Shown here: positions 1-64,000 of the stretch, piece after piece | How the letters are laid out: every line of letters starts with the position of its first letter | How positions within the stretch are numbered: the stretch's first letter is position 1 | Source: Catillopecten margaritatus gill symbiont | GTDB lineage: Bacteria; Pseudomonadota; Gammaproteobacteria; PS1; Pseudothioglobaceae | Reading direction: 5' to 3' | Assembly (NCBI GenBank): GCA_037956075.1 | Contig: CP138327.1 | Span: forward strand, 1,308,296-1,372,295 | Length of the DNA: 64,000 nucleotides | Notes under the pieces: model-generated | Databases searched by the model: none | Told to the model about the DNA's origin: nothing | The model's input: only the letters and a program-made list of their open reading frames with translations | Translations under genes and position numbers: made by a program

Positions 1-202
1 ATGGAGGGCACCAAGTTGCCCAAAAATTAATCACCAAATATTTGCCTTTAACAGTGTCATTATTATGTGTTTTGCCATTTATATCCACAACTGAAAATTC
101 AGGCAAGTGAGCGGTTTTTTTGGCAAAAAGACTGTCCAAAGAAATTGCCTGAACAGCACCTAAAGGTAAAATAAGAGCGAGTATAATAAAGATTTTTTTC
201 AT
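1..202 (-). CDS. thioredoxin-fold redoxin (TlpA/ResA-like), N-terminal part only; continues past the window start
   Basis: Own minus-strand translation from ATG 202-200: MKKIFIILALILPLGAVQA (signal-peptide-like) ... GKYLVINFWGNLCPP, the redoxin active-site context. No stop before position 1. Confidence 0.55.
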   Translation of the reverse strand, partial: MKKIFIILALILPLGAVQAISLDSLFAKKTAHLPEFSVVDINGKTHNNDTVKGKYLVINFWATWCPP

Positions 203-217
203 AGCGAATAATTCCAA

Positions 218-571
218 ATGAGTACAATAATTTATCACAATCCAAGGTGTACAAAATCCCGATTGACTTTAGGTATTTTAGAAGAAAAAGGCGTGGATTT
301 TGAAGTAATTAACTATCTAGACGACACGCCAACAGTTGACGAGCTCAAAGCATTGCTCAAAGATTTAAATATGAACGCAAGAGCATTGATGCGCACCCAC
401 GAAGCCCCTTATAAAGACAATAATTTAGCCGATGAATCCCTTAGCGAAGACGAGTTAATTCAAGCAATGATTGATAATCCAATCTTGATCGAACGCCCGA
501 TTGTCAGAACCGAAAGAGGTGTCGTGATTGGGCGACCCCCTGAAAATGTATTGGCAATTATTAACCCCTAG
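218..571 (+). CDS. arsC: arsenate reductase (glutaredoxin-type ArsC family)
   Basis: 117 aa. IYHNPRCTKSR ... HPILIERPIV aligns by eye along the whole length with E. coli ArsC. The stop codon lies inside the left inverted repeat of a MITE copy. Confidence 0.85.
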   Translation: MSTIIYHNPRCTKSRLTLGILEEKGVDFEVINYLDDTPTVDELKALLKDLNMNARALMRTHEAPYKDNNLADESLSEDELIQAMIDNPILIERPIVRTERGVVIGRPPENVLAIINP

Positions 572-675
572 CCCAAAAATAGAAAATGCAAATCTGACGC
601 TAGTCCTTACCACCACAGCAGAAGGTGAATTGGCTTTAGCCAAGAGAGGCTACCCTGGGGTATTGTAAAAAAATT
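566..675. mobile_element. truncated copy (left ~100 bp) of the 204-bp MITE-like element
   Basis: CCCTAGCCCAAAAATAGAAAATGCAAATCTGACGC...GGCTACCCTGGGGTATT matches the left half of the copies at 5246-5448 and 37505-37708. Similarity ends near 665-675. Confidence 0.6.
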
Positions 676-758
676 AAGAAAATCAAGGGGTCAAAAAACT
701 AAAAAATAATCGGCTCTTTGGGAAAATATAGCTTGGCGATTATTGCCCCGTTGAATGA

Positions 759-1151
759 CATGGTGTGGTTGATTGGGTTGGACTAAACGATGAAAACTTT
801 CAACAGCGCAAAGCTGAATTGATAGACCAAGGTTATGCTTGGAATGGTGATCAGAAAGTTTGGAGTTTGAAATAATGTTGAGAGGCGTTTTTTATAGACT
901 AATCAAACATATTGGGAATGTTGGTTCAACATTGATTGCTATCGTGTTTGAGCAAGTAAAATTGATTCAGTTTATTGTTTTATTAGGGCTAGGCATAATT
1001 TTAACTGTGATGACATCTTTTATTTTATTAAAGGAGGATAATGAGGACTAACTTCTACATAATGGCAGGCATTGTTTTGTCTATTGTTGTATTTTTAGGT
1101 TTCGCTTTAGAATACTTAAGACGCAAAGATAATAAAAATAAGCATGCTTAA
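759..1151 (+). other. chain of three short overlapping ORFs (GTG765-875, ATG875-1051, ATG1041-1151); probable phage/mobile-element remnant
   Basis: Stop/start overlaps (ATAATG, GATAATGA). The second and third ORFs each encode one hydrophobic helix. Upstream reading frames are broken into fragments (decay). Confidence 0.3.
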
Positions 1152-1190
1152 CTAAAGTGACATTTGTTGCTTTTCATCCTTTCTCTGAGA

Positions 1191-1218
1191 TTTCTAAGCC
1201 ACCTGTGTGGTGGTAAAT
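1191..1218 (-). repeat. solitary CRISPR-type repeat (type I-F-like, one substitution)
   Basis: TTTCTAAGCCACCTGTGTGGTGGTAAAT is identical to the array repeat at 1809-1956 except G->A at its 25th base. No repeat lies 60 bp to either side. Confidence 0.8.
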
Positions 1219-1406
1219 TGCTTGCCTTTTAGTAGCTGAAAAGTGTTCTTGTATTTAATAACATCATCAGCCTCCTTGAACTTTGCGTTAGTTTTTGCTA
1301 TACTGTTACCAAGTTGCCGTATGTTTTTATCGGTTGATTGAATAACAGACTTGTAAGAAATACTAACAGAAGCCCCAATGACAACGCCTAGCGCCAGATT
1401 ACTCAC
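1194..1406 (-). pseudogene. possible N-terminal fragment of a phage tail tape-measure-like protein, truncated at the solitary CRISPR repeat
   Basis: 70-aa ORF MSNLALGVVIGASVSISYKSVIQSTDKNIRQLGNSIAK... resembles tape-measure N-termini from memory. Its last 8 codons are the translated CRISPR repeat. Confidence 0.3.
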
Positions 1407-1808
1407 AATACTCTACTTTGCAATGTGCTACGGCATTGCTTTGCAATTCGGTGATGCAATGGCTGTAATACCTCTAGCATTAATTTTGTCATTTGTTCTT
1501 ATTCCTACTTTTTTTGTGATTGCGCCAATTTTTGAAATTCTAAAACGCTTTCTGACCAAATCTCCAAGTCTTCCAAACTAAGCGCCATCAAATCCGAAAG
1601 ACTCCAGCCCATAACACTTGCAACTGACACACATAACAGCCTGATGTGTTTAGGCTTTAGACTAAAAAACTGTGATATTCATCCTGCAATTTACCAAATT
1701 TTTTTTAACCTACGTACTTAATCAAAGCAGGTGGCTGTTTAGCAATAGATGTAAATAAACCCACTTCTTTTGCAGCATTTGAATTGCCATGTCTATCACC
1801 AACTAATT

Positions 1809-1956
1809 TTTCTAAGCCACCTGTGTGGTGGTGAATAAGCCTAAGTCGCGATTTAATGAAACTAGTGCTTTCTAAGCCACCTGTGTGGTGGTGAATTATT
1901 TTTATCACACGCAGCGGATGTGTCCAATTTTCTAAGCCACCTGTGTGGTGGTGAAT
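1809..1956 (-). CRISPR. orphan mini CRISPR array, type I-F-like repeat; 3 repeats and 2 spacers
   Basis: 28-bp repeats at 1809-1836, 1869-1896 and 1929-1956, with an exact 60-bp period. Minus-strand repeat is ATTCA-CCACC-ACACA-GGTGG-CTTAGAAA. This has the same architecture as the I-F consensus GTTCA-CTGCC-GTATA-GGCAG-CTAAGAAA. The 32-nt spacers are aagcctaagtcgcgatttaatgaaactagtgc and tatttttatcacacgcagcggatgtgtccaat. Confidence 0.85.
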
Positions 1957-1988
1957 ATGATTTAGTTGAAACTTTTATATTATTAAAG

Positions 1989-2008
1989 GGTCTTAACGAG
2001 TTAAGACC
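1989..2008 (-). terminator. hairpin downstream of the GST-like gene
   Basis: GGTCTTAA-CGAG-TTAAGACC, followed on the minus strand by CTTTAATAAT (a weak U-run). Confidence 0.4.
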
Positions 2009-2016
2009 TTTTACAA

Positions 2017-2676
2017 TTAATCAATAAGTAAAGTTGAAAGATAGCCTTCACGGTTTTCAATGTTGGATAAATAAACATCGTCCAAACCCTCAACCACAGA
2101 ATTTTTAACTACATCCAAGGCTAAAACTGCATTACTCCATGCTGATATTTCGGGCAAATCTTTTAGCGATATTGCGTTGTCGGTAAATTCGTTAATCCAC
2201 GCAAGACGCATAAAAATAGGGGCGAACGCTGCATCAATCATATTAAATTCATTGCCATTAAAGAATTCCCCTTGGGTTTTTGCTGCACTGACTTTTGCGA
2301 ATTTGTCCATTAATTCGGTTTTTGCTGAGTTGAATTTTTCTTCATCTCCGGTAATAATATTGAACATATTGCCGAGCATATCCGACGAATAAACAATCCA
2401 AGAGCGATTGTTCGCTGCCTTGACAACATCGCTAGGGTGAAAACTTTCCGCACTAATTTCATTGATAAATTCAGTAATCACTAGCGACTCAAAAATTGGC
2501 GTGTCGTCTGCTTTTAACAAAGGCACTTGCCCAGTTGGCGAAATTTCTTTGAACCAATCAGGTGGATCCATCGGGTTGATATAGGTCATTTTGAAATCAA
2601 TATTTTGTTGATTAAGTGAGATAATTGCGCGTTGTGCAAATGGACAAAGTTTAAAACTGATTAATTCTAATTTCAT
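2017..2676 (-). CDS. glutathione S-transferase family protein
   Basis: 219 aa. N-terminal thioredoxin-like GST fold (FKLCPFAQRA ... GQVPLLK ... ESLVITEFI). Confidence 0.75.
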   Translation of the reverse strand: MKLELISFKLCPFAQRAIISLNQQNIDFKMTYINPMDPPDWFKEISPTGQVPLLKADDTPIFESLVITEFINEISAESFHPSDVVKAANNRSWIVYSSDMLGNMFNIITGDEEKFNSAKTELMDKFAKVSAAKTQGEFFNGNEFNMIDAAFAPIFMRLAWINEFTDNAISLKDLPEISAWSNAVLALDVVKNSVVEGLDDVYLSNIENREGYLSTLLID

Positions 2677-2679
2677 AAG

Positions 2680-3147
2680 TTACTCCCGATGATATGGATG
2701 GTTGGTTAATAAAGAATGGGCACGATAAATTTGCTCCACAGCTAATAATCGTGCCATTGAATGAGGTAAGGTGAGGTTGGATAAGCCCCATAATTGCGTT
2801 GCTTTTTGTTTGACATTTTGACTCAAGCCATCAGCACCGCCAATCAACAAGGATACATTATCCCCGTTTTGTTGCCAATTTTTCATCGCTTTGGCAATGT
2901 CTTTGGTGGTATTTTGCTTGCCGTGTTCGTCAAAGGCAATGATGATATTTGAACCTGTGCAAGCTTTCAATAATAATTCGCCTTCTGCTTCTTTGACTTG
3001 TTCAATGTTGGTATTTTTGCGTTTTTGCCCCTCGGGCGTTAGCAAATTAAAATTCATTTCTCGGGGTAATTGCTTCTGATAATGCTCAATCCCCGTCTGA
3101 ATCCAGTCAGGCATTTTCTTCCCAATCGCAATTAGATTGAGTCGCAT
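2680..3147 (-). CDS. rlmH: 23S rRNA (pseudouridine1915-N3)-methyltransferase
   Basis: 155 aa, collinear with E. coli RlmH. LLIGGADGLS ... LTLPH ... TNHPYHRE at the C-terminus. Confidence 0.95.
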   Translation of the reverse strand: MRLNLIAIGKKMPDWIQTGIEHYQKQLPREMNFNLLTPEGQKRKNTNIEQVKEAEGELLLKACTGSNIIIAFDEHGKQNTTKDIAKAMKNWQQNGDNVSLLIGGADGLSQNVKQKATQLWGLSNLTLPHSMARLLAVEQIYRAHSLLTNHPYHRE

Positions 3148-3513
3148 TTATGCGTTATTATCCTTGATTTGCGCCCTGTCAGATTCATCATCCGCACCCG
3201 TCCACAATTTTTCTAATTTGTAAAACTCACGGGTTTTTTCCGTCATCACATGCACCACCACTTCGGCTAAATCAATCAGCATCCAGTGTCCAGTTTCTGC
3301 CCCTTCAATGCCGACGACTTTCATCCCAAGACGCTTCGCCTCGATTTTTACATTGTTGGCAATACCGCGTACATGCTGGGTGGAACGCCCTGTAACGATG
3401 ACAATCGCTTCAATATCCGCACTCTGTTTTAAGACTTTCAAGGTAACGACATTTTCGCCTTTCAGTTCTTCGATAATGTCGGTAACGGCTTTTAATTGTT
3501 GTTCTAAATTCAT
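3148..3513 (-). CDS. rsfS: ribosome silencing factor
   Basis: 121 aa Iojap/RsfS-like (VIVTGRSTQHVRGIA ... WMLIDLAEVVVHVM ... YKLEKLW). Conserved nadD-rsfS-rlmH order. Confidence 0.9.
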   Translation of the reverse strand: MNLEQQLKAVTDIIEELKGENVVTLKVLKQSADIEAIVIVTGRSTQHVRGIANNVKIEAKRLGMKVVGIEGAETGHWMLIDLAEVVVHVMTEKTREFYKLEKLWTGADDESDRAQIKDNNA

Positions 3514-4079
3514 AATGCCCTAATGTAATTAATAAGTGATTCTGGCAGCAACCCAGATAAATCCTGATGACCGCCTATTTTAGCGTGAATTTCAGTAGAT
3601 GAAACACTAACCAATGGCATTTTAGCAAAATACACCCCCTTGTAAGAGGTTGAACCTCTTACATCTCTTACACTTCTTGCAAGGGGTGAGCGAGGTAATA
3701 CTGCCAGCTGTGCATAATTTTTAAATTGTTGGTAGTCTTTCCAGGTATTGAGCGTATCAAAACTATCTGCACCAATAATTAAAAAGATTGTTTCATTTGG
3801 GTAATCTGCTTTAATTTCCTTGAGTGTGTCAATTGTCCAAGAGGCACTTTCTCTATCCATTTCACGGGTATCAATTTGCAATTCATTGAACTCAACAAGT
3901 GCGAGATTTAACATTTCAAGGCGTTGTTGATTTGAAAACTGCAACCCTTTTTTATGCACGGGTGCTTTACAAGGCATCAAAAAAAGTTGATTTAAGCCCA
4001 ATTCTTTTTTAATTGCACGAGCCATTTTTAAATGCCCGTAATGCACAGGGTCAAACGAACCGCCAAAAAAGCCAATCAT
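3510..4079 (-). CDS. nadD: nicotinate-nucleotide adenylyltransferase, carrying an in-frame REP palindrome
   Basis: GGSFDPVHYGHL motif and SSTEI near the C-terminus. The REP at 3641-3663 is translated as VRGSTSY. Confidence 0.9.
   Translation of the reverse strand: MIGFFGGSFDPVHYGHLKMARAIKKELGLNQLFLMPCKAPVHKKGLQFSNQQRLEMLNLALVEFNELQIDTREMDRESASWTIDTLKEIKADYPNETIFLIIGADSFDTLNTWKDYQQFKNYAQLAVLPRSPLARSVRDVRGSTSYKGVYFAKMPLVSVSSTEIHAKIGGHQDLSGLLPESLINYIRAL
3641..3663. repeat. REP palindrome TGTAAGAGGTTGAACCTCTTACA (inside nadD)
   Basis: Same 23-mer as the other REP copies in the window. Nested in a larger inverted repeat CCCCTTGTAAGA...TCTTGCAAGGGG (3636-3686). Confidence 0.9.
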
Positions 4080-4795
4080 AACATTGCTTGAATTTCTATC
4101 TTGGTCAATGCATCCGTTGGATAAGACACCAATCCTTGCGACATACCTTCTACAAATTTGACAAAATCTTCTTCATCATCAATCACCAGCCACGCATTTC
4201 CTGCTTTTTGCTCGCCCATCGTCGTTTCAATTTTGCATCCATAATCATGCCCACAATGTAGCATTGCATTATCATCCACTTGTTTAAGTCTTTGCATTGA
4301 CTGATAAAATTCACGCACATTCGCCCCAGGCAATGAACAATGCCCCGCCCCATATACAAACAGCGTGTCCCCTACAATTAAATGCCCATCCAAAGAATAA
4401 CAAATCCCCCCAGCCGTATGTCCTGGCGTATTAATAATCGTCGCCATAGTATCGCCTAACCGCACCACCTCGCCATCTTCCACAGTTTGCACCTCGTGGG
4501 CAACATTCAACCAAGGCAACTCATTCACCCCCACCGTAATTTTTGCCCCCGTTTTATCCACCAATTCATCCGCCGCATTCGTATGGTCAGGATGCCAATG
4601 CGTCAGCCAAATATCCGTGAGCGTATAACCCTTATCAGTAATGTGTTGAATAAATAAATCGGCTTCCCAAGCAGGGTCAATAATCGCACATTTTTTTGAA
4701 GCGTGGTCAAAGATAAAATGAATAGAATTTTCCAACGCACCTCTATGGTAAAAAATTTCTAAAGTAAAGGTTTGTTCTGTGTAAGTTTTTAGCAT
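4076..4795 (-). CDS. MBL-fold metallo-hydrolase (hydroxyacylglutathione hydrolase-like)
   Basis: 239 aa with the THWHPDH metal-binding motif and later H/D ligands. Confidence 0.75.
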   Translation of the reverse strand: MLKTYTEQTFTLEIFYHRGALENSIHFIFDHASKKCAIIDPAWEADLFIQHITDKGYTLTDIWLTHWHPDHTNAADELVDKTGAKITVGVNELPWLNVAHEVQTVEDGEVVRLGDTMATIINTPGHTAGGICYSLDGHLIVGDTLFVYGAGHCSLPGANVREFYQSMQRLKQVDDNAMLHCGHDYGCKIETTMGEQKAGNAWLVIDDEEDFVKFVEGMSQGLVSYPTDALTKIEIQAML

Positions 4796-4829
4796 AACAA
4801 TATTTTACCCAATTTTTCCTAAAATTAAC

Positions 4830-4857
4830 TTGACTAATTAGACTGACAGACTATAAT
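4830..4857 (+). promoter_or_regulatory. sigma70-type promoter of the tRNA cluster
   Basis: TTGACT (4830-4835), 16-bp spacer, TATAAT (4852-4857). Sits about 30 bp upstream of tRNA-Ala. Confidence 0.6.
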
Positions 4858-4888
4858 TTACCTCTTTTGCTAAGTAACCGCTTTTTCT

Positions 4889-4964
4889 GGGGCTATAGCT
4901 CAGCTGGGAGAGCACGACACTGGCAGTGTCGGGGTCAGCGGTTCGATCCCGCTTAGCTCCACCA
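4889..4964 (+). tRNA. tRNA-Ala (anticodon GGC)
   Basis: Hand-folded cloverleaf: acceptor GGGGCTA/TAGCTCC with the G3:U70 alanine identity pair, anticodon loop CTGGCAG, TTCGATC T-loop, encoded CCA. Confidence 0.9.
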
Positions 4965-4978
4965 TAGCAAAAAATTAT

Positions 4979-5053
4979 GTCGCCTTCGTCTATCGGTTAG
5001 GACCCCAGGTTTTCATCCTGGTAAGAGGAGTTCGATTCTCCTAGGCGATGCCA
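4979..5053 (+). tRNA. tRNA-Glu (anticodon UUC), divergent copy 1
   Basis: GTCGCCT acceptor, anticodon stem CCAGG/CCTGG, loop TTTTCAT, T-arm AGGAG-TTCGATT-CTCCT, encoded CCA. Confidence 0.85.
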
Positions 5054-5060
5054 TATACCA

Positions 5061-5094
5061 AAACGGTTCAATTTTTAATTGAGCCGTTTTTTTT
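5061..5094 (+). terminator. rho-independent terminator
   Basis: ACGGTTCAA-TTTTTAA-TTGAGCCGT followed by T8. Confidence 0.7.
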
Positions 5095-5122
5095 CGCCTC
5101 AAACAAGTGTAAAATGTTGCTT

Positions 5123-5199
5123 GTCCCATTCGTCTAGCTGGCCCAGGACTCTAGGATTTCATCCTAGCAACAGAAGTTCAAATCTTCTATGGGACGCCA
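5123..5199 (+). tRNA. tRNA-Glu (anticodon UUC), canonical-type copy 2
   Basis: GTCCCATTCGTCTAGCTGGCCCAGGAC ... loop ATTTCAT ... ATGGGACGCCA. Close to the E. coli tRNA-Glu layout. Confidence 0.9.
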
Positions 5200-5207
5200 G
5201 ATTAAAG

Positions 5208-5239
5208 CAAAAATACCGACTTTTTAGTCGGTATTTTTG
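5208..5239 (+). terminator. rho-independent terminator
   Basis: AAAAATACCGAC-TTTTTA-GTCGGTATTTTT. Confidence 0.75.
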
Positions 5240-5245
5240 CTTTAT

Positions 5246-5448
5246 TCTGATCCAAAAAATAGAAAATGCAAATCTGATGCCAACCCTTACCACCACAGCA
5301 GAAGGTGAATTGGCTTTAGCCAAGAGAGGCTACCCTGGGGTATTTCAAAAAATTGCCGTGGAACCACTGGGTGGCACTAAGATTTTTTTAAAACACTGTG
5401 ATAGCAAGGCTTAACGCTATATTTACACTTTCTATCTTTGGATTAGGG
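5246..5448. mobile_element. MITE-like element, near full-length copy with a degenerate left inverted repeat
   Basis: Collinear with 37505-37708. The right end TTTCTATCTTTGGATTAGGG is intact. The left end reads TTCTGATCCAAAAAATAGAAA. Confidence 0.7.
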
Positions 5449-5541
5449 TTATCATTCTGATTAATTATAGTGTATAATAATTTTTAACCACCAAATAAGG
5501 GTTACTTTTTAAATGAGTAAGCAAAAAAAATCTTAGACGTA

Positions 5542-5745
5542 ATGAAAAGTAACCCTAAGAATATTGACTTTAAGGCATTAAAAAAGTTACTTGAAAAATC
5601 TGGTTATAAATGCATCAATACAGGCGGTAATCATTTTGTGTTTCGTAAACAAGGTTGTTCAGCTATTACCATCCCATTTAAGAGGCTCATTAAAATAATT
5701 TACATCAAAAGAGTGTTAGAAATTTTGGAGAAAAATAATGATTAA
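5542..5745 (+). CDS. hicA: HicA-family toxin (YcfA-like); the N-terminus may be displaced by an A8-tract frameshift
   Basis: 67 aa. LKKLLEKSGYKCINTGGNHFVFRK fits the HicA core. It overlaps the downstream hicB-like gene by 8 nt. Confidence 0.6.
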   Translation: MKSNPKNIDFKALKKLLEKSGYKCINTGGNHFVFRKQGCSAITIPFKRLIKIIYIKRVLEILEKNND

Positions 5746-6121
5746 AAATAAAGACTATTACTTAGCAATCGACTATGACATCATCGTTTCAGCCGTAAAT
5801 GAAGATGACGGTGGTGGCTATTTGGCTTATTACAAAAATATTGATGGTGTGATGGGTGATGGGAAAACAGAGTCCGAAGCAGTGGCAGATGTTAAAAATG
5901 CCTTTGGTTGTTATTTAGATGTTTCGTTAGAAAATAAAGATGCTATTCCAGAGCCCGAAAATTTAAGTAAATCTAAGAAAATTAATATTTCAATGACCGC
6001 CAGTAAAATTAAAAATTTAGACATTTACGCCAAGCGACTTAATACTACAAGAAGTGGGTTGTTATCAATGCTGAGTGATAAATTGTTGAATGGCGATATT
6101 AAGTTAAATCCAAAAATTTAG
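5738..6121 (+). CDS. hicB: HicB-family antitoxin
   Basis: 127 aa. YLAYYKNIDGVMGDGKTESEAVADVKNAF matches the HicB N-domain pattern. The C-terminal SMTASKIKNLDIYAKRLNTTRSGLL looks RHH-like. Confidence 0.65.
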   Translation: MIKNKDYYLAIDYDIIVSAVNEDDGGGYLAYYKNIDGVMGDGKTESEAVADVKNAFGCYLDVSLENKDAIPEPENLSKSKKINISMTASKIKNLDIYAKRLNTTRSGLLSMLSDKLLNGDIKLNPKI

Positions 6122-6324
6122 CAGGAGACCATTGCCATATCAAACAGCCAAAAAAAATGGCCCTGACCGAAAGCCAAGACCAAAGAGACTCTGTGAAGGA
6201 GTCATAAACCCAGAAGCAACCACACCTCCAAGTTCAGAGGTTCCTCGTAAAGTCAAGGAACAGGATGAATTTTACGCTTTTTATCGGTTAAAATGACGGT
6301 AGTTTTTTATTCAAAAATATCGCT

Positions 6325-7275
6325 ATGAGTCATCTTAATATTATTATTCCAGACCGTTTGATTGGACAACGCATTGACAGTGCGTTGGCGATTATGTTGC
6401 CAGATTATTCGCGTTCAAAAATTACGGCGTGGATCAAGGCGGGGAATGCGTTTATTCGGGATAAAACTTTCAAGCCTAAGGATAAAGTATTGGGTGGTGA
6501 GATTGTTGCTTTGGAGATTAAGAAAGAGAAATCGAATGACTGGTTGGGGGAGGAGATTCCGCTGGATGTGGTGTATGCAGACGAGGATATTATTGTGGTC
6601 AATAAGCCAGTTGGACTGGTAACGCACCCAGGGGCAGGGAACTGGACGGGGACGCTGGCGAATGCGTTGTTGCACTTTGACCCGTCACTTGCTCAGTTGG
6701 ATAGGGCGGGGATTGTGCATCGCTTGGATAAAAATACTTCGGGGTTGATGGTGGTGGCACGCAGTGAATTGGCACAGAAAAAATTGGTGGAAAATTTTCA
6801 AGAACACAGTATTGATAGGGAGTATTCGGCAATTGTTTACGGACATATGATTTCGGGTGGCACGGTGGAAGCACCGATTGGACGCGACCCTAAGGACCGA
6901 ATTAAGCAGGCAGTGGTTGAGGAAGGCGAGGGTAAAGAGGCGATTACGCATTATCGGGTGATTGATAGATTTGCCAATCACACACACATTAAAGCAATTT
7001 TGGAGACGGGACGCACACATCAGATTCGAGTACATCTATCGCATATTGGACATCCACTGTTGGCTGACCCGATGTATGGGGGCAAAATTCGTTTTCCAAA
7101 AAAAGCCGATGAGGTGTTGAAAGATGCATTGAAAGACTTTAAGCGACAAGCGTTGCATTCTAAAAAACTGACACTAACACATCCAATTACTGAAGAAATA
7201 ATGTCGTGGAAAGCACCCTTGCCGCAAGACATGCAAACCCTTATTAAAACACTACAGAAGCACGACCCTGTGTAA
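6325..7275 (+). CDS. rluD: 23S rRNA pseudouridine synthase D
   Basis: 316 aa. S4 domain followed by HRLDKNTSGLMVVA and the RTHQIRVH motif. The stop codon TAA lies inside the REP at 7271-7293. Confidence 0.9.
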   Translation: MSHLNIIIPDRLIGQRIDSALAIMLPDYSRSKITAWIKAGNAFIRDKTFKPKDKVLGGEIVALEIKKEKSNDWLGEEIPLDVVYADEDIIVVNKPVGLVTHPGAGNWTGTLANALLHFDPSLAQLDRAGIVHRLDKNTSGLMVVARSELAQKKLVENFQEHSIDREYSAIVYGHMISGGTVEAPIGRDPKDRIKQAVVEEGEGKEAITHYRVIDRFANHTHIKAILETGRTHQIRVHLSHIGHPLLADPMYGGKIRFPKKADEVLKDALKDFKRQALHSKKLTLTHPITEEIMSWKAPLPQDMQTLIKTLQKHDPV

Positions 7276-7293
7276 GAGGTTCAACCTCTTACA
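7271..7293. repeat. REP palindrome TGTAAGAGGTTCAACCTCTTACA
   Basis: Exact 23-mer. Left flank of the RAYT gene. Confidence 0.9.
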
Positions 7294-7325
7294 TCTCCCC
7301 CTGTTTTTTTGTTAAAATAATTTTT

Positions 7326-7952
7326 ATGAGAAAAACACCGCTTGTTAACCAATGCTATTACCACATCTATAATCGTGGTAACAATAGAAGGGATGTATTC
7401 CTAGATGAAAATGATTTGCAATATTTTTTAGATGCATTAAAACTCTTTAACCATACAGAGTCACTTGGATATTCTGGTCAATATCGGAGAAAAAATCCGC
7501 AAGAAGTTGAAAAAATAGTTAGCCTGGTAGCCTACGCATTAAACCCCAATCACTTCCATTTACTGCTAATGCAAAATGTTGACAATGGTATTTCAAAATT
7601 TATGCAAAAGTTAAGTACAGGTTACACCATGTTCTTTAATAAAAAATACCAAAGTAGTGGCGCGCTATTTCAAGGAAGATTTAAGTCTGTATTAGTTGAG
7701 GATGACAGCTATCTGGACCATCTATCGGCCTATATCAATCTAAATCATAAAGTGCACTATATAGTAATTGATGAAAAATATAGAAGCAGCTTCTTGGAGT
7801 ATGTAAGAGGTTCAACCTCTTACACGGATATGTGTGATAAGGATATTATTTTGGATAGGTTTTCAGCTGAAGAGTATCAAATTTTTGCCGAAAATTCGGT
7901 TAAATCAACTTTGAACCTAAGGGGTCTTCAAGATGATATATTGATGGAGTGA
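7326..7952 (+). CDS. REP-associated tyrosine transposase (IS200-like TnpA / RAYT)
   Basis: 208 aa. YHIYNRGNNRRDVF N-terminus, HUH motif NPNHFHLLL, catalytic-Tyr context SAYINLNHK. Flanked by inverted REPs. Confidence 0.8.
   Translation: MRKTPLVNQCYYHIYNRGNNRRDVFLDENDLQYFLDALKLFNHTESLGYSGQYRRKNPQEVEKIVSLVAYALNPNHFHLLLMQNVDNGISKFMQKLSTGYTMFFNKKYQSSGALFQGRFKSVLVEDDSYLDHLSAYINLNHKVHYIVIDEKYRSSFLEYVRGSTSYTDMCDKDIILDRFSAEEYQIFAENSVKSTLNLRGLQDDILME
7802..7824. repeat. REP palindrome inside the RAYT coding sequence
   Basis: TGTAAGAGGTTCAACCTCTTACA, translated in-frame as VRGSTSY. Confidence 0.9.
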
Positions 7953-7953
7953 A

Positions 7954-7976
7954 TGTAAGAGGTTGAACCTCTTACA
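7954..7976. repeat. REP palindrome in opposite orientation (central G)
   Basis: TGTAAGAGGTTGAACCTCTTACA, starting 2 nt after the RAYT stop codon. Confidence 0.9.
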
Positions 7977-7991
7977 TTTAGGTATAAAAAT

Positions 7992-8702
7992 ATGACACAG
8001 TTTCTTTTTCCAAATAATGTTAAATTCCTTTCAACTTTGCGATATTTGGAGGGTGGAGTGAGTGTTGAGGGTTATGGAAATTTTAACCTTGCCACACATA
8101 CGGGTGATAATCTTGATGCAGTTACGCATAATCGTGCACTATTATTACAACATTTTAATTTACCTGGTGTGCCAAAATGGTTAAATCAAACCCATTCTGA
8201 TATTTGCGTAGATGCACAATCACATGACTGCGAAGGTGACGCGATGGTTACTTGTGAAAAAAATGTGGTTTGTGCGGTGGTGACGGCGGATTGTTTGCCA
8301 ATTTTTGCGTCCAATAAGGCAGGTACACAAGTAGGTGTGGCGCATGCAGGTTGGCAGGGGATTTTGAATGGGGTAATCGAGTCATTTGTCCAGTCTTTTG
8401 ATGATAGAGACTTGTTAATACATTTTGGTCCGGCAATTTCAGCGAAGAATTTAGAAGTGGGTGTAGAGGTGTTCGAGCAGTTTGTCGCTAAGGACGAAAA
8501 ACTCGGTAAGGCGTTTATTCCAAAAGGTGAGAAGTACTACTTAGATATTTATCAAGTGGCATGTATTATTCTTAATGGTTTGGGCGTTAGGCTCATTACA
8601 GGTGGTGATAAATGCACTGTTGATCAAAGTAATAAGTATTTTTCCTATCGCCGAGATGGGGCTAATTCAGGGAGGATGGCACACTTAATCTGGATAGTTT
8701 GA
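7992..8702 (+). CDS. pgeF: peptidoglycan editing factor / purine nucleoside phosphorylase YfiH family
   Basis: 236 aa. TADCLPI and VAHAGWQG motifs. Conserved rluD-yfiH neighbourhood. Confidence 0.85.
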   Translation: MTQFLFPNNVKFLSTLRYLEGGVSVEGYGNFNLATHTGDNLDAVTHNRALLLQHFNLPGVPKWLNQTHSDICVDAQSHDCEGDAMVTCEKNVVCAVVTADCLPIFASNKAGTQVGVAHAGWQGILNGVIESFVQSFDDRDLLIHFGPAISAKNLEVGVEVFEQFVAKDEKLGKAFIPKGEKYYLDIYQVACIILNGLGVRLITGGDKCTVDQSNKYFSYRRDGANSGRMAHLIWIV

Positions 8703-8844
8703 GTAGTGAAAAGCCAACTAACTAAGTAATGAAATAACTACTAAGTCACTTACCAATGGTCAGTCCAACCGATGTTTATGTAAGTTACGACAAACGACAT
8801 AACGATGCTAACTCTTAAATGTGCTCTTTTTCTATATTATTTTT

Positions 8845-10419
8845 TTAAACTTCAACAATTTTTTTAGCTGTACCAAAGTCAGTCTTCCCAGAGCCAAGTT
8901 TTGGAATTTCATCAACTTTAATAATCTTGGATGGGTGCATTAAGGCGCTAATATTATCGGCTAATAATGCCTTTTTAATATCTTCCATTTGAATATCTTC
9001 GGTTACCAGCAACACGATTTTTTCACCCTTTTTTGCATCACTAACAACAACGGATAGCAACTCCATTTCAGCGTTATGCATTGAATGTTGGATTTGCTCT
9101 TCAAGAGCGCTAAGGCTAACCATTTCCCCACCAATTTTGGCAAAACGAGAATAACGGTCAACGATGGTTAAGAATCCGTCATTATCAAGGTGTCCTTTAT
9201 CACCTGTGTTATACCAACGAATGCCATTAATCATAGTAATAACCTGACGGGTTTTATCAGGCTGTTTTAAGTAACCTTTCATTACTTGTGGACCACCAAT
9301 TAAAATCAAACCATCTTCTTCGATGGGTAACTCTTTTAATGTGTCAATATCTACAATCTTATATTGCGTGTCTGTAAGTGGCTTACCTACAGTGCCAGAT
9401 TTATTGGCAGCAGGAGTGTTGATACCGGCGGCTGGGGAAGTCTCTGTCGCGCCATAGCCCTGATAAATAGTTTTGTTAAATTTTTTCTGAAAATCTTCAG
9501 CCGTTTCTTGTTTGAGTTTTTCCGCACCTGATACGACCAATCTAAGGCTGGATAACATCTGTGGCTTGATTCTTTTATTGAGGCTATACATTCGTAGAAA
9601 AGTAGGTGTGCCAATCAAGATACTGCCTTTAAATTTTTCAATACCTTTGGCAATAGCAACGACATCAGTAGGATCGGGGTGGCAGGCAATCGGTACACCC
9701 TCTGCTAAAGGCATTAGTGTGGTTGCCAAAAACCCAAATGAATGAAAGGTTGGCAAGGTGGACATCATCACATCTTTGCCAGGTTGTGTGTTAAGCACAA
9801 TAGCAGCTTGTCTGGCGTTGGCGCTTAGATTATTGTGACTGAGTTCAATGCCTTTTGGCGAACCCTCGGAACCTGATGAGAACAAAATGGCAGCGGTATC
9901 ATTGCCATCAACCTTGTTAAAGAGAAATTTTTCAATACTTTTGGCACTGAGTATTTTAGACAAAAATAAGAATTTAATTTTTTTCAAGATGGAGATGCTT
10001 TCTTTAACCTCTTCAAGATAAATGATATTAAGATTTGGAAAAAAATTAATAATATCAATTTTCTTTTCTAGTAGTTTTATAACTAATTTTTTGGATGTGT
10101 AAAGTGTTTTTAGATCTGCTTGTTGTGCTGCATCTTGCAAAGATTTTTTACCTGCAGTAAAATTAAGATTGACCGCAGTCTTACCTAAGGACAATACCGA
10201 CATTGTGGTAATAGCGCCGCCTGTACTGGAAGGCACCATCAGCCCGATATTTTGCTCTGGGCTGGTTTTTTTAATCACATCAGCAAATAACAACACACCG
10301 ATTAAGAATTTATCTCGTTCTATTTTGATGCCTGTGGAGATATCACACGAGGCATAATCACCCTTTTGTTTGGCATGTTGTAGCCAGCTAATATGAACAG
10401 GTTTTAGTATTTTTTGCAT
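8845..10419 (-). CDS. AMP-dependent synthetase/ligase (Aas-like acyl-ACP/acyl-CoA synthetase domain)
   Basis: 524 aa. AMP-binding signature SSGSEGSPKGIELSH and a C-terminal GKTD motif. Confidence 0.75.
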   Translation of the reverse strand: MQKILKPVHISWLQHAKQKGDYASCDISTGIKIERDKFLIGVLLFADVIKKTSPEQNIGLMVPSSTGGAITTMSVLSLGKTAVNLNFTAGKKSLQDAAQQADLKTLYTSKKLVIKLLEKKIDIINFFPNLNIIYLEEVKESISILKKIKFLFLSKILSAKSIEKFLFNKVDGNDTAAILFSSGSEGSPKGIELSHNNLSANARQAAIVLNTQPGKDVMMSTLPTFHSFGFLATTLMPLAEGVPIACHPDPTDVVAIAKGIEKFKGSILIGTPTFLRMYSLNKRIKPQMLSSLRLVVSGAEKLKQETAEDFQKKFNKTIYQGYGATETSPAAGINTPAANKSGTVGKPLTDTQYKIVDIDTLKELPIEEDGLILIGGPQVMKGYLKQPDKTRQVITMINGIRWYNTGDKGHLDNDGFLTIVDRYSRFAKIGGEMVSLSALEEQIQHSMHNAEMELLSVVVSDAKKGEKIVLLVTEDIQMEDIKKALLADNISALMHPSKIIKVDEIPKLGSGKTDFGTAKKIVEV

Positions 10420-10835
10420 TATTCACTCCTCTGCTTTTCTTTACCACTGATGCTGAAATCCATTTCTTTGGTTGTGGAATTTAGGTGGTAGTAATGTAAG
10501 GCTTTTTGTTTGCGTTGTTTTTGTTGAACGACGCAGCCGACGACTTCAAATTCATCTTTGAGTTCTATTTCATCATGTTGGGTGTTAAGAGGGATTAAGA
10601 GTTTATTTGCACCACGCTCGATGTATTGGCGGAAGTATAGTTCACCGTTGTAACGCACGATGACATAGGCACGGGGGTGAATTTTCATACCTGGGTCGAT
10701 GATTAAAATGCAGTTTTCGCTGAATTCAGGCTCCATATAAGTGCCTAAATTTTGCAGGGCAAAGGGCTCTGAGTTGGTGCTACAACTACTGTCTAGCATT
10801 TCTTGTGGGGTGCTTATGTCTGACATGATGGGCAA
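10419..10835 (-). CDS. S24/LexA-like beta-fold protein lacking the canonical catalytic Ser (product uncertain)
   Basis: 138 aa. GTYMEPEF...ILIIDPG...YVIVRYNGELYFRQY...VVGCVV follows the S24 pattern, but GDSMEP is replaced by GTYMEP. TAATG overlap with the ligase gene; 22-nt overlap with mutM (or an internal Met start). Confidence 0.4.
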   Translation of the reverse strand: MPIMSDISTPQEMLDSSCSTNSEPFALQNLGTYMEPEFSENCILIIDPGMKIHPRAYVIVRYNGELYFRQYIERGANKLLIPLNTQHDEIELKDEFEVVGCVVQQKQRKQKALHYYHLNSTTKEMDFSISGKEKQRSE

Positions 10836-11623
10836 TAAAAAGTGGCGCGTTGGTTTTGGGTAATACGGGTTATTTTACAGTTACATTGGGTACATTTTTC
10901 GTTTTTACACCCATACACAGATAAAGTTTGTGCGAAATAGCCAGGTTGCCCGTCTACAGAGGAAAAATCTTGTAGAGTTGTGCCACCTGCTTTGATGGCC
11001 TGGGTGAGGATGTTTTTAATGCATTCGGTCAGTAAGGCGTAGCGTTTTTTGCTGATGCTGCCTGCTTTGCGTTCGGGGTTGATGCCTGCACAGAATAGAC
11101 TTTCGCAGGCATAAATATTGCCGACACCGACCACGATTTTGCTGTCCATAATGAAGGCTTTGATGTTTTGTTGTTTTTTGCGAGATTTGGCGTGTAAAAA
11201 GTCTTCGTTAAATAACGCTTCCAAAGGTTCAACACCTAAACCGTCTAATAAGGGGTGGGTGTTGTCGGTGGAAAATAGTACAGCACCAAAACGGCGTGGG
11301 TCGTTTAAACGCATAGATTTTCCATTGCTAAAAGATAATTCAAAATGGTCATGTTTTTTCAGAGGTACATTGCTGTCCACGACTTTAATCGAGCCACTCA
11401 TTCCCAGATGGATGATCAGCGTGCCGATTTCAAAATGAATTAATAGATATTTGCCACGCCTTGAAATACTATTTACTACTTGATTGGCAAGGGTTGTCGG
11501 TAGATGTTTGGGGATGTCCCAGCGTAAATTATCTCGGTATAAAATTGCCTTTTCAGCGATTTGATCGACAATTAAAGGCTCAAGTCCGCGTTTGGTAGTT
11601 TCAACTTCGGGTAATTCTGGCAT
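10814..11623 (-). CDS. mutM: formamidopyrimidine-DNA glycosylase
   Basis: MPELPEVET N-terminus. C-terminal zinc finger CxxC...CPSCQ. Confidence 0.95.
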   Translation of the reverse strand: MPELPEVETTKRGLEPLIVDQIAEKAILYRDNLRWDIPKHLPTTLANQVVNSISRRGKYLLIHFEIGTLIIHLGMSGSIKVVDSNVPLKKHDHFELSFSNGKSMRLNDPRRFGAVLFSTDNTHPLLDGLGVEPLEALFNEDFLHAKSRKKQQNIKAFIMDSKIVVGVGNIYACESLFCAGINPERKAGSISKKRYALLTECIKNILTQAIKAGGTTLQDFSSVDGQPGYFAQTLSVYGCKNEKCTQCNCKITRITQNQRATFYCPSCQT

Positions 11624-11667
11624 AGAGTTTTGCGTATAATTTTATGGCTATATTTTAAGGTGTATTA

Positions 11668-12909
11668 ATGATGAAAGAAGAGGTAGTTTTTAGTGGTTTA
11701 TTAATGTTGATTTCATTGGTTGTGATTTTTTTATTATCGCGACCAATATTAAGAAATAATGAAAAATGGCAGGCAATGCTGACACCGCTGTCATCCATTG
11801 TTGGCAGTGGTTTTTTAATTATGGCACCGTTGTTGGCAAGTATTGTTGGTAAACTTTCACCGCTTGCTGTTTTGGGTATTGTCTTACTGGCGTATGGCAT
11901 TGGGCATGTGATTCGATTTAATATTAAACACATTGAGCCACGAATTAACAATGACACACTTTCTAAAAGAGCCAAAGAAATTGAATACATTGGTAATGTT
12001 GTTTTGGTATTGGCTTATATGGTGGCAGTGGCTTTTTACCTATCCTTATTGTCTTCTTTTTCGCTAAATTATCTCGGTATTGAGAATATTATTTACGAAC
12101 GCTGGATGACAACAGGCATTATTATTTTTATTGCAGTAGTGGGGTATATCAAAGGTTTGAGCGGTTTAGAAAAGCTAGAATCGTTGTCAATGACGGTGCA
12201 ATTGTCTATTGTGGTGGCGTTGTTGATTGGTTTGGGCGTGTTTGGAATGAATTTTTTGGCAGCGGGTGAAACGCTTGAATTTGTGCATCAACAAAGACCA
12301 ATTTCCACACAAATACAGATGTTGGCGGGTGCTTTGTTGGTAGTGCAAGGATTTGAAACTTCACGATTTATTGGTGAAAAATATTCTACAGAAGTGCGAG
12401 TTACGAGTATGCGCAATGCACAAATAATTTCGGGTATTTTGTATGTGGTGTCGGTGATTTTATTTATGCCAATTGTGCAAGAGATGAATTTAATGCATAT
12501 TGAATTAGCAGATATTATTGCTGCTACAGGTTCAGCGGCATTAATATTGCCTTTGATGTTGATGGTGGCCGCGGTAATGAGTCAATTTAGTGCGGCAATT
12601 GCCGATACGGGCGGCGCAGGTGGGCTTTTAAATGAAAATAGTAACCAGCGTTTATCGACCAAAATGAGCTATGTGGGTGTTTCAGTTTGTGCAATTTTGT
12701 TGGTTTGGAGTGTTGATTTATTGGAAATTATTGCCTTGGCTTCCAAAGCATTTGCGACTTATTATTTATCACAAACCCTGTTGGCATTGTATTATTGCCA
12801 TCAAGACTGCCCGATTGAATCAAGACTGACACTGGTGAATAAGATTCTATATATAGTTATCTCTATTATTTTACTGTATGTTATTTTCTTTGCTATACCC
12901 GCGGAATAA
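11668..12909 (+). CDS. polytopic membrane protein, putative transporter (family not recognised)
   Basis: 413 aa with about 11-12 hydrophobic segments. Confidence 0.5.
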   Translation: MMKEEVVFSGLLMLISLVVIFLLSRPILRNNEKWQAMLTPLSSIVGSGFLIMAPLLASIVGKLSPLAVLGIVLLAYGIGHVIRFNIKHIEPRINNDTLSKRAKEIEYIGNVVLVLAYMVAVAFYLSLLSSFSLNYLGIENIIYERWMTTGIIIFIAVVGYIKGLSGLEKLESLSMTVQLSIVVALLIGLGVFGMNFLAAGETLEFVHQQRPISTQIQMLAGALLVVQGFETSRFIGEKYSTEVRVTSMRNAQIISGILYVVSVILFMPIVQEMNLMHIELADIIAATGSAALILPLMLMVAAVMSQFSAAIADTGGAGGLLNENSNQRLSTKMSYVGVSVCAILLVWSVDLLEIIALASKAFATYYLSQTLLALYYCHQDCPIESRLTLVNKILYIVISIILLYVIFFAIPAE

Positions 12910-12973
12910 AATTAACTGCAAATGAGTAAATAACCCATTATAATAGTCAACCTTTAACAATAAGGAGAAAAGT

Positions 12974-13552
12974 ATGTTTAATCGTATTAATTTAGTTCAG
13001 TGCAAAATTGCACTTGGTTTTGTTGGCGCTGCGCTTGTGGCTTATTTCACGGGCATTGAGTCCCATTACGCAATGACAGTAGCATTACATGTACTGGCAG
13101 GTATTGTTTGGATTGGTTTGCTTTATTACTTCAACTTTGTTCAAGTGCCAGGTATGGGTCAAGCTTTAGCAGACACAGATGGACCAGGTCCAGCAGCGAT
13201 TGGCAAGTACATTGCACCAAGAGCATTGCTTTGGTTCCGTATGGCGGCAGCGACAACTTGGTTAATCGGTTTATCATTATTGGCACAAAGCGGTGGTGCT
13301 GGCATGGCGGGTATTCACTTGGCATTTACTTTAGCGCCAGGTTATGAAGTTATTGGTGTCGGCACATGGATGGGTACAATCATGGCATTCAATGTATGGT
13401 TCATTATCTGGCCAAATCAGCAAAAGATTTTGGGCATGAAAGAAGCAACAGCAGAAGAAATTGCAACAGCGAAGAAAAGAGCAGCATTGGCTTCTTCGAT
13501 TAATGTTATTTTGTCAATTCCTATGTTATTGACTATGATTGCATGGCATTAA
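12974..13552 (+). CDS. integral membrane protein (function unknown)
   Basis: 192 aa with 4-5 hydrophobic helices. A strong terminator follows. Confidence 0.5.
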   Translation: MFNRINLVQCKIALGFVGAALVAYFTGIESHYAMTVALHVLAGIVWIGLLYYFNFVQVPGMGQALADTDGPGPAAIGKYIAPRALLWFRMAAATTWLIGLSLLAQSGGAGMAGIHLAFTLAPGYEVIGVGTWMGTIMAFNVWFIIWPNQQKILGMKEATAEEIATAKKRAALASSINVILSIPMLLTMIAWH

Positions 13553-13568
13553 GATAAGTTCTGATTGA

Positions 13569-13601
13569 AAAAAAACCGAGATTTATTCTCGGTTTTTTTT
13601 T
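13569..13601 (+). terminator. rho-independent terminator
   Basis: AAAAAAAACCGAG-ATTTATT-CTCGGTTTTTTTTT. Confidence 0.8.
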
Positions 13602-13633
13602 GCTTACTGCATACTGATATTTCCTTTACTCTC

Positions 13634-13743
13634 TGCCATTCTGAGCGTTAGCCGAGAAATCTTATTTTCAACAAAAGGTTTCTCCACTTTGTTCGAAATG
13701 ACATAGTACCTCTCTGTTATTCTGAGTGTAGCCAAAAGGACCT
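13634..13743. repeat. degenerate copy of the TGTCAT-core palindromic element
   Basis: TGCCATTCTGAGCGTTAGCCGAGAAATCT ... GTTCGAAATGACA ... TGTTATTCTGAGTGTAGCCAAAAGGACCT. Confidence 0.6.
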
Positions 13744-13783
13744 CCCCCCATTCATATAAGATACCTTGTATAATTTACCACTT

Positions 13784-14431
13784 ATGTCAAAAAGAAACCC
13801 CAAACTCAAAGTCAGCGGTGCAGATGCCCAATCTTTTCTACAAGGACAATTGTCAAACGATATTGACAAGATTGTTGAGGGTGCGTGGCAATTGAATGCT
13901 TATTGTCAGCATCAAGGACGCATTATTGCGTTGATGTGGGTGGGTAAGCAGGGTGATGATTTCTTGTTGGATTTTGCGATGGATTTATATGAGGTGGTAA
14001 AAAATCGGTTGACGATGTTTGCTTTAAATGCAGACATTATTTTTACCCAAATTGAGGCGCAAACAGCGTCTATTGAAGCAGCACAGGTTACTTTAGCAAC
14101 GACTGAAAAATTCATCCCACAGGATTTAAATCTTGACATTGATGAAGTGGGTGTGAGTTTTACCAAAGGTTGTTACCCTGGGCAAGAGGTGGTAGCACGG
14201 GTGCATTATCTCGGCAAGCCGAAGAAAAGATTGTATCAATTTACCTGTGATTTTGAAGTGTTGCCACTTGATAAGATAACCTTGGAAGATGAGACAAAAA
14301 CAGTCGGAACGGTGCTAAATCAGGTAAAATCTTGTTTCTTTGCAGTTGTGAAAATTGCTGAAAAAGAACAAGATTTTTTTATTAACAACAAGCCAATTAA
14401 ATTGCTTGAATTGGCTAATTTTTCAGATTAA
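13784..14431 (+). CDS. ygfZ: folate-binding tRNA-modification protein YgfZ
   Basis: KGCYPGQE signature. Start taken at ATG 13784 (the track ORF begins at TTG 13766). Confidence 0.8.
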   Translation: MSKRNPKLKVSGADAQSFLQGQLSNDIDKIVEGAWQLNAYCQHQGRIIALMWVGKQGDDFLLDFAMDLYEVVKNRLTMFALNADIIFTQIEAQTASIEAAQVTLATTEKFIPQDLNLDIDEVGVSFTKGCYPGQEVVARVHYLGKPKKRLYQFTCDFEVLPLDKITLEDETKTVGTVLNQVKSCFFAVVKIAEKEQDFFINNKPIKLLELANFSD

Positions 14432-14436
14432 ATACA

Positions 14437-15789
14437 ATGAAACTAACTAAAATATTGGCATTCTTGCCATTGCTTCTCCCTGCTTTTGCTTTTGCCAGCG
14501 GTAATACAGAAAAAACCCTTGATTTAACTAGCCATTGGGTTGGTTATATGGCATTAGTCTTATTTGTTGCGGCTTATATTTTGGCAATGGTGGAAGAATT
14601 TACCTGCTTTAGAAAGTCTAAGCCAGTCATTTTAAGTGCGGGACTTATTTGGGCAATGGCTGCTTGGGTGTATGCTTCACAAGGAATGCCACATACGGCT
14701 GAAGTGGCACTACGACACAACCTATTAGAATATTCTGAATTATTCTTATTCTTATTGGTGGCAATGACCTATATCGAAGTAATGAAGGAGCGCCAAGTTT
14801 TTGATGCATTAAAAGTTTGGTTGACCAACAAAGGACTGTCATTCAGGCAACTATTCTGGCTAACGGGCTTTTTGGCGTTTTTCATCTCACCTGTTGCTGA
14901 TAATTTAACCACCGCCTTGATTATGGGTGCAGTGGTGATGGCGATTGGTGGTAATAATGTGCGTTTTGTTTCTATTGCCTTTGTTAATATCGTTGTTGCT
15001 GCTAATGCAGGCGGTGCGTTCAGTCCATTTGGTGATATTACTACACTGATGGTTTGGCAAAAAGGCATTATTGAAACTTCTGAATTTCTCACCCTATTTG
15101 TCCCATCGTTGATTAATTTTGTTGTGCCAGCAGCGATTATGCATTTTGCAATTAAGAACGAATCGATTAAGATGGAACAGGAAGTGGTTTCTATTAAATT
15201 GGGTGGAATGTGGGTTGTATTCTTGTTTATTGTAACGATTGCTACAGCGGTAGCCTTTCATAACTTCTTACATTTACCGCCAGTGATGGGGATGATGACA
15301 GGGCTTAGTTATTTGATGATTGCATCGTTCTTTATTAATAAGCATCAAAAGGGTGAATTTGATATTTTCCAAAAAGTATCTAGGGCGGAATGGGATACTT
15401 TATTGTTCTTTTTTGGTGTGATTATGAGTGTTGGCGGCTTAGGTTTTATGGGCTATTTAGCGCTTGCTTCCGAGTCAATGTATTCTATACTCGGGCACAC
15501 TAACGCTAATATTTTGGTTGGTGTTTTATCGGCGATTGTTGATAACATTCCGGTGATGTTTGCAGTATTAACAATGAACCCTGAAATGAGCCAAGGTCAA
15601 TGGTTGTTAGTCACCTTGACTGCAGGTGTGGGCGGTAGTTTACTGTCTGTTGGTTCTGCGGCAGGTGTGGCGTTAATGGGGCAGTCAAAAGGGCTTTACA
15701 CCTTTGTATCGCACCTAAAATGGACACCTGTTATTGCCCTCGGATATGCCGCCAGTATTTATACGCACATTCTAATTAATGGCGTCTAA
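14437..15789 (+). CDS. nhaD: Na+/H+ antiporter NhaD family
   Basis: 450 aa polytopic protein. ANAGGAFSPFGDITTLMVWQ is typical of NhaD. Confidence 0.75.
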   Translation: MKLTKILAFLPLLLPAFAFASGNTEKTLDLTSHWVGYMALVLFVAAYILAMVEEFTCFRKSKPVILSAGLIWAMAAWVYASQGMPHTAEVALRHNLLEYSELFLFLLVAMTYIEVMKERQVFDALKVWLTNKGLSFRQLFWLTGFLAFFISPVADNLTTALIMGAVVMAIGGNNVRFVSIAFVNIVVAANAGGAFSPFGDITTLMVWQKGIIETSEFLTLFVPSLINFVVPAAIMHFAIKNESIKMEQEVVSIKLGGMWVVFLFIVTIATAVAFHNFLHLPPVMGMMTGLSYLMIASFFINKHQKGEFDIFQKVSRAEWDTLLFFFGVIMSVGGLGFMGYLALASESMYSILGHTNANILVGVLSAIVDNIPVMFAVLTMNPEMSQGQWLLVTLTAGVGGSLLSVGSAAGVALMGQSKGLYTFVSHLKWTPVIALGYAASIYTHILINGV

Positions 15790-16378
15790 TCTGTTTGTTG
15801 ATATTGGCAGTAGCACCGTTAGTTGGGAGATTGATGGCAATTACCAAAGTATTCATATTGAAGATTTTCAAAGTGACGCAATACCTCCACACCAAGCCAG
15901 CACCATTGCCTGTGTGGCAAATCACCAACTGATTGAGCATTTTAGCAACCCAACGATTGTCCAACCTAAACCTCTTGCAGGCATCGTTTTTGGTTATAAT
16001 TTGGAACAATTGGGTATTGATCGGTTTTTAGGATTGGTAGCAGGGTTTGAAAAATATCCTGAACACTCTTTTATGGTGATTGATGTTGGTACTTTTGTTA
16101 CCATTGACAGCGTGCAAAATGGCAAGCATATTGATGGTGGTATTGCCCCTGGTTTGTATCAATTACAAGCGGGCAAAAAATTTACTGGTAACGACAGTCA
16201 AAAGTCGTGGAAAATGGGGACTGAAAATATGTTGCGTGATTATATTGATAGGCGCACTGCTAATTTTAAGGGTAAGATTTTGGTTACTGGTGGTGGGCAG
16301 GAAATAACCCATATAGAGCAAGGTGAATATCACCAAAATTTAGTCATAGAAGGATTGAGAATAATAAATGAACAATAG
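15779..16378 (+). CDS. coaX: type III pantothenate kinase
   Basis: LFVDIGSST ... GIDRFLGLVAG ... VIDVGTFVTID ... GGIAPG motifs. Short (199 aa). Confidence 0.7.
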   Translation: MASNLFVDIGSSTVSWEIDGNYQSIHIEDFQSDAIPPHQASTIACVANHQLIEHFSNPTIVQPKPLAGIVFGYNLEQLGIDRFLGLVAGFEKYPEHSFMVIDVGTFVTIDSVQNGKHIDGGIAPGLYQLQAGKKFTGNDSQKSWKMGTENMLRDYIDRRTANFKGKILVTGGGQEITHIEQGEYHQNLVIEGLRIINEQ

Positions 16379-17564
16379 AGTTTTATCAGGAATGAGACCC
16401 ACAGGGCAACTGCACCTTGGGCATTATCATGGTGTTTTGAAGAATTGGTTGGCGTTACAAAATGAGCAAGACTCATACTTTTTTGTAGCAGATTGGCACG
16501 CTTTTACCACGCATTATTCAGACAAAATTGACCTTGCAGGCAATGTGTCAGAAATGGTGGTGGATTGGTTGGCGGCGGGGATTAATCCAAATACTTCGAC
16601 GATTTTTGTGCAATCAAAAGTACCAGAACACGCAGAATTACATTTATTATTATCGATGACCACGCCCCTGTCTTGGTTGGAACGAGTGCCGTCTTACAAA
16701 GACCAGCAAGAAAAACTGAAAACTAAGGACTTGGGTACTTATGGTTTTTTGGGTTATCCGTTATTACAAAGTGCCGATATTTTAATTTATAAAGCAGGTT
16801 TGGTGCCAGTGGGCGAAGACCAAGTGGCACATATTGAACTCACTCGTGAAGTTGCTAGGCGCTTTAATTATGTGTATGGGCGAGAAGCTGATTTTGAAGA
16901 AAAAGCAGAAATAGCCATTACTAGAATGGGTAAAAAGCAAGCCAAATCTTATCGCGCTTTGCGTAAAGCCTATCAAGAAACAGGCGATTTAGAGGCGTTG
17001 GATAAAGCACAGGCTCTACTCAAGGAGCAACAAAATATTACCTTAGGTGATAGAGAAAGATTGTTGGGTTATATTGAAGGTGTGGGTAGAATTATCTTGC
17101 CTGAGCCAGAATCTTTACTCACAAAGGCCTCAAAAATGCCAGGTTTAGATGGGCAAAAAATGAGTAAATCTTACGGCAACACCATTTCTTTGCGCGACAC
17201 GGCAGAAGAGATTGAAACCAAAGTTAAACGCATGCCAACTGACCCAGCCCGAGTGAAATTAACTGACGCAGGCGACCCAAAAAAATGTCCAGTGTGGCAA
17301 CTGCACGAAGTCTATTCCGATGCACAAACTTGTGACTGGGTGAAGGACGGTTGCACTAATGCAAAAATGGGCTGTATCGAATGTAAGCAACCCGTGATTG
17401 ACGCTATTAAAGAAGAATTAACCCCAATGCAAGAACGCATTGCCAAATATCAAGCCGACCCCGAACTCATCAAGCAAATCATCCACGAAGGCTCTGAAAA
17501 AGCCCGTAGTGTTGCCAAAGAAACCATGGCAGAAGTGCGTGAAGCGATGGGGATTACTTACTAA
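16368..17564 (+). CDS. trpS: tryptophan--tRNA ligase
   Basis: HLGHYHG (HIGH) and KMSKS motifs. 398 aa with an internal insertion. Confidence 0.95.
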   Translation: MNNRVLSGMRPTGQLHLGHYHGVLKNWLALQNEQDSYFFVADWHAFTTHYSDKIDLAGNVSEMVVDWLAAGINPNTSTIFVQSKVPEHAELHLLLSMTTPLSWLERVPSYKDQQEKLKTKDLGTYGFLGYPLLQSADILIYKAGLVPVGEDQVAHIELTREVARRFNYVYGREADFEEKAEIAITRMGKKQAKSYRALRKAYQETGDLEALDKAQALLKEQQNITLGDRERLLGYIEGVGRIILPEPESLLTKASKMPGLDGQKMSKSYGNTISLRDTAEEIETKVKRMPTDPARVKLTDAGDPKKCPVWQLHEVYSDAQTCDWVKDGCTNAKMGCIECKQPVIDAIKEELTPMQERIAKYQADPELIKQIIHEGSEKARSVAKETMAEVREAMGITY

Positions 17565-17635
17565 TTAAAAGTTAGTTGTGTTATAATGCTTACATAATAA
17601 ACAGGAGAATAGTATGAAACCACAAGAAGGATCAA

Positions 17636-18106
17636 ATGGACTTGAGTAATCAAGAAATTTTTCAAATTATACAAACAGCCACTTTAATAGTGGCTGTTTT
17701 CGTTGCATGGTGTTCAATCAATAAACAAAGGGATACCACCAAAAAAGACAAAACTATCTCTTTATTAATGAAGGACTTAGAAGATGATTTTTTAAAAAGT
17801 GGTATGCAAACCTTATTAAAAGTTCATAATAATGAAGATGACGATGTAGCAATTTATGCTAATTCTGCCCATAAGAATGATGAGAATGCTATCGCCATTA
17901 GAAATTTGTTAAATTATTATGAAAATATTTCTGTTGGTGTAGGCAGTAACATTTATGATGTTGAAATGATCAAAAAATCGCAAAAAACTATGATTTTGTC
18001 AATTTACAAGCAATCCAAGCCTTTTATTACACGCCTTAGAGAACAAAATAAGAATCCCAATCTTTATATTGAATTCGAACGATTTGTTGAGATTCTTAAT
18101 GGATAG
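17636..18106 (+). CDS. hypothetical membrane-anchored protein, DUF4760-like
   Basis: 156 aa. N-terminal TM helix. LLNYYENISVGVGSNIYDVEMI ... YIEFERFVEIL recalls DUF4760 (from memory). ATGGATAG overlap with the rluB start. Confidence 0.45.
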   Translation: MDLSNQEIFQIIQTATLIVAVFVAWCSINKQRDTTKKDKTISLLMKDLEDDFLKSGMQTLLKVHNNEDDDVAIYANSAHKNDENAIAIRNLLNYYENISVGVGSNIYDVEMIKKSQKTMILSIYKQSKPFITRLREQNKNPNLYIEFERFVEILNG

Positions 18107-18836
18107 ACTACAAAAACTCATCGCTACAGCAGGATACGGCTCTCGTCGTTGGGCAGAGCGCTTGATTGAGCAAGGGCGTATCGAGGTTAACAATAAAACG
18201 GCAAGCATTGGCGACAAGGCCGAGATAACCGATACGGTTAAAATTGATGGGCGGAAAATTGACTTAGGGCGTTATAAGGAAGAAGAAACTAAGGTGTTGA
18301 TTTTGAATAAACAGGCGGGTGTTATTTGCTCTAACAAGGATGAAGAAGGGCGTAAAAGTGTTTATGAATTATTGCCAAAAGAGTCTCGCTGGGTGATGGT
18401 TGGGCGTTTGGATTTGAATACATCGGGCTTATTGCTGTTTACCAATAATGGCGATTTAGCCAATAAATTAATGCACCCGAGCTCTGAAATTGATAGAGAA
18501 TATGCAGTTCGTGTACTTGGACAAGTAGAAAATGAAGACTTGAAACAACTCACAACTGGCGTTAAATTAGAAGATGGTTTCGCTAAATTTTCTCGTGTTA
18601 CCGCTGGCGGTGGAACAGGTGCAAATAGTTGGTACAAGGTAGTCCTCAGAGAAGGTCGCAAACGAGAAGTGCGTCGTTTATGGGAGGCATTAGGCTTTAA
18701 AGTCTCACGCTTAATCCGCATTCGTTTCGGTGAAATCCGCCTACCAGACAAACTCAAAGCCAATCAGTACGAATACCTAAAACCTGGACAAGTGAAATTA
18801 CTATTAGACGCCACTCAAAAGCGTAACCCCATGTAA
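18099..18836 (+). CDS. rluB: 23S rRNA pseudouridine2605 synthase
   Basis: MDRLQKLIATAGYGSRRWAE (S4 domain) and GRLDLNTSGLLLFTN. Stop codon lies inside a partial REP (ATGTAAGAAG). Confidence 0.9.
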   Translation: MDRLQKLIATAGYGSRRWAERLIEQGRIEVNNKTASIGDKAEITDTVKIDGRKIDLGRYKEEETKVLILNKQAGVICSNKDEEGRKSVYELLPKESRWVMVGRLDLNTSGLLLFTNNGDLANKLMHPSSEIDREYAVRVLGQVENEDLKQLTTGVKLEDGFAKFSRVTAGGGTGANSWYKVVLREGRKREVRRLWEALGFKVSRLIRIRFGEIRLPDKLKANQYEYLKPGQVKLLLDATQKRNPM

Positions 18837-18840
18837 GAAG

Positions 18841-18863
18841 TGTAAGAGGTTCAACCTCTTACA
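18841..18863. repeat. REP palindrome (central C)
   Basis: TGTAAGAGGTTCAACCTCTTACA, preceded by the half-copy TGTAAGAAG. Confidence 0.9.
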
Positions 18864-19008
18864 AAGAAAGATGCAAATGAGAAGTGTTCCACTCGTGGGA
18901 GGCATTAAGCTTCAAAGTCTCACGCTTAATTCACATTCGTTTCGGTGAAATATACCCACCGGACAAACCCAAAGTCAATCAATACGAACACCTAAAAACC
19001 CCAGTTCT
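18864..19008 (+). pseudogene. diverged fossil duplicate of the rluB 3' end
   Basis: Collinear with 18649-18786. For example GGGAGGCATTAAGCTTCAAAGTCTCACGCTTAATTCACATTCGTTTCGGTGAAAT versus GGGAGGCATTAGGCTTTAAAGTCTCACGCTTAATCCGCATTCGTTTCGGTGAAAT. Contains CGA->TGA. Confidence 0.75.
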
Positions 19009-19031
19009 TTGTAAGAGGTTGAACCTCTTAC
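19009..19031. repeat. REP palindrome (central G, inverted)
   Basis: TGTAAGAGGTTGAACCTCTTACA. Confidence 0.9.
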
Positions 19032-19128
19032 AACCTCTTGCAAATTGGTGAAAGGTGTCGTTTGATTTGGAGGGTTAAATTGAAGTGGTATCAAGTATAA
19101 TAACGCTTTTAGTATTTTTTAAGTATTT

Positions 19129-21894
19129 ATGTCTGACTATAAATCCACTTTGAATTTGCCAGCAACTTCATTTGCAATGAAGGCAAATCTCGCTAATCGT
19201 GAGCCAAGCTTCCTAAAACAATGGCAAGATGATAATCTTTATGCACGCATTCGTGAGAAAAATAAAGGCAAGCCACAGTTCATTTTGCACGATGGACCGC
19301 CGTATGCGAATGGTGATATTCACATTGGGCATGCGGTTAACAAGGTACTGAAAGATATGATTATTAAGTCTAAATCCTTGTCGGGTTTTGATGCGCCGTA
19401 TGTGCCGGGTTGGGATTGTCATGGTTTGCCGATTGAGTTAAATGTTGAGAAGAAAAAAGGCAAAGTTGGGCATAAAATTGATGCCAATGCATTCAGAGCC
19501 GAGTGTCGTAAATATGCCGATACGCAAGTTGAAAAGCAGAGACAAGATTTCAAACGCTTGGGTATTTTGGGCGATTGGGACAATCCTTATTTGACCAAAA
19601 ATTTTGGTTATGAAGCGAATATTGTTCGTGCTTTGAGCAAGATGGTTGAGAATAATCATGTTTCAAAGGGTTACAAACCTGTGCATTGGTGTACTGAGTG
19701 TGGCTCAGCATTGGCAGAGGCGGAAGTAGAGTATAAAGACAAACAATCCGATGCGATTGATGTTAAATTTACCTTTGTCGATAATGCCGTATTTGGCGTT
19801 GATAAGCCAGTTTCTGTGGTTATTTGGACGACGACACCGTGGACATTGCCTGCGAATGAAGCGGTTGCTTTGCATCCAGAACTGGCGTATGTTTTGGCAG
19901 AAGTAGGCGATGAATATTTACTCCTCACGCAAGCACTTGCGGAAAATGCACTGAGTCGTTATGGCGTTGAAGGCAGTATTGGCAATAAGTCGTTTACAGG
20001 TAGTGAACTTGAAGGGTTAAAAGTGCAACACCCATTTTATGATAAACAAGTACCTGTGATTTTAGGCGATCATGTAACGACTGACGCTGGCACAGGCGCT
20101 GTCCACACTGCCCCTGCACATGGACAGGAAGATTTTGCCGTGGGGTTGAAATATGGCTTGCCAGTTGAGTGCCCTGTTGATGGGCGAGGCGTATTTTTTG
20201 AAGACACAGAGCTCTTGGCAGGACAATTTATTTTTAAAGCGAATGCCAGTGTGATTGAAATTTTAGAGCAAAAAGGTACACTGGTAAAGCACGAACCTTT
20301 AACTCATTCTTATCCACATTGCTGGCGTCATAAAACGCCGGTGATTTTCCGTGCAACCCCACAATGGTTTGTGTCAATGACGCAAAATGGCTTGCGTGAT
20401 GCGGTGAATGTTGAAATTCCTAAAGTCGATTGGATTCCAGATTGGGGTAAAAAACGCATTGAATTAATGGTTGGCAATCGCCCCGATTGGTGTATTTCTC
20501 GCCAGCGATTCTGGGGCGTACCGATTACGATGTTCGTGCATAAACAAACAGGCGAATTACACCCAAACACGCAAGGATTATTCGCACAAGTTGCAGATAA
20601 GATTGAGCAGGGTGGCATTGAAGCTTGGTTTGAATCTGATATTGCTGATTTCTTAGGCGATGATGCGGAAAACTACGATAAAACCACTGACACTTTAGAT
20701 GTTTGGTTTGATTCTGGCGTCTCACATTATGCTGTTTTAAAAGCCAGATCAGGTTTAGCGGATGTGGCTGATTTGTATTTAGAAGGCTCTGATCAGCATC
20801 GTGGTTGGTTCCAGTCTTCACTGCTTTCATCGGTGGCAATTAATGGCAAAGCCCCATACAGACAAGTTCTGACACACGGTTTTGTGGTTGATAAAGACGG
20901 CAGGAAAATGTCTAAATCACTCGGCAATGTGATGCTTCCACAAAAAGTGGTTAACAATCTCGGTGCCGATATTTTGCGTCTATGGATTGCTGGCACTGAT
21001 TACACGGGCGAGATGACGGTGAGCGATGAAATTTTGAAGCGCTCAGCGGACAGTTACCGTCGCATTAGAAATACCCTGCGCTTTATGATGTCGAACATGC
21101 AAGGTTTTGAAGCATCTGAGCACTTGGTTGGTAGTGATAAAATGTTGGATTTAGACAAGTGGATTGTTTCAAAAACAGCAGATTTGCAAGCGCAAATTTT
21201 AACTGCTTATGAACACTATAATTTCCACAATGCAATGCAATTAATTCTAAATTTCTGCACCAATGATTTGGGTGGTTTCTACTTAGACATTATCAAGGAC
21301 AGGCAATACACCACGCAAGAAAATTCGATTGCCCGCCGTTCTGCACAAACTGCCCTACACCATATGACACAAGCGATGGTTCGTTGGTTGGCACCTATTT
21401 TATCTTTTACCGCAGAAGAGATTTGGCAGACGATTGAGCCGAACAGCGATAGCATTTTCTTGCAAGAATGGTATGCAGAATTCAGTGCAGATTATAGCAA
21501 CGAAGCAATTGATGTCGCACGCACCATTAACCCATTCGTGCGTAAGCAAATGGAAGAAATGCGTAACATTAAAGCCATCGGCTCATCTTTAGATGCCGAA
21601 GTGGATATTTATTGTGACGAAGTAACTTATCAAGCCCTGGCAAAGTTAGGCGATGAGTTGCGCTTTGTTTTCATCACTTCTTATGCCAGAATTCATCCGC
21701 TGAGTGACAAGACAGATGATTGTGTCAAAGCAGATGAAAACACCTTCATCAAAGTAACGCAATCCACACATGAAAAATGCGTGCGTTGTTGGCATCATCG
21801 TGAAGACATTGGTAAGAACAGCGAGCACCCAGAACTTTGTGGGCGTTGCGTAGAAAATGTAGCAGGTGGTGGTGAGATAAGGAAGTTTGCTTAA
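19129..21894 (+). CDS. ileS: isoleucine--tRNA ligase
   Basis: 921 aa. HIGH ([11 protein letters not shown]) and KMSKS motifs. C-terminal Zn-finger CVRCWHH...CGRC. Confidence 0.97.
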
Positions 21895-22616
21895 TGTCTA
21901 AAACCCAAGAAATAGCCGTATTAGAGACAAAAATCAATATCAAATATATTGATAATGTTGAATATATATCGCTGACCGATATGGTGCGTAATATTGAAAA
22001 TGGCGTATCTTTGATAGAAAAATGGTTAAGAAATAAAAATACTATTGAGTTTTTGGGCATTTGGGAAAGTGTGCATAATTCAGATTTTAATTCCCCCGAA
22101 TTCGAGGGAATTAGAAATCAAGCAGGGTTGAATCGTTTTATTTTGTCAGTAAAGCAATGGAATGAAAAAACCAACTCTATTGGCGTTGTTGCAAAAGCAG
22201 GCAGATATGGCGGCACTTATGCACATAAAGATATTGCTTTTGAATTTGCTTCTTGGGTGTCACCAAAATTTAAAATCTACCTCATTAAAGAATTTCAACG
22301 CCTAAAAGACCAAGAACTCAAGCAACTAGACTGGAATATTAAACGCAATTTGTCAAAAATAAACTATCAAATTCACACTGATGCGATTAAAAACAACTTA
22401 ATTCCTGAGCAACTTAATCAACAACAAATTAGTTATATTTATGCCAATGAAGCGGATATTCTAAATACTGCTTTATTTGGACAAACCGCCAAACAATGGC
22501 GTAGTAAAAATCCTAAAAAAGAAGGTAATATTCGTGATTATGCTGATATTTCTCAACTTATTTACCCCAATCTAGGCGTATTGAAAAACTCAACAAAACC
22601 GCTATTACTCAAATGA
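21894..22616 (+). CDS. KilA-N domain protein, probably frameshifted near the 3' end
   Basis: ISLTDMVRNIENG...IEKWLRNKNTIEFLGIWE...GTYAHKDIAFEFASWVSP. An alternative frame from 22547 reads ...RRIEKLNKTAITQMKIL... and ends in an ATGA overlap with aroB. Confidence 0.65.
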   Translation: MSKTQEIAVLETKINIKYIDNVEYISLTDMVRNIENGVSLIEKWLRNKNTIEFLGIWESVHNSDFNSPEFEGIRNQAGLNRFILSVKQWNEKTNSIGVVAKAGRYGGTYAHKDIAFEFASWVSPKFKIYLIKEFQRLKDQELKQLDWNIKRNLSKINYQIHTDAIKNNLIPEQLNQQQISYIYANEADILNTALFGQTAKQWRSKNPKKEGNIRDYADISQLIYPNLGVLKNSTKPLLLK

Positions 22617-22647
22617 AAATTCTTACCAACAACAAATTAAACCCCTC

Positions 22648-23724
22648 ATGAAAATCTTGCATCTCGATTTAGGCACAAAATCTTACCCGATTTATATCGG
22701 GCAAGAGTTATTGTCGCAATCTGATTATTTAACCAAACACATTGGTGGCAAGCAAATAATGATTGTCAGTAACATCACAGTCGCACCCCTTTATTTGGAT
22801 AAAGTTAAGTCACTATTAAACGATTACACCGTTGCAGAAGTCATCCTGCCCGACGGTGAAGAATACAAAACCTTAGACACCGTTAACCAAATTTTTACCG
22901 CACTTTTAGAAGCGCGTTTTGACCGCTCTTGTACTTTAATCGCCTTAGGCGGCGGTGTGGTTGGTGATATGACGGGTTATGCAGCGGCAAGTTATCAACG
23001 CGGGGTGAATTTTATCCAAATCCCAACCACTTTATTATCACAAGTAGATTCCAGCGTGGGCGGTAAAACAGGCGTTAATCACCCACTCGGTAAGAATATG
23101 ATTGGTGCTTTTTATCAGCCAAAATGCGTGGTGATTGATGTTGATACTTTAGATACTTTAGACGACCAGCAATATTCAGCAGGGATGGCAGAAGTGATTA
23201 AATACGGCTTATTAGGCAACGCAGATTTCCTTGCGTATTTACAAAAAAACATTGACGATTTAATGGCACGAGATAAGGCATTAATCACCGAAACTGTGTA
23301 TCAATCGTGCGTAGATAAAGCCGATATTGTTGCTCAAGATGAATTAGAATCAGGTAAACGCGCTTTGCTTAATTTTGGGCATACTTTTGGGCATGCGATT
23401 GAAAATACTCTAGGCTATGGCGTGTATTTGCACGGAGAAGCTGTTGCAGTAGGGATGTTAATGGCAGCCCAGTTATCAGAAGCAGAAGGTTTTATCAATA
23501 ATGATGACACAAAACAGGTTAAAGAATTATTACAAAAAGCCAATCTACCCACAACTATCAACAGTAAAATAGACTATCAGAATTTTACAGATGCGATGAG
23601 CGTTGATAAAAAAGCGATTAACGGCGAAGTGCGTTTAATTTTAATGAAAAAATTAGGGCAAGCTTTTATAAGCAACAATTATCAACCACGCAATTTAGAG
23701 CAAACAATTAAGGATTTCTTATGA
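22648..23724 (+). CDS. aroB: 3-dehydroquinate synthase
   Basis: 358 aa. GGGVVGDMTGYAAA, VDSSVGGKTG and NFGHTFGHAIE motifs. Confidence 0.95.
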   Translation: MKILHLDLGTKSYPIYIGQELLSQSDYLTKHIGGKQIMIVSNITVAPLYLDKVKSLLNDYTVAEVILPDGEEYKTLDTVNQIFTALLEARFDRSCTLIALGGGVVGDMTGYAAASYQRGVNFIQIPTTLLSQVDSSVGGKTGVNHPLGKNMIGAFYQPKCVVIDVDTLDTLDDQQYSAGMAEVIKYGLLGNADFLAYLQKNIDDLMARDKALITETVYQSCVDKADIVAQDELESGKRALLNFGHTFGHAIENTLGYGVYLHGEAVAVGMLMAAQLSEAEGFINNDDTKQVKELLQKANLPTTINSKIDYQNFTDAMSVDKKAINGEVRLILMKKLGQAFISNNYQPRNLEQTIKDFL

Positions 23725-24317
23725 GTAATAAAGATATTGAAAAGGAAGCAATACACGAAGATGATGTAATGATTACCACCAAAATGTCTGACCTAGAGAA
23801 GATGTTAGAAAGTGTGGAATCACATGCAGACAAACGCACGGATACTAAATTTGAACGCTTTTTTATGCCAGCATTAGTAGTTTTTGGGTTGTTAGCAGCT
23901 GGTGGTTTCTTTATTATTTATTCCATCACCCAAGATATGACAAGATTGGCAAAATCGATGGACCCGCAAATGGGCAGCAATATGACCTCAATGGTAACCA
24001 GTATTGATAGCGTTGCAAAAAGCGTTTCGCAAATGAACCTCTCTGTTGCCAGTATGCGTAACGATATGCACAGTATGAATAAAAATATGGCAGGCATTAC
24101 CCACAAACTTAATCGTTTGGATGATATTTCTCAGGATATGTCGCAAATTAACACCAAGATGAGCACACTAAAACCGATGCTTGCGAATATGCAAGAGATG
24201 AACAACAATATGATTGGCATGCAAAAATCAATGTTGTGGATGCAAAAAGATATTGCACAATTACGCTCTTCATTTTCCAAGCCGATGCGTTTATTTAATA
24301 CCGTTCCCTTTTTATAA
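23721..24317 (+). CDS. hypothetical Met-rich membrane-anchored coiled-coil protein
   Basis: 198 aa. One TM helix (FFMPALVVFGLLAAGGFFIIY), then repetitive M/N/S-rich heptad-like sequence. ATGA overlap with aroB. Confidence 0.5.
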   Translation: MSNKDIEKEAIHEDDVMITTKMSDLEKMLESVESHADKRTDTKFERFFMPALVVFGLLAAGGFFIIYSITQDMTRLAKSMDPQMGSNMTSMVTSIDSVAKSVSQMNLSVASMRNDMHSMNKNMAGITHKLNRLDDISQDMSQINTKMSTLKPMLANMQEMNNNMIGMQKSMLWMQKDIAQLRSSFSKPMRLFNTVPFL

Positions 24318-24322
24318 GCACC

Positions 24323-24607
24323 ATGATTGACAACGCCCAAGTTAAGCAAGTTGCCTACTTATCTAAATTAGGCATCAAGGGCGATGAGTTGGATAAAACC
24401 ACGCAAGAACTCAATAATATTTTAACGCTTGCAGGACAACTTTCTGAGATTAACACCGACGACATTACCCCAATGGCGCACCCTTTGCATATGGCCCAAC
24501 GCCTGAGAGAAGACAAAGTAACAGAACAAGACAATTCAGCCGCCTTTCAAGCAATTGCCCCTAAAACAGACAATAGACATTACCTCGTCCCAACTGTGAT
24601 TGAATAA
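24323..24607 (+). CDS. gatC: Asp/Glu-tRNA amidotransferase subunit C
   Basis: 94 aa, immediately upstream of gatA. Confidence 0.85.
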
Positions 24608-24608
24608 T

Positions 24609-26048
24609 ATGCACAACAAAACGATTGCACAATTAGCACAAGGCTTAAAAGACAAAGAATTTTCCTCTGTCGAACTAACCCAACATTATTTAGAGCGCAT
24701 CAACGCCTCAAAACTCAACGCTTTCATCACCGTTACTGACGAAGTAGCAATGAACCAAGCGCAAGCCGCCGATGACAAAATTGCTAAAGGCAAATCGGGC
24801 ATATTAACGGGCATTCCTTACGCACACAAAGACATCTTTTGCACCAACGGAATAAAAACTTCCGCTGGCTCTAAAATGTTAGACAATTTCGTCGCCCCAT
24901 ACGATGCCACCGTCAGCCACAAACTCAATCAAGCCAATATGGTAATGCTCGGCAAAGCCAATATGGATGAATTTGCGATGGGCTCCAGCACAGAAAATTC
25001 TTATTATGGTGCTACGCTAAACCCATGGGGGGATAATAAAATACCAGGTGGCTCATCAGGTGGCTCTGCTGCAGCCGTTGCAGGCGGACTCGCCCCATTT
25101 GCCACAGGCACAGACACAGGTGGCTCTATCCGCCAACCCTCCAGTGTTTGCGGCATCACAGGTCTAAAACCCACTTACGGACGCATTTCTCGTTACGGTA
25201 TGATTGCCTATGCATCCAGTCTTGACCAAGCAGGTCCAATGGCAAAAACCGCCGAAGATGCCGCTTTGACTTTAAATGCCATGGCAGGTTTTGACGAAAA
25301 AGATTCCACCAGTGCAGAGCGCAATGTTGAAGATTACACAGAAAATCTAAACAACTCAATCAAAGGCCTAACCATCGGTTTACCCAAAGAATTTTTCTCA
25401 GACGGCTTAGACGACGGTGTTGCCAGCGAAGTTATGGCAGCTGTCAAAGAATTTGAAGCCATGGGTGCAACCGTTAAAGAAATTTCCCTACCCAATTCAG
25501 CCTACGCCATCCCTACTTATTACATCGTTGCCCCGTGCGAATGCTCATCTAACCTGTCCAGAATGGACGGCGTGCGTTTCGGCCACCGTTGCGACAATCC
25601 AAAAGATTTGGAAGATTTATATGTCCGCTCTCGCACCGAAGGCTTCGGCGAAGAAGTCAAACGCCGCATTATGATTGGCGCCTACGCCCTATCCGCAGGC
25701 TATTACGACGCCTACTACCTCAAAGCACAAAAAATCAGACACCTAATCAGCGACGATTTCAAAAAAGCCTTCGAAGGCGTCGATGTCATCATGGGCCCCG
25801 TCTCCCCAACCACCGCATGGGATTTAGGCGCAATCAAAGACCCAGTGGCAATGTATTTAGCAGACATTTATACCTTGAGCGCCAACCTTGCTGGCTTACC
25901 AGCAATGAGCATCCCCGCAGGTTTCTCCGACAAAATGCCCGTCGGCTTGCAACTCATTGGCAATTATTGGTCTGAATCAAAGTTGCTGAACATCGCCCAC
26001 CAGTTTCAGCAACAAACTGACCATCATAATCAAGCGCCAGAGGAATAG
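24609..26048 (+). CDS. gatA: Asp/Glu-tRNA amidotransferase subunit A
   Basis: Amidase signature [12 protein letters not shown]...[15 protein letters not shown] 24609 preferred over the TTG at 24600. Confidence 0.95.
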
Positions 26049-26050
26049 CA

Positions 26051-26317
26051 ATGCCAACTATTTCAATGTTTTATGGAATTTTTATTCGTATGTATTACGC
26101 ACCAGGAGAGCATCCACCAGCACATTTCCATGCTTATTATGCAGAATATAAAGCAACCGTTAATATTGAAACTTGTGAGATAATAGACAGTAATTTACCC
26201 AATAAACAAAGAAAAATAATATTGGCTTGGGCAGAAATTCATCAAGAAGAACTCGGTAAAAATTGGGCATTAGTGATGAATGGAAAACCGCCTTTTGAAA
26301 TTACACCTTTACAATAA
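26051..26317 (+). CDS. DUF4160 family protein
   Basis: MPTISMFYGIFIRMYYAPGEHPPAHFHAYY... is the characteristic DUF4160 N-terminus. Confidence 0.75.
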   Translation: MPTISMFYGIFIRMYYAPGEHPPAHFHAYYAEYKATVNIETCEIIDSNLPNKQRKIILAWAEIHQEELGKNWALVMNGKPPFEITPLQ

Positions 26318-26322
26318 AAATT

Positions 26323-26559
26323 ATGAATATTGCTATTAAAAGTGTTGAAGCGTTAGATGATTACCAACTTAATGTTGTCTTTAATAATGATGAACAAGGG
26401 ATTTTAGATATGAAACCTTATTTAGATTTTGGTGTGTTCAAACGCATCAAAAACACAGCTATTTTTAACAGTGTTTGTGTTGCATTTGACACTATAGAGT
26501 GGGACAAGGAAATTGACCTTGACCCTGAATTTGTTTATCAGAAAACATTTAAAAATTAA
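26323..26559 (+). CDS. DUF2442 family protein
   Basis: 78 aa. ...LNVVFNNDEQGILDMKPYL...TIEWDKEIDLDPEFVY fits DUF2442. Usual partner of DUF4160. Confidence 0.7.
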   Translation: MNIAIKSVEALDDYQLNVVFNNDEQGILDMKPYLDFGVFKRIKNTAIFNSVCVAFDTIEWDKEIDLDPEFVYQKTFKN

Positions 26560-26562
26560 ATT

Positions 26563-27993
26563 ATGAAATGGGAAACAGTCATCGGGCTTGAAATTCACGC
26601 TCAACTCAATACAAAATCTAAGATATTTTCATCGGCTTCCACTCAATTTGGTGCTGAGCCAAATTCGCAAGCGTGTGCGGTTGATTTGGGTTTGCCGGGT
26701 GTGTTGCCAGTGTTGAATAAAGAGGCGGTGAATAAGGGTATTAAATTTGGTTTGGCAGTTGGTGCGCATATCAATCAGCGCAATGTTTTTGATAGGAAAA
26801 ATTATTTTTATCCTGATTTACCAAAAGGCTACCAAACCTCGCAACTCGATTGGCCAATCGTGGGCGAAGGGCAGATTGATATTGCCATCGGCGACAAAGT
26901 GAAAACCATCGGCGTTACCCGTGCCCACCTTGAAGAAGATGCAGGTAAATCAGTCCACGATATGTTTGATGATTACACTGCGGTTGATCTCAATCGTGCA
27001 GGCACCCCATTATTGGAAATTGTATCTGACCCCGATATGCGTAGTGCCAAAGAAGCGGTGGCGTATGCTAAGAAAATTCACGCTTTGGTGCAATATATTG
27101 ATATTTGTGATGGCAATATGCAAGAAGGCTCATTCCGTTGCGATGCCAATGTTTCCATCCGTCCATTGGGGCAGGAAAAACTTGGCACTCGTGCAGAACT
27201 CAAAAATATTAACTCGTTTAAGTTTTTGGAAAAAGCCATTAATCTTGAGGTGGAAAGACAGCGAGATATTTTAGAAGAGGGCGGTGAAGTCGCACAAGAA
27301 ACCCGCCTCTACGACTCCGTCAAACACGAAACCCGCTCAATGCGTTCAAAAGAAGAAGCCAATGATTATCGCTATTTTCCTGACCCAGATTTATTACCGA
27401 TTGAAATTTCAGATGAGTTGTTGGCTGAAATTAAAAGTCAATTACCCGAATTACCCCCTGAAAAGAAAGCCCGTTTCATTCAAGATTTTGGCTTAAGTGA
27501 TTATGATGCCGATGTCCTAACTGCACAAAAACCTTTAGCAGATTATTTTGAAACGATGCTTAAAGGTAATGAATCCAATACTAAATTATGTGCCAACTGG
27601 GCAATGGGTGAGTTGAGTGCTTTGTTAAATAAAGACCAAATCGAAATACAAAATTCACCTGTTTCGGCATCAGATTTATCGCTGTTAATTACCCGCATCG
27701 GCGATGATACTATCTCAGGTAAAATTGCCAAAGATGTATTTAAAGCGATGTGGGATGACGAAGGCAGTGCTGATGAAATCATTGATGCAAAAGGTTTGAA
27801 GCAGATGAGCGATACAGGCGAGATTGAATCCATTGTTGATGAAATTATTGCCAACAACGCCCCACAAGTTGAACAATTCAAATCAGGCAATGAAAAAATC
27901 TTAGGCTTTTTCGTTGGTCAAATTATGAAAGCCACTGGCGGCAAAGCCAACCCAAAAATTATTAATCAATTACTAAGAAAAAAATTACAATAA
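26563..27993 (+). CDS. gatB: Asp/Glu-tRNA amidotransferase subunit B
   Basis: [16 protein letters not shown]-terminus, 476 aa. Confidence 0.95.
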
Positions 27994-28007
27994 AAGGAGA
28001 AAAAACC

Positions 28008-28244
28008 ATGCAAAACCACCACCCACTTATTTCTGAATTTCCAGACAAAAAAGATGCCATCCACAATCTTAAAATGAGCAACGCACACTTTAGACGCTTG
28101 GCATTTGAATACGAAGGCGTTGACAAAGCGATTGTGCGTATCGAGCAAGAAATCACTCCGACTTCTGATGAATATTTGAACACCTTGAAGAAAGAACGCT
28201 TGTCTTTAAAAGACACGCTTTTAGGTATGTTAAATCACGCCTAA
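28008..28244 (+). CDS. YdcH/DUF465 family protein
   Basis: 78 aa. HPLISEFPD...NAHFRRLAFEYEGVDKAI pattern. Confidence 0.7.
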   Translation: MQNHHPLISEFPDKKDAIHNLKMSNAHFRRLAFEYEGVDKAIVRIEQEITPTSDEYLNTLKKERLSLKDTLLGMLNHA

Positions 28245-28248
28245 TTTT

Positions 28249-29622
28249 TTGCTAGACTTTGCTACATTGGGTGAGGCGTTTTCCTCTCCCATTCGAACAC
28301 AGCCGTTAAAAGACACTGTTTTAATTCATAAAAATCAAACACTTTATCGCAAGATTGGTTTGGATTTAGACGATGCCACTTTATTAAAAGTCGCATCAGG
28401 TGAGCAAAAATTTCAAGATACTCAGCCGATTGCCAGCATTTATGCGGGGCATCAATTCGGTTACTTTTCCCCACAATTAGGCGATGGTCGCAGTTGCTTA
28501 ATTGGGCAAACTAACGGATACGAATTTTCACTCAAAGGTGCAGGGCAAACTCCGTACTCTCGTGGTGCTGATGGGCGTGCCGTCCTGCGTTCATCCATTC
28601 GTGAATATCTATGTTCTGTTGCCATGCAAGGCTTAGGCATTGCCACCACTGAAGCCTTGACTTTGGTCAATAGCAGTACCGAAGTCTATCGTGAAAACAT
28701 CGAACCAGGTGCAATTGTTTTGCGCACCGCACCGAGCCATATTCGCTTTGGACATTTTGAACTGTTTGCATCTCGTGGGCAAAAAGTAGAAGTTAAAAAA
28801 CTCGCCGATTTTGTCATCGAACACCATTATCCCGAGTATCAAGGCGATGATAAATACATTGATTTCTTTGCAGAAGTCGTCAAACGCACCGCCAAAATGA
28901 TTGCTGGCTGGCAAGCACAAGGGTTTGAACACGGTGTGATGAATACTGATAATATGTCAATTTTAGGCTTAACCATTGACTATGGACCTTTCGGATTTTT
29001 AGAAACCTACGACCCACACTTCATCTGCAACCACTCCGACCACGAAGGTCGTTACGCTTTTGACCAACAACCCAGTATCGGACTGTGGAATTTATCGCGT
29101 TTAGCAGACGCACTCAGCAGCCTAATTACCGACAAACAAGCCAAAACCCTGCTATCTACCTACCAACAACATTTGGTGCGTTATTATTCGACTTTAATGC
29201 GTCAAAAATTCGGTTTATTTGCAAAAGATGATAATGACAATCAATTAATTGGAGATTTCTTCAATATTTTGCATCAATATAAAAAAGACTATACCAATAG
29301 CCTTCGTAACCTATCTAATTTAGAAAACCTATCCAATGACAAAATCTATGAAAAATGGCTAAAGACCTACCAATCCCGCATCGACCAAGATAAAAACACA
29401 AAACGCACTGAGTTAATGAACCAAGTAAATCCTAAATTTATTTTGCGTAATTACTTAGCAGAAGTTGCTATTCGCAAAGCACAAGATGACAAGAATTACA
29501 GCGAAATTAACACCTTGTTTAATTTATTAAAAAATCCATTTGACGAGCACAAAGGTTTTGATAATTACACCGAAGAAGCCCCAGATTGGGCACAAAATCT
29601 AGAAGTTAGCTGCTCTTCTTAG
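28249..29622 (+). CDS. selO: protein adenylyltransferase SelO
   Basis: Collinear with E. coli YdiU/SelO: YAGHQFG, QLGDGR, KGAGQTPYSR, GVMNTDNMSILGLTIDYGPFGF, C-terminal LEVSCSS. TTG start. Confidence 0.9.
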   Translation: MLDFATLGEAFSSPIRTQPLKDTVLIHKNQTLYRKIGLDLDDATLLKVASGEQKFQDTQPIASIYAGHQFGYFSPQLGDGRSCLIGQTNGYEFSLKGAGQTPYSRGADGRAVLRSSIREYLCSVAMQGLGIATTEALTLVNSSTEVYRENIEPGAIVLRTAPSHIRFGHFELFASRGQKVEVKKLADFVIEHHYPEYQGDDKYIDFFAEVVKRTAKMIAGWQAQGFEHGVMNTDNMSILGLTIDYGPFGFLETYDPHFICNHSDHEGRYAFDQQPSIGLWNLSRLADALSSLITDKQAKTLLSTYQQHLVRYYSTLMRQKFGLFAKDDNDNQLIGDFFNILHQYKKDYTNSLRNLSNLENLSNDKIYEKWLKTYQSRIDQDKNTKRTELMNQVNPKFILRNYLAEVAIRKAQDDKNYSEINTLFNLLKNPFDEHKGFDNYTEEAPDWAQNLEVSCSS

Positions 29623-29675
29623 ATTTTTTATTTAGTAGGGTTTTTTTTAAGGTGACATACCTTTTTTACTCAGTA

Positions 29676-29758
29676 AGATTCCTCGGCTAGTGCTCGGAAT
29701 GACAGGTTTTTTTTTCTGGCACCCCATTCTGTCATCCCGAGCGCTAGCCGAGGGATCT
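29676..29758. repeat. TGTCAT-core element with arms in outward (tail-to-tail) arrangement
   Basis: AGATTCCTCGGCTAGTGCTCGGAATGACA ... TGTCATCCCGAGCGCTAGCCGAGGGATCT. Confidence 0.75.
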
Positions 29759-29816
29759 TTTACAAACAGCACAAAACCCTCCAACCATTCAAAACCACAA
29801 GGCATAGTCGTATGCC

Positions 29817-30452
29817 TTAAACAAACCCAGCAGCACTTAACATAAAACTCTGTAGAATTTTGACAATAGGCAGAATGACTTTTTCAAAAATCCCCAAGAA
29901 CAGCAAGCCTAATAAAATATACAAACCGTAGGCTTCTAGTTTGTTATATTCATAGGCTAGTTTATCAGGTAATAATGAGGCAACTATTCTTGAGCCATCA
30001 AGGGGTGGCAAAGGTAATAAATTTAATACACCTAAGATCAAGTTAATACTAATGCCTACACTTGCCATTTTGATTAAAAACTGTGATTGAAATTCAACCG
30101 CTAAAAATATTGCACTCAGCCACAATCCTGCCATCACAAAGTTAGACATTGGTCCTGCGAGTGCTACCCACGACATATCGCGTTTTGGCGAGTTGAGGGC
30201 GTTGTAGTTAATCGGCACAGGTTTTGCCCAACCGAATAAAAAACCTGAGGTCATATATAACACCGCAGGCACTAAGATTGTGCCAATTGGGTCAATGTGT
30301 TTGATGGGATTAAGGGTTAGTCTGCCCAGCATTTTAGCGGTTGAATCACCACATTTGTGTGCTACCCAACCGTGTGCAAATTCGTGAACGGTAATGGCAA
30401 AAATCACAGGAATGGCAACAATTAAAATCGCTTGAAAATCAAAATCAGTCAT
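29817..30452 (-). CDS. site-2 protease family (peptidase M50) membrane protein
   Basis: HEFAHG zinc motif in the first TM segment. 211 aa, polytopic. Confidence 0.8.
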   Translation of the reverse strand: MTDFDFQAILIVAIPVIFAITVHEFAHGWVAHKCGDSTAKMLGRLTLNPIKHIDPIGTILVPAVLYMTSGFLFGWAKPVPINYNALNSPKRDMSWVALAGPMSNFVMAGLWLSAIFLAVEFQSQFLIKMASVGISINLILGVLNLLPLPPLDGSRIVASLLPDKLAYEYNKLEAYGLYILLGLLFLGIFEKVILPIVKILQSFMLSAAGFV

Positions 30453-30491
30453 AGGTAAAATTAGAGTTTTTTTTAGATTGTCATATTATAA

Positions 30492-32198
30492 ATGAAAACC
30501 AGTCAAATTCTCATTCCAACGACAAAAGAAGTGCCGAATGATGCACAGATTATTTCGCATCAACTGATGATTCGTGCAGGTTTAATTTCAAAACTTGCAT
30601 CAGGTTTATACTCTTATTTACCAATGGGCTTGAAGGTTTTGCAAAAAGTTGAGCAAATTATTCGTGAAGAAATGAATAATTCGATGGCACAAGAAGTGCT
30701 GATGCCTGTGGCACAGCCTGCGGAATTGTGGCAGGAATCTGGGCGATGGGAGCAGTATGGGGCGGAATTATTGCGTTTTAAGGACCGTCATGGCAGAGAA
30801 TTTTGCCTTGGACCAACACACGAAGAAGTGATTACCCATTTGGCAGGGCAATATCTCAATAGTTATAAACAACTGCCTGTAAATTTTTACCAAATTCAAA
30901 CCAAATTCCGTGATGAAATTCGCCCGCGTTTTGGGGTGATGCGTTCGCGTGAATTTATTATGAAAGATGCGTATTCTTTTCATTTAGAGCAAGACAGTTT
31001 GCAGGCGGAATTTGACAAAATGCATGCGACTTATTGCCGAATTTTTGAACGCCTTGGTTTGGATTATCGCCCTGTATTGGCGGACAGTGGCAGTATCGGT
31101 GGTGAAAATTCGATTGAATTTCATGTCTTGGCAGAGTCGGGTGAGGATGCAATTTGTTTTTCTGATGAATCTGAATATGCGGCGAATATTGAAAAAGTGG
31201 CATTTTCTGAACAGGTGGCAACTTGCACGCCGAGTGCGACCGAGGCAGTGGTGTTGACTAAGAAAAAAAGCACGATTGAAGCCGTGGCTGAATTTTTAAA
31301 GGCAGAAAAAACCACCTGTATTAAAACGCTGATTATTAAAACACAAGGGGGTTTTAAGGCGTTGGCATTGCGTGGTGACCACGATTTGAATGAAATTAAA
31401 GCGCAAAATCTATTCGGTGAATTTGAATTTGCAACAGATGACGAGATAAAATCTTTAGACTTGAAAAAAGGTTTTATCGGTGTCAAGGGCTTGAGTGTTG
31501 ATTTAATCATTGATTATTCAGCCTCCGTAATGTGTGATTTTGTTTGCGGTGCCAATGAATGGGATAAACATTTAACGGGTGTTAATTGGGCAGGAATTGA
31601 GTTTGAAACTGCGGATTTACGCAATGCCGTTGAGGGCGATGATTCTCCAGATGGTAAGGGAAAATTGGTTATTAAACGCGGTATTGAAGTTGGGCATATT
31701 TTCCAACTTGGCAACAAATATTCCAAAGCAATGAATGCCAATGTCATCAGTGAATCGGGCAAAGCAGAAACGATGTTAATGGGTTGTTACGGTATCGGCG
31801 TTACCCGTGTAATCGCTGCCGCTATTGAACAAAACTACGACGATAGAGGGATTATTTTTCCAGCCAGTATTGCCCCATTTCAAGTGGTGATTGTGCCGAT
31901 TAATTACACCAAATCAACTCGTGTTAAAGCCTTAGCAGATGATTTATATCAGCAACTTTTAGATGCAGGCATCGAAGTTTTACTCAATGACAAAAAAGAC
32001 CGTGCTGGCATTATGTTTGCAGAAAGTGAGTTATTGGGCATTCCACATCGTATGGTATTGAGCGACACCCACGCTGATAATGGCAATATTGAATACAAAG
32101 CGAGAAATAATCCCGATAAAGTAGAAGTAAAATTTGAAAATGCCCTATCATTCATCCAATCAAAAACTACACGGGCCTTGCCCGTGTTAACACCGTGA
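30492..32198 (+). CDS. proS: proline--tRNA ligase
   Basis: 568 aa, class II motifs, editing-domain insertion. The last ~10 codons are encoded by a palindromic repeat. Confidence 0.95.
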
Positions 32199-32222
32199 TT
32201 TACACGGGCAAGGCCCGTGTAA
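32168..32222. repeat. pair of inverted 19-bp palindromes ACACGGGCCTTGCCCGTGT / ACACGGGCAAGGCCCGTGT
   Basis: Two hairpin-forming copies in opposite orientation spanning the proS stop and the annotated psd start. Confidence 0.8.
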
Positions 32223-33010
32223 AAAACTTGCCTGTGTCGGTAGTGTTGCAGTATTTCTTGCCTCAGCATTGGCTGTCTAAGTTAATGTTTCGCTTTGCTC
32301 GTATCAAAAATAGGTGGATTAAAAATAAATTCACCCATTGGTTTGTTAAAACTTACAAGGTGGATTTATCGCAAGCAAAGCGTGAAAAAGTGGAAGACTA
32401 TGTCAGTTTTAATGACTTTTTTACCCGTTCATTGAAAGTGGGTGTGCGTCCAATTGGTGAAGGTTTAATCAGTCCCGTGGACGGAGTCGTATCGCAAGCG
32501 GGCAAGATTGAAAATGGGGATTTAATTCAAGCCAAAGGCAAGAAATTCACTTTGAAGGCGTTACTCGGTAATAATGAAAAATTTCAAAACTTTGCAACTA
32601 TTTACTTGTCTCCAAGTGACTACCATCGTATCCACGCACCCCTTGATGGCAAGTTGTTGAAAATGGATTATATTGGCGGAGATTTGTTTTCAGTCAATAA
32701 TCAAACCGCCCATTCAGTGGATAATTTATTCGCTAGAAATGAGCGTGTGGTTTGTTATTTTGACACTTATGCCATCGTTTTAGTCGGTGCAATTTTTGTC
32801 GGCAGTATGGAAACTGTGTGGCACGGGCAGATTACCCCACCTTACGGAAAATGCTTTAGTGTAGATTACACGAACAAGGATATTTACCTTAAAAAAGGTG
32901 AGGAATTAGGGCGTTTTAATATGGGTTCGACGGTGATTTTGTTGAGCAATACTTATCAATTTGATTCATTTGGGCAAGTCGTTAAGATGGGTCAATCTTT
33001 GTCAATCTAA
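32195..33010 (+). CDS. psd: phosphatidylserine decarboxylase proenzyme (start uncertain)
   Basis: [11 protein letters not shown]-terminal motif, YHRIHAP, and the self-cleavage site FNMGSTV. Confidence 0.9.
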
Positions 33011-34235
33011 CCAATTTAATCGTTCTGTCGGCAATTTGCACAATGTCAATTAAGATATTATCAATTTTTATACTAACATCGCGTTTTGGAATGCTTTGCA
33101 ATTCTTCCAAGATAAGCCCATTTAAAGTTTTGGCTTTATCAACGCTAAAATGAGTCTCTAATAGTGCATTAAGTTCACGAATACTCACGCGTGGATCCAC
33201 CAAATAACTGCCATCTTCTTGCTCAACCACTTCGGCAATACTTTCATTTTGATTAGAGGTAAATTGACCGACAATTTCTTCTAAAATATCTTCTAAAACC
33301 ACCATACCTTTGACTTCACCGTATTCATCTACCACTAACCCCAAGCGTTTTTTTTGCGTTTGAAAATGCTCTAATTGACGGGATAGGGAAGTGCCTTCTG
33401 GTACAAAATAGGGTTCGTGAATGAGTTGCAATACATTCTCAATACTAAACTCACCTTTGGCGTACAAATTCACCACATCACGCATATGCAAAACACCCGT
33501 AATATTATCATTTGACGCATCGTGAGTCAGCAGGCGTGTGTGCTGTGTGCGTTGTAGTTGCTTCAAAATTTCATCAGGTTTATTGACATCGACACTGACT
33601 AATTCATGCTTAGGAATCATAATATCTTCAACTTTTACTCTTTCTAAGTCGATAATATTAAGCAACATTTTTTGATAATTTGAGGCAATAATTGGCTTGG
33701 CTTCATTCACTACCATTTTTAATTCTTCTGAGCTAATATTATCTGAGACATCTTTTTCTTGAATGCCGAGAATAATCAAAATACCTTTGCTTAACTGTGC
33801 AATCAGCCAAACAAAAGGCTTGAGCACCTTAATCAAAAATTCAATAATAATGGATGCAGGTAAGGCGATTTTTTCAGGATTTTTGGCAGCGAAGGTTTTG
33901 GGCGTGGTTTCTGCAAAAACAAGAATCACAAAAGTTAATGCCAACGATGCTAATACCACTGAGCCATCACCCCAAAGTTTAATGGCTAAGATGGTTACAA
34001 CACTTGAGGCAAAAATATTGACTAAGTTATTACCCAGCAAAATTGTGCCAATTAAATAATCTAAATTATCCAATAAACGCTCGGTGCGTTTGGCTTTTTT
34101 GTTGGTTTTGGCAAGAGACTTTAGGCGATAACGATTAATCGCCATCATTGAGGTTTCAGTCGATGAAAAGAAAGCAGAGGCTAAAATTAATCCAAATAGG
34201 ATAGCAATTAACCAAGAAGTCGAAAGTGGTTCCAA
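32982..34235 (-). CDS. CNNM/CorC-HlyC family transporter (DUF21 + CBS pair + CorC_HlyC)
   Basis: 417 aa. N-terminal 4-TM DUF21, then CBS region, then a transporter-associated C-domain. Convergent 29-bp overlap with psd. Confidence 0.8.
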   Translation of the reverse strand: MEPLSTSWLIAILFGLILASAFFSSTETSMMAINRYRLKSLAKTNKKAKRTERLLDNLDYLIGTILLGNNLVNIFASSVVTILAIKLWGDGSVVLASLALTFVILVFAETTPKTFAAKNPEKIALPASIIIEFLIKVLKPFVWLIAQLSKGILIILGIQEKDVSDNISSEELKMVVNEAKPIIASNYQKMLLNIIDLERVKVEDIMIPKHELVSVDVNKPDEILKQLQRTQHTRLLTHDASNDNITGVLHMRDVVNLYAKGEFSIENVLQLIHEPYFVPEGTSLSRQLEHFQTQKKRLGLVVDEYGEVKGMVVLEDILEEIVGQFTSNQNESIAEVVEQEDGSYLVDPRVSIRELNALLETHFSVDKAKTLNGLILEELQSIPKRDVSIKIDNILIDIVQIADRTIKLVRLTKIDPS

Positions 34236-34252
34236 GTAATAATCTACCTACC

Positions 34253-36099
<1,847 letters not shown>

Positions 36100-36105
36100 A
36101 AGCGT

Positions 36106-36285
36106 CTAAGAAAATAATTTAGCCAATTCTTTTCCAGCGTTAGCAGCCGATTTAAGGCTTTGTTCACTTGTGCTTAATCCTTGTAATACACCACAGGATT
36201 GATTTGGCATAGGTACGGGCACACGAGATGCATTCTCAGATTTAACTTGATTGAGAATGGTGCCGTTTATTTTCCTGATTGCCAT
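36106..36285 (-). CDS. hypothetical small protein (59 aa)
   Basis: Own translation: MAIRKINGTILNQVKSENASRVPVPMPNQSCGVLQGLSTSEQSLKSAANAGKELAKLFS. Ends 6 nt upstream of the 189-aa gene. Below the ORF-track cutoff. Confidence 0.4.
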   Translation of the reverse strand: MAIRKINGTILNQVKSENASRVPVPMPNQSCGVLQGLSTSEQSLKSAANAGKELAKLFS

Positions 36286-36357
36286 AAAATATGATTTTTT
36301 TTGTGAAAAGAAAATTAAATTATACTATAAAGCAGAGTGTTCTACCCAATATCTTGC

Positions 36358-37461
36358 TTAAAAAAACGATTTCATCTTACCAAGAAAGGAGTTTGATTCT
36401 GGATGTTGTTTCTTTCCGCACGAACTTGAAAATTCTTCCAGTAGCTTCTTTTGCTTACTACTCAAATTGACAGGTGTTTCAATCTGCACTTGGCAGATCA
36501 AATCACCCATTGCACCCCCTCCTTGTAAGACGGTAATACCTTTACCTTTGAGGCGGAATTGACGACCTGTTTGTGTGCCTTCAGGAATTTTAAGTTTTAA
36601 TTTCCCTGTTAAAGTCGGCACTTCAACTGTGCCACCGAGGGCTGCCGAGGCAAAATCAATCGGCACAGAGCAATATAAATCATTACCATGGCGTTCAAAA
36701 ATATTATGTGCTCTAACGCGAACTTCCACATACAAATCACCACTTGGCCCACCGCGTTGCCCTGCTTCGCCTTCGCCAGTAACACGAATACGATTGCCAG
36801 TATCAACACCTGCAGGGATTTTCACTGACAATGTTTTCTGCCTGCGAACCACCCCTTTACCACCACAATCACCACAAGGTGAACTGATGACTTGACCTGC
36901 ACCATTACATTGCGGACAAGGCTGCTGAACCTGGAAAGGACCTTGACGCATATGCACTTGACCTTGACCATGACAAGTGCCACAAGTTTTTGCACTGGTG
37001 CCTGGTTTTGCACCAGAGCCATCGCAAGTATTACATTTTTCGCCTTTAGGAATACGGATTTGAACGGTTTTACCTTCAGCGGCTTCTTTTAAGTCAATTT
37101 CTAAATCATAGCGTAAATCTGAGCCTCGATTGTTGGCTTGTTGCTGACGACCGCCACCAAAAATATCACCAAAAATATCACCAAAACCGCCACCACCACC
37201 AAATGGATTGCCGCCACCGCCAGCAGCACTGCCGTTCACACCTGCGTGACCGAATTGGTCGTAAGCCTGGCGTTTTTCTGCATCAGATAAAACACTATAA
37301 GCCTTTTGAATTTCTTTAAAAGTCTTTTCTGCCGCCTCTTTATTGTCTTTATTTCGGTCAGGGTGGTGTTTCATCGCCAAACGCTTGTAGGCTTTTTTTA
37401 TCGCCTTTTCGTCCGTGCCTTTTGCCACACCTAATACTTCGTAATAATCTCTTTCTGCCAT
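36358..37461 (-). CDS. dnaJ: molecular chaperone DnaJ
   Basis: J domain with HPD, G/F-rich linker, four CxxCxGxG zinc repeats. Confidence 0.97.
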
Positions 37462-37504
37462 TATTTTTCCTTCAATAAAAGTAAAAAACCCTCTGTAAAT
37501 AGAA

Positions 37505-37708
37505 CCCTAATCCAAAAATAGAAAATGCAAATCTGACGCCAACCCTTACTACCACAGCAGAAGGTGAATTGGCTTTAGCCAAGAGAGGCTACCCTGGGGT
37601 ATTTCAAAAAAATCACCGTGGAACCACTGGGTGGCACTAAGATTTTTTTAAAACACTGTGATAGCAAGGCTTAACGCCATATTCACACTTTCTATCTTTG
37701 GATTAGGG
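37505..37708. mobile_element. MITE-like element, complete copy
   Basis: Terminal inverted repeats CCCTAATCCAAAAATAGAAA / TTTCTATCTTTGGATTAGGG. Direct repeat TAGAA on both flanks (37500-37504 and 37709-37713). Confidence 0.8.
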
Positions 37709-37744
37709 TAGAAGGTTAATTACTGGGTAATTTAAAAATGTGAT

Positions 37745-39676
37745 TTACTTCTTGTCGTCATTCACTTCTTCAAAGTCTGCATCGACAACGCCATCATCAG
37801 CCGCACCTGCATTTGCCGCATCGGTAAAGCCGTCGCCACCTTCTGCACCAGAGCCTGCTTTCGCTTGTGCCTTTTCAGTCAAAGGTTGTGCTGCTTCACT
37901 TAAAGACTGAACTTTAGCGTCGATTTCTTCTTTATCTTCACCTTTCATTGCAGTTTCAAGTGCTTCAATCGCTGCATCAATCGGCGTCTTTTCATCTTCT
38001 GAAACTTCATCGCCTAACTCTTCCATCATTTGTTTAGTAGAGTGAATCAACGAATCTGCCATATTGCGAGAAGTGACTAATTCTTGGAATTTCTTATCTT
38101 CCTCAGCATTTGCCTCCGCATCTTTAATCATTTTTTCAACTTCTTCATCGGATAAACCACTTGATGCCTTAATCGTAATACTTTGCTCTTTGCCTGTATT
38201 TTCATCCTTGGCAGACACATTCAAAATACCATCAGAGTCAATATCCAAAACTACCTTGATTTGTGGCTGACCTTTTGGCGCATTTGGAATGCCTTCAAGG
38301 TTGAATTGACCGAGTGATTTATTTGCACTGGCAATTTCTCTTTCACCTTGTAACACATGAATCGTTACCGCTGACTGGTTATCCGCCGCTGTGGAAAAAA
38401 TCTGGTCCGCATTGGTTGGAATCGTGGTATTTTTCTCAATCAACTTCGTCATCACTCCGCCCATGGTCTCAATACCGAGCGATAAAGGCGTAACATCCAA
38501 CAATAAAACATCGTTAACATCGCCACCTAAAACACCCGCTTGAATTGCCGCACCCATTGCTACCGCTTCATCAGGATTGACATCCTTTTTAGGCTCTTTG
38601 CCAAAGAATTTTTGCACTTCTTCCTGCACCTTCGGCATACGCGTAGAGCCACCGACAATAATAACTTCGTCAATATCTTTGGCGCTTAAATCAGCATCTT
38701 TGAGTGCAATTTTACAAGGGTCAATCGAACGCTTAATCAGTGCCTCAACCAACGACTCCAACTTAGCACGCGTGAGTTTGATGTTCAAGTGCTTAGGACC
38801 TGACGCATCCGCTGTTACATAAGGAAGGTTAACTTCCGTTTGTTCAGAAGAAGATAATTCAATCTTAGCCTTTTCTGCCGCTTCTTTTAATCGTTGTAAC
38901 GCCATCGGGTCATTTTTAAGGTCAACGCCTTGCTCTTTCTTAAATTCTTCCACTAAGAAATCCATAATACGCTGGTCAAAATCCTCACCACCCAAGAAAG
39001 TATCGCCATTCGTTGACAACACCTCAAAGTGCTTCTCGCCATCAATATCTTCCATCTCAATGATAGAAACATCAAAAGTACCACCACCTAAGTCATACAC
39101 AGCAACAGTTTTGTCGCCCGTAGATTTATCCACACCGTAAGCCAATGCCGCTGCAGTCGGCTCATTAATAATGCGTTTAACATCCAATCCAGCAATCTTA
39201 CCCGCATCTTTAGTTGCTTGTCTTTGTGAGTCATTAAAGTAAGCAGGAACAGTAATCACCGCCTCAGTTACCTTTTCACCAAGATAATCTTCCGCCGTCT
39301 TTTTCATCTTACCAATCACTTTCGCAGAAATCTCAGGTGCTGCCATTTTCTTGCCATTCACCTCAACCCATGCATCGCCATTGTCCGCCTTAACAATCTT
39401 ATAAGGCACTAAATCAATGTCTTTTTGCACCGCTTTTTCATCAAAACGACGACCAATCAAGCGTTTAATCGCATACAAAGTGTTTTCAGGATTGGTTACC
39501 GCTTGGCGTTTTGCCGACTGTCCAACTAACACCTCGTCAGAATCTTTTGGAAACGCAATAATAGAGGGGGTAGTGCGATCACCCTCAGAATTTTCAATGA
39601 TTTTTACACTGCCACCTTCCATAATAGCAACACATGAATTTGTAGTTCCTAAATCAATACCGATAATTTTTGACAT
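37745..39676 (-). CDS. dnaK: molecular chaperone DnaK
   Basis: [17 protein letters not shown] start (internal Met of the track ORF). Full Hsp70 signatures. Confidence 0.97.
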
Positions 39677-39824
39677 TTTTTTCTCCTTTTTGTTAATGAT
39701 GAACCTTATATAAGGACACAAATAACAATTTCAAGGGATAAAGAAAAAATATTTTTTTAGATTAACCTAGTATTAGAATGCCTTGCATCCAAGGGCTAAA
39801 TAGCCCCTTAATCAACTTATATAT

Positions 39825-40006
39825 TGTTATTCCGAGTATATATTGTCATCTCAAGTATATTATTATCATACCAAATATATATTGCCACCCCAATTCACAT
39901 ACTATCATCTCAACTTATATATTGTCATCCCGAGCGTAGCCGAGGGATCTTTTATGGGAGCAAGATCCCTCGACTACGCTCGGGATGACAGGATTACGGG
40001 ATGACA
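39825..40006. repeat. TGTCAT-core element with a ~20-24-bp left-hand array
   Basis: About five decayed units (TATATATTGTYATYYC...), then the core TGTCATCCCGAGCGTAGCCGAGGGATCT-loop-AGATCCCTCGACTACGCTCGGGATGACA, then GGATTACGGGATGACA. Confidence 0.8.
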
Positions 40007-40055
40007 AAAAAAAGATAACAAGAGAGTAACAGAAAGGAACGCCCCTTATATTAGA

Positions 40056-40535
40056 CTAAAGACCAACTTCCATCAGTAATTTCTCCACATTGCTCGGCAC
40101 AAACGCACTAATATCTCCACCCAAAGATAAAATCTCCCTCACTAAAGATGAAGAAATATTGGCATATTGTTCCGCAGGCGTCATAAACAAAGTTTCAATA
40201 TTAGGGTTGAGGTGCTTATTCATTCCCGATAATTGAAATTCATATTCAAAGTCACTCACCGCCCGTAATCCACGCAAAATAATCTGTGCATTCTGTGCTT
40301 TGGCAAAATCAACCAACAAGGTGTCAAAACTCATCACCTTAATATTGTCAATATCTTTTAACGCCACTTTTGCCGCTTCAATTCTATCGTCAATATTTAA
40401 GAATGCTGACTTTTTGCTATTCTGTGTAATGCCAATAATCACCGTATCAAATAATTTAGACGCACGCTTAATCAAATCGATATGTCCATTCGTAATCGGA
40501 TCAAACGACCCAGGATAAATTGCAATTTTCTTCAT
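40056..40535 (-). CDS. coaD: phosphopantetheine adenylyltransferase
   Basis: MKKIAIYPGSFDPITNGHID start (internal Met). Confidence 0.95.
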   Translation of the reverse strand: MKKIAIYPGSFDPITNGHIDLIKRASKLFDTVIIGITQNSKKSAFLNIDDRIEAAKVALKDIDNIKVMSFDTLLVDFAKAQNAQIILRGLRAVSDFEYEFQLSGMNKHLNPNIETLFMTPAEQYANISSSLVREILSLGGDISAFVPSNVEKLLMEVGL

Positions 40536-41128
40536 AGTTGTATAAGGCAATAATGCACCATTCCTGATTTTTTTTGTTTATTAATATTAAAATTATCTAC
40601 TAAGAAATCACTCGTTATTTCAAACTCGGATTCAATATAGATTTTACCCCCTTTGGCAATAAAACCATTCTCTGTAATTAATTCTAATGCTTTTGTTAAA
40701 TAATCTTTATTAAAAGGCGGGTCTAATAAAATAAAATCAAAAGAGCCGTTTTTTTCACTCAAAAAATCGAATGCATCTCGATTAAAAATCGTTAAATTAT
40801 CTGCTTTCAATAGTCGTTTATTTTTTTGCAAAAACTCAAAAGCGTCCACATTTCTCTCAACACTCACCACAGATTTTGCCCCACGAGAAAACGCTTCAAA
40901 ACTCAACGCACCACTGCCTGCAAACAAATCCAAAAAAGTTTTGCCACTCGTCTCAAATTGCAACCAATTAAACAAAGTCTCGCGCACTTTGTTTGGTGTC
41001 GGTCTCAATCCTTCAACATCGGCAAAGTTAAATTTTCTGCCTCGATGTTGACCGCCAATAATTTGAGCGGTGTTATTTTTTGTAAGCGTCAAAAGAGTCT
41101 TGTAGTTCTTTTTTGGCTTCGGCAACAT
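40532..41128 (-). CDS. rsmD: 16S rRNA (guanine966-N2)-methyltransferase (start uncertain)
   Basis: IIGGQHRGRKF, RPTPNKVRETLFNWL and DPPF motifs. The 5' end overlaps the ppa 3' end. Confidence 0.85.
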   Translation of the reverse strand: MLPKPKKNYKTLLTLTKNNTAQIIGGQHRGRKFNFADVEGLRPTPNKVRETLFNWLQFETSGKTFLDLFAGSGALSFEAFSRGAKSVVSVERNVDAFEFLQKNKRLLKADNLTIFNRDAFDFLSEKNGSFDFILLDPPFNKDYLTKALELITENGFIAKGGKIYIESEFEITSDFLVDNFNINKQKKSGMVHYCLIQL

Positions 41129-41603
41129 CACCCCAGCCGTCGATTTTTACCCATTTTTCTTTGTCAAGGTCTTTGTAGTAGGTGAAAAAATGTTCGATTT
41201 GGTCTTTTAGGGTTTGGTTAACATCGCTAATATCTTGGATTTCAGCATAAGACTTACATAATTTATCGGTTGGAACGGCTAAGATTTTGTAGTCTTGACC
41301 CTCTTCGTCAGTCATGCGTAATACGCCGACAGGGCGGGCGGTGATGACGGAATCGTGGATAAGTGGATAGGGGGTGATTACCAATACATCGGCGGGGTCG
41401 CCGTCGTCAGCCAAAGTGTCGGGGACAAAGCCGTAATTACACGGGTAAAACATCGGGGTGGAGATGAATCTATCGACGAACATCGCCCCTGTTTCTTTGT
41501 CAATTTCATACTTGACAGGGGATGAATTAGCGGGGATTTCGATGATAACATTGACTTCATCGGGGACATTGCCCGCTGATACGGGTTTTAAACTGTTTTG
41601 CAT
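41073..41603 (-). CDS. ppa: inorganic pyrophosphatase
   Basis: 176 aa family I PPase (VIIEIPANS...YEIDKETG...DGDPADVLV). Confidence 0.95.
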   Translation of the reverse strand: MQNSLKPVSAGNVPDEVNVIIEIPANSSPVKYEIDKETGAMFVDRFISTPMFYPCNYGFVPDTLADDGDPADVLVITPYPLIHDSVITARPVGVLRMTDEEGQDYKILAVPTDKLCKSYAEIQDISDVNQTLKDQIEHFFTYYKDLDKEKWVKIDGWGDVAEAKKELQDSFDAYKK

Positions 41604-42643
41604 TTTTCTAACTCCTCTTTTAATAAATCATAACGCCAACCACTGAGAAAGTTCACCGAACGGTCGTTGCGTATATATCTTAACAAAGTTTTACCATTGG
41701 TAATCACTTCTGCATTGAGATTATACTGATTTGCCTTTTCTTGGATGAGTTTTTGTAAAATCAATTTCTGTGACTTTTCTTCCGCAGTCGGTACACGCTT
41801 ACTGGTGTCAATTTCAATATTACAAGGATTTTTTGCAATAAAATTATCAAAATTTTGTTGCTTATCATTACTTAAATGCCGTTTTTCCATCGCGATATTA
41901 ATCAAGTCGTCATCAGATAATATCCAACGCCTTGGTTTATTTTTCTTAATTGCCGTTTGTTCTCGCCAGCCTGCCAGTTGCACACCTAGGTTGTGCAAGT
42001 GTTTCGGCAAGCGATTAAACCCCTTAACCCGTGTCCAAGATTGAAAAATATTTGGATTATATATATGTATGTCCAACATTGCCTGCCCATCTTCCATTAG
42101 CCAGTCCAATTTCCCCTCACTTTCTAACAGTGTTTTAAGTTGTGCATAATTCCTAATCAAATACACCACATCATCCAACGCATATTGCACCGCTCCCTCA
42201 GGCAACGGGCGCACACTCCAATCAAGTCGGGTATAAGTTTTTTCCAAAATTACCCCTTGTAAAATTTCGGTAATCGCCTGATAAGAAATTTGCCCACCCG
42301 TAGAACCTTCAAGACGCAAATGTTGAAGTAAATCCACTGCAATTTGCGTATCAAACACCCGTGCAGGCAATCGCCCAGAAACCCGATATAACACCTCAAC
42401 ATCATTCCGTGCCGCATGAGCAATCCACAAAACATCAGGCTGATACAGTTTATCAAACAACGGCTCTAAATCCTCAATCGCCATCACATCAATGCATTCT
42501 GCCATATCTTTGGTAGCAATTTGTATCAAGCACAAAATTGGATAGTAAGTACTCACCCACTTAAATTCGGTGTCAATTGCCAGTTCAGTCTCTTCTTTAA
42601 TAAGGGACAAAAAATTTAGTAATTCTTTATTGTTTTTAATCAT
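41588..42643 (-). CDS. rnd: ribonuclease D
   Basis: DEDD exonuclease motif LAIDTEF, YALDDVVYL, and an HRDC-like C-terminal half. Confidence 0.85.
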   Translation of the reverse strand: MIKNNKELLNFLSLIKEETELAIDTEFKWVSTYYPILCLIQIATKDMAECIDVMAIEDLEPLFDKLYQPDVLWIAHAARNDVEVLYRVSGRLPARVFDTQIAVDLLQHLRLEGSTGGQISYQAITEILQGVILEKTYTRLDWSVRPLPEGAVQYALDDVVYLIRNYAQLKTLLESEGKLDWLMEDGQAMLDIHIYNPNIFQSWTRVKGFNRLPKHLHNLGVQLAGWREQTAIKKNKPRRWILSDDDLINIAMEKRHLSNDKQQNFDNFIAKNPCNIEIDTSKRVPTAEEKSQKLILQKLIQEKANQYNLNAEVITNGKTLLRYIRNDRSVNFLSGWRYDLLKEELEKCKTV

Positions 42644-42708
42644 CTGTTGTATTTTAGCAACAATTAACTATAATTAGCGCATAACCTCCAAATAATAACG
42701 AATAAACA

Positions 42709-44877
42709 ATGATTTTTAAGCAGGATTTTGCCACTAAGAAAGCCCCTAGTAAATGGATTTGGGTAATCGTTTTCTTGATTTCACTCGGCGGACTAACCTA
42801 TATGGGACTGAACCCAGCCTTGATTGAAGATTGGTGGTGGGCATTGGTATTTTATAATATAGTTGCTTTGATGATAGCGAGTTACTATCTGTTTCTTTCT
42901 GTTTCTAAACTTAAAGAGGATAGTAAAAATGGGGTTATTGGTGCCCGTTTCACTTGGTCGTTTATCAAGATTGTCCCCCTGTTAACAATCGCACCAGTGC
43001 TGTCCTTTTATATGTTCTCATTTCAGACCATTCACGACAATGTTGAGCGTTCTGAGCAGACTTATAATAATTTTAACAAGGCCTTTCTGAATCAAGTAAA
43101 TACCTTGTATCAAGGCTTGCAAGTGGTTAGGGATGACCGTTATATTGATTTTACCAAAGTGTTATTACAACAAATTCAAAGTTATTCTAATTTTCAACAA
43201 GATACAAAAGATTATGATAACAAGATGCAAATATTTGTTCAGAATTTAATTGACAAAAAATATGCCTGTTCATTGATTTTAAAAAATGAAGAAGATAAGC
43301 TAATTGCGCAAATTAGCCAAAATAATACCTGTGTGGTTGAGGATAACCAGCCACTTCCAAACCAGCAAAGCCTAATTGCCTTTGAAGACGAAAAGTCAAA
43401 ATTATTCCAAGTGCAAATGTCAACTCAATATTTAGATAAAAAATCCGATAAGAAAAAAACCTTAAGTTTGACCGCTGTTTATGCCACTGACCCCCATTTA
43501 TTGCGTTTCTTAGGGCAGGTCAAGGGCTTTTACAATTTTGCCTCTGCCATTGTTTTTGATGTCAACACCTCGATTACGCAAAAACGCTTTTTACTAGACT
43601 TTTCATCGACGGTTTTACTCACAATTCTCAGCGTTCTACTCATTGTTATGAGGTTGATTGACCATTTAATGCGCCCAATGCACAGTCTTTCGCTTGCCAC
43701 TAAAGAAATTGCCAAGGGTAATTATGGAGTGATGGTGGATAACAAAAAGAAGAATAAAGATGTGCATCAATTGATTAATCAGTTTAACGAAATGTCTAGC
43801 CAAATCCAACAGTCACGCCAAGGACTTAGTACGCATAATCTATATTTAGAAACCATTCTCAAATATTCATTTGGCGTGATTGGCTTAGATCAGGATAAAA
43901 ATATCCAGTTCATAAATCCAGTCATTGGCAAAATATTGTCTATTGACAGTGAGCGCCAATTTGTGGGCGGGTTATGCGACAATATCATTGAGCAAAATCC
44001 GTATCTTGAGCCGTTATTTTTCATTATTCAAGACAGATTTAATCAAGGAAAAAATGAGTGGAGTGAGGAGATTGAAGTCGTATTACCCGACAGACATATC
44101 CTCTTATCTTGCCAAGGCGCTGTTTTAGACGATAGCGGTAAAGCCTTAGGTTATGTGATTATTATTAACGATATTTCCAAGCTCCATAGAGCACAGAAAA
44201 AAGCCGCTTGGGGCGGGGTGGCTGTGCGTATGGCACATGAAATCAAAAACCCTTTAACGCCAATTTTATTATCTGCACAACGCTTAAGGAACAAATTTTT
44301 GGATAAGTTAGAAGGTAAAGATTTAGAGGTGGTGGATAAAACCACCAGTGTTATTATTGACCAAGTAAAATCAATGGATGCGATGGTGAGCGCCTTCGCC
44401 GATTACGCCAACACTCCGCAAATTGAGCGTAAATTATTGGATTTGAATGCCCTTATTAATCAATCCATCGCCCTGTATGACGCACAAAACAACATTAATA
44501 TTGAGTTTGATTTGTCGGGGGATGTGCCAGAATTGTTATTAGATGCCAGTAGTATTTCTAGAGTCTTGATTAATCTTGTCAAAAATGCCACGGAGGCAGC
44601 TAATGGGGGCAAAGAGTTAACCGTAAAAATTACCACCAAATACCTGAAAGATGAGCGTATAGTTTGCCTAAGTATTGAAGATGACGGCAATGGTTTTGAT
44701 GAATCAATATTAGAATCAGTATTTGAGCCATATGTTACTACCAAAGCCAAAGGCAGCGGATTGGGCATGGCAATTGTGCAGAATATTATTGAACAACACG
44801 ATGGACAAATTTTTGCGGGTAATGTAGCGCCACACGGTGCTATTGTTACCATTGAGTTTCAAATTGGCAATAAATAA
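42709..44877 (+). CDS. NtrY-like sensor histidine kinase (TM-HAMP-PAS-HisKA-HATPase)
   Basis: 722 aa. H-box MAHEIKNPLTPI and G-boxes DDGNGF / GSGLGMAIV. Confidence 0.8.
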   Translation: MIFKQDFATKKAPSKWIWVIVFLISLGGLTYMGLNPALIEDWWWALVFYNIVALMIASYYLFLSVSKLKEDSKNGVIGARFTWSFIKIVPLLTIAPVLSFYMFSFQTIHDNVERSEQTYNNFNKAFLNQVNTLYQGLQVVRDDRYIDFTKVLLQQIQSYSNFQQDTKDYDNKMQIFVQNLIDKKYACSLILKNEEDKLIAQISQNNTCVVEDNQPLPNQQSLIAFEDEKSKLFQVQMSTQYLDKKSDKKKTLSLTAVYATDPHLLRFLGQVKGFYNFASAIVFDVNTSITQKRFLLDFSSTVLLTILSVLLIVMRLIDHLMRPMHSLSLATKEIAKGNYGVMVDNKKKNKDVHQLINQFNEMSSQIQQSRQGLSTHNLYLETILKYSFGVIGLDQDKNIQFINPVIGKILSIDSERQFVGGLCDNIIEQNPYLEPLFFIIQDRFNQGKNEWSEEIEVVLPDRHILLSCQGAVLDDSGKALGYVIIINDISKLHRAQKKAAWGGVAVRMAHEIKNPLTPILLSAQRLRNKFLDKLEGKDLEVVDKTTSVIIDQVKSMDAMVSAFADYANTPQIERKLLDLNALINQSIALYDAQNNINIEFDLSGDVPELLLDASSISRVLINLVKNATEAANGGKELTVKITTKYLKDERIVCLSIEDDGNGFDESILESVFEPYVTTKAKGSGLGMAIVQNIIEQHDGQIFAGNVAPHGAIVTIEFQIGNK

Positions 44878-44897
44878 ATAGGACAACAGGAGCGTGT

Positions 44898-45461
44898 ATG
44901 GTTATTGGTAATATTTTGATTGTTGACGATGAAAGAATTAATTCCGAGACAATGAAAGACACTTTAGAGGATGTGAATTATCATGTTACTTTGGCAGACG
45001 GTGCTGCCGAGGCAAAAACTATTGTTAAAACGCAAACTTTTGATTTAATTATGATGGATGTGTGGATGCCTGGGCAGGATGGTATGAGCTTATTAGAAGA
45101 ATGGATGAATGCAGGTTTTTCAATGCCTGTGGTAATGATGTCAGGGCATGCAGAGCACCAAGATGTGGTCAGAGCCATCAAACTGGGTGCTGTGGATTTT
45201 CTTAAAAAACCACTGCATGACATTTTACCCTTGGTGCGTAAACTACTTTCTGAACAAGCCAGTGACAACGATGGACAGAAAGCAGAGGGCATTAATTTTG
45301 ATTTACCTCTTAAAACCGTTAGAAATATTTTTGAAAAGCAATATTTTGACCATCATCTTAATGAAAATAACCATAATATTGCTAAAGTGGCAGATATTGC
45401 AAAACTAGAAAGAACCACTTTATATAGAAAACTTAAAGACTTAGGGATAGACAAAAAATGA
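44898..45461 (+). CDS. response regulator: receiver + Fis-type HTH, no AAA+ domain
   Basis: ILIVDDE...DLIMMDVWMPG...KP receiver. C-terminal NIAKVADIAKLERTTLYRKLKDLGI HTH. Confidence 0.8.
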   Translation: MVIGNILIVDDERINSETMKDTLEDVNYHVTLADGAAEAKTIVKTQTFDLIMMDVWMPGQDGMSLLEEWMNAGFSMPVVMMSGHAEHQDVVRAIKLGAVDFLKKPLHDILPLVRKLLSEQASDNDGQKAEGINFDLPLKTVRNIFEKQYFDHHLNENNHNIAKVADIAKLERTTLYRKLKDLGIDKK

Positions 45462-46822
45462 AGATTTTAATCTTAGGCGCAGGACAAGTTGGTGCATCAT
45501 TGGCAAAGTATCTCAGTAAAGATGATGAAAATGAAATCACCATTGTTGATAAGGACAGCTCAAGCCTATCAAGCCTTGCACGACATTTAGACATTAAAAC
45601 TATTTGTGGCTATGGCTCGTATCCAAATATCTTGGAAGAAGCACAAGTTAGGGAAACGGATATTATTATTGCCGTTACTCGGTCTGATGAAGGTAATATC
45701 TTAGCCTGTCAAATTGCACATACCTTGTATAAAGTAGGCAAGAAGATTGCTCGTATTCGCACCTCTGAATACCTAAATCACGATGGATTTGAAGCCATTA
45801 CCCCAATTGACTTTGTCATTACCCCCGAAGGGTTGGTGACCAAATTTATTAAGCGTATGGTGGAAGAGCCTGGTGCCGAGCAGGTATTTGAATTTGAAAA
45901 TGGTTTAGTGCAATTGGTAGAAACCAAAGCCCATGCAGGCACACCGATTGTCGGACACCCCATCAAAGATTTACACAAACATTTGCCAAAAACGCAGATG
46001 CGCATTGTCAGCATTTATCGCAATGGACAAGCAATTCCTGCCTATGGCGATACCATGATTAAAAATGGCGACCGTGTCTATTTTGTGACTAAAAAAGACA
46101 GTATTTCACAGGTATTAAAAGAATTCAGACGCCTTGATAGACCATATAAGAATATTGTGATCGCTGGCGGTGGTTTAATTGGGCTTAATCTCGCTAAATT
46201 CTTAGAAAAAGAACACAGAGTCCATGTTATTGAACTTAATGAACAGCGCACCGAAGAAATTGCTGACAAATTAAAAAACACCGTTGTTTTACATGGTAGC
46301 GCCTCTGATGAAGATTTACTTAAAGAAGAAGGCATTGAAAATACTGATTTATTCTTAGCCCTCACTGACTCCGATGAAATCAATGTACTTTCCTCCATCC
46401 TCGCAAAACGACTCGGCGCACACAAAACCATCGCCTTAGTAAAACGCAACATCTACGAAGATTTAGCCACCCAAAACGACTATGTCGACATCGTCATCTC
46501 ACCCGACCAAATCACCACCTCCGGCATCCTTTCACACATTCGCAGAGGCGATACAATGATGGTGCATTCTCTACGCAAAGGTAGGGCAGAAGCCATAGAA
46601 GTCATTGTTCATGGCGACAAAGACCACTCAGATGTTGTCGGCAAATCCATCGAACAAATTGACTTACCCAAAGGCGTTGTCATCGGCTCAATTGTTCGTG
46701 GCGAAGAAGTCATCATGGCATCCAGAACCTTAGTCATCCAAGAATTTGACCATGTAGTCCTAGTATTAAGCGACATCACCAAAGTCCACCAAGTCGAAGA
46801 ATTATTTGAAGGATATTTCTAA
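45458..46822 (+). CDS. trkA: Trk K+ uptake system NAD-binding subunit
   Basis: 454 aa with two GxGxxG Rossmann repeats (ILGAGQVG, IAGGGLIG). Confidence 0.9.
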   Translation: MKILILGAGQVGASLAKYLSKDDENEITIVDKDSSSLSSLARHLDIKTICGYGSYPNILEEAQVRETDIIIAVTRSDEGNILACQIAHTLYKVGKKIARIRTSEYLNHDGFEAITPIDFVITPEGLVTKFIKRMVEEPGAEQVFEFENGLVQLVETKAHAGTPIVGHPIKDLHKHLPKTQMRIVSIYRNGQAIPAYGDTMIKNGDRVYFVTKKDSISQVLKEFRRLDRPYKNIVIAGGGLIGLNLAKFLEKEHRVHVIELNEQRTEEIADKLKNTVVLHGSASDEDLLKEEGIENTDLFLALTDSDEINVLSSILAKRLGAHKTIALVKRNIYEDLATQNDYVDIVISPDQITTSGILSHIRRGDTMMVHSLRKGRAEAIEVIVHGDKDHSDVVGKSIEQIDLPKGVVIGSIVRGEEVIMASRTLVIQEFDHVVLVLSDITKVHQVEELFEGYF

Positions 46823-46863
46823 TGTAAGAGGTTCAACCCATGTAAGAGGTTCAACCTCTTACA
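46823..46863. repeat. REP: an 18-bp partial copy followed by a full copy
   Basis: TGTAAGAGGTTCAACCCA + TGTAAGAGGTTCAACCTCTTACA, directly after the trkA stop codon. Confidence 0.9.
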
Positions 46864-46892
46864 TTAAGAAGGTTGTCCCACCCCCTGTCATT

Positions 46893-47093
46893 TGTCATTC
46901 CACTCCCTTTACCCCTTTGTCATTCCACTCCCTTTACCCCTTTGTCATTCCACTCCCTTTACCCCTTTGTCATTCTGTCGCCCCCCCTTTGTCATTCCGA
47001 GCGCTAGCCGAGGAATCTTGTTAACCCAAATGAGATCCCTCGGCTGACGATCGGGATGACAATAAAAAAAAGGTAATAGTGCTCGGAATGACA
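46893..47093. repeat. TGTCAT-core element with a 3 x 25-bp left array
   Basis: TGTCATTCCACTCCCTTTACCCCTT x3 (46893-46967), a 22-bp variant, then the core 46990-47059, then an extra GTGCTCGGAATGACA. Confidence 0.85.
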
Positions 47094-47322
47094 AAAAAGC
47101 AATATCCCAGAGTAACAAACAAAGACAACTCATACTATTCATAAACAACATTAAAACAATAACAAAAATACCACACCCCATCAAAAAAAAGAATTTAAAA
47201 GCACCTACCAAACCCCTAAAAAATCATTAAACTAGCATCCATTATCATCAAGTTCAGCATCAAAACCATATAGCTAATGAACATTGCCATTAATCGCACA
47301 TCATTAATTACCAGCAATTACT

Positions 47323-48771
47323 ATGCAGTTTAGTATTGTTTTTAAAACCATTGGGTTGTTGCTGATGATTTTCAGCTTAACGCAACTGCCGCCAATCTTG
47401 GTAGATGTTATTTATGCGCAGAATCAATACCCTGTCTTTTTAGCTGCGTTGTTATTAACGCTCGCTGCAGGTTTGGCGCTTTGGTTACCTTTTAGAAGTA
47501 TAAAAAAAGACTTTAGAATTCGTGAAGGGGTTATTGTTGTTGTTAGTTTCTGGTTTGTCCTTTCTTTATTTGCAACCATCCCATTTTTACTCACTGATGC
47601 ATTGCAAGTATCCTTTAGTGATGCATTTTTTGAGTCGATGTCAGGGCTTACAACCACAGGCGCTACAGTAATTTCTGGACTGGATGAGTTGCCTAAAGCC
47701 ATTCTCTACTACCGTCAACAACTCCAATGGCTTGGGGGTATGGGTATTATTGTTTTAGCGTTGGCAATTTTGCCAATGTTGGGTGTTAACGGTATGGAGC
47801 TCTATCACGCTGAATCTAGCGGTATTTCTAAAGACAGGATTATGCCAAAACTCGCACAAACTGCCAAAATGCTATGGATTATCTATATTGGCTTCACGGT
47901 TGCTTGTGCGTTGGCTTATTACTGGGCGGGTATGGATGCTTTTGACGCTATTGGACACAGTTACGCTACCGTGGCAATTGGCGGATTTTCCCCGTATGAT
48001 GCTTCTATTGGGCATTTTGACTCTGTTGCTATTGAAATGGTCGCTGTCGTATTTATGTTCTTTGCAGGTATTAATTTTTCGCTACATTTTTTCGTTTGGC
48101 GTAAAAATCATATTAACCATTATCATCAAGATTCAGAATTTAAAACCTATGTTGCCTTCCTTTTTCTCTTAACACTGGTGGTTTTTATTTATTTATTTAA
48201 CACAGGGCAATACGCAAGCCTCGGCGAAACATTTAGATATGGTATCTTTCAAAGCATTTCTATGGCAACCACTACCGGCTTTGCCTCTGCTGATTTTTCA
48301 TCGTGGGCGTTACCAATACCCGTATTATTGATTTTTGCTAGTTTTATCGGTGCATCTGCAGGCTCAACTGGTGGTGGCATTAAAGTAGTCAGAGTGCTAT
48401 TAATGTTTAAACTTGCCAATAAAGAAATCAAAAAATTCATACATCCTAATGCTCAAATTAACATTAAGCTTAATCAAAAAAGCGTCCCTAACAACACATT
48501 GATTTCAGTTTGGGGTTTCTTCGCCTTATATGTTATTGCCTTTACCTTTATTATGATTGCCTTAATGCTCACTGGACTTGACCAAGTCAGCAGTTTCTCA
48601 GCGACCGCTGCCAGTATCAATAACCTAGGTCCTGCTTTAGGCGAAGTCTCTGCCAACTATAGCAATATCAGCGACACCGCTAAATGGATTCTAAGTTTTT
48701 CCATGCTCCTCGGTCGTCTGGAAATTCTAACTCTAATGGCACTTTTACATAAAGCCTTTTGGCGGTTTTAA
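47323..48771 (+). CDS. trkH: Trk K+ uptake system membrane subunit
   Basis: 482 aa polytopic protein. TTTGATV / GGFS / TTTGFAS selectivity-filter-like repeats. Confidence 0.9.
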   Translation: MQFSIVFKTIGLLLMIFSLTQLPPILVDVIYAQNQYPVFLAALLLTLAAGLALWLPFRSIKKDFRIREGVIVVVSFWFVLSLFATIPFLLTDALQVSFSDAFFESMSGLTTTGATVISGLDELPKAILYYRQQLQWLGGMGIIVLALAILPMLGVNGMELYHAESSGISKDRIMPKLAQTAKMLWIIYIGFTVACALAYYWAGMDAFDAIGHSYATVAIGGFSPYDASIGHFDSVAIEMVAVVFMFFAGINFSLHFFVWRKNHINHYHQDSEFKTYVAFLFLLTLVVFIYLFNTGQYASLGETFRYGIFQSISMATTTGFASADFSSWALPIPVLLIFASFIGASAGSTGGGIKVVRVLLMFKLANKEIKKFIHPNAQINIKLNQKSVPNNTLISVWGFFALYVIAFTFIMIALMLTGLDQVSSFSATAASINNLGPALGEVSANYSNISDTAKWILSFSMLLGRLEILTLMALLHKAFWRF

Positions 48772-49152
48772 CGCAAGTGTTGTATTTCTTTTCATTCTAA
48801 ATACCCCTCTCGTAACCTTGTCCTTCATACATAAGATTTATACAATAACAGCACTGTTTTAATTCTATGTTTAAAAGTTAACATCAAACTTTTTTTATAA
48901 GATAACCATATACAACGCACCTATTCAAGGCTTTTAACATTTTTTTATTATCTGTTGTTGCTCTAGTTGGCGCCCTAACATTGTTTTTCTCCTAAAAGCC
49001 AGTCACAGGAAGAAAAAAAAGTTTTTAGACTGGGTAGGGTGTTAATATAAAATATCTTGTTATTCTTAAATTTTTAATATTAAACTTGTATTAATGTATT
49101 TGATATTAAATTATATTGGGTAGTTAAAGTGTAATATTTGCTTAATTTTTTT

Positions 49153-50330
49153 TGTCATTCCATCCCCCTCTGTCATTCCATCCCCCTCTGTCATTCCAAC
49201 CTTCCTCTGTCATTCCACCTTCCTCTGTCATTCCACCTTCCTCTGTCATTCCGAGCGCTAGCCGAGGAATCTTGTCAGGTAAAACGAGATCCTTCGACTA
49301 GCGCTCAGGATGACAGTAGGGCAGGTTGTTCAGGATGACAGTAGGGCAGGTTGTTCAGGATGACAGTAGGGCAGGTTGTTCAGGATGACAGTAGGGCAGG
49401 TTGCTCAGGATGACACTCTCCTGTCATTCCAAAATCATCCTCCATTGTCATTCTAAACACCATCCCCAAAACAAAATCATCCTCCATTGTCATTCTAAAC
49501 ACCATCCCCAAAACAAAATCATCCTCCATTGTCATTCTAAACACCATCCCCAAAACAAAATCATCCTCCATTGTCATTCTAAACACCATCCCCAAAACAA
49601 AATCATCCTCCATTGTCATTCTAAACACCATCCCCAAAACAAAATCATCCTCCATTGTCATTCTAAACACCATCCCCAAAACAAAACCACCCTCCATTGT
49701 CATTCCGAGCGCTAGCCGAGGAATCTCGTATCACAAACAAAAGATCCTTCGGCTACGCTCAGGATGACAGTAGGGCAGGTTGCTCAGGATGACACTCTCC
49801 TGTCATTCCAAAATCATCCTCCATTGTCATTCTAAACACCATTCCCAAAACAAAATCATCCTCCATTGTCATTCTAAACACCATTCCCAAAACAAAACCA
49901 CCCTCCATTGTCATTCCGAGCGCTAGCCGAGGAATCTCGTATCACAAACAAAAGATCCTTCGGCTACGCTCAGGATGACAGTAGGGCAGGTTGCTCAGGA
50001 TGACACTCTCCTGTCATTCCAAAATCATCCTCCATTGTCATTCTAAACACCATCCCCAAAACAAAATCATCCTCCATTGTCATTCTAAACACCATCCCCA
50101 AAACAAAATCATCCTCCATTGTCATTCTAAACACCATCCCCAAAACAAAATCATCCTCCATTGTCATTCCGAGCGCTAGCCGAGGAATCTCGTATCACAA
50201 ACAAAAGATCCTTCGGCTACGCTCAGGATGACAGTAGGGCGGGTTGTTCAGGATGACAGTAGGGCAGGTTGTTCAGGATGACAAAAGAAGCAACACTCAG
50301 AATGACAAAAAAATCAACACCAAAACGACA
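49153..50330. repeat. hierarchical TGTCAT-core repeat complex: four hairpin cores with 18/19-, 25- and 42-bp arrays
   Basis: Left arms of the four cores start at 49244, 49698, 49909 and 50162. Five 18-19-bp units lie at 49153-49243. 25-bp units lie at 49316-49415, 49770-49794, 49981-50005 and 50234-50283. 42-bp units occur x6 (49446-49697), x2 (49825-49908) and x3 (50036-50161). Confidence 0.95.
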
Positions 50331-50486
50331 AAATAACATACTTTCATCAATTACTAAATAAGTGTTTATTTAACTTTTTTAACACCCGTGATGGTTTTAT
50401 ATTGACATCAAAGGCTTTGCAATACATCGCAATAAATCACCACAGATTCTGGAATAAAAGAAAAGGCATAACAGGGGGGTTTTACA

Positions 50487-50536
50487 TTTTTTTAATATTT
50501 TTTTAATATTTTTTTTCACATTTTTTACATTTTTTT
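50487..50536. promoter_or_regulatory. five phased T-tracts (probable intrinsically bent DNA)
   Basis: T6-T8 runs start at 50487, 50498, 50509, 50521 and 50530 (9-12 bp period). They lie about 250 bp upstream of the 50786 gene. Confidence 0.4.
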
Positions 50537-50785
50537 ATCACAATATAAGTTATTGAATTTAAAGATAAAGCAGCATATTTTTGTGTAAATAAAACTCCAG
50601 TCATGAATAATAAAGTTGATAAATAACTTTACATTGGCTTTTGTTTACTATAAAAAGCGCACTATGAGATATATTCACAGACAAAGGAAAGGAGGTTTGT
50701 AAAGCAATTGAAAGAGTGTGATCAGATTAAAGTTAATAAATAACCTGATATTATTTCTTTTACTTACTTTTACAAGTATGCAATT

Positions 50786-51547
50786 ATGAAAGCAGATTTT
50801 TTAAACAGTTCGCCCAAGTTCTTATCGCCATTGATACATATGGCGTTAGAGTTGGGCGTCAATTACAAAGAGTTTGACTGTTTAATCAGACAGGCGTTTG
50901 TGGACGAAGTAAAGGTTATCCTTGAAAAGAAAAACAAGAAACCAACTGATGCTTCTATTAGTATTGCAAGTGGACTCCCTAGAAGTTGCGTTAAAGAGTT
51001 ACAAGGAAAAAGTAACAAAGGACAAAAGAATTGGATCAGTATGCCGGCCAGAGTTATTGCCGCATGGGTTGCAAAAGGATTGGGTGATACGATTAATTAT
51101 TCATCAAAAAATGGAAAGATGGATTTCGTTTCTTTGAGTGAAAGTGTTACCGCTGAAAAATCCCCAAGAACAATTCTTAATGAATTGGTGCGTTTAGGGC
51201 AGGTTCAATTTATTGATGACCAAGTGACTTTAACATTATTTGAGCACACTTCTAATGAAAATAATTACGAAGCATTGCTTAATGATTTCACAGACAATCT
51301 TGCTTGGCATACTTTAGCAGGGTCTCATTTATTAATGAATGATCCAAAGCCAGCCTTATTAGAACAAGCAGTTAAAGTTGATGGTATTTTTGAAGAAAGT
51401 GCACAAGATTTATCCAGATTAGGAAAAGAGTATTGGAAAGACATTTCGAAAAAGATGATTGATAAAGCAACACCAATATCTGAAAAAGAAGAAAAAGAAG
51501 GCGGTAAACACCAACTGACATTTGGTGTTTATTGTTACTATGATTAA
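50786..51547 (+). CDS. hypothetical protein with possible HTH segments
   Basis: 253 aa with no family recognised with confidence. TDASISIASGLPRSCVKEL and PRTILNELVRLGQVQF look HTH/wHTH-like. Confidence 0.5.
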   Translation: MKADFLNSSPKFLSPLIHMALELGVNYKEFDCLIRQAFVDEVKVILEKKNKKPTDASISIASGLPRSCVKELQGKSNKGQKNWISMPARVIAAWVAKGLGDTINYSSKNGKMDFVSLSESVTAEKSPRTILNELVRLGQVQFIDDQVTLTLFEHTSNENNYEALLNDFTDNLAWHTLAGSHLLMNDPKPALLEQAVKVDGIFEESAQDLSRLGKEYWKDISKKMIDKATPISEKEEKEGGKHQLTFGVYCYYD

Positions 51548-51594
51548 GAACTGAATTAAAGAAATAAGAATAAAGTTAAACAAGAATAAAATTA

Positions 51595-52342
51595 GGGTCT
51601 TAACTAGTTAAGCGGCTCTTTTCTAAAATTATCAAGTAAGATTTTATACATATCTTGCTTACGATTATTAAATCTAAATTCACATTCTTTAAGATGATAT
51701 TTAAACATTTTTTTATTCATTCCTTTAAATTTTACTAGCCTAATTTTAGCATAACCCCAAAAAGATTCGATGCCGTTAATATGAGAATTTCCTCTGGCAA
51801 ATTTATTCTTACCATGATGAACACGATAATGCTTTTTATAGCCAAAATCTACTAAGCCATTATATCCACGCCATCCGTCAGAATTAATAATACTATCTGT
51901 TGATGTTTTGTCTTTTATTATGCTGTGAAGGGTTATTCTATCGCACTTTTCTATAATTTGAGTATAAACCTTATCACCTCGTTTCAATAAGCCAAATACG
52001 ATTATCTTGCCCCTGGCACCTCGGCCGCGTTTCCCACGGACGCATCGAGCACCAAAGTAGCTTTCATCAACTTCAATCTGCCCCACTAGTGGGGCAGATT
52101 GAAGTTGATATTGGTCTGATAATTCAAAAATTCTTATCCTTACAAGTGTCAAAATTTTATTAACAGTGTTTAAATTTAGATTGGTTAATTGTGCTATTTG
52201 AGTAGCGCTTAAATCCACTGAAAAATATTTAATAACTTCTCTAAATTTTGCCTCTGAAAGTCTTGAACGATTGTAATACTTATTTTTCCTTTTCATAGCT
52301 AGTATTTTAAGCAATTAAAAATTGCTTAACTAGTTAAGACCC
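51595..52342 (-). mobile_element. IS1595-family insertion sequence
   Basis: Perfect 19-bp terminal inverted repeats GGGTCTTAACTAGTTAAGC (51595-51613) / GCTTAACTAGTTAAGACCC (52324-52342) enclosing one transposase ORF. Confidence 0.85.
51604..52314 (-). CDS. IS1595-family (ISXO2-like DDE) transposase
   Basis: IEVDESYFGARCVRGKRGRGARGKIIVFGLLKRGDKVYTQII is the characteristic ISXO2-like block. 236 aa. Confidence 0.8.
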   Translation of the reverse strand: MLKILAMKRKNKYYNRSRLSEAKFREVIKYFSVDLSATQIAQLTNLNLNTVNKILTLVRIRIFELSDQYQLQSAPLVGQIEVDESYFGARCVRGKRGRGARGKIIVFGLLKRGDKVYTQIIEKCDRITLHSIIKDKTSTDSIINSDGWRGYNGLVDFGYKKHYRVHHGKNKFARGNSHINGIESFWGYAKIRLVKFKGMNKKMFKYHLKECEFRFNNRKQDMYKILLDNFRKEPLN

Positions 52343-52995
52343 AAAATGAATATCGTCAAGGTCTAAGTAAGCTCAGGCGCTGGAATAAAGCCATTAAATA
52401 CAAGGTTAATTATTTTAAATTCCCACCCCCTTTTGAAGTGGGTAAAAGTCTGGTTGATGATCACTTTAAAGACCTTTCTGATATCACTACTCTGCCAATC
52501 TCTCAAAGTAGTGATAAAAGACCTAATTTTAGAATCATACTGACTAAGCGAGTACATTACAAAGAAGCTATTGAGACATATACCAATGCCAAAGTAAAAA
52601 ATCTTGATACCGAATCTAATTGCCTGTTGTCTATTAAGCATAAGCGCTATGCATTATCTGATGCTACTGTTATTATTCCTGTTGACCATGCGATGCGTTA
52701 CGGTTTATTGCCTGCCTGTGTTGTGGAAGAACTCACTCAGGCGATGGGACTACCAAATGACTCTGATTGGGTCAACCCTTCTGTCGCTAATGACAAAAGT
52801 GTTTTGGATTTATTAACAGGACTGGATTACTTAATGTTAAGAATACTTTATGATAAGCGTCTTGAAATTGGTATGAGTGTTGAACAAAGTGAACCTATAG
52901 TTGATGAAATATTACTAGATTTTGAAGAACAAGGCCTTATCAAAAATTCCATACTTGAAGCTAGAAAATTACGCCTTAGTGCTCAACTTGAATAG
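52330..52995 (+). pseudogene. 5'-truncated gene (DUF2927-like?) abutting the IS1595 end
   Basis: The frame is open from inside the IS terminal repeat (52330) through the track ORF 52438-52995. EELTQAMGLPNDS resembles the DUF2927 motif (from memory). No signal peptide or credible start. Confidence 0.4.
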
Positions 52996-53045
52996 CGTTT
53001 GGTTGCTTTTTTTGGTAATTTAATTGTTCTGAATACTCTCGATTT

Positions 53046-53088
53046 TGTCATTCCAAATACCCTTTAGTTTTTGTCATTCCGAGCGATA
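53046..53088. repeat. left half of a TGTCAT core (plus one array unit) interrupted by IS1182
   Basis: TGTCATTCCAAATACCCTTTAGTTTT + TGTCATTCCGAGCGATA, then the IS begins. Confidence 0.85.
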
Positions 53089-54855
53089 GAGACTGTAAAA
53101 AAACCAATCCACCATCAAAATTAGTACAAAAAAAATCTAAAAAAGGCATAATATATTAAAATAACTATTTGATTTATATTAAAATAGTAGCCATGAACAA
53201 TACCTATAAAACTGGAAAAAACAGACAACAAACTCTATTATTTCCACCAAGCATAGATGAGATGGTTTCTAAAGATAATCCAGTTCGAGGTATTGACAGT
53301 TATGTCGATATATTAGATATTAGATATTTTTGATTTAGGATTTAACAATAAAACAAGCACTGCTGCTGATGGAGCTTCAGCCTTTCATCCAGCATTATTA
53401 TTAAAAATATACATTTACGGTTACACCAACAAAATTAGAAGTTCAAGAGCCCTAGAAAAAGAAATTAAACGCAATGTAGAGATGATGTGGTTATGTAAAG
53501 GGCTAACACCGAGTCATACTACTATTGCTAATTTTAGAAAAAATAATGCTAAAGCCTTAAAAAATGTTTTTAAAGAGTTTGTGCTATTGTGTAGGAACCT
53601 AGACTTAATCGGTAATGAGTTAGTTGCACTTGATGGGGCTTTTTTAAGAGCAAATGCTTCTAAAAATCAATGACTGATGCATTCAACAATTGTCAAAGAT
53701 TTAGATAAAATCACGCTTAAAATACAGGATTATCTCAGCGAGATAGACACCATAATCAACAAAATAATAAAAGTGATTTAACCATTAATGCTACTGAGTT
53801 AATTGCTAAAACCAACCAACTTAAAGACAAAAAGTTGCAACTAGAACAAGAGAAGGCATTCCTAGAACAGCACAACAAAAAACAATATAACAAAACCGAT
53901 CCAGATGCTTCTTTAATGCAAAAACCAGCCCATAATCTAATGGCATATAATAGTCAAATTGTAGTTGATGATAAATACAAACTTATTGTTGCAACAGATA
54001 TTACTAGTTGTGGCACTGATATCAATCAACTACACAAAATGGCAAAACAAACAAAAGCCATATTAGCAACAGACAGCCTTACCATTGTTGCCGATACTGG
54101 TTATGATAATCATCAACAAATTAAACAATGCTACGATGACGGCATTACCCCAATTATCCCTGGTCGCAATCTGGTAAAAGTCCAACAAAACAAAGGTAAA
54201 TTTAGTAGAGATAAGTTTGTTTATAATGCCGACATTGATAATTATATTTGCCCAAATAATAAAATATTAGCCAAGCAAAATCAACCTCAAACCAAACCCA
54301 ATGGCAAAATTAACTTTGGCTATGCTACCCGTAGAAAAGATTGTAAGCAGTGTCCTTTAAAATCCCAATGTTTACCTGATAAAACGCTAATGAAACGCAT
54401 CTATCGTTGGGAACATCAAGTTATGCTTGATAAACATTATGACAAAATGCAGACAAAAGAGGCAAAAACTACGATTAAACGCAGAGGTAGTATTGTTGAA
54501 CATCCTTTTGGCACTATTAAAAGAGGGTTAGGCTGGGATCGTTATTTGGTTAGAGGTAAAGAAAAAGTATCAGGTGAAAATGCCTTGATTATGTTTAGTT
54601 ATAATTTTAAGAGAGTAATAAATATTCTAGGAGTAACTGGGTTCATTGCAATGACTTTAGCGCTTGAAACAGGGAATATTGATACTTTTTTAGTTAATTT
54701 TTGGCAGAATTTTATTTTTAGTGGGTTATTTATTGTTGTTTTACTAAATATTGCCAATTCTTTGAATATTAAGCAAAATAGACGATATTTGTTTGGTAAA
54801 TATCTAAAAATTGTTATTTTTTGTGATTAGGTGTGGTTGGTTTTTTTACAGTCTC
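53089..54855 (+). mobile_element. IS1182-family insertion sequence (decayed)
   Basis: Terminal inverted repeats GAGACTGTAAAAAAACCAATCCAC / GTGGTTGGTTTTTTTACAGTCTC. ATA on both flanks. Confidence 0.8.
53193..54830 (+). pseudogene. IS1182-family transposase pseudogene
   Basis: N-terminus MNNTYKTGKNRQQTLLFPPSIDEMVSKDNPVRGIDSYVD, AFHPALLLKIYIYGYTNKIRSSRALE, IVADTGY. Broken by a 7-bp tandem duplication TAGATAT (53314-53327), an in-frame TGA (53671-53673) and a further frameshift near 53760-53770. Confidence 0.8.
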
Positions 54856-54983
54856 ATAGCCGAGGAATCTCGTATTCCCAACACAAGATCCTTCGGCTAC
54901 GCTCAGGATGACATTGAGGGCTGTCATCTCGACCCCCCTGTCATCTCGACCCCCCTGTCATCTCGACCGAAGCGGAGAGATCT
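54856..54983. repeat. right half of the interrupted core plus a second 17-bp array and variant arm
   Basis: ATAGCCGAGGAATCT-loop-AGATCCTTCGGCTACGCTCAGGATGACA, then TGTCATCTCGACCCCCC x2, then TGTCATCTCGACCGAAGCGGAGAGATCT. Confidence 0.85.
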
Positions 54984-55004
54984 CCTGCCACCCAAGCCAA
55001 GCAC

Positions 55005-57053
55005 CTACTCTTCAATAACAATATTATAGTCAGGCAAGGCATTCAACAATTGTTTACCATAGAATTTCGTTACCAAACGATTATCAAAAATTGTAATTTT
55101 CCCCGTGTCAGTTTCTGTTCGAATCAATCGACCACAAGCTTGAATGAGTTTGAGGGAGGCATCGGGTAAGGAAACTTCCATAAAAGGGTTGCGATTTTGA
55201 GATTGCAAATAGTCCGCTAAAGTTTTGTCGATAGGGGAGTTGGGGACACTAAAGCGAAGTTTGGCAATTATTACATGGGTGAGATTATCGCCTTTTAAAT
55301 CTACGCCTTCGGAAAAACTGTCCAATCCAAAAATAACGGATCCTTGACCTTGTTTGCGTAGGTTAAGGTGTTTTTCTAAAATCAATTTCTTTGAATATTC
55401 GCCTTGCACCAATAAGTGAGGCTCTAATTTTTGCTCCACCAAGTCTGCCACCATTTGCATTTGTTTGTTGGAGGCAAATAACACCAAAGTGCCTTCGTTG
55501 CTATCAATACGCTTTAACAACTGTGAGGCAACTTCCTGTGTATGTTCGTAAATTTGTGTGGGATTGGCGTTGAATTTAGCGACGATAAAATCTACTTTTT
55601 CAAACGAAAAAGGTGAAGGTAGGCGTAAGTATTGATTTTCTGCTTTGAGCAAACCCAGTTGCTTGTTTAGCCTATCAAAACTACCAAGTGAAGACAAAGT
55701 GGCAGAAGTGAGTACACAACCAGCAACTTTTGACCAAATTAAAGTATCTAAATTGGTGGAAATATCAGTTTGTGCGCTGTTGAGTGTGTAGTTGGTTTTT
55801 TTGTTGGCAATGCTTTTGCTAATCCAGCGAGAACAAGGGGACTTGTCGGCATTGTCTGTGGCTAAAAATGAAGTCAGTAATTCGTTGATGCCAATCATAT
55901 GTTGCTCACATTCACCGATGGCGTTGCCCAAAGTGTCTGATGTGGATTTATCAACGGGATTGATGCGCTGGTAATCTGTCCACGAATCTTTCAAAAGCAC
56001 AAATCGGGCTAAATTTTGCGTGGTTAGAGTATTTAGATGCTCGGCAATCTCGGCAACGGCACTATCTACTTGTCCTTGGTTAAACAAATGCACTTCATCA
56101 TCAAAAGACAAACCCTTGAAAAGTAAAACCAAATCCTGCACATAGTCATCCATTTGCTTAATGTCAATTTCAATCACATCTTGCTCAGTGAGTTTGGCAA
56201 TCTGCTCACTTACGCCTTTGACTTGACGAATACTGCTTTTCATAAACTCGGTGCTGGCACTCATAGAAAAATGCGACAGGGCTTTAGAATTTAGATGGTG
56301 AGCTTCGTCAAAAATAAAAATAGAGTCATCGACATTTGGCAATACCGTGTTGCCCGTGGATACATCTGCCAACACCAAATCGTGGTTGGCAACAATCACA
56401 TCGGCTTGGGTAATTTTTTTACGCGCTTTGAAAAAGGCACAATCATCATAAAATTCACAACTTTTTGCATTGCAAGTAAAGCGATTACAAGCAATTTTCC
56501 CCCATACACCGTGGTCAGGCGCACGCGTCAAATCATCTATCTCACCATTCCATTGTTTGGCAGAGTAGTCTTCCAACAGAGTACTCATTTCTCGCATTTG
56601 ATATTCACCCGGTGGCTCGTCAAACAATAAGTTTTCATCCGTACCTGCCGTGTCTTCCACCAAATTAATCAAATTGCGAATACAAACATAGCGCGAACGC
56701 CCTTTGACCAACTGGTATTGAAATTCCACAGGGCAATATTTTTGCGCTTCGGGCAAGTCCTTGAGTAGCAGCTGCTCTTGCAGGGCAACATTGGCACTGG
56801 AAATAATCAACTTCTTTTTATTGGCTTTGGCAATCGGAATAGCGCTGAGTAAATAAGCAAAAGTTTTACCCGTACCTGTTGGTGCTTCTACGCATAAAAT
56901 TCGGTTGCTGTTTGGGTATTCTCCCGTCAATGTTTTGGAGATTTCAGCAATCATTTTGTTTTGCGAGCCGCGTGGCTGAAAACCATCCATATCCTCTTTT
57001 AGCGATATAAAAGCATCACGAATTTGACCCTTTAAATCGTCAGAGAGTGCCAT
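55005..57053 (-). CDS. dinG: ATP-dependent DNA helicase, DinG/XPD family
   Basis: 682 aa. Walker A APTGTGKT, DEAH box FDEAHH, four-Cys Fe-S cluster region (CNRFTCNAKSCEFYDDC). Confidence 0.85.
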   Translation of the reverse strand: MALSDDLKGQIRDAFISLKEDMDGFQPRGSQNKMIAEISKTLTGEYPNSNRILCVEAPTGTGKTFAYLLSAIPIAKANKKKLIISSANVALQEQLLLKDLPEAQKYCPVEFQYQLVKGRSRYVCIRNLINLVEDTAGTDENLLFDEPPGEYQMREMSTLLEDYSAKQWNGEIDDLTRAPDHGVWGKIACNRFTCNAKSCEFYDDCAFFKARKKITQADVIVANHDLVLADVSTGNTVLPNVDDSIFIFDEAHHLNSKALSHFSMSASTEFMKSSIRQVKGVSEQIAKLTEQDVIEIDIKQMDDYVQDLVLLFKGLSFDDEVHLFNQGQVDSAVAEIAEHLNTLTTQNLARFVLLKDSWTDYQRINPVDKSTSDTLGNAIGECEQHMIGINELLTSFLATDNADKSPCSRWISKSIANKKTNYTLNSAQTDISTNLDTLIWSKVAGCVLTSATLSSLGSFDRLNKQLGLLKAENQYLRLPSPFSFEKVDFIVAKFNANPTQIYEHTQEVASQLLKRIDSNEGTLVLFASNKQMQMVADLVEQKLEPHLLVQGEYSKKLILEKHLNLRKQGQGSVIFGLDSFSEGVDLKGDNLTHVIIAKLRFSVPNSPIDKTLADYLQSQNRNPFMEVSLPDASLKLIQACGRLIRTETDTGKITIFDNRLVTKFYGKQLLNALPDYNIVIEE

Positions 57054-58022
57054 TTAAGATTTGCGTTGTAGCGATAAATCACACAGTGCAATTAAAGCCG
57101 CTTTGTACTCAGAATCGTTAATCATATTCAAAGCCTGTTTCGCCAAATCAGCCGATTTTTGTGCTTGTTCACGGGTGTACTCAAAGGCGTTAACTGATTG
57201 TAAAATCGTAATCACTTGTTCAATTTTAGAATTATCCGCATTATTAATCGCATCTTCCAATAATTGCTTGTCTGCACCCGAAGTATTTTCCAGAGCATAA
57301 ATCATTGGCAGAGTGGTTTTTCCTTCACTCAAATCATCCCCCACCTCTTTGCCCATGGTTTTCGCATCAGATTGGTAATCCAACACATCATCAATAATTT
57401 GAAACGCATTACCCAAATGCAAACCATAATCTTTCAACGCCTGCTCCTGCACTTCATCAACCTCGGACAAAATACCCCCAATCTGCGTTGCCGCTTGAAA
57501 CAACACCGCTGTTTTGCGTTCAATGACTTGATAATATTCGGCCTCAGTCAACGCAGCATTTTGACAATTCAACAATTGCAAAACTTCTCCCTGTGCAATT
57601 TCATTGGTCGCCTTAGAAAGTATCGTCATAATTTGCATAGATTCTGGCTTAACCATCATCTGAAACGCACGAGAATACAAAAAATCTCCCACCAAAACAC
57701 TGGCAGCATTGCCCCAAACTTCATTTGCCGTATCTTTGCCTCGACGCAATTCCGACTCATCCACAATATCGTCATGTAGCAAAGTCGCTGTGTGAATCAA
57801 CTCAATCACCACCGCCATCAAATGATGATGCGTCCCTTGATAACCCGTCGCCCGAGCGCAAAGCAACAGCAACAACGGGCGCAATCGCTTCCCCCCTGCA
57901 TTGACAATATAACCACTCATTTGATTAATGAGTGCCACATCAGAACTCAAATGCTCAACCAACACCGCATCTGTTGCAGTGATGTCATCTTGGATTAATT
58001 TTTGGATGTCTGTAAATTTCAT
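57054..58022 (-). CDS. ispB: octaprenyl-diphosphate synthase
   Basis: Two DDxxD motifs (LLHDDIVDE, IIDDVLD). 322 aa. Confidence 0.9.
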   Translation of the reverse strand: MKFTDIQKLIQDDITATDAVLVEHLSSDVALINQMSGYIVNAGGKRLRPLLLLLCARATGYQGTHHHLMAVVIELIHTATLLHDDIVDESELRRGKDTANEVWGNAASVLVGDFLYSRAFQMMVKPESMQIMTILSKATNEIAQGEVLQLLNCQNAALTEAEYYQVIERKTAVLFQAATQIGGILSEVDEVQEQALKDYGLHLGNAFQIIDDVLDYQSDAKTMGKEVGDDLSEGKTTLPMIYALENTSGADKQLLEDAINNADNSKIEQVITILQSVNAFEYTREQAQKSADLAKQALNMINDSEYKAALIALCDLSLQRKS

Positions 58023-58028
58023 AACCTA

Positions 58029-58649
58029 CTATTTTAAACCATACGCCAACAGATAAACTTCTTTAGATCTTGCTCGAGAGGCTTTGGGTTTGCGAATCAC
58101 CACTTTAACAAAAGCCGCACGACAGGCTTTAACATACTCATCAAACCCTGCCCCTTGAAAAACCTTGATAAAAAAATAGCCACTCGGTGTTAGTGTCTTA
58201 ATCGCCATATCAAGTGCCAACTCACACAAATACAAAGATTTTGGAATATCCACCGACAACTGCCCACTCATATTCGGCGCCATATCGCTCAGCACCACAT
58301 CGACTTTTTCACCCTTGGTTAATGTCAGCAACGCCTCGTAAACCTCAATCTCAGTAAAATCCCCCTGTAAAAAATCCACATCCTCAATCGGCTCAATATC
58401 CAAAATATCACTGGCAATCACTTGACCCTTTTTACCCACCATTTTAATCGCAACTTGACTCCAACCCCCAGGTGCCGCCCCCAAATCTAAAACCGTATCA
58501 CCCGATTTAATAAACCTATCTTTATCAATCGCCTCCGTCAATTTATAAACTGCCCTCGAACGATACCCCTCTTTTTGCGCCCGTTTGACATACTCATCAC
58601 TCAAATGCTCACTCATCCAACGCCCAGAGCTGCCTTTATTTTTTGCCAT
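58029..58649 (-). CDS. rlmE: 23S rRNA (uridine2552-2'-O)-methyltransferase
   Basis: SRAVYKL...[13 protein letters not shown]...VLSDMAPN motifs. Confidence 0.92.
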
Positions 58650-58921
58650 TATTTGAAGAGTTGTGAATGCGAGCCGATTCTTAACAAGGTTAAGGTGTTA
58701 TCGGTAATTTGATAAATGACGAGCATATCGCCACCTAAGTGAAATTCTTTGCAGTGCTTATATTCACCCGAGAGTTGATGGTCTCGTGCCTCAATAGATA
58801 GTATTTCATTGGACAGTAATTTTCCAACATAGATATAAAATTTTGCTTGATGAATTTCGGATAATTTTACTTTTTTCGCCTCTTTTTCAAACGATTTTCG
58901 AGTGATTAATTTTTTATACAT
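58649..58921 (-). CDS. yafQ: YafQ-family type II toxin (RelE/ParE superfamily)
   Basis: 90 aa. [43 protein letters not shown] parallels the E. coli YafQ C-terminus. Confidence 0.75.
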
Positions 58922-59190
58922 TGCATTAATTCGTCTAAGGTCGTTTCCTTTATGCCAATACCAGCTTCTGCTTCTTTAATTACTTGAGCAGTTTCTTCAT
59001 TTGGAATATATGATTTTTCTGGCAACTTAACTTGAAATGGAATACCTTTTTCATAAACCGCTTGCGTTAAAAAAATATTAATAGCATCAGACAAACCCAT
59101 GCCATATTCTTTAAAAATAGCTTTTGCCTCTTCTTTTTTAACCTTGTTTAAATAAACATTGGTGCGACTTTTTTCAACATTAGCTAACAT
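58906..59190 (-). CDS. dinJ: DinJ/RelB-family antitoxin
   Basis: 94 aa. GMGLSDAINIFLTQAVYEKGIPF matches the DinJ RHH core. 16-nt overlap with the toxin gene. Confidence 0.75.
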   Translation of the reverse strand: MLANVEKSRTNVYLNKVKKEEAKAIFKEYGMGLSDAINIFLTQAVYEKGIPFQVKLPEKSYIPNEETAQVIKEAEAGIGIKETTLDELMQCIKN

Positions 59191-59335
59191 AACTCACCTC
59201 AATAAATACAAATTAGGGGTAATTTTAACACACAAAGAACACAAAACCCTTTATATCAATCAATGCTAATATTGTTAGATGTTATTAGGCTATTTAGGGG
59301 ATAATAATGCCTTTTTCAACACCCTTATAAATCGT

Positions 59336-61156
59336 ATGAACGACAAACTCAGAAATATTGCCATTATTGCCCATGTTGACCACGGAAAAACTACCTTGGT
59401 TGACAAACTTTTGGAGCAATCTCAGACTTTTGATGACCGTTTTGAGTCTTCGGATAGAATGATGGATTCTAACGATTTGGAAAAAGAACGAGGCATTACC
59501 ATTTCAAGTAAAAATACTGCCATTAAGTGGAATGATTATCATATTAATATTGTTGACACTCCAGGACACGCCGACTTTGGTGGTGAGGTAGAACGAGTTT
59601 TGTCAATGGTGGATTCGGTTTTATTGTTGGTTGATGCACAGGAAGGTCCGATGCCACAAACCCGTTTTGTGACTAAAAAGGCCTTTGACCAAGGACTAAA
59701 CCCGATTGTGGTTATCAATAAAATTGACAAAGATGCGGCACGCCCTGATTGGGTAATTGACCAAGTTTTTGATTTATTCGACCAACTCGGTGCAACCGAT
59801 GAACAATTAGATTTCCCGATTATTTACGCTTCAAGTATTAATGGTTACGCAACTTTGGAAGATGGTGTGCGTGAAGGCGATATGACACCGATGTTTGAAA
59901 CTATTGTTGAAAAAGTGGCAGCGCCAGAAGTGGATGTTGATGCACCTTTGCAAATGCAAATCACTGCCTTAGATTATTCCTCATTTGTTGGTGCAATCGG
60001 CATTGGTCGCATCACCCGTGGCACGATTAAGAAAAACCAACAAGTTATCATTATTGATGCTAATGGCAAAGAACGCAAAGGTAAAATCGCCAATTTAATG
60101 GGCTTTATGGGTCTTGATAAGGTGGATGTTGACAGTGCGGAAGCGGGTAATATTGCTTGTATTGTTGGTATTGAGGGTATCTCAATTTCAGATACGGTTT
60201 GCGATGTAGAAGGTGCAGAAGCCTTGCCACCACTCAGCGTGGATGAGCCAACCGTATCAATGGCATTTCGTGTCAACGACTCGCCATTTGCAGGTCAAGA
60301 CGGCAAATATATTACCTCACGCAATATCCGTGACCGCCTAGATAAAGAATTAATTTACAATGTGGCTTTGCGTGTTGCCAACACCGATGACCCGTCAGAA
60401 TTTATCGTTTCAGGTCGTGGCGAATTGCATCTTTCTGTTTTGATTGAAACGATGCGTCGTGAAGGTTTTGAGTTGGCAGTGGGTCGTCCACAAGTGATTT
60501 TAAGGGAAATTGATGGCGTTACTTGCGAGCCGTTTGAAGATTTGAGCGTGGATGTTGAAAGCCAGCACCAAGGCACAGTAATGGAAAAATTAGGCGAACG
60601 CAAAGCAGAACTGACCAATATGATGCCAGACGGTAATGGTCGTGTAAAGTTAGACTTTAACATTCCTGCACGAGGTTTAATCGGTTTTAGAACTGAATTT
60701 CTAACTGCAACCACAGGCACAGGTTTGATGAACTCAACTTTCGATTCATATAAACCACAAAAAGACGGTATCATCGGTCAACGCAACAACGGTTCATTAA
60801 TCTCAATGAACCAAGGTCAAGCGGTTGCTTACGCAATTTTCAACTTGCAAAAATCAGGTAAATTCTTTGTTGAACACAATACTGATATTTACGAAGGTAT
60901 GGTTGTCGGTATTCACACTCGTGAAAACGATTTGGTCATCAATGTAATGAAAGGCAAGCAACTCACCAATGTCCGTGCCTCAGGTACAGATGAAGCGGTT
61001 TCACTCACGCCAGCAATTAAATTAGACCTTGAACAAGCCCTAGAATTTATTGATGATGATGAGTTAGTGGAAGTAACACCAAACAACATTCGTATTCGCA
61101 AACGCTTGTTGAGTGAAACTGCTAGAAAACGCTCCAAGCCTAAGGCTGAAAAGTAA
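59336..61156 (+). CDS. typA: ribosome-dependent GTPase TypA/BipA
   Basis: [23 protein letters not shown] start (internal Met of the track ORF). [14 protein letters not shown]. Confidence 0.95.
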
Positions 61157-61166
61157 TTCAGAAGTT

Positions 61167-61198
61167 TAAAAACCGACCTACTTAGGTCGGTTTTTTTT
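61167..61198 (+). terminator. rho-independent terminator
   Basis: AAAACCGACCTA-CT-TAGGTCGGTTTTTTTT. Confidence 0.8.
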
Positions 61199-61213
61199 GA
61201 TATACTACCGCAT

Positions 61214-64000
61214 CATGGATAAATTTCTCAATTTTTTTGTTAGGCAAAAAAAGCTGGCTTTGGTTTTCACATTGAGCGTGATTTCTGTCGGTATTTTGGT
61301 GCTTAACAATATTCAAAGAGACCAGTTCCCCAATGTAGATTTTGAAACCATGATGATTTCTACTGCTTATCCAGGGGCATCGCCTGAGGATGTTGAGCAG
61401 AATGTGACTAATTTGATTGAAGATGAATTAAATGATGTTTCAGGGATTGAGAAATTTACTTCCAAATCTCGTGCAGGTATTTCTAGTATCATCGTTAAAC
61501 TTTCTCAAGATATTGATGACCTTTCTGAACTTAAGCAAGATATTAGGAATGCGGTGAGTCGAGTGAGGTCTTTGCCTGCTGAAGTTGTGAATTTGCCAGA
61601 AGTACTTGATATTAAGCCTTCTAGACAAAGTATCCTGAGGGCGAACATTGCTGGTGATTCGCTGTCTTATGCTGAACTTCGTCAAATTGTGGATGAGTTT
61701 GCTACTTCGATTGAAACTGTGGAAGGCGTGTCAGAGGTTGAAAAACAGGGGTATCTTGGTAAGGAAATTCAAGTCAAAATCAATCCGCAGAAACTCTATC
61801 TACATAAACTGTCCTTACCACAAGTAATGAATGCCATTGAGCAGCGTAATAAGCGTTATACCGTTGGTAATAATAATAGTGATAAAGATGAAAAAACCAT
61901 TGTCGTGCTGTCTAAATTTGCCAAGGCAGATGAAGTGGGTGAAGTGATTATTAAGTCCAGTTTTAGTGGTCCGATTATTCGTCTAAAAGAGGTGGCAACC
62001 ATTACTGAAGGTAATGTGGAGGAAAAATCTATCGTCCGTGTGAATGGCAAAAAGGGCTTTATTTTAAACATCAAAAAACAATCGCAGGCGGATGTGATTA
62101 CCACGGTGGATTTAATCAAAGAAAAAATAACAGCAATGAATCAAAAATACGATAATAAGTTGCAGATTTTTTATGCCTCAGATAAATCTAAATATGTGCG
62201 TAACCGACTCAAAATTGTGACCAATAACGGCATAATAGGTTTGATGTTGGTGTTGGTCATTTTGGGTATATTTTTATCTTTTAAAACAGCATTTTGGGTG
62301 GCAGTTAGCTTGCCAGTCAGTTTGTTAGGCTCAGTGGCGTTGTTGGGCGCATCGGGGGAAACCATTAATTTGGTGTCGCTAGCGGCAATGATTTTGGTGC
62401 TGGGTATCGTGGTGGATGATTCGATTATTGTGGCAGAAAGTGTGCATCATTATCGACAGCAAGGAATCGATCGATATAAGGCGGCGACACTGGGTTTTAA
62501 ACGGGTAATTATGCCAGTGATTACCACCATTTTGACCACTGTATTGGCGTTCTCATCGATGTTTATGATGGATGGCACGATGGGTAAGTTTATTTATGTG
62601 ATTCCATTGATTGTGATTTTTGCATTGAGTTTGTCTTTTTTAGAGGTGTCTATTGCTTTGCCAGCGCATTTGGCAGATGTTAAGGTGGAAGAAAAAAAGC
62701 ACAATTGGTTTGAGAAGGTTGAGCAAAAATTTGAAACTTTTTTGACAAAAGTGTTGAAAATTAGATACTTAATTGTTATCTTGTTTACGGCATTGTTGAT
62801 TGGCTCTTTGGCATTCGCTGCCACCCAAATGAGATTCGCTTTATTCCCTGCAGTGGGTGCTGATAATATCAATGCAAGATTGGTGATGAAAGCGGGTTCA
62901 TCACTGAGCAATACTGAGCACAAGGCGAAAGAAGTGGAGGCGTTGGTAACAACAATTGTTGGTGAAGATTTGGTGTCAATCACGACTGATGTGGGTAATT
63001 ATTATACGCACAAAGCATTTTTCAACATTGACCTAATACCTTCTAATGACCGTGAAACAGATTCTAAGGTAATGTTAGAAAAACTCAAAGCCAGTGCCAA
63101 TCAAATCACAGGTATTGAAAAGTTGCGTTTTTCTGTAAAGCGTCCAGGTCCACCACAGGGTGGGGATGTGGAAATTAATTTGATTGCTCAAAACGACACG
63201 CAAAGAAAAAAAGCTGCGTCAAAATTAGAACAGATTTTAGAAGCGATGGAAGGTGTAGATAACATTGACCGTGATGATGACCCAGGTAAAGACCGTATTG
63301 AAGTAGCGTTAGATTATGAAAAAATGGCACGATTGGAAATTGACCAATCCACGCTTAATCAATATTTGCGTGCGGCCTTTACGGGTAATGATGTGACCAA
63401 TATGCGTGAGGGTAAAAATGATGTGAATTTTAGGGTGTATTTGGGTGAAAATAGCCATTCCGAAGATTTTATTCGTGGCATCAAAGTCGTTAATAAAAAA
63501 GGGCGTGCCGTGCCGATTGATAACTTTGCCAGTATTCGCACCATCGTCGGCGAGCCAAATTTCACCCATTACAATGGACTGCGTTCAACGATGGTGAGTG
63601 CCAGTATTGAAGACGCAAAAACCACCACCAAAGTCGTGATGCGTGATGCGCTTGAGCAATTAAATTTGAGTAATAATTTCCCTAGTGTGCGTGTTGTTAG
63701 CGAAGGCGGCGCCAAAGAAACAAACGACTCTATGAAAAGTTTTATACAGGCATTCGTAATGGCAATTTTCGGTATTTTCTTATTGCTGGTGTTGTTATTT
63801 AATTCTTACACGCAACCTTTATTAATTTTAAGCACCATTCCATTCTCAGTGATTGGCGTGATTTGGGCGTTTTTCTTGCACGGAGAATCGTTGAGCTTCT
63901 TTGCCGTCTTAGGTCTTTTGGCGTTAGTAGGTGTGATTGTGAATGATTCTTTGGTCTTAGTCTCGCATCTGAATTATTTGAAAAAGAAGGGCATAACAGA
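61214..64000 (+). CDS. RND efflux transporter permease (AcrB/HAE family), 3'-truncated by the window end
   Basis: Own translation from ATG 61214: MDKFLNFFVRQKKLALVFTLSVISVGILVLNNIQRDQFPNVDFETMMISTAYPGASPEDVEQNVT... The frame stays open to position 64000, so it is absent from the ORF track. Confidence 0.8.

What the first reader, a model, noticed from the sequence alone, without database searches (positions are those of the whole stretch)
13634..54983. The same TGTCAT hairpin core recurs at six intergenic loci, always with arm-tip-only arrays
Core copies or derivatives occur at six loci: 13634-13743 (decayed), 29676-29758 (arms tail-to-tail), 39825-40006, 46893-47093, 49153-50330, and 53046-53088 plus 54856-54983. 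All lie between genes, mostly at gene 3' ends.

The array unit sequence differs at each locus. Examples are TGTCATTCCACTCCCTTTACCCCTT x3 at 46.9 kb, TATATATTGTCATCTCAAG-type units at 39.8 kb, and TGTCATCTCGACCCCCC x2 at 54.9 kb. The TGTCATYC head is conserved throughout. Right flanks share a decaying ...ATGACAAAAAA...GAGTAACA tail (40001-40035, 47088-47120). Locus-specific unit bodies with a conserved head argue for local, repeated re-initiation at the arm tip rather than spread of one fixed array. Six loci in 64 kb is a high density.
Basis: seen in the sequence. Interest (0 to 1): 0.7.

Follow-up and report, generated by a model that had tools for sequence, protein, structure and literature searches.

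The report
Ssn-type hairpin repeats with stutter arrays
The recurring TGTCAT hairpin belongs to a known, pan-bacterial repeat family tied to small GIY-YIG single-strand DNA nucleases (Ssn), here as a sequence subtype the published motif misses; its one apparently undescribed feature is short arrays of truncated repeat tips on the side where that nuclease cuts.

Summary
TGTCATYC occurs 57 times against 4.3 expected, and about 22 copies of a 27-29-nt unit lie at six intergenic loci. Tip-only arrays occur at four of the six loci, not all.

The "core hairpin" is a head-to-head dimer of a smaller unit: YGTC tag, then AT-NNN, GAGCG(Y)TAGYCGA, N'N'N'-AT, then C. The unit's own stem covaries strongly. 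It occurs in nearly all bacterial phyla.

This architecture is already described as CGTC-tagged REPs (Di Nocera 2013) and as Ssn-related motifs, or SRM (Chenal 2025). SRMs flank ssn genes, and Ssn cuts single-stranded DNA a few nucleotides upstream of the tag.

The window's subtype does not match the published SRM search string. Even so, it piles up at the borders of the same GIY-YIG gene family in 80 metagenomic loci.

Relatives of the source genome (SUP05 clade) have trkA abutting trkH and no units, so these are lineage-specific insertions.

I found no description of the tip-only arrays. They sit on the tag side in other phyla too (45 versus 8 of 270 units). They are most likely local by-products of breaks or stalls at that side.

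This is a new variant of a known kind, of moderate interest.

The parts
13634..13743 (.). Locus 1. Three decayed units: 13634-13662 (+), 13676-13704 (-), 13715-13743 (+). No tip array.
   Evidence: Edit distances of 4, 9 and 9 to the consensus; sequence read.
29676..29758 (.). Locus 2. Tail-to-tail (TT) dimer with the tags facing inward: unit 29676-29704 (-) and unit 29730-29758 (+), separated by a 25-nt G-poor spacer. No tip array. Lies between convergent selO and an M50 peptidase gene.
   Evidence: pair I1; folds at -28.9 kcal/mol, z -9.8.
39818..39922 (+). Locus 3, left array. Five to six diverged head-only units with a 19-20 nt period (TGTYATYYCRAG plus an AT-rich body).
   Evidence: 71-77% matches.
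39923..39990 (.). Locus 3. Head-to-head (HH) dimer, both units of ATCCC subtype: 39923-39950 (+) and 39963-39990 (-).
   Evidence: pair I2, 97% complementary; -33.3 kcal/mol, z -12.6.
39991..40035 (-). Locus 3, right side. Tips that decay outward: GGGATGACA, GATAACA, GAGTAACA.
46886..46989 (+). Locus 4, left array. TGTCAT-T, then 3 x 25 nt (TGTCATTCCACTCCCTTTACCCCTT), then one 22-nt unit (TGTCATTC-TGTC-GCCCCCCCTT).
46990..47061 (.). Locus 4. HH heterodimer: unit 46990-47018 (+, ATTCC subtype) and unit 47033-47061 (-, ATCCC subtype).
47062..47120 (-). Locus 4, right tips. The 17-nt tip at 47077-47093 has the GAGCAC subtype, identical to the head of the unit at 29677. A decayed tip CAGAGTAACA follows.
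   Evidence: (pair I7).
46823..47322 (.). The whole trkA-trkH spacer, which is an insertion relative to SUP05-clade relatives.
   Evidence: In L131 and L137 the two genes are separated by only 2-13 nt; L135 carries a different insert at the same spot (a gene with a PF05635 hit). None of L131-L138 contains a unit.
49153..50333 (.). Locus 5. Four HH dimers: 49244-49315, 49698-49769, 49909-49980, 50162-50233. Each has tag-side arrays. To the left are 18-, 24- and 42-nt units headed TGTCATTC. To the right are 25-nt units ending YTCAGGATGACA. The region contains a 211-bp higher-order repeat (x2.5, 98% identity).
53046..53088 (+). Locus 6. One head-only unit (53046-53071) followed by the 5' part of a unit (53072-53088) that is cut by an insertion sequence (IS).
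53089..54855 (+). IS5/IS1182-type insertion sequence lying in the loop of the unit. It has 17-nt inverted repeats (GAGACTGTAAAAAAACC) and a 3-bp target duplication ATA (53086-53088 and 54856-54858). The transposase ORF is 53835-54830.
   Evidence: (PF01609, PF13751).
54859..54914 (.). Locus 6. The 3' part of the interrupted unit (54859-54870) and its HH partner unit 54886-54914 (-).
54922..54983 (+). Locus 6. 2 x 17-nt head-only units (TGTCATCTCGACC plus CCCC), then a single full unit of ATCTC subtype (54956-54983).
   Evidence: (100% matches).

Best explanation
The loci are clusters of a small single-strand-DNA hairpin repeat. The family is described as CGTC/TGTC-tagged REPs and, more recently, as Ssn-related motifs (SRM).

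Each unit has four parts:
- an unpaired YGTC tag;
- a stem that opens A-T, T-A and continues with three freely covarying pairs;
- a conserved apex, GAGCG(Y)TAGYCGA;
- an essential C after the stem.

Two units placed head to head, tags outward, form the 'core hairpin'.

In other lineages this same unit subtype brackets genes for about 100-aa GIY-YIG nucleases of the Ssn family. Characterised members of that family bind the hairpin only as ssDNA and cut a few nucleotides upstream of the tag.

In this SUP05-clade genome the units are lineage-specific insertions into intergenic DNA, including the trkA-trkH junction.

The tip-only arrays are local by-products of repeated breakage or polymerase stalling on the tag side of a unit. 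Repair by short-range template switching or copying leaves a truncated head (8-17 nt) plus a short G-poor filler. Slippage and unequal recombination then amplify these blocks.

What is shown: family identity, covariation, the GIY-YIG linkage, the insertion status, and the tag-side polarity of the arrays.

What is inferred: that Ssn cleavage, rather than the hairpin alone, drives the arrays, and that this genome encodes a cognate Ssn.
For: Family identity
- 232 of 243 loosely defined units have fully complementary triplets, spread over more than 11 pair types.
- On alignment A2, 96.3% of cells are paired, 67 cells carry changes on both sides, and 0 of 500 shuffles reach this. Sliding the partner drops pairing to 52% or less.
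- Tag, A-T opening pairs, tail and predominance of HH dimers match the CGTC REP description.
- Tag GTC and the C after the stem are invariant in A2. They correspond to the positions Chenal et al. found critical for cutting and binding.

GIY-YIG linkage
- In L008 the gene sits between two inverted units.
- By a rough peptide-motif count, 64 of 120 homologue ORFs run into a unit at their 3' end.
- DNA of L123 and L128 shows units on both sides of the gene.
- In 80 metagenomic loci chosen with the nuclease domain only, '+' units pile up at -200..0 (31 units) and '-' units at 0..+200 (21 units). Background is about 0-1 per 100 bp.
- Members of the same protein family are flanked by canonical NTS-type motifs in L172, L173, L198 and L209.
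- Invariant Y6, Y17 and E64 in alignment A1 have the same spacing as the catalytic residues mutated in SsnA.

Insertion status
-.

Arrays
- 45 of 270 units have head-only copies within 150 nt on the tag side, against 8 of 270 on the tail side.
- Examples occur in Dehalococcoidia, Acidobacteria, Bacteroidales, Kiritimatiellae and metagenomes. One involves a canonical NTS-type unit (L067).
- Truncation points fall at 8-16 nt.
- The published Ssn cut site lies on the same side.
Against: - No ssn or other GIY-YIG gene lies in the 64-kb window (tblastn). The rest of the source genome could not be searched, so the units here may be orphans.
- The published SRM search string matches none of the window's units and 0 of 305 units of this subtype.
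- Ssn cuts upstream of the tag, whereas the array heads are truncated inside the ascending arm. Array edges start with a head, so the filler is not simply duplicated flank. A plain nick-and-duplicate model therefore does not fit exactly.
- A second, unrelated palindrome family in the window (GTAAGAGGTTNAACCTCTTAC) also shows tip duplications. This points to a nuclease-independent hairpin effect.
- GIY-YIG enzymes hydrolyse DNA and are not known to perform strand transfer, so how the units spread remains unexplained.
Confidence: 0.72

Rival explanations
1. The arrays are ordinary replication slippage at a stable hairpin or cruciform, with no nuclease involved. A polymerase entering the dimer from outside stalls in the ascending arm. 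The nascent end then realigns on nearby pyrimidine microhomology and re-copies the tip.
For: - The dimers fold very stably as ssDNA (-22 to -33 kcal/mol, z -7 to -12.6).
- Arrays lie on the outer side of both arms.
- Truncation points vary within the ascending arm.
- The unrelated GTAAGAGGTT palindrome family in the same window also has tip duplications.
- Heads end in YCC next to C-rich filler, which offers microhomology.
Against: - Single units that are not part of a stable dimer also carry arrays (54922-54983; L104 and L116).
- The array edges show that the filler is not duplicated flank.
- The tip at 47077-47093 has a different subtype from its neighbour.
- The two papers read here on REP families and on Ssn motifs do not describe such tip arrays, although REP hairpins have been surveyed widely.
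Confidence: 0.3
2. The core plus its arrays is one composite miniature transposon (MITE- or REPIN-like) that moves as a block. On this view the arrays are inherited, not made locally.
For: - Loci 3 and 4 share the same decayed outer tip GAGTAACA after an A-run.
- A 211-bp block (dimer plus arrays) is tandemly repeated at 98% identity.
- The NTS-ssn-NTS layout resembles an insertion sequence.
Against: - Bodies, periods (17, 18, 19-20, 25 and 42 nt) and array lengths all differ between loci.
- Apart from the tips themselves, the flanks beyond the core share no alignable sequence.
- No target-site duplication could be recognised.
- Array heads usually carry the subtype of the adjacent unit.
Confidence: 0.12
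3. The units and their C-rich, G-poor arrays are selected regulatory RNA or DNA elements. Candidate roles are Rho-utilisation-like tracts, mRNA stabilisers, terminators or protein-binding arrays. On this view they are not selfish or accidental DNA.
For: - All loci are intergenic, and several lie at gene 3' ends.
- Array bodies contain only 2% G in unit orientation.
- The unit stem is under selection.
Against: - The elements are absent from the orthologous sites of relatives.
- No T-run follows the hairpins in either transcription direction.
- There are no Rfam matches.
- SsnA does not act on RNA.
- Array sequences are not conserved between loci.
- In other genomes units even interrupt coding sequences (P0010, P0049 and P0056).
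Confidence: 0.06

Closest known systems
Ssn-related motifs (SRM), including the Neisseria NTS, and their Ssn/SsnA GIY-YIG (cd10448) ssDNA nucleases (Chenal et al. 2025, Nat Commun, PMC11893778)
   Same: - A hairpin of about 28 nt with an unpaired HGTC tag, a stem opening A-T/T-A and a conserved C after the stem.
- Occurs as inverted copies on both sides of a GIY-YIG gene of about 100 aa.
- Found across many phyla and enriched in symbionts.
- The conserved positions coincide with those needed for Ssn binding and cutting.
   Different: - The window's subtype has a 5-bp covarying stem, tandem G.A/A.G and a GAGCG..YCGA apex. It fails the published degenerate SRM string (0 of 305 units).
- No ssn gene lies in the window.
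- The word 'tandem' does not occur in that paper's main text, so tag-side tip arrays appear not to be described there.
- Cleavage of this subtype has not been tested.
CGTC-tagged REP superfamily (Di Nocera, De Gregorio and Rocco 2013, PMC3733652), which includes Neisseria dRS3 and Rickettsia RPE-4/RPE-6
   Same: - A terminal CGTC tag that is often TGTC.
- Complementary A and T as the first two stem positions.
- A short unpaired tail.
- Head-to-head dimers predominant and tail-to-tail dimers rare.
- Heterodimers with different stems.
- Occasional large clusters.
   Different: - Those families have perfect 8-9 bp stems with 4-5 nt loops. Here the stem has 5 Watson-Crick pairs, two G.A mismatches and one G:C pair, with a 5-7 nt apex.
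- The 2013 paper found no dedicated enzyme. The GIY-YIG link was reported in 2025 and is reproduced here for this subtype.
REP/REPIN-RAYT systems and BIMEs (GTAG-tagged REPs with IS200/IS605-like Y1 transposases)
   Same: - A tagged hairpin unit.
- Inverted dimers that form long hairpins.
- A single enzyme gene bracketed by the repeats.
- Intergenic clusters.
- Repeats that serve as insertion targets for insertion sequences. An IS5-like element sits in one unit here.
   Different: - The tag is YGTC, not GTAG.
- The associated enzyme is a hydrolytic GIY-YIG nuclease, not an HUH/Y1 transposase.
- The unit sequence is nearly identical across phyla, whereas REPs are lineage-specific.
Neisseria intergenic mosaic elements (NIMEs: dRS3 repeats alternating with RS blocks); the NIME layout is recalled from general knowledge, not from a paper read here
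   Same: Arrays in which a conserved short repeat alternates with variable filler, located in intergenic DNA next to NTS/dRS3 units.
   Different: - NIMEs, as I recall them, alternate complete 20-bp dRS3 palindromes with 50-150 bp blocks.
- Here the repeated piece is a truncated 8-17 nt tip with 4-33 nt of filler.

Membership tests
SRM / NTS-like motifs of the Ssn system | Unpaired HGTC tag 5' of a hairpin whose stem opens W-Y (A, T), with a conserved C immediately 3' of the stem | tested here: met
   G2, T3, C4, A5, T6 and A25, T26, C27 are invariant in 58 distinct units. Position -1 is T in 70% and C in 22% of 260 units.
SRM / NTS-like motifs of the Ssn system | Match to the published degenerate search sequence HGTCWYN(0-2)YYVSBRHN(0-5)WNVSBRGN(0-2)RNCYNB | tested here: not met
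   There are 0 hits in the window and 0 among 305 units of this subtype. NTS control sequences do match.
SRM / NTS-like motifs of the Ssn system | Motif copies flank ssn (small GIY-YIG) genes on the 5' and 3' sides | tested here: met
   Met for this unit subtype in other genomes: L008, L123 and L128. Of 80 metagenomic loci, 41 carry units, 28 carry one upstream, 19 one downstream and 14 both, with sharp positional peaks. The same protein family also has members flanked by NTS-type motifs. This could not be tested in the source genome.
SRM / NTS-like motifs of the Ssn system | A cognate ssn gene is present in the same genome | not testable with these tools
   Only 64 kb of the genome is available, and it contains no GIY-YIG domain.
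SRM / NTS-like motifs of the Ssn system | Bound and cut by Ssn as ssDNA only, a few nucleotides upstream of the tag | not testable with these tools
   This is a biochemical property, shown for four homologues by Chenal et al..
CGTC-tagged REPs (Di Nocera 2013) | Terminal unpaired CGTC, TGTC or CCTC tag, with A and T as the first two paired stem positions | tested here: met
CGTC-tagged REPs (Di Nocera 2013) | 8-9 bp stem with a 4-5 nt loop | tested here: inconclusive
   There are 5 Watson-Crick pairs, then G.A and A.G, then one covarying G:C pair (8 of 58 units are C:G). That makes 8 stacked positions with a 5-7 nt apex.
CGTC-tagged REPs (Di Nocera 2013) | Predominantly head-to-head dimers with tags outward; tail-to-tail dimers rare | tested here: met
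   The window has seven intact head-to-head dimers, one decayed pair at locus 1, one tail-to-tail dimer and a few single units.
REPIN/RAYT (GTAG REPs) | GTAG tag and an associated Y1 (HUH) transposase | tested here: not met
   The tag is YGTC. The recurrently linked gene is a GIY-YIG nuclease. An all-against-all comparison of ORFs near 120 loci found no other recurrent gene family.
Classical MITE | Terminal inverted repeats plus a target-site duplication, derived from an insertion sequence that encodes a DDE transposase | tested here: inconclusive
   Inverted ends are present, but no target duplication could be recognised at clean dimers. The only empty-site comparison is with distant relatives.
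CRISPR array | Constant repeats separated by unique spacers | tested here: not met
   The 'spacers' within an array are identical or nearly identical (93-100% matches). The Rfam CRISPR hits lie elsewhere, at 1809-1956.

The most novel reading that the evidence does not exclude
The tag-side arrays of truncated tips are fossil records of Ssn action on the chromosome itself. Each unit would mark one cut or stall next to a hairpin, repaired by short-range or ectopic copying. If so, tip arrays are the way SRM clusters nucleate and grow. They would also give a sequence-only readout of in vivo activity, cut-site distance and specificity of Ssn nucleases in any genome. That bears on the still-open question of how these CGTC/SRM repeats proliferate without a transposase.
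Probability: 0.3. Interest if true: 0.65.

Novelty: new variant of a known kind. Interest (0 to 1): 0.45.

Why it matters
Ssn nucleases were characterised only in 2025, and their role outside Neisseria is open. How their hairpin motifs multiply is also unknown.

This window contributes three things:
- A widespread motif subtype that the published search string misses, which implies that current SRM censuses are undercounts.
- A case in a SUP05-clade genome, probably a symbiont lineage, where the motifs have invaded housekeeping operon junctions.
- A polarity-specific scar, the tip-only arrays on the nuclease's cut side. The scar is seen across phyla and could be used to test whether Ssn acts on its own chromosome and drives growth of repeat clusters.

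If the arrays turn out to be plain hairpin slippage, the finding reduces to an ordinary repeat family with unstable flanks.

Tried and rejected
- Rfam at gathering thresholds and at permissive E-values returned only tRNAs, CRISPR repeats and chance miRNA-like hairpin hits.
- Literature searches by nucleotide strings and by repeat-encoded peptides returned nothing relevant. Searches for GIY-YIG with REPIN/RAYT, and for UPF0213/YhbQ, also found nothing. The relevant papers surfaced only through 'CGTC'.
- An all-against-all BLAST of ORFs within 400 nt of units in 120 genome loci found no recurrent gene. Most units are far from any ssn gene. The link became visible only when I started from the protein.
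- My first GIY-YIG regex was too strict and found nothing.
- NCBIfam has no model for these proteins. PDB sequence search gave only weak matches, chiefly two uncharacterised UPF0213 proteins.
- The look-up of encoding contigs with the window's own TrkH returned only two short Logan contigs that break at the repeats and are 99.9-100% identical to the window. They give no information on strain variation.
- Considered and rejected: CRISPR-like arrays, integron attC sites, intrinsic terminators (no T-run follows the hairpins), and GTAG REP/RAYT elements.
- A simple model of a nick followed by strand displacement and flap ligation was examined. It does not fit the array edges, because arrays begin with a head and the filler is absent from the outer flank.

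Full report
**1. The observation**

The window has 39% GC and carries housekeeping genes: dnaK, trkA, trkH, selO and a DinG-like helicase.

TGTCATYC occurs 57 times on both strands. Shuffles give 4.3 +/- 2.1, with a maximum of 10. A full-unit pattern with up to 3 mismatches gives 10 hits against 0 expected. All six loci are intergenic.

Tandem Repeats Finder confirms arrays at 39.8, 46.9, 49.2-50.3 and 54.9 kb. Their periods are 17, 18, 19-20, 25 and 42 nt. Locus 5 also contains a 211-bp higher-order repeat. Loci 1 and 2 have no arrays, so 'always' is too strong. The split copy at locus 6 is one unit interrupted by a 1767-bp IS5/IS1182-type insertion sequence (IS). That element has 17-nt inverted repeats and a 3-bp target duplication, ATA.

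**2. Anatomy**

The 'core hairpin' is not the elementary element. It is a head-to-head dimer of a 27-29-nt unit:

Y-GTC-AT-NNN-GAGCG(Y)TAGYCGA-N'N'N'-AT-C-Y

The two arms of a dimer often carry different triplets. For example, ATTCC/GGAAT sits on the left and ATCCT/AGGAT on the right at loci 5 and 6. Each unit is therefore self-complementary even where the long hairpin has mismatches.

Array units are truncated heads followed by filler. The heads are 8-13 nt in the window. The filler is 4-33 nt and contains only 2% G in unit orientation. Arrays always lie on the tag side of a unit, and hence on the outer side of both arms.

The head usually has the subtype of the adjacent unit. One exception is the tip at 47077-47093. 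Its head equals that of the unit at 29677 and differs from its neighbour's.

**3. Distribution and structure**

The hits came from Firmicutes, Chloroflexi, Patescibacteria, Verrucomicrobia, Acidobacteria, Bacteroidetes, Planctomycetes, Gemmatimonadetes, Nitrospirae, Proteobacteria and other groups.

A looser pattern leaves the triplets free. With it, 232 of 243 units have fully complementary triplets, spread over more than 11 pair types. Among the 75 units that do not fit the scan pattern, 69 are fully complementary.

On a 58-sequence alignment, 96.3% of cells are paired and 67 cells have changes on both sides. No shuffle out of 500 reaches this, and sliding the partner drops pairing to 52% or less. 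An inner G:C pair also covaries to C:G.

Single units fold weakly as naked DNA (-3 to -4.5 kcal/mol), whereas dimers fold at -22 to -33 kcal/mol. Conservation of the weak unit stem therefore suggests recognition by a protein.

**4. Link to a nuclease**

In locus L008 (Kiritimatiellae) a 131-aa GIY-YIG gene lies exactly between a forward and a reverse unit. By a rough peptide-motif count, 64 of its 120 homologues have ORFs that run into a unit at the 3' end. In many of these the stop codon is the TGA of ...ATGAC. The DNA of two further contexts shows units on both sides of the gene.

As an unbiased test, I aligned only the nuclease domain (alignment A1) and fetched 80 metagenomic loci with it.
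- 41 loci carry units.
- Forward units pile up in the 200 nt before the domain (31 units).
- Reverse units pile up in the 200 nt after it (21 units).
- Background is about 0-1 per 100-bp bin.

Four further members of the same protein family are flanked by TGTCATTCCCGCGAAAGCGGGAATCCAG-type motifs.

**5. What is known**

Di Nocera et al. (2013) defined CGTC-tagged REPs. These have an unpaired CGTC or TGTC tag, stems that start with A and T, short tails, and mostly head-to-head dimers. The class includes Neisseria dRS3 and Rickettsia RPE-4/RPE-6. The authors reported no dedicated enzyme.

Chenal et al. (2025) reported the following:
- The Neisseria NTS (CGTCATTCCCGCGMAVGCGGGAATCYRG) and related 'Ssn-related motifs' flank ssnA, a 94-aa GIY-YIG protein of family cd10448.
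- The C after the palindrome is critical for binding, and the three bases before the palindrome are critical for cutting.
- The system modulates natural transformation.
- The NTS-ssnA-NTS layout resembles an insertion sequence.

The window's unit shares this architecture and exactly those critical positions. Residues Y6, Y17 and E64 are invariant in A1, with the same spacing as the SsnA residues that were mutated.

The published SRM search string matches none of the window's units and 0 of 305 units of this subtype, while it does match NTS controls. I therefore file the element as a subtype of a known family, not as a new family. I found no mention of tip-only arrays, and the word 'tandem' does not occur in the main text of the 2025 paper.

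**6. Source and insertion status**

TrkH is 85% identical to that of Candidatus Thiodubiliella endoseptemdiera and 77-84% identical to Thioglobus/Ruthia-type proteins. The source is therefore a member of the SUP05 clade.

In L131 and L137 trkA and trkH are separated by 2-13 nt, and L135 carries a different insert at that junction. None of the eight orthologous stretches (L131-L138; five of about 11 kb, three shorter) contains a unit. In the window the two genes are separated by 500 nt of repeat-rich DNA. The elements are thus insertions specific to this lineage.

No GIY-YIG domain is encoded in the window. I could not test whether the genome has an ssn gene.

**7. The arrays**

Head-only copies are a family-wide feature.
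- 45 of 270 full units have at least one within 150 nt on the tag side, against 8 on the tail side. The chance expectation is below 1.
- Examples include (TGTCATCCTGAGCGTTCCTTTTC) x4 in L147, three TGTCATTCTGACC units (21 nt) in L177, arrays in L104, L068 and L116, and a canonical NTS-type array in L067.
- Truncation points range from 8 to 16 nt and periods from 16 to 59 nt.
- The 10 nt upstream of units are generally G-depleted.

The arrays share their side with the Ssn cut site. This suggests they are scars of breaks or stalls there, repaired by local or ectopic copying and later amplified by slippage. The 211-bp repeat and the 93-100% identity of the arrays at loci 4 and 5 fit recent amplification. 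The diverged array at locus 3 and the outward-decaying tips fit growth next to the core.

Four points argue against a simple version of this model:
- Truncation lies inside the arm, not at the cut site.
- Arrays begin with a head, so the filler is not duplicated flank.
- An unrelated 21-bp palindrome family in the same window also shows tip duplications.
- GIY-YIG enzymes hydrolyse DNA and are not known to transfer strands.

I put about 0.85 on the family assignment and about 0.4 on nuclease-driven origin of the arrays. Plain hairpin slippage gets about 0.3, and the rest goes to block transposition or selected function.

**8. Verdict**

Two things are new:
- a common motif subtype that the published search string misses;
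- a polarity-specific array phenotype that is general across phyla and apparently undescribed.

Interest is moderate.

Noticed in passing
window 3642-3680, 7272-7292, 7803-7823, 7955-7975, 18833-18862, 19011-19041, 46822-46866: A second repeat family: a perfect 21-bp palindrome, GTAAGAGGTT[C/G]AACCTCTTAC, at seven sites (19 half-site matches against 2.9 expected). Several copies have partial tip duplications next to them, for example ATGTAAGAGGTTCAACC(C) x1.9 at 46822 and AACCTCTTAC-AACCTCTTGC at 19022.
   Followed up: partly
window 53089-54855: An IS5/IS1182-type insertion sequence (transposase ORF 53835-54830; PF01609 and PF13751) lies exactly in the apex of a repeat unit, with a 3-bp duplication ATA. 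This fits the known tendency of REP-like hairpins to be insertion targets.
   Followed up: yes
window 51604-52314 (-) and 52066-52109: An ORF for an IS1595/ISXO2-type transposase contains a perfect 44-bp palindrome (arms 52066-52087 and 52088-52109). Together with the IS5-like element and the repeat cluster, this makes 48.8-55 kb a zone rich in mobile elements.
   Followed up: no
window 1809-1956 (-) and about 1190-1217 (-): Three CRISPR repeats of type DR4 (TTCACCACCACACAGGTGGCTTAGAAA) with two spacers, plus one solitary repeat about 600 nt away. The adjacent ORFs 2017-4795 are housekeeping genes (GST, RlmH, RsfS, NadD-like, MBL), so the window has no cas genes. This looks like an orphan mini-array.
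   Followed up: partly
window 47120-47322: The 200 nt between the repeat cluster and the trkH start are A/C-rich and very G-poor. Nothing matching them lies between trkA and trkH in the relatives compared. Their origin is unknown; they may be old, fully decayed array material.
   Followed up: no
L004 6247-7141 and L040 (Dehalococcoidia chromosome OZ244885.1): Seven units alternate in orientation with a period of about 330 bp. This is a large tandem array of dimer-containing blocks, much longer-period than the window's arrays.
   Followed up: no
P0010, P0049, P0056 (GIY-YIG homologues): Repeat units appear inserted inside the nuclease genes themselves. In P0010...NLNR-PSFRAMSRNL-NDPRD... replaces LVYYEQY. 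P0049 and P0056 are truncated into unit-encoded peptides. The repeats therefore also disrupt their presumed cognate gene.
   Followed up: no
window 5198-5249: A hairpin with 24-nt arms at 96% complementarity lies directly after the second tRNA-Glu gene. It may be a terminator or an attachment-site remnant.
   Followed up: no

Follow-up and report, generated by a model that had tools for sequence, protein, structure and literature searches.

The gene-free block at positions 49153-50345 of the window, by which we mean the whole 64,000-nucleotide stretch of DNA analysed here, appears from its sequence features to be a cluster of TGTC/CGTC-tagged REP-type palindromes and not a new class of element, an assignment judged on the described features of that superfamily (tag, stem, loop, tail, dimers). 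The original prediction had recognised no described element class in the block. This view was abandoned, since the arm of the hairpins fitted most of the tested TGTC/CGTC REP features (Di Nocera, De Gregorio & Rocco 2013, PMC3733652) and the core was a head-to-head REP dimer, and since hairpin-containing intergenic minisatellites, for which slippage has been invoked, were already known in Wolbachia (Riegler et al. 2012, PMC3287509). On balance, we lean towards an origin in which non-coding REP palindromes of a sulfur-oxidising symbiont of the SUP05 clade, located in a hypervariable intergenic zone, acquired their arrays through hairpin-stalled replication slippage, a mechanism that we infer from the anatomy only. 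The block is striking but mostly explained.

An explicit parse tiled 49153-50345 without a leftover base into 18/19-, 24-, 25- and 42-bp units and four 72-bp hairpins, confirming that the block consists of repeats throughout. All of its arrays were confirmed by sequence inspection and Tandem Repeats Finder (TRF). The parts of the block, all given on the + strand, were as follows.

49153..49243, +, left array of core 1: five 18/19-bp units, each TGTCATTCC plus a C-rich spacer of 9-10 nt
49244..49315, +, core 1: head-to-head dimer of TGTC-tagged REP-type arms, fold -20.9 kcal/mol, z -6.1
49316..49415, +, right array of core 1: four 25-bp units GTAGGGCAGGTTGYTCAGGATGACA (TRF and parse)
49416..49421, +, CTCTCC junction between one element's right array and the next one's left array (parse)
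49422..49697, +, left array of core 2: one 24-mer and six 42-bp units (TRF and parse)
49698..49769, +, core 2: head-to-head REP-type dimer with loop CGTATCACAAACAAA, fold -18.6 kcal/mol, z -6.2
49770..49980, +, second 211-bp higher-order copy: 25-mer, CTCTCC, 24-mer, two 42-mers and core 3 (49909-49980)
49981..50233, +, third higher-order copy: 25-mer, CTCTCC, 24-mer, three 42-mers and core 4 (50162-50233)
50234..50330, +, right array of core 4: two 25-mers, then two decayed 23/24-bp units (TRF and parse)

Core 1 was made up of a left arm (49244-49272), a loop (49273-49286) and a right arm (49287-49315), and the last 10-11 nt of that right arm closed each 25-bp unit of its right array. In the left array of core 2, each unit was opened by TGTCATTC, and the 24-mer was a 42-mer with an internal deletion. 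The CTCTCC junction was found again by the parse at 49795-49800 and 50006-50011. The TRF results were a period of 18 for the 18-mer array (5.5 copies, 93% matches), 25 for the right array of core 1 (4.4 copies, 98% matches) and 211 for the higher-order unit (2.5 copies, 98% matches). Chance could not account for such repetition: the motif TGTCATTCC occurred 20 times against 0.61 expected and the 29-nt arm seven times against 0 expected, while the cores folded as DNA with energies between -18.6 and -33.3 kcal/mol (z-scores between -6 and -12).

Most of the originally described architecture was reproduced exactly, including the left-arm starts at 49244, 49698, 49909 and 50162, the core loops of 14-15 nt, the copy numbers (six, two and three 42-mers; four, one, one and two 25-mers; five 18/19-bp units) and the three copies of a higher-order unit composed of 25-mer, CTCTCC, 24-mer, n 42-mers and core. 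The rule that units left of a core begin with the start of the arm held for every left unit, which the parse showed to open with TGTCATTC(C). The corresponding rule that right units end with the end of the arm was valid for the units closed by CAGGATGACA, but the decayed pair at 50284-50330, closed by ..AGAATGACA and ..AACGACA, departed from it. Similarly, the four hairpin cores had been described as copies of one sequence; cores 2-4 were indeed identical, but core 1 differed in its loop and right arm (..CGACTAGCGCTC..). No believable gene was present in 48772-50785, as had been stated, and the only ORFs longer than 40 aa were read-throughs of the repeats without real family support. The description of the block was correct to the base, but the structure is not unique, the same architecture being present at four further sites of the window.

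In the arm of about 29 nt, an unpaired TGTC tag preceded a stem that began with A-T pairs (ATTCC/GGAAT), followed by an inner G.A/A.G pair and a short G-C clamp; a small loop and a tail of 3 nt completed the arm. Two arms placed head-to-head with the tags outside formed the 72-bp core hairpin. The arm was a lineage-specific variant of a tagged palindrome of about 25 nt with a very wide bacterial distribution, GTCATYCC-GA-GCGNAGC-GA-GGRATC, whose relaxed pattern was found in at least 120 metagenome stretches and in 65 viral contigs, with GTCATYCCGAGCG[A/C]AGCGAGGRATC as the commonest variants among the matches listed. TGTC opened every arm in the window, and the metagenomic copies included CGTC, TGTC and other contexts. 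In single-arm folds, the 4-nt tag was unpaired and the stem spanned about nine positions in all, comprising five Watson-Crick pairs (the first A-T and T-A), a 2x2 G.A/A.G interior and another 2-3 pairs. The loop was 3-5 nt (CGAAG/CGCAG) in the widespread variant and a longer irregular centre, GCGCTAGCC, in the symbiont variant, and the tail consisted of three unpaired nucleotides (CTT/CTC/CTG). Where partner arms were seen among the matches listed (231 metagenomic and viral arms), the tags pointed outward in 23 cases and inward in two. Rfam searches at gathering and permissive thresholds returned only sub-threshold generic miRNA-hairpin models and weak RsmY/CsrB matches, a literature search with the arm and common-variant sequence strings gave nothing relevant, a blastn search of a plasmid collection with core 2 and its flanks gave no match, and none of the viral contigs carried the symbiont-specific arm.

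The architecture of the block recurred at 39.8, 46.9, 53.0 and 54.9 kb, and an array-less dimer was located at 29.7 kb. The window held seven head-to-head cores and one tail-to-tail dimer in total. The sister elements and this dimer were the following.

29676..29758, no strand assigned, tail-to-tail dimer of the same arm, tags inward, without arrays; fold -29 kcal/mol, z -9.3
39818..40040, +, sister element: diverged 19-20-bp array (5.8 copies) and core at 39922-39990 (-33.3 kcal/mol)
46891..47093, +, sister element between trkA and trkH: 25-bp TTTGTCATTCC... array (3.4 copies) and core from 46990
53032..53092, +, sister element, left part: 26-bp array (two copies) and the first ~20 nt of the left arm, IS-interrupted
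54857..54982, +, sister element, right part: remainder of the split core, then CTGTCATCTCGACCCCC array (2.8 copies)

At 39.8 kb the array unit joined TATATAT to the arm's initial 12 nt, and decayed CGGGATGACA units lay to the right of this element. At 46.9 kb the core was followed by decayed ..GGGATGACA and ..GGAATGACA units, and at 54.9 kb the CTGTCATCTCGACCCCC array ran into a variant single arm, TGTCATCTCGACCGAAGCGGAGAGATCT.

The architecture was absent from close SUP05 relatives. No arm was found at the trkH loci of relatives (0 in 80), and the 15 closest relatives (277 kb) showed tip matches at chance level only. The closest relative (L003 at 39.8 kb) had empty sites at both 39.8 and 46.9 kb, and the adjacency of trkA and trkH in relatives represents the empty site for the 46.9-kb element. 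By these sequence comparisons, the gain of the elements is recent, local and lineage-specific. Cores 2-4, identical to each other, are a recent 211-bp tandem duplication similar to ordered REPIN clusters.

In the flanking arrays, a piece of flank was tandemly duplicated along with the initial 7-16 nt of the arm, and this was confined to the tag side. At 39.8, 46.9 and 53.0 kb, the arm's own 5' flank opened each array. The truncation point was fixed within an array and differed among loci (7, 8, 10, 11, 12, 14 and 16 nt). Partial copies in the window numbered 4, 5, 7, 3, 4, 2 and 1 on the tag side against 0 at the 3' end, and this strict polarity extends to unrelated metagenomic copies. Among the matches listed, 23 of the 242 independent arms had upstream partial copies of the arm's 5' start (nine with at least two copies), and five of the 242 had downstream partial copies of its 3' end (none with at least two). 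Even the lone metagenomic arms in contigs L147 and L189, which had no detectable partner, carried arrays on the tag side only; a partner was visible for about 2 of some 9 metagenomic arms with arrays against a baseline of 10%, as judged by eye from small numbers. The strict tag-side polarity of partial-copy arrays does not seem to have been described in the literature consulted. Regarding the truncated units as full tandem arms that had lost their hairpin was rejected, as no array in the window has complete head-to-tail arms and the model would require many deletions all ending at exactly one point. In the contigs L103 and L143, complete and truncated units alternate, and loss of the hairpin may apply there.

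A second, unrelated palindrome in the window accompanies the following gene.

7326-7952, RAYT-like HUH gene, flanked by the GTAAGAGGTTSAACCTCTTAC palindrome (family 2), not by TGTC arms

This perfect palindrome had outward partial copies of its outer stem, on either side, in four of its seven copies, so that the behaviour is not specific to the tag. None of the viral contigs carried it. The gene's 80%-identical orthologue (L271) was likewise flanked by GTAAGAGGTTSAACCTCTTAC, and a 57%-identical homologue was flanked by a co-varying palindrome. Judging by these flanks, the RAYT-like enzyme of the window appears to belong with the GTAAGAGGTTSAACCTCTTAC family and not with the TGTC arms.

According to the slippage model that we favour, replication would enter the hairpin by only a few bases before stalling, and realignment of the nascent end further upstream would copy the adjoining 9-34 nt of flank and the initial 7-16 nt of the arm a second time. 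On the other strand, this event would give the mirror-image right array, because a head-to-head dimer bears a tag at each outer end. Once founded, the tandem repeat would grow and shrink by ordinary slipped-strand mispairing and unequal exchange, and unequal exchange between the arrays of neighbouring elements would have duplicated the 211-bp module (25-mer, CTCTCC, 24-mer, n 42-mers and core) to produce cores 2-4. The variable break point and the similar behaviour of an unrelated palindrome favour slippage over a site-specific enzyme. Signs of instability also speak for slippage, namely the breaks of short-read contigs at these repeats and one mismatch and one 1-base gap in the 18-mer array of short-read contig L001, and ordered REPIN clusters and the Wolbachia loci VNTR-141/105 are precedents. 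The original idea of a copying process that fails at the arm tip, for which template switching was one option offered, was right, but its version with a hairpin-recognising enzyme was not supported. Several observations fit the slippage model less well. By nearest-neighbour energy a single arm gained no stability over shuffled sequence (z about 0), so any stalling must need the dimer, or else a non-canonical G.A and triloop stabilisation to which the energy model is blind. If hairpin stalling were the whole story, a lone arm should have arrays on both of its sides, whereas the lone arms show them on the tag side only, which calls for the extra assumption that singletons are decayed dimers or that the tag itself matters. 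The spacers of five arrays were strikingly C-rich and G-poor on the tag strand (3% G in the left arrays), which was counted against stalling and slippage, and the 18-mer array opens directly with the tip after a T-run, without a recognisable copy of the spacer, so that a (flank + tip)n scheme fits that array poorly.

Three other explanations of the block were given little weight. Mis-assembly of a simpler locus, yielding either the hierarchical repeat or its copy numbers, is highly improbable. Short-read contigs from the same organism break at these repeats without spanning the arrays, and one of them (L083) terminates at the 29.7-kb dimer. The interior copy numbers (49234-50254) are known from the window's own assembly only, no independent contig covering that interval, and the repeat-derived ORFs of the interior, sought as independent confirmation, had no record elsewhere. 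However, contig L001 stops at 49234 and contig L270 begins at 50254, so both edges of the block were independently confirmed. L001 contained the first 4.5 units of the 18-mer array with one mismatch and one 1-base gap, the only difference seen from the window, and L270 matched the window at 99.85% from 50254 onward. The edges (4.5 18-mers; the last 25-mer and the decayed tail) were thus present at 99.85-100% identity in independent short-read assemblies of two samples. The same architecture at four other sites of the window and in unrelated metagenomic contigs likewise argues against an artefact, as do the 1.54-Mb length of the source contig and the ordered variants of the units, atypical of a collapsed or expanded assembly, such as CCATTCCC, confined to module 2, and ..ACCACCCTCCAT, which forms the final 42-mer in both module 1 and module 2. 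It is hardly conceivable that the core is a MITE, that is, a miniature derivative of a neighbouring IS that a DDE transposase mobilises in trans. The core does form a short inverted repeat, and two IS elements (an IS1595-type and a decayed IS5/IS1182-type) lie within 4 kb, but the ends of these elements, GGGTCTTAACTAGTTAAGC and GAGACTGTAAAAAAACC, have no relationship to the arm, the cores are surrounded by no target-site duplication, and the arm is part of a cross-phylum REP-type family. The IS5-like element moreover sits inserted in a core, which makes the core a target and not an IS product. Selection for a functional array, whose tips would bind a nucleoid or regulatory protein reading TGTCAT or whose CAGGATG-containing right arrays would act as a CsrA/RsmA-sponge-like small RNA, is very unlikely. 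The conserved motif of 8-11 nt is regularly spaced, and the genes on either side of the elements are convergent or co-directional, a setting in which REPs are thought to act on mRNA (PMC3733652). CAGGATG is present in the right units, which gave weak RsmY and CsrB matches, but these reached 16.2 and 9.4 bits against Rfam gathering thresholds of 57 and 71, and the predicted RNA folds did not place GGA motifs systematically in loops. The sponge idea was rejected once the arrays had been folded. Promoter-like sites were not above shuffled controls, and the block had no terminator. Unit length (17, 18, 19-20, 25, 26 and 42 bp), spacer and copy number differed at every locus, the arrays decay to A/C-rich tails, and no such arrays were found at the same gene junctions in close relatives.

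An enzymatic origin is unlikely as well, though it deserves more credence than these three. A reader of tag and hairpin, either a HUH/RAYT-like nickase or another enzyme, would nick near the tag, and repeated nick-primed synthesis and re-ligation would add units of tip plus filler on the tag side; the arrays would then record the propagation machinery of CGTC-type REPs. The strict tag-side polarity, even at arms without a visible partner, is consistent with this, as are the break at 8-9 nt in all four independent arrays of the window's main family and the functional-looking HUH/Tyr enzyme encoded in the same window. The strong conservation of tag and stem across phyla also suggests a trans-acting reader. 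On the other hand, the truncation point varied from 7 to 16 nt across loci, the unrelated perfect palindrome showed outward partial copies on both sides, and the only HUH enzyme of the window was tied, like its homologues, to that palindrome family. No cognate RAYT flanked by the same REP was found for the TGTC arms within the 64-kb window. No neighbouring protein family (e.g., a RAYT or a GIY-YIG nuclease) recurred beside the 231 arms in 185 loci among the matches listed, and the apparent clusters of neighbours were related phage contigs only. PDB searches with the RAYT-like protein and a 28-sequence profile gave no informative match, and the literature links no transposase to CGTC REPs. It is rather a long shot, though conceivable, that the tag-side arrays, present in this symbiont and in unrelated contigs of soil, aquatic and viral origin, are the footprint of the mechanism that propagates CGTC/TGTC-tagged REPs. 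The agent could, for instance, be a conserved enzyme of the host that nicks the DNA where tag and stem meet and thereby primes strand-displacement copying that ends abortively.

The origin and spread of CGTC-type REPs, with which no transposase is associated, is an open question (PMC3733652) on which the polarity rule bears. This rule, by which partial copies of tag end and flank always lie on the tag side across unrelated genomes, is a concrete regularity that can be tested. If the footprint reading were true, this symbiont genome, with its unusually developed arrays, would be a natural system for finding the machinery that propagates REPs; if the arrays are only by-products of slippage, they illustrate cleanly how hairpins can drive intergenic expansion in a small genome, without further significance. 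The elements also act as break points of short-read assemblies, in one of which trkH was found alone on a 2.2-kb contig with one such element at each end, and this helps to account for symbiont MAGs that are fragmented and incomplete. Should the arrays prove variable among strains, they could serve as VNTR markers for co-existing strains, as in Wolbachia VNTR fingerprinting (PMC3287509).

Four known systems resemble the block to different degrees. In the Neisseria intergenic mosaic elements (NIMEs) cited in PMC3733652, CGTC-1 (dRS3) palindromes are clustered among other repeats in large intergenic mosaics. The palindromes serve there as targets of mobile elements, comparable with the IS5-like insertion in a core, but by that description dRS3 is interleaved with distinct RS repeat families and not with its own truncated tandem copies. 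The Wolbachia minisatellites VNTR-141 and VNTR-105 contain 23-bp hairpins with 9-bp stems and short internal direct repeats, and have high inter-period identity, internal-deletion variants and strain-variable copy numbers, for which hairpin-triggered slipped-strand mispairing was proposed (Riegler et al. 2012, PMC3287509). They share with the block the intergenic location in a symbiont, the hairpins, the near-identical periods and the internal-deletion variants. However, every Wolbachia period contains a hairpin, whereas the 18/24/25/42-bp units carry only the outer 7-11 nt of the arm and flank a full hairpin mirror-wise, the whole hairpin being included only in the 211-bp module. Ordered REPIN clusters, or BIME-like clusters, consist of tandem, near-identical doublets with their flanks, with as many as four REPINs spread across a length above 700 bp, in which the tag is GTAG, the cognate single-copy RAYT is flanked by the same REP, and singlets are readable as decayed doublets (Bertels & Rainey 2011, PMC3116915). 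In both systems the unit is a long hairpin made by an inverted REP doublet, cores 2-4 with the 211-bp module resemble such a cluster, and singlets can be read as decayed doublets here too. Unlike REPINs, the symbiont elements carry a TGTC tag, the RAYT-like gene of the window is flanked by family 2, leaving the TGTC family without a cognate enzyme in the window, and the partial-arm minisatellites do not form part of the REPIN description.

The closest likeness was to the CGTC-tagged REP superfamily, which includes neisserial dRS3 and rickettsial RPE-4/RPE-6. Its members have a tetranucleotide tag (TGTC or CCTC in many), an 8-9 bp stem with A-T at positions one and two, a loop of 4-5 nt and a 3-nt unpaired tail, mostly CCA; head-to-head dimers predominate, tail-to-tail dimers are rare, no transposase gene flanks them, and they have been reported mainly in Alphaproteobacteria (PMC3733652). 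The symbiont elements depart from this pattern in a stem broken by tandem G.A/A.G, an enlarged loop (GCGCTAGCC), a tail of CTT/CTC/CTG instead of the consensus CCA, a gammaproteobacterial SUP05 symbiont as host, and tandem arrays of truncated tag plus stem, which PMC3733652 does not describe. They agree with it in the unpaired tag (TGTC being allowed), the dominance of head-to-head dimers and the extragenic position, and resemble it in part in the stem (first pairs A-T and T-A), the loop (small in the widespread variant) and the tail (three nucleotides long). The absence of a flanking transposase is also shared, the window's only Y1 transposase being flanked by a different palindrome and not by TGTC arms, as are a GTAG-type REP family in the same genome and the formation of large clusters, known from some endosymbionts.

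The gene-free block at 48772-50785, downstream of trkH, lies in a hypervariable intergenic zone rich in IS elements and is a cluster of head-to-head dimers of TGTC/CGTC-tagged REPs. Reading of the sequence from 48600 to 51000 and a Tandem Repeats Finder run confirmed every array listed in the original prediction, and an explicit parse tiled 49153-50345 fully with repeat units (0 bases unassigned):

From 49153, start of the tiled region: five 18/19-mers
49244-49315: core 1, a dimer of two ~29-nt arms
After core 1: four 25-mers
Then three modules: CTCTCC, a 24-mer, n 42-mers (n = 6, 2, 3), a core, and one or two 25-mers
Far right: two decayed 23/24-mers

All left units started with TGTCATTC(C) and all right units ended with CAGGATGACA, except the two decayed units on the far right. 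The window held 20 occurrences of TGTCATTCC (0.61 expected) and seven of the 29-nt arm (0 expected), and the cores folded as DNA hairpins with energies of -18.6 to -33.3 kcal/mol and z-scores of -6 to -12. The earlier four-core account was accurate in its anatomy, except that the loop and right arm of core 1 differ from the rest, so that only cores 2-4 are identical; the modules of these three cores were 98% identical according to Tandem Repeats Finder. The block is made up of two neighbouring elements placed head-to-tail across CTCTCC, the second of which was triplicated by unequal exchange. As had been proposed, it holds no believable ORF, the ORFs in 48772-50785 being only read-throughs of multiple-of-three units. 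None of them had real family support, a 'Sushi' score being the sum of sub-threshold repeat hits with no single stretch passing. An AT-rich (TTTTACATTTTTTTAATAT)-like tandem repeat (50480-50542, period ~11-23 bp), about 250 bp upstream of a DUF6502-like ORF, bears no relation to the REP arrays.

The relaxed arm pattern GTCATYCCGAGCG N1-6 CGAGGRATC was searched in JGI metagenomes and viral contigs, and matched at least 120 metagenomic stretches and 65 viral contigs. Among the matches listed, the dominant forms were GTCATYCCGAGCG(A/C)AGCGAGGRATC, the partners of arms were oriented tags-outward in 23 cases and tags-inward in 2, and no protein family recurred beside the arms. In the single-arm fold, an unpaired tag of 4 nt precedes a 5-bp stem whose first pairs are A-T; inside the stem lie a 2x2 interior of G.A/A.G and a clamp of 2-3 bp that carries a triloop, and a 3-nt tail ends the arm. 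CGTC-tagged REPs, the class described by Di Nocera et al. (PMC3733652), have small loops and a 3-nt tail, occur mostly as head-to-head dimers without an associated transposase, include the neisserial dRS3 and rickettsial RPE-4/6, and form big clusters in Neisseria and Wolbachia. By these features the element type is known, although the block had not been recognised as any described element class, and the arm is assigned, with three reservations, to the CGTC-tagged superfamily as a variant, on the basis of the published text description. Rfam holds no family for the arm.

The design of the block was repeated at four further hairpin sites in the window, each hairpin standing between left-hand tandem units headed by the arm tip (its outer, tagged end) and right-hand units that end in the tip and decay into an A/C-rich tail. 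These sites, and a further dimer of the arm outside this design (the first entry), are:

29676-29758: tail-to-tail dimer without arrays
39818-40040: element with 19-20-bp units
46891-47093: element with 25-bp units
53032-53092: first part of a split element, with 26-bp units
54857-54982: continuation of the split element, then 17-bp units ahead of a variant arm

A decayed IS5/IS1182-type element (53093-54856; frameshifted DUF772 and DDE_Tnp_1_6 fragments, ends GAGACTGTAAAAAAACC) splits the last of these. It used the REP as its target: it sits in the ..GCG(A/C)TAGCC.. centre of the left arm, where 3-4 bp, ATA(G), appear to be duplicated.

Each of the arrays at 39.8, 46.9, and 53.0 kb opens by repeating the 5' flank of its own arm. 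Therefore, the array unit joins the flank to the arm's first k nt, and an array is a tandem duplication that has one of its ends within the hairpin. The value of k was constant inside one array and was 7, 8, 10, 11, 12, 14, or 16 across loci, and flank-plus-tip arrays were also present in unrelated metagenomic contigs (L147, L162, L189, L264, L261, and L103/L143). The counts of partial copies were as follows:

Upstream, 5' start of the arm: present at 23 of 242 arms, in at least two copies at 9 of them
Downstream (control), 3' end of the arm: present at 5 of 242 arms, in at least two copies at 0 of them

The window's own arms had 4, 5, 7, 3, 4, 2, and 1 copies of the 5' start versus 0 of the 3' end. 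The literature searched yielded no earlier description of polar partial-copy arrays; what is new here is that partial arm copies stack up strictly on the tag side as a general rule, and do so in extreme form in this genome. The left arrays contained 3% G and 39% C and the right arrays 41% G and 13% C (49153-49697 versus 49316-49415 and 50234-50283), and in five independent arrays the tag strand of the spacers was rich in C.

A second family, the perfect palindrome GTAAGAGGTTSAACCTCTTAC, is unrelated to the TGTC arm and was present in seven exact copies in the window. Beside four of these, on one side or the other, lay partial copies of the outer stem directed outward. ORF 7326-7952 (208 aa), which has a pseudouridine synthase gene on one side and a gene of the Cu-oxidase_4 family on the other, matched Pfam Y1_Tnp above threshold (E 1.7e-11), with intact HUH (NHFHLLL) and Tyr (LSAYINLNH) motifs that are invariant among homologues. 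It scored 26 bits against the NCBIfam RayT model, below the cut-off of 80, and its homologues are named 'REP element-mobilizing transposase RayT' in several JGI records. Inverted GTAAGAGGTT(C/G)AACCTCTTAC palindromes of family 2 flank the gene at 7272 and 7955 (gene and palindromes together, 7271-7978), and a third family-2 copy is in frame inside the 3' part of the gene (7803-7823), where it codes for ..EYVRGSTSYT.., within a linker that differs between homologues. An 80%-identical orthologue (contig L271) had the same syntenic position and the same three palindromes (internal copy ~2506-2526), while a 57%-identical homologue (L272/L273) had a co-varying flanking palindrome, GCAAGGTTSAACCTTGC. 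The gene and family 2 form a classical RAYT-plus-REP unit. A further family-2 palindrome with two 3' partial copies (ATCTCTTAC, ACTTCTTGC) at 3642-3678 is an apparent intragenic REP insertion within the minus-strand ORF 3510-4079, a cytidylyltransferase-like, putatively NadD-type gene whose Pfam match spans ~30 residues beyond the profile. The minus strand of the window also carries a CRISPR-like array, very short with its three repeats of 28 nt at 60-bp spacing (1808-1956) and just over the gathering threshold of Rfam CRISPR-DR4, with a diverged orphan repeat at ~1190; no cas genes were found among the scanned ORFs adjoining 1190-1966.

TrkH shared 85% identity with its counterpart in 'Ca. 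Thiodubiliella endoseptemdiera' (the thiotrophic symbiont of Bathymodiolus septemdierum), 74-78% with most other SUP05/Thioglobaceae, and 64% with the two most distant. In four relatives (L005, L007, L008, L012), the orthologue of the DinG-like helicase gene (55005-57053 in the window) follows trkH after ~30-190 bp. Since the two genes are near-adjacent there, the window has an extra 6.2 kb (48772-55004), a segment absent from several SUP05 relatives. This plasticity zone gathers REPs, IS elements, and gene fragments, including:

50786-51547: DUF6502-like ORF
51594-52343: IS1595-type element (transposase 51604-52314; ends GGGTCTTAACTAGTTAAGC; no clear target duplication)
52438-52995: DUF2927 fragment
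53093-54856: the decayed IS5/IS1182-type element, inserted into another core

A co-occurring strain (contig L270, Logan SRR26445939) diverges exactly at the left end of the IS1595-type element (from L270 position 1341 onward) and runs on into an ORF of at least 686 aa that is cut off by the contig end, which marks a strain-level rearrangement. In the closest relative, trkA is directly beside trkH and ~10 bp stand in place of the element at 39.8 kb; both loci are empty sites. There were no arms in the trkH loci of 80 relatives, and tip matches were only at chance level in 277 kb of the 15 closest relatives. The TGTC arm family has thus expanded recently, within this lineage.

The window's exact proteins were found elsewhere only in short-read (Logan) assemblies of two runs, in which contigs of this organism break off at REP elements:

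L001: window 46990-49234
L002: ends at 49182
L083: ends at ~29758
L270: starts at 50254

The gene trkH was stranded on 1.9-2.2-kb contigs with a REP element at both ends, and binned MAGs of this lineage could lose such genes through these breaks. Copy numbers in the block interior come from the window's own assembly, whose contig is recorded at 1.54 Mb; this leaves some room for an assembly artefact. However, the edges are independently real (99.85-100% identity in short-read contigs) and the architecture was reproduced as well, making an artefact very improbable.

We consider a REP cluster with stall-and-slip arrays a somewhat probable explanation as a whole, and hold the REP identity with more confidence than the slippage. 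Replication would stall a few bases into the hairpin, the nascent end would realign upstream to give a founder duplication, and slipped-strand mispairing would expand it. As both outer ends of a head-to-head dimer are tags, the two strands would yield mirror-image arrays. The same process has been put forward for VNTR-141/105 of Wolbachia, loci that contain hairpins (PMC3287509). Against slippage, tag-side-only arrays also occur at lone arms with no visible partner, the 18-mer array opens with the tip and not a spacer, spacers are C-rich on the tag strand (3% versus 41% G), and a single arm is not stable by prediction. Array polarity and the conserved tag would also suit the footprint of a site-specific enzyme, which we regard as unlikely: a structure-driven copying error is preferred because the break points (k) vary, the spacers derive from the flank, and the unrelated family-2 palindrome behaves alike, and the window's RAYT-like gene goes with that family. 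A functional array or CsrA-sponge-like RNA is improbable given Rfam scores far under threshold, unconvincing folds, no excess of promoters or terminators, and no two loci alike. That the core is a MITE of a neighbouring IS is hardly credible, since the IS ends are unrelated to the arm and one IS inserted into a core.

Three features qualify the assignment of the arm to the CGTC-tagged REPs: an interrupted stem, an enlarged loop in the symbiont's form, and a tail other than CCA. Because the RAYT-like gene belongs with family 2, the TGTC family is without a dedicated enzyme in the window, in agreement with the literature on CGTC REPs.
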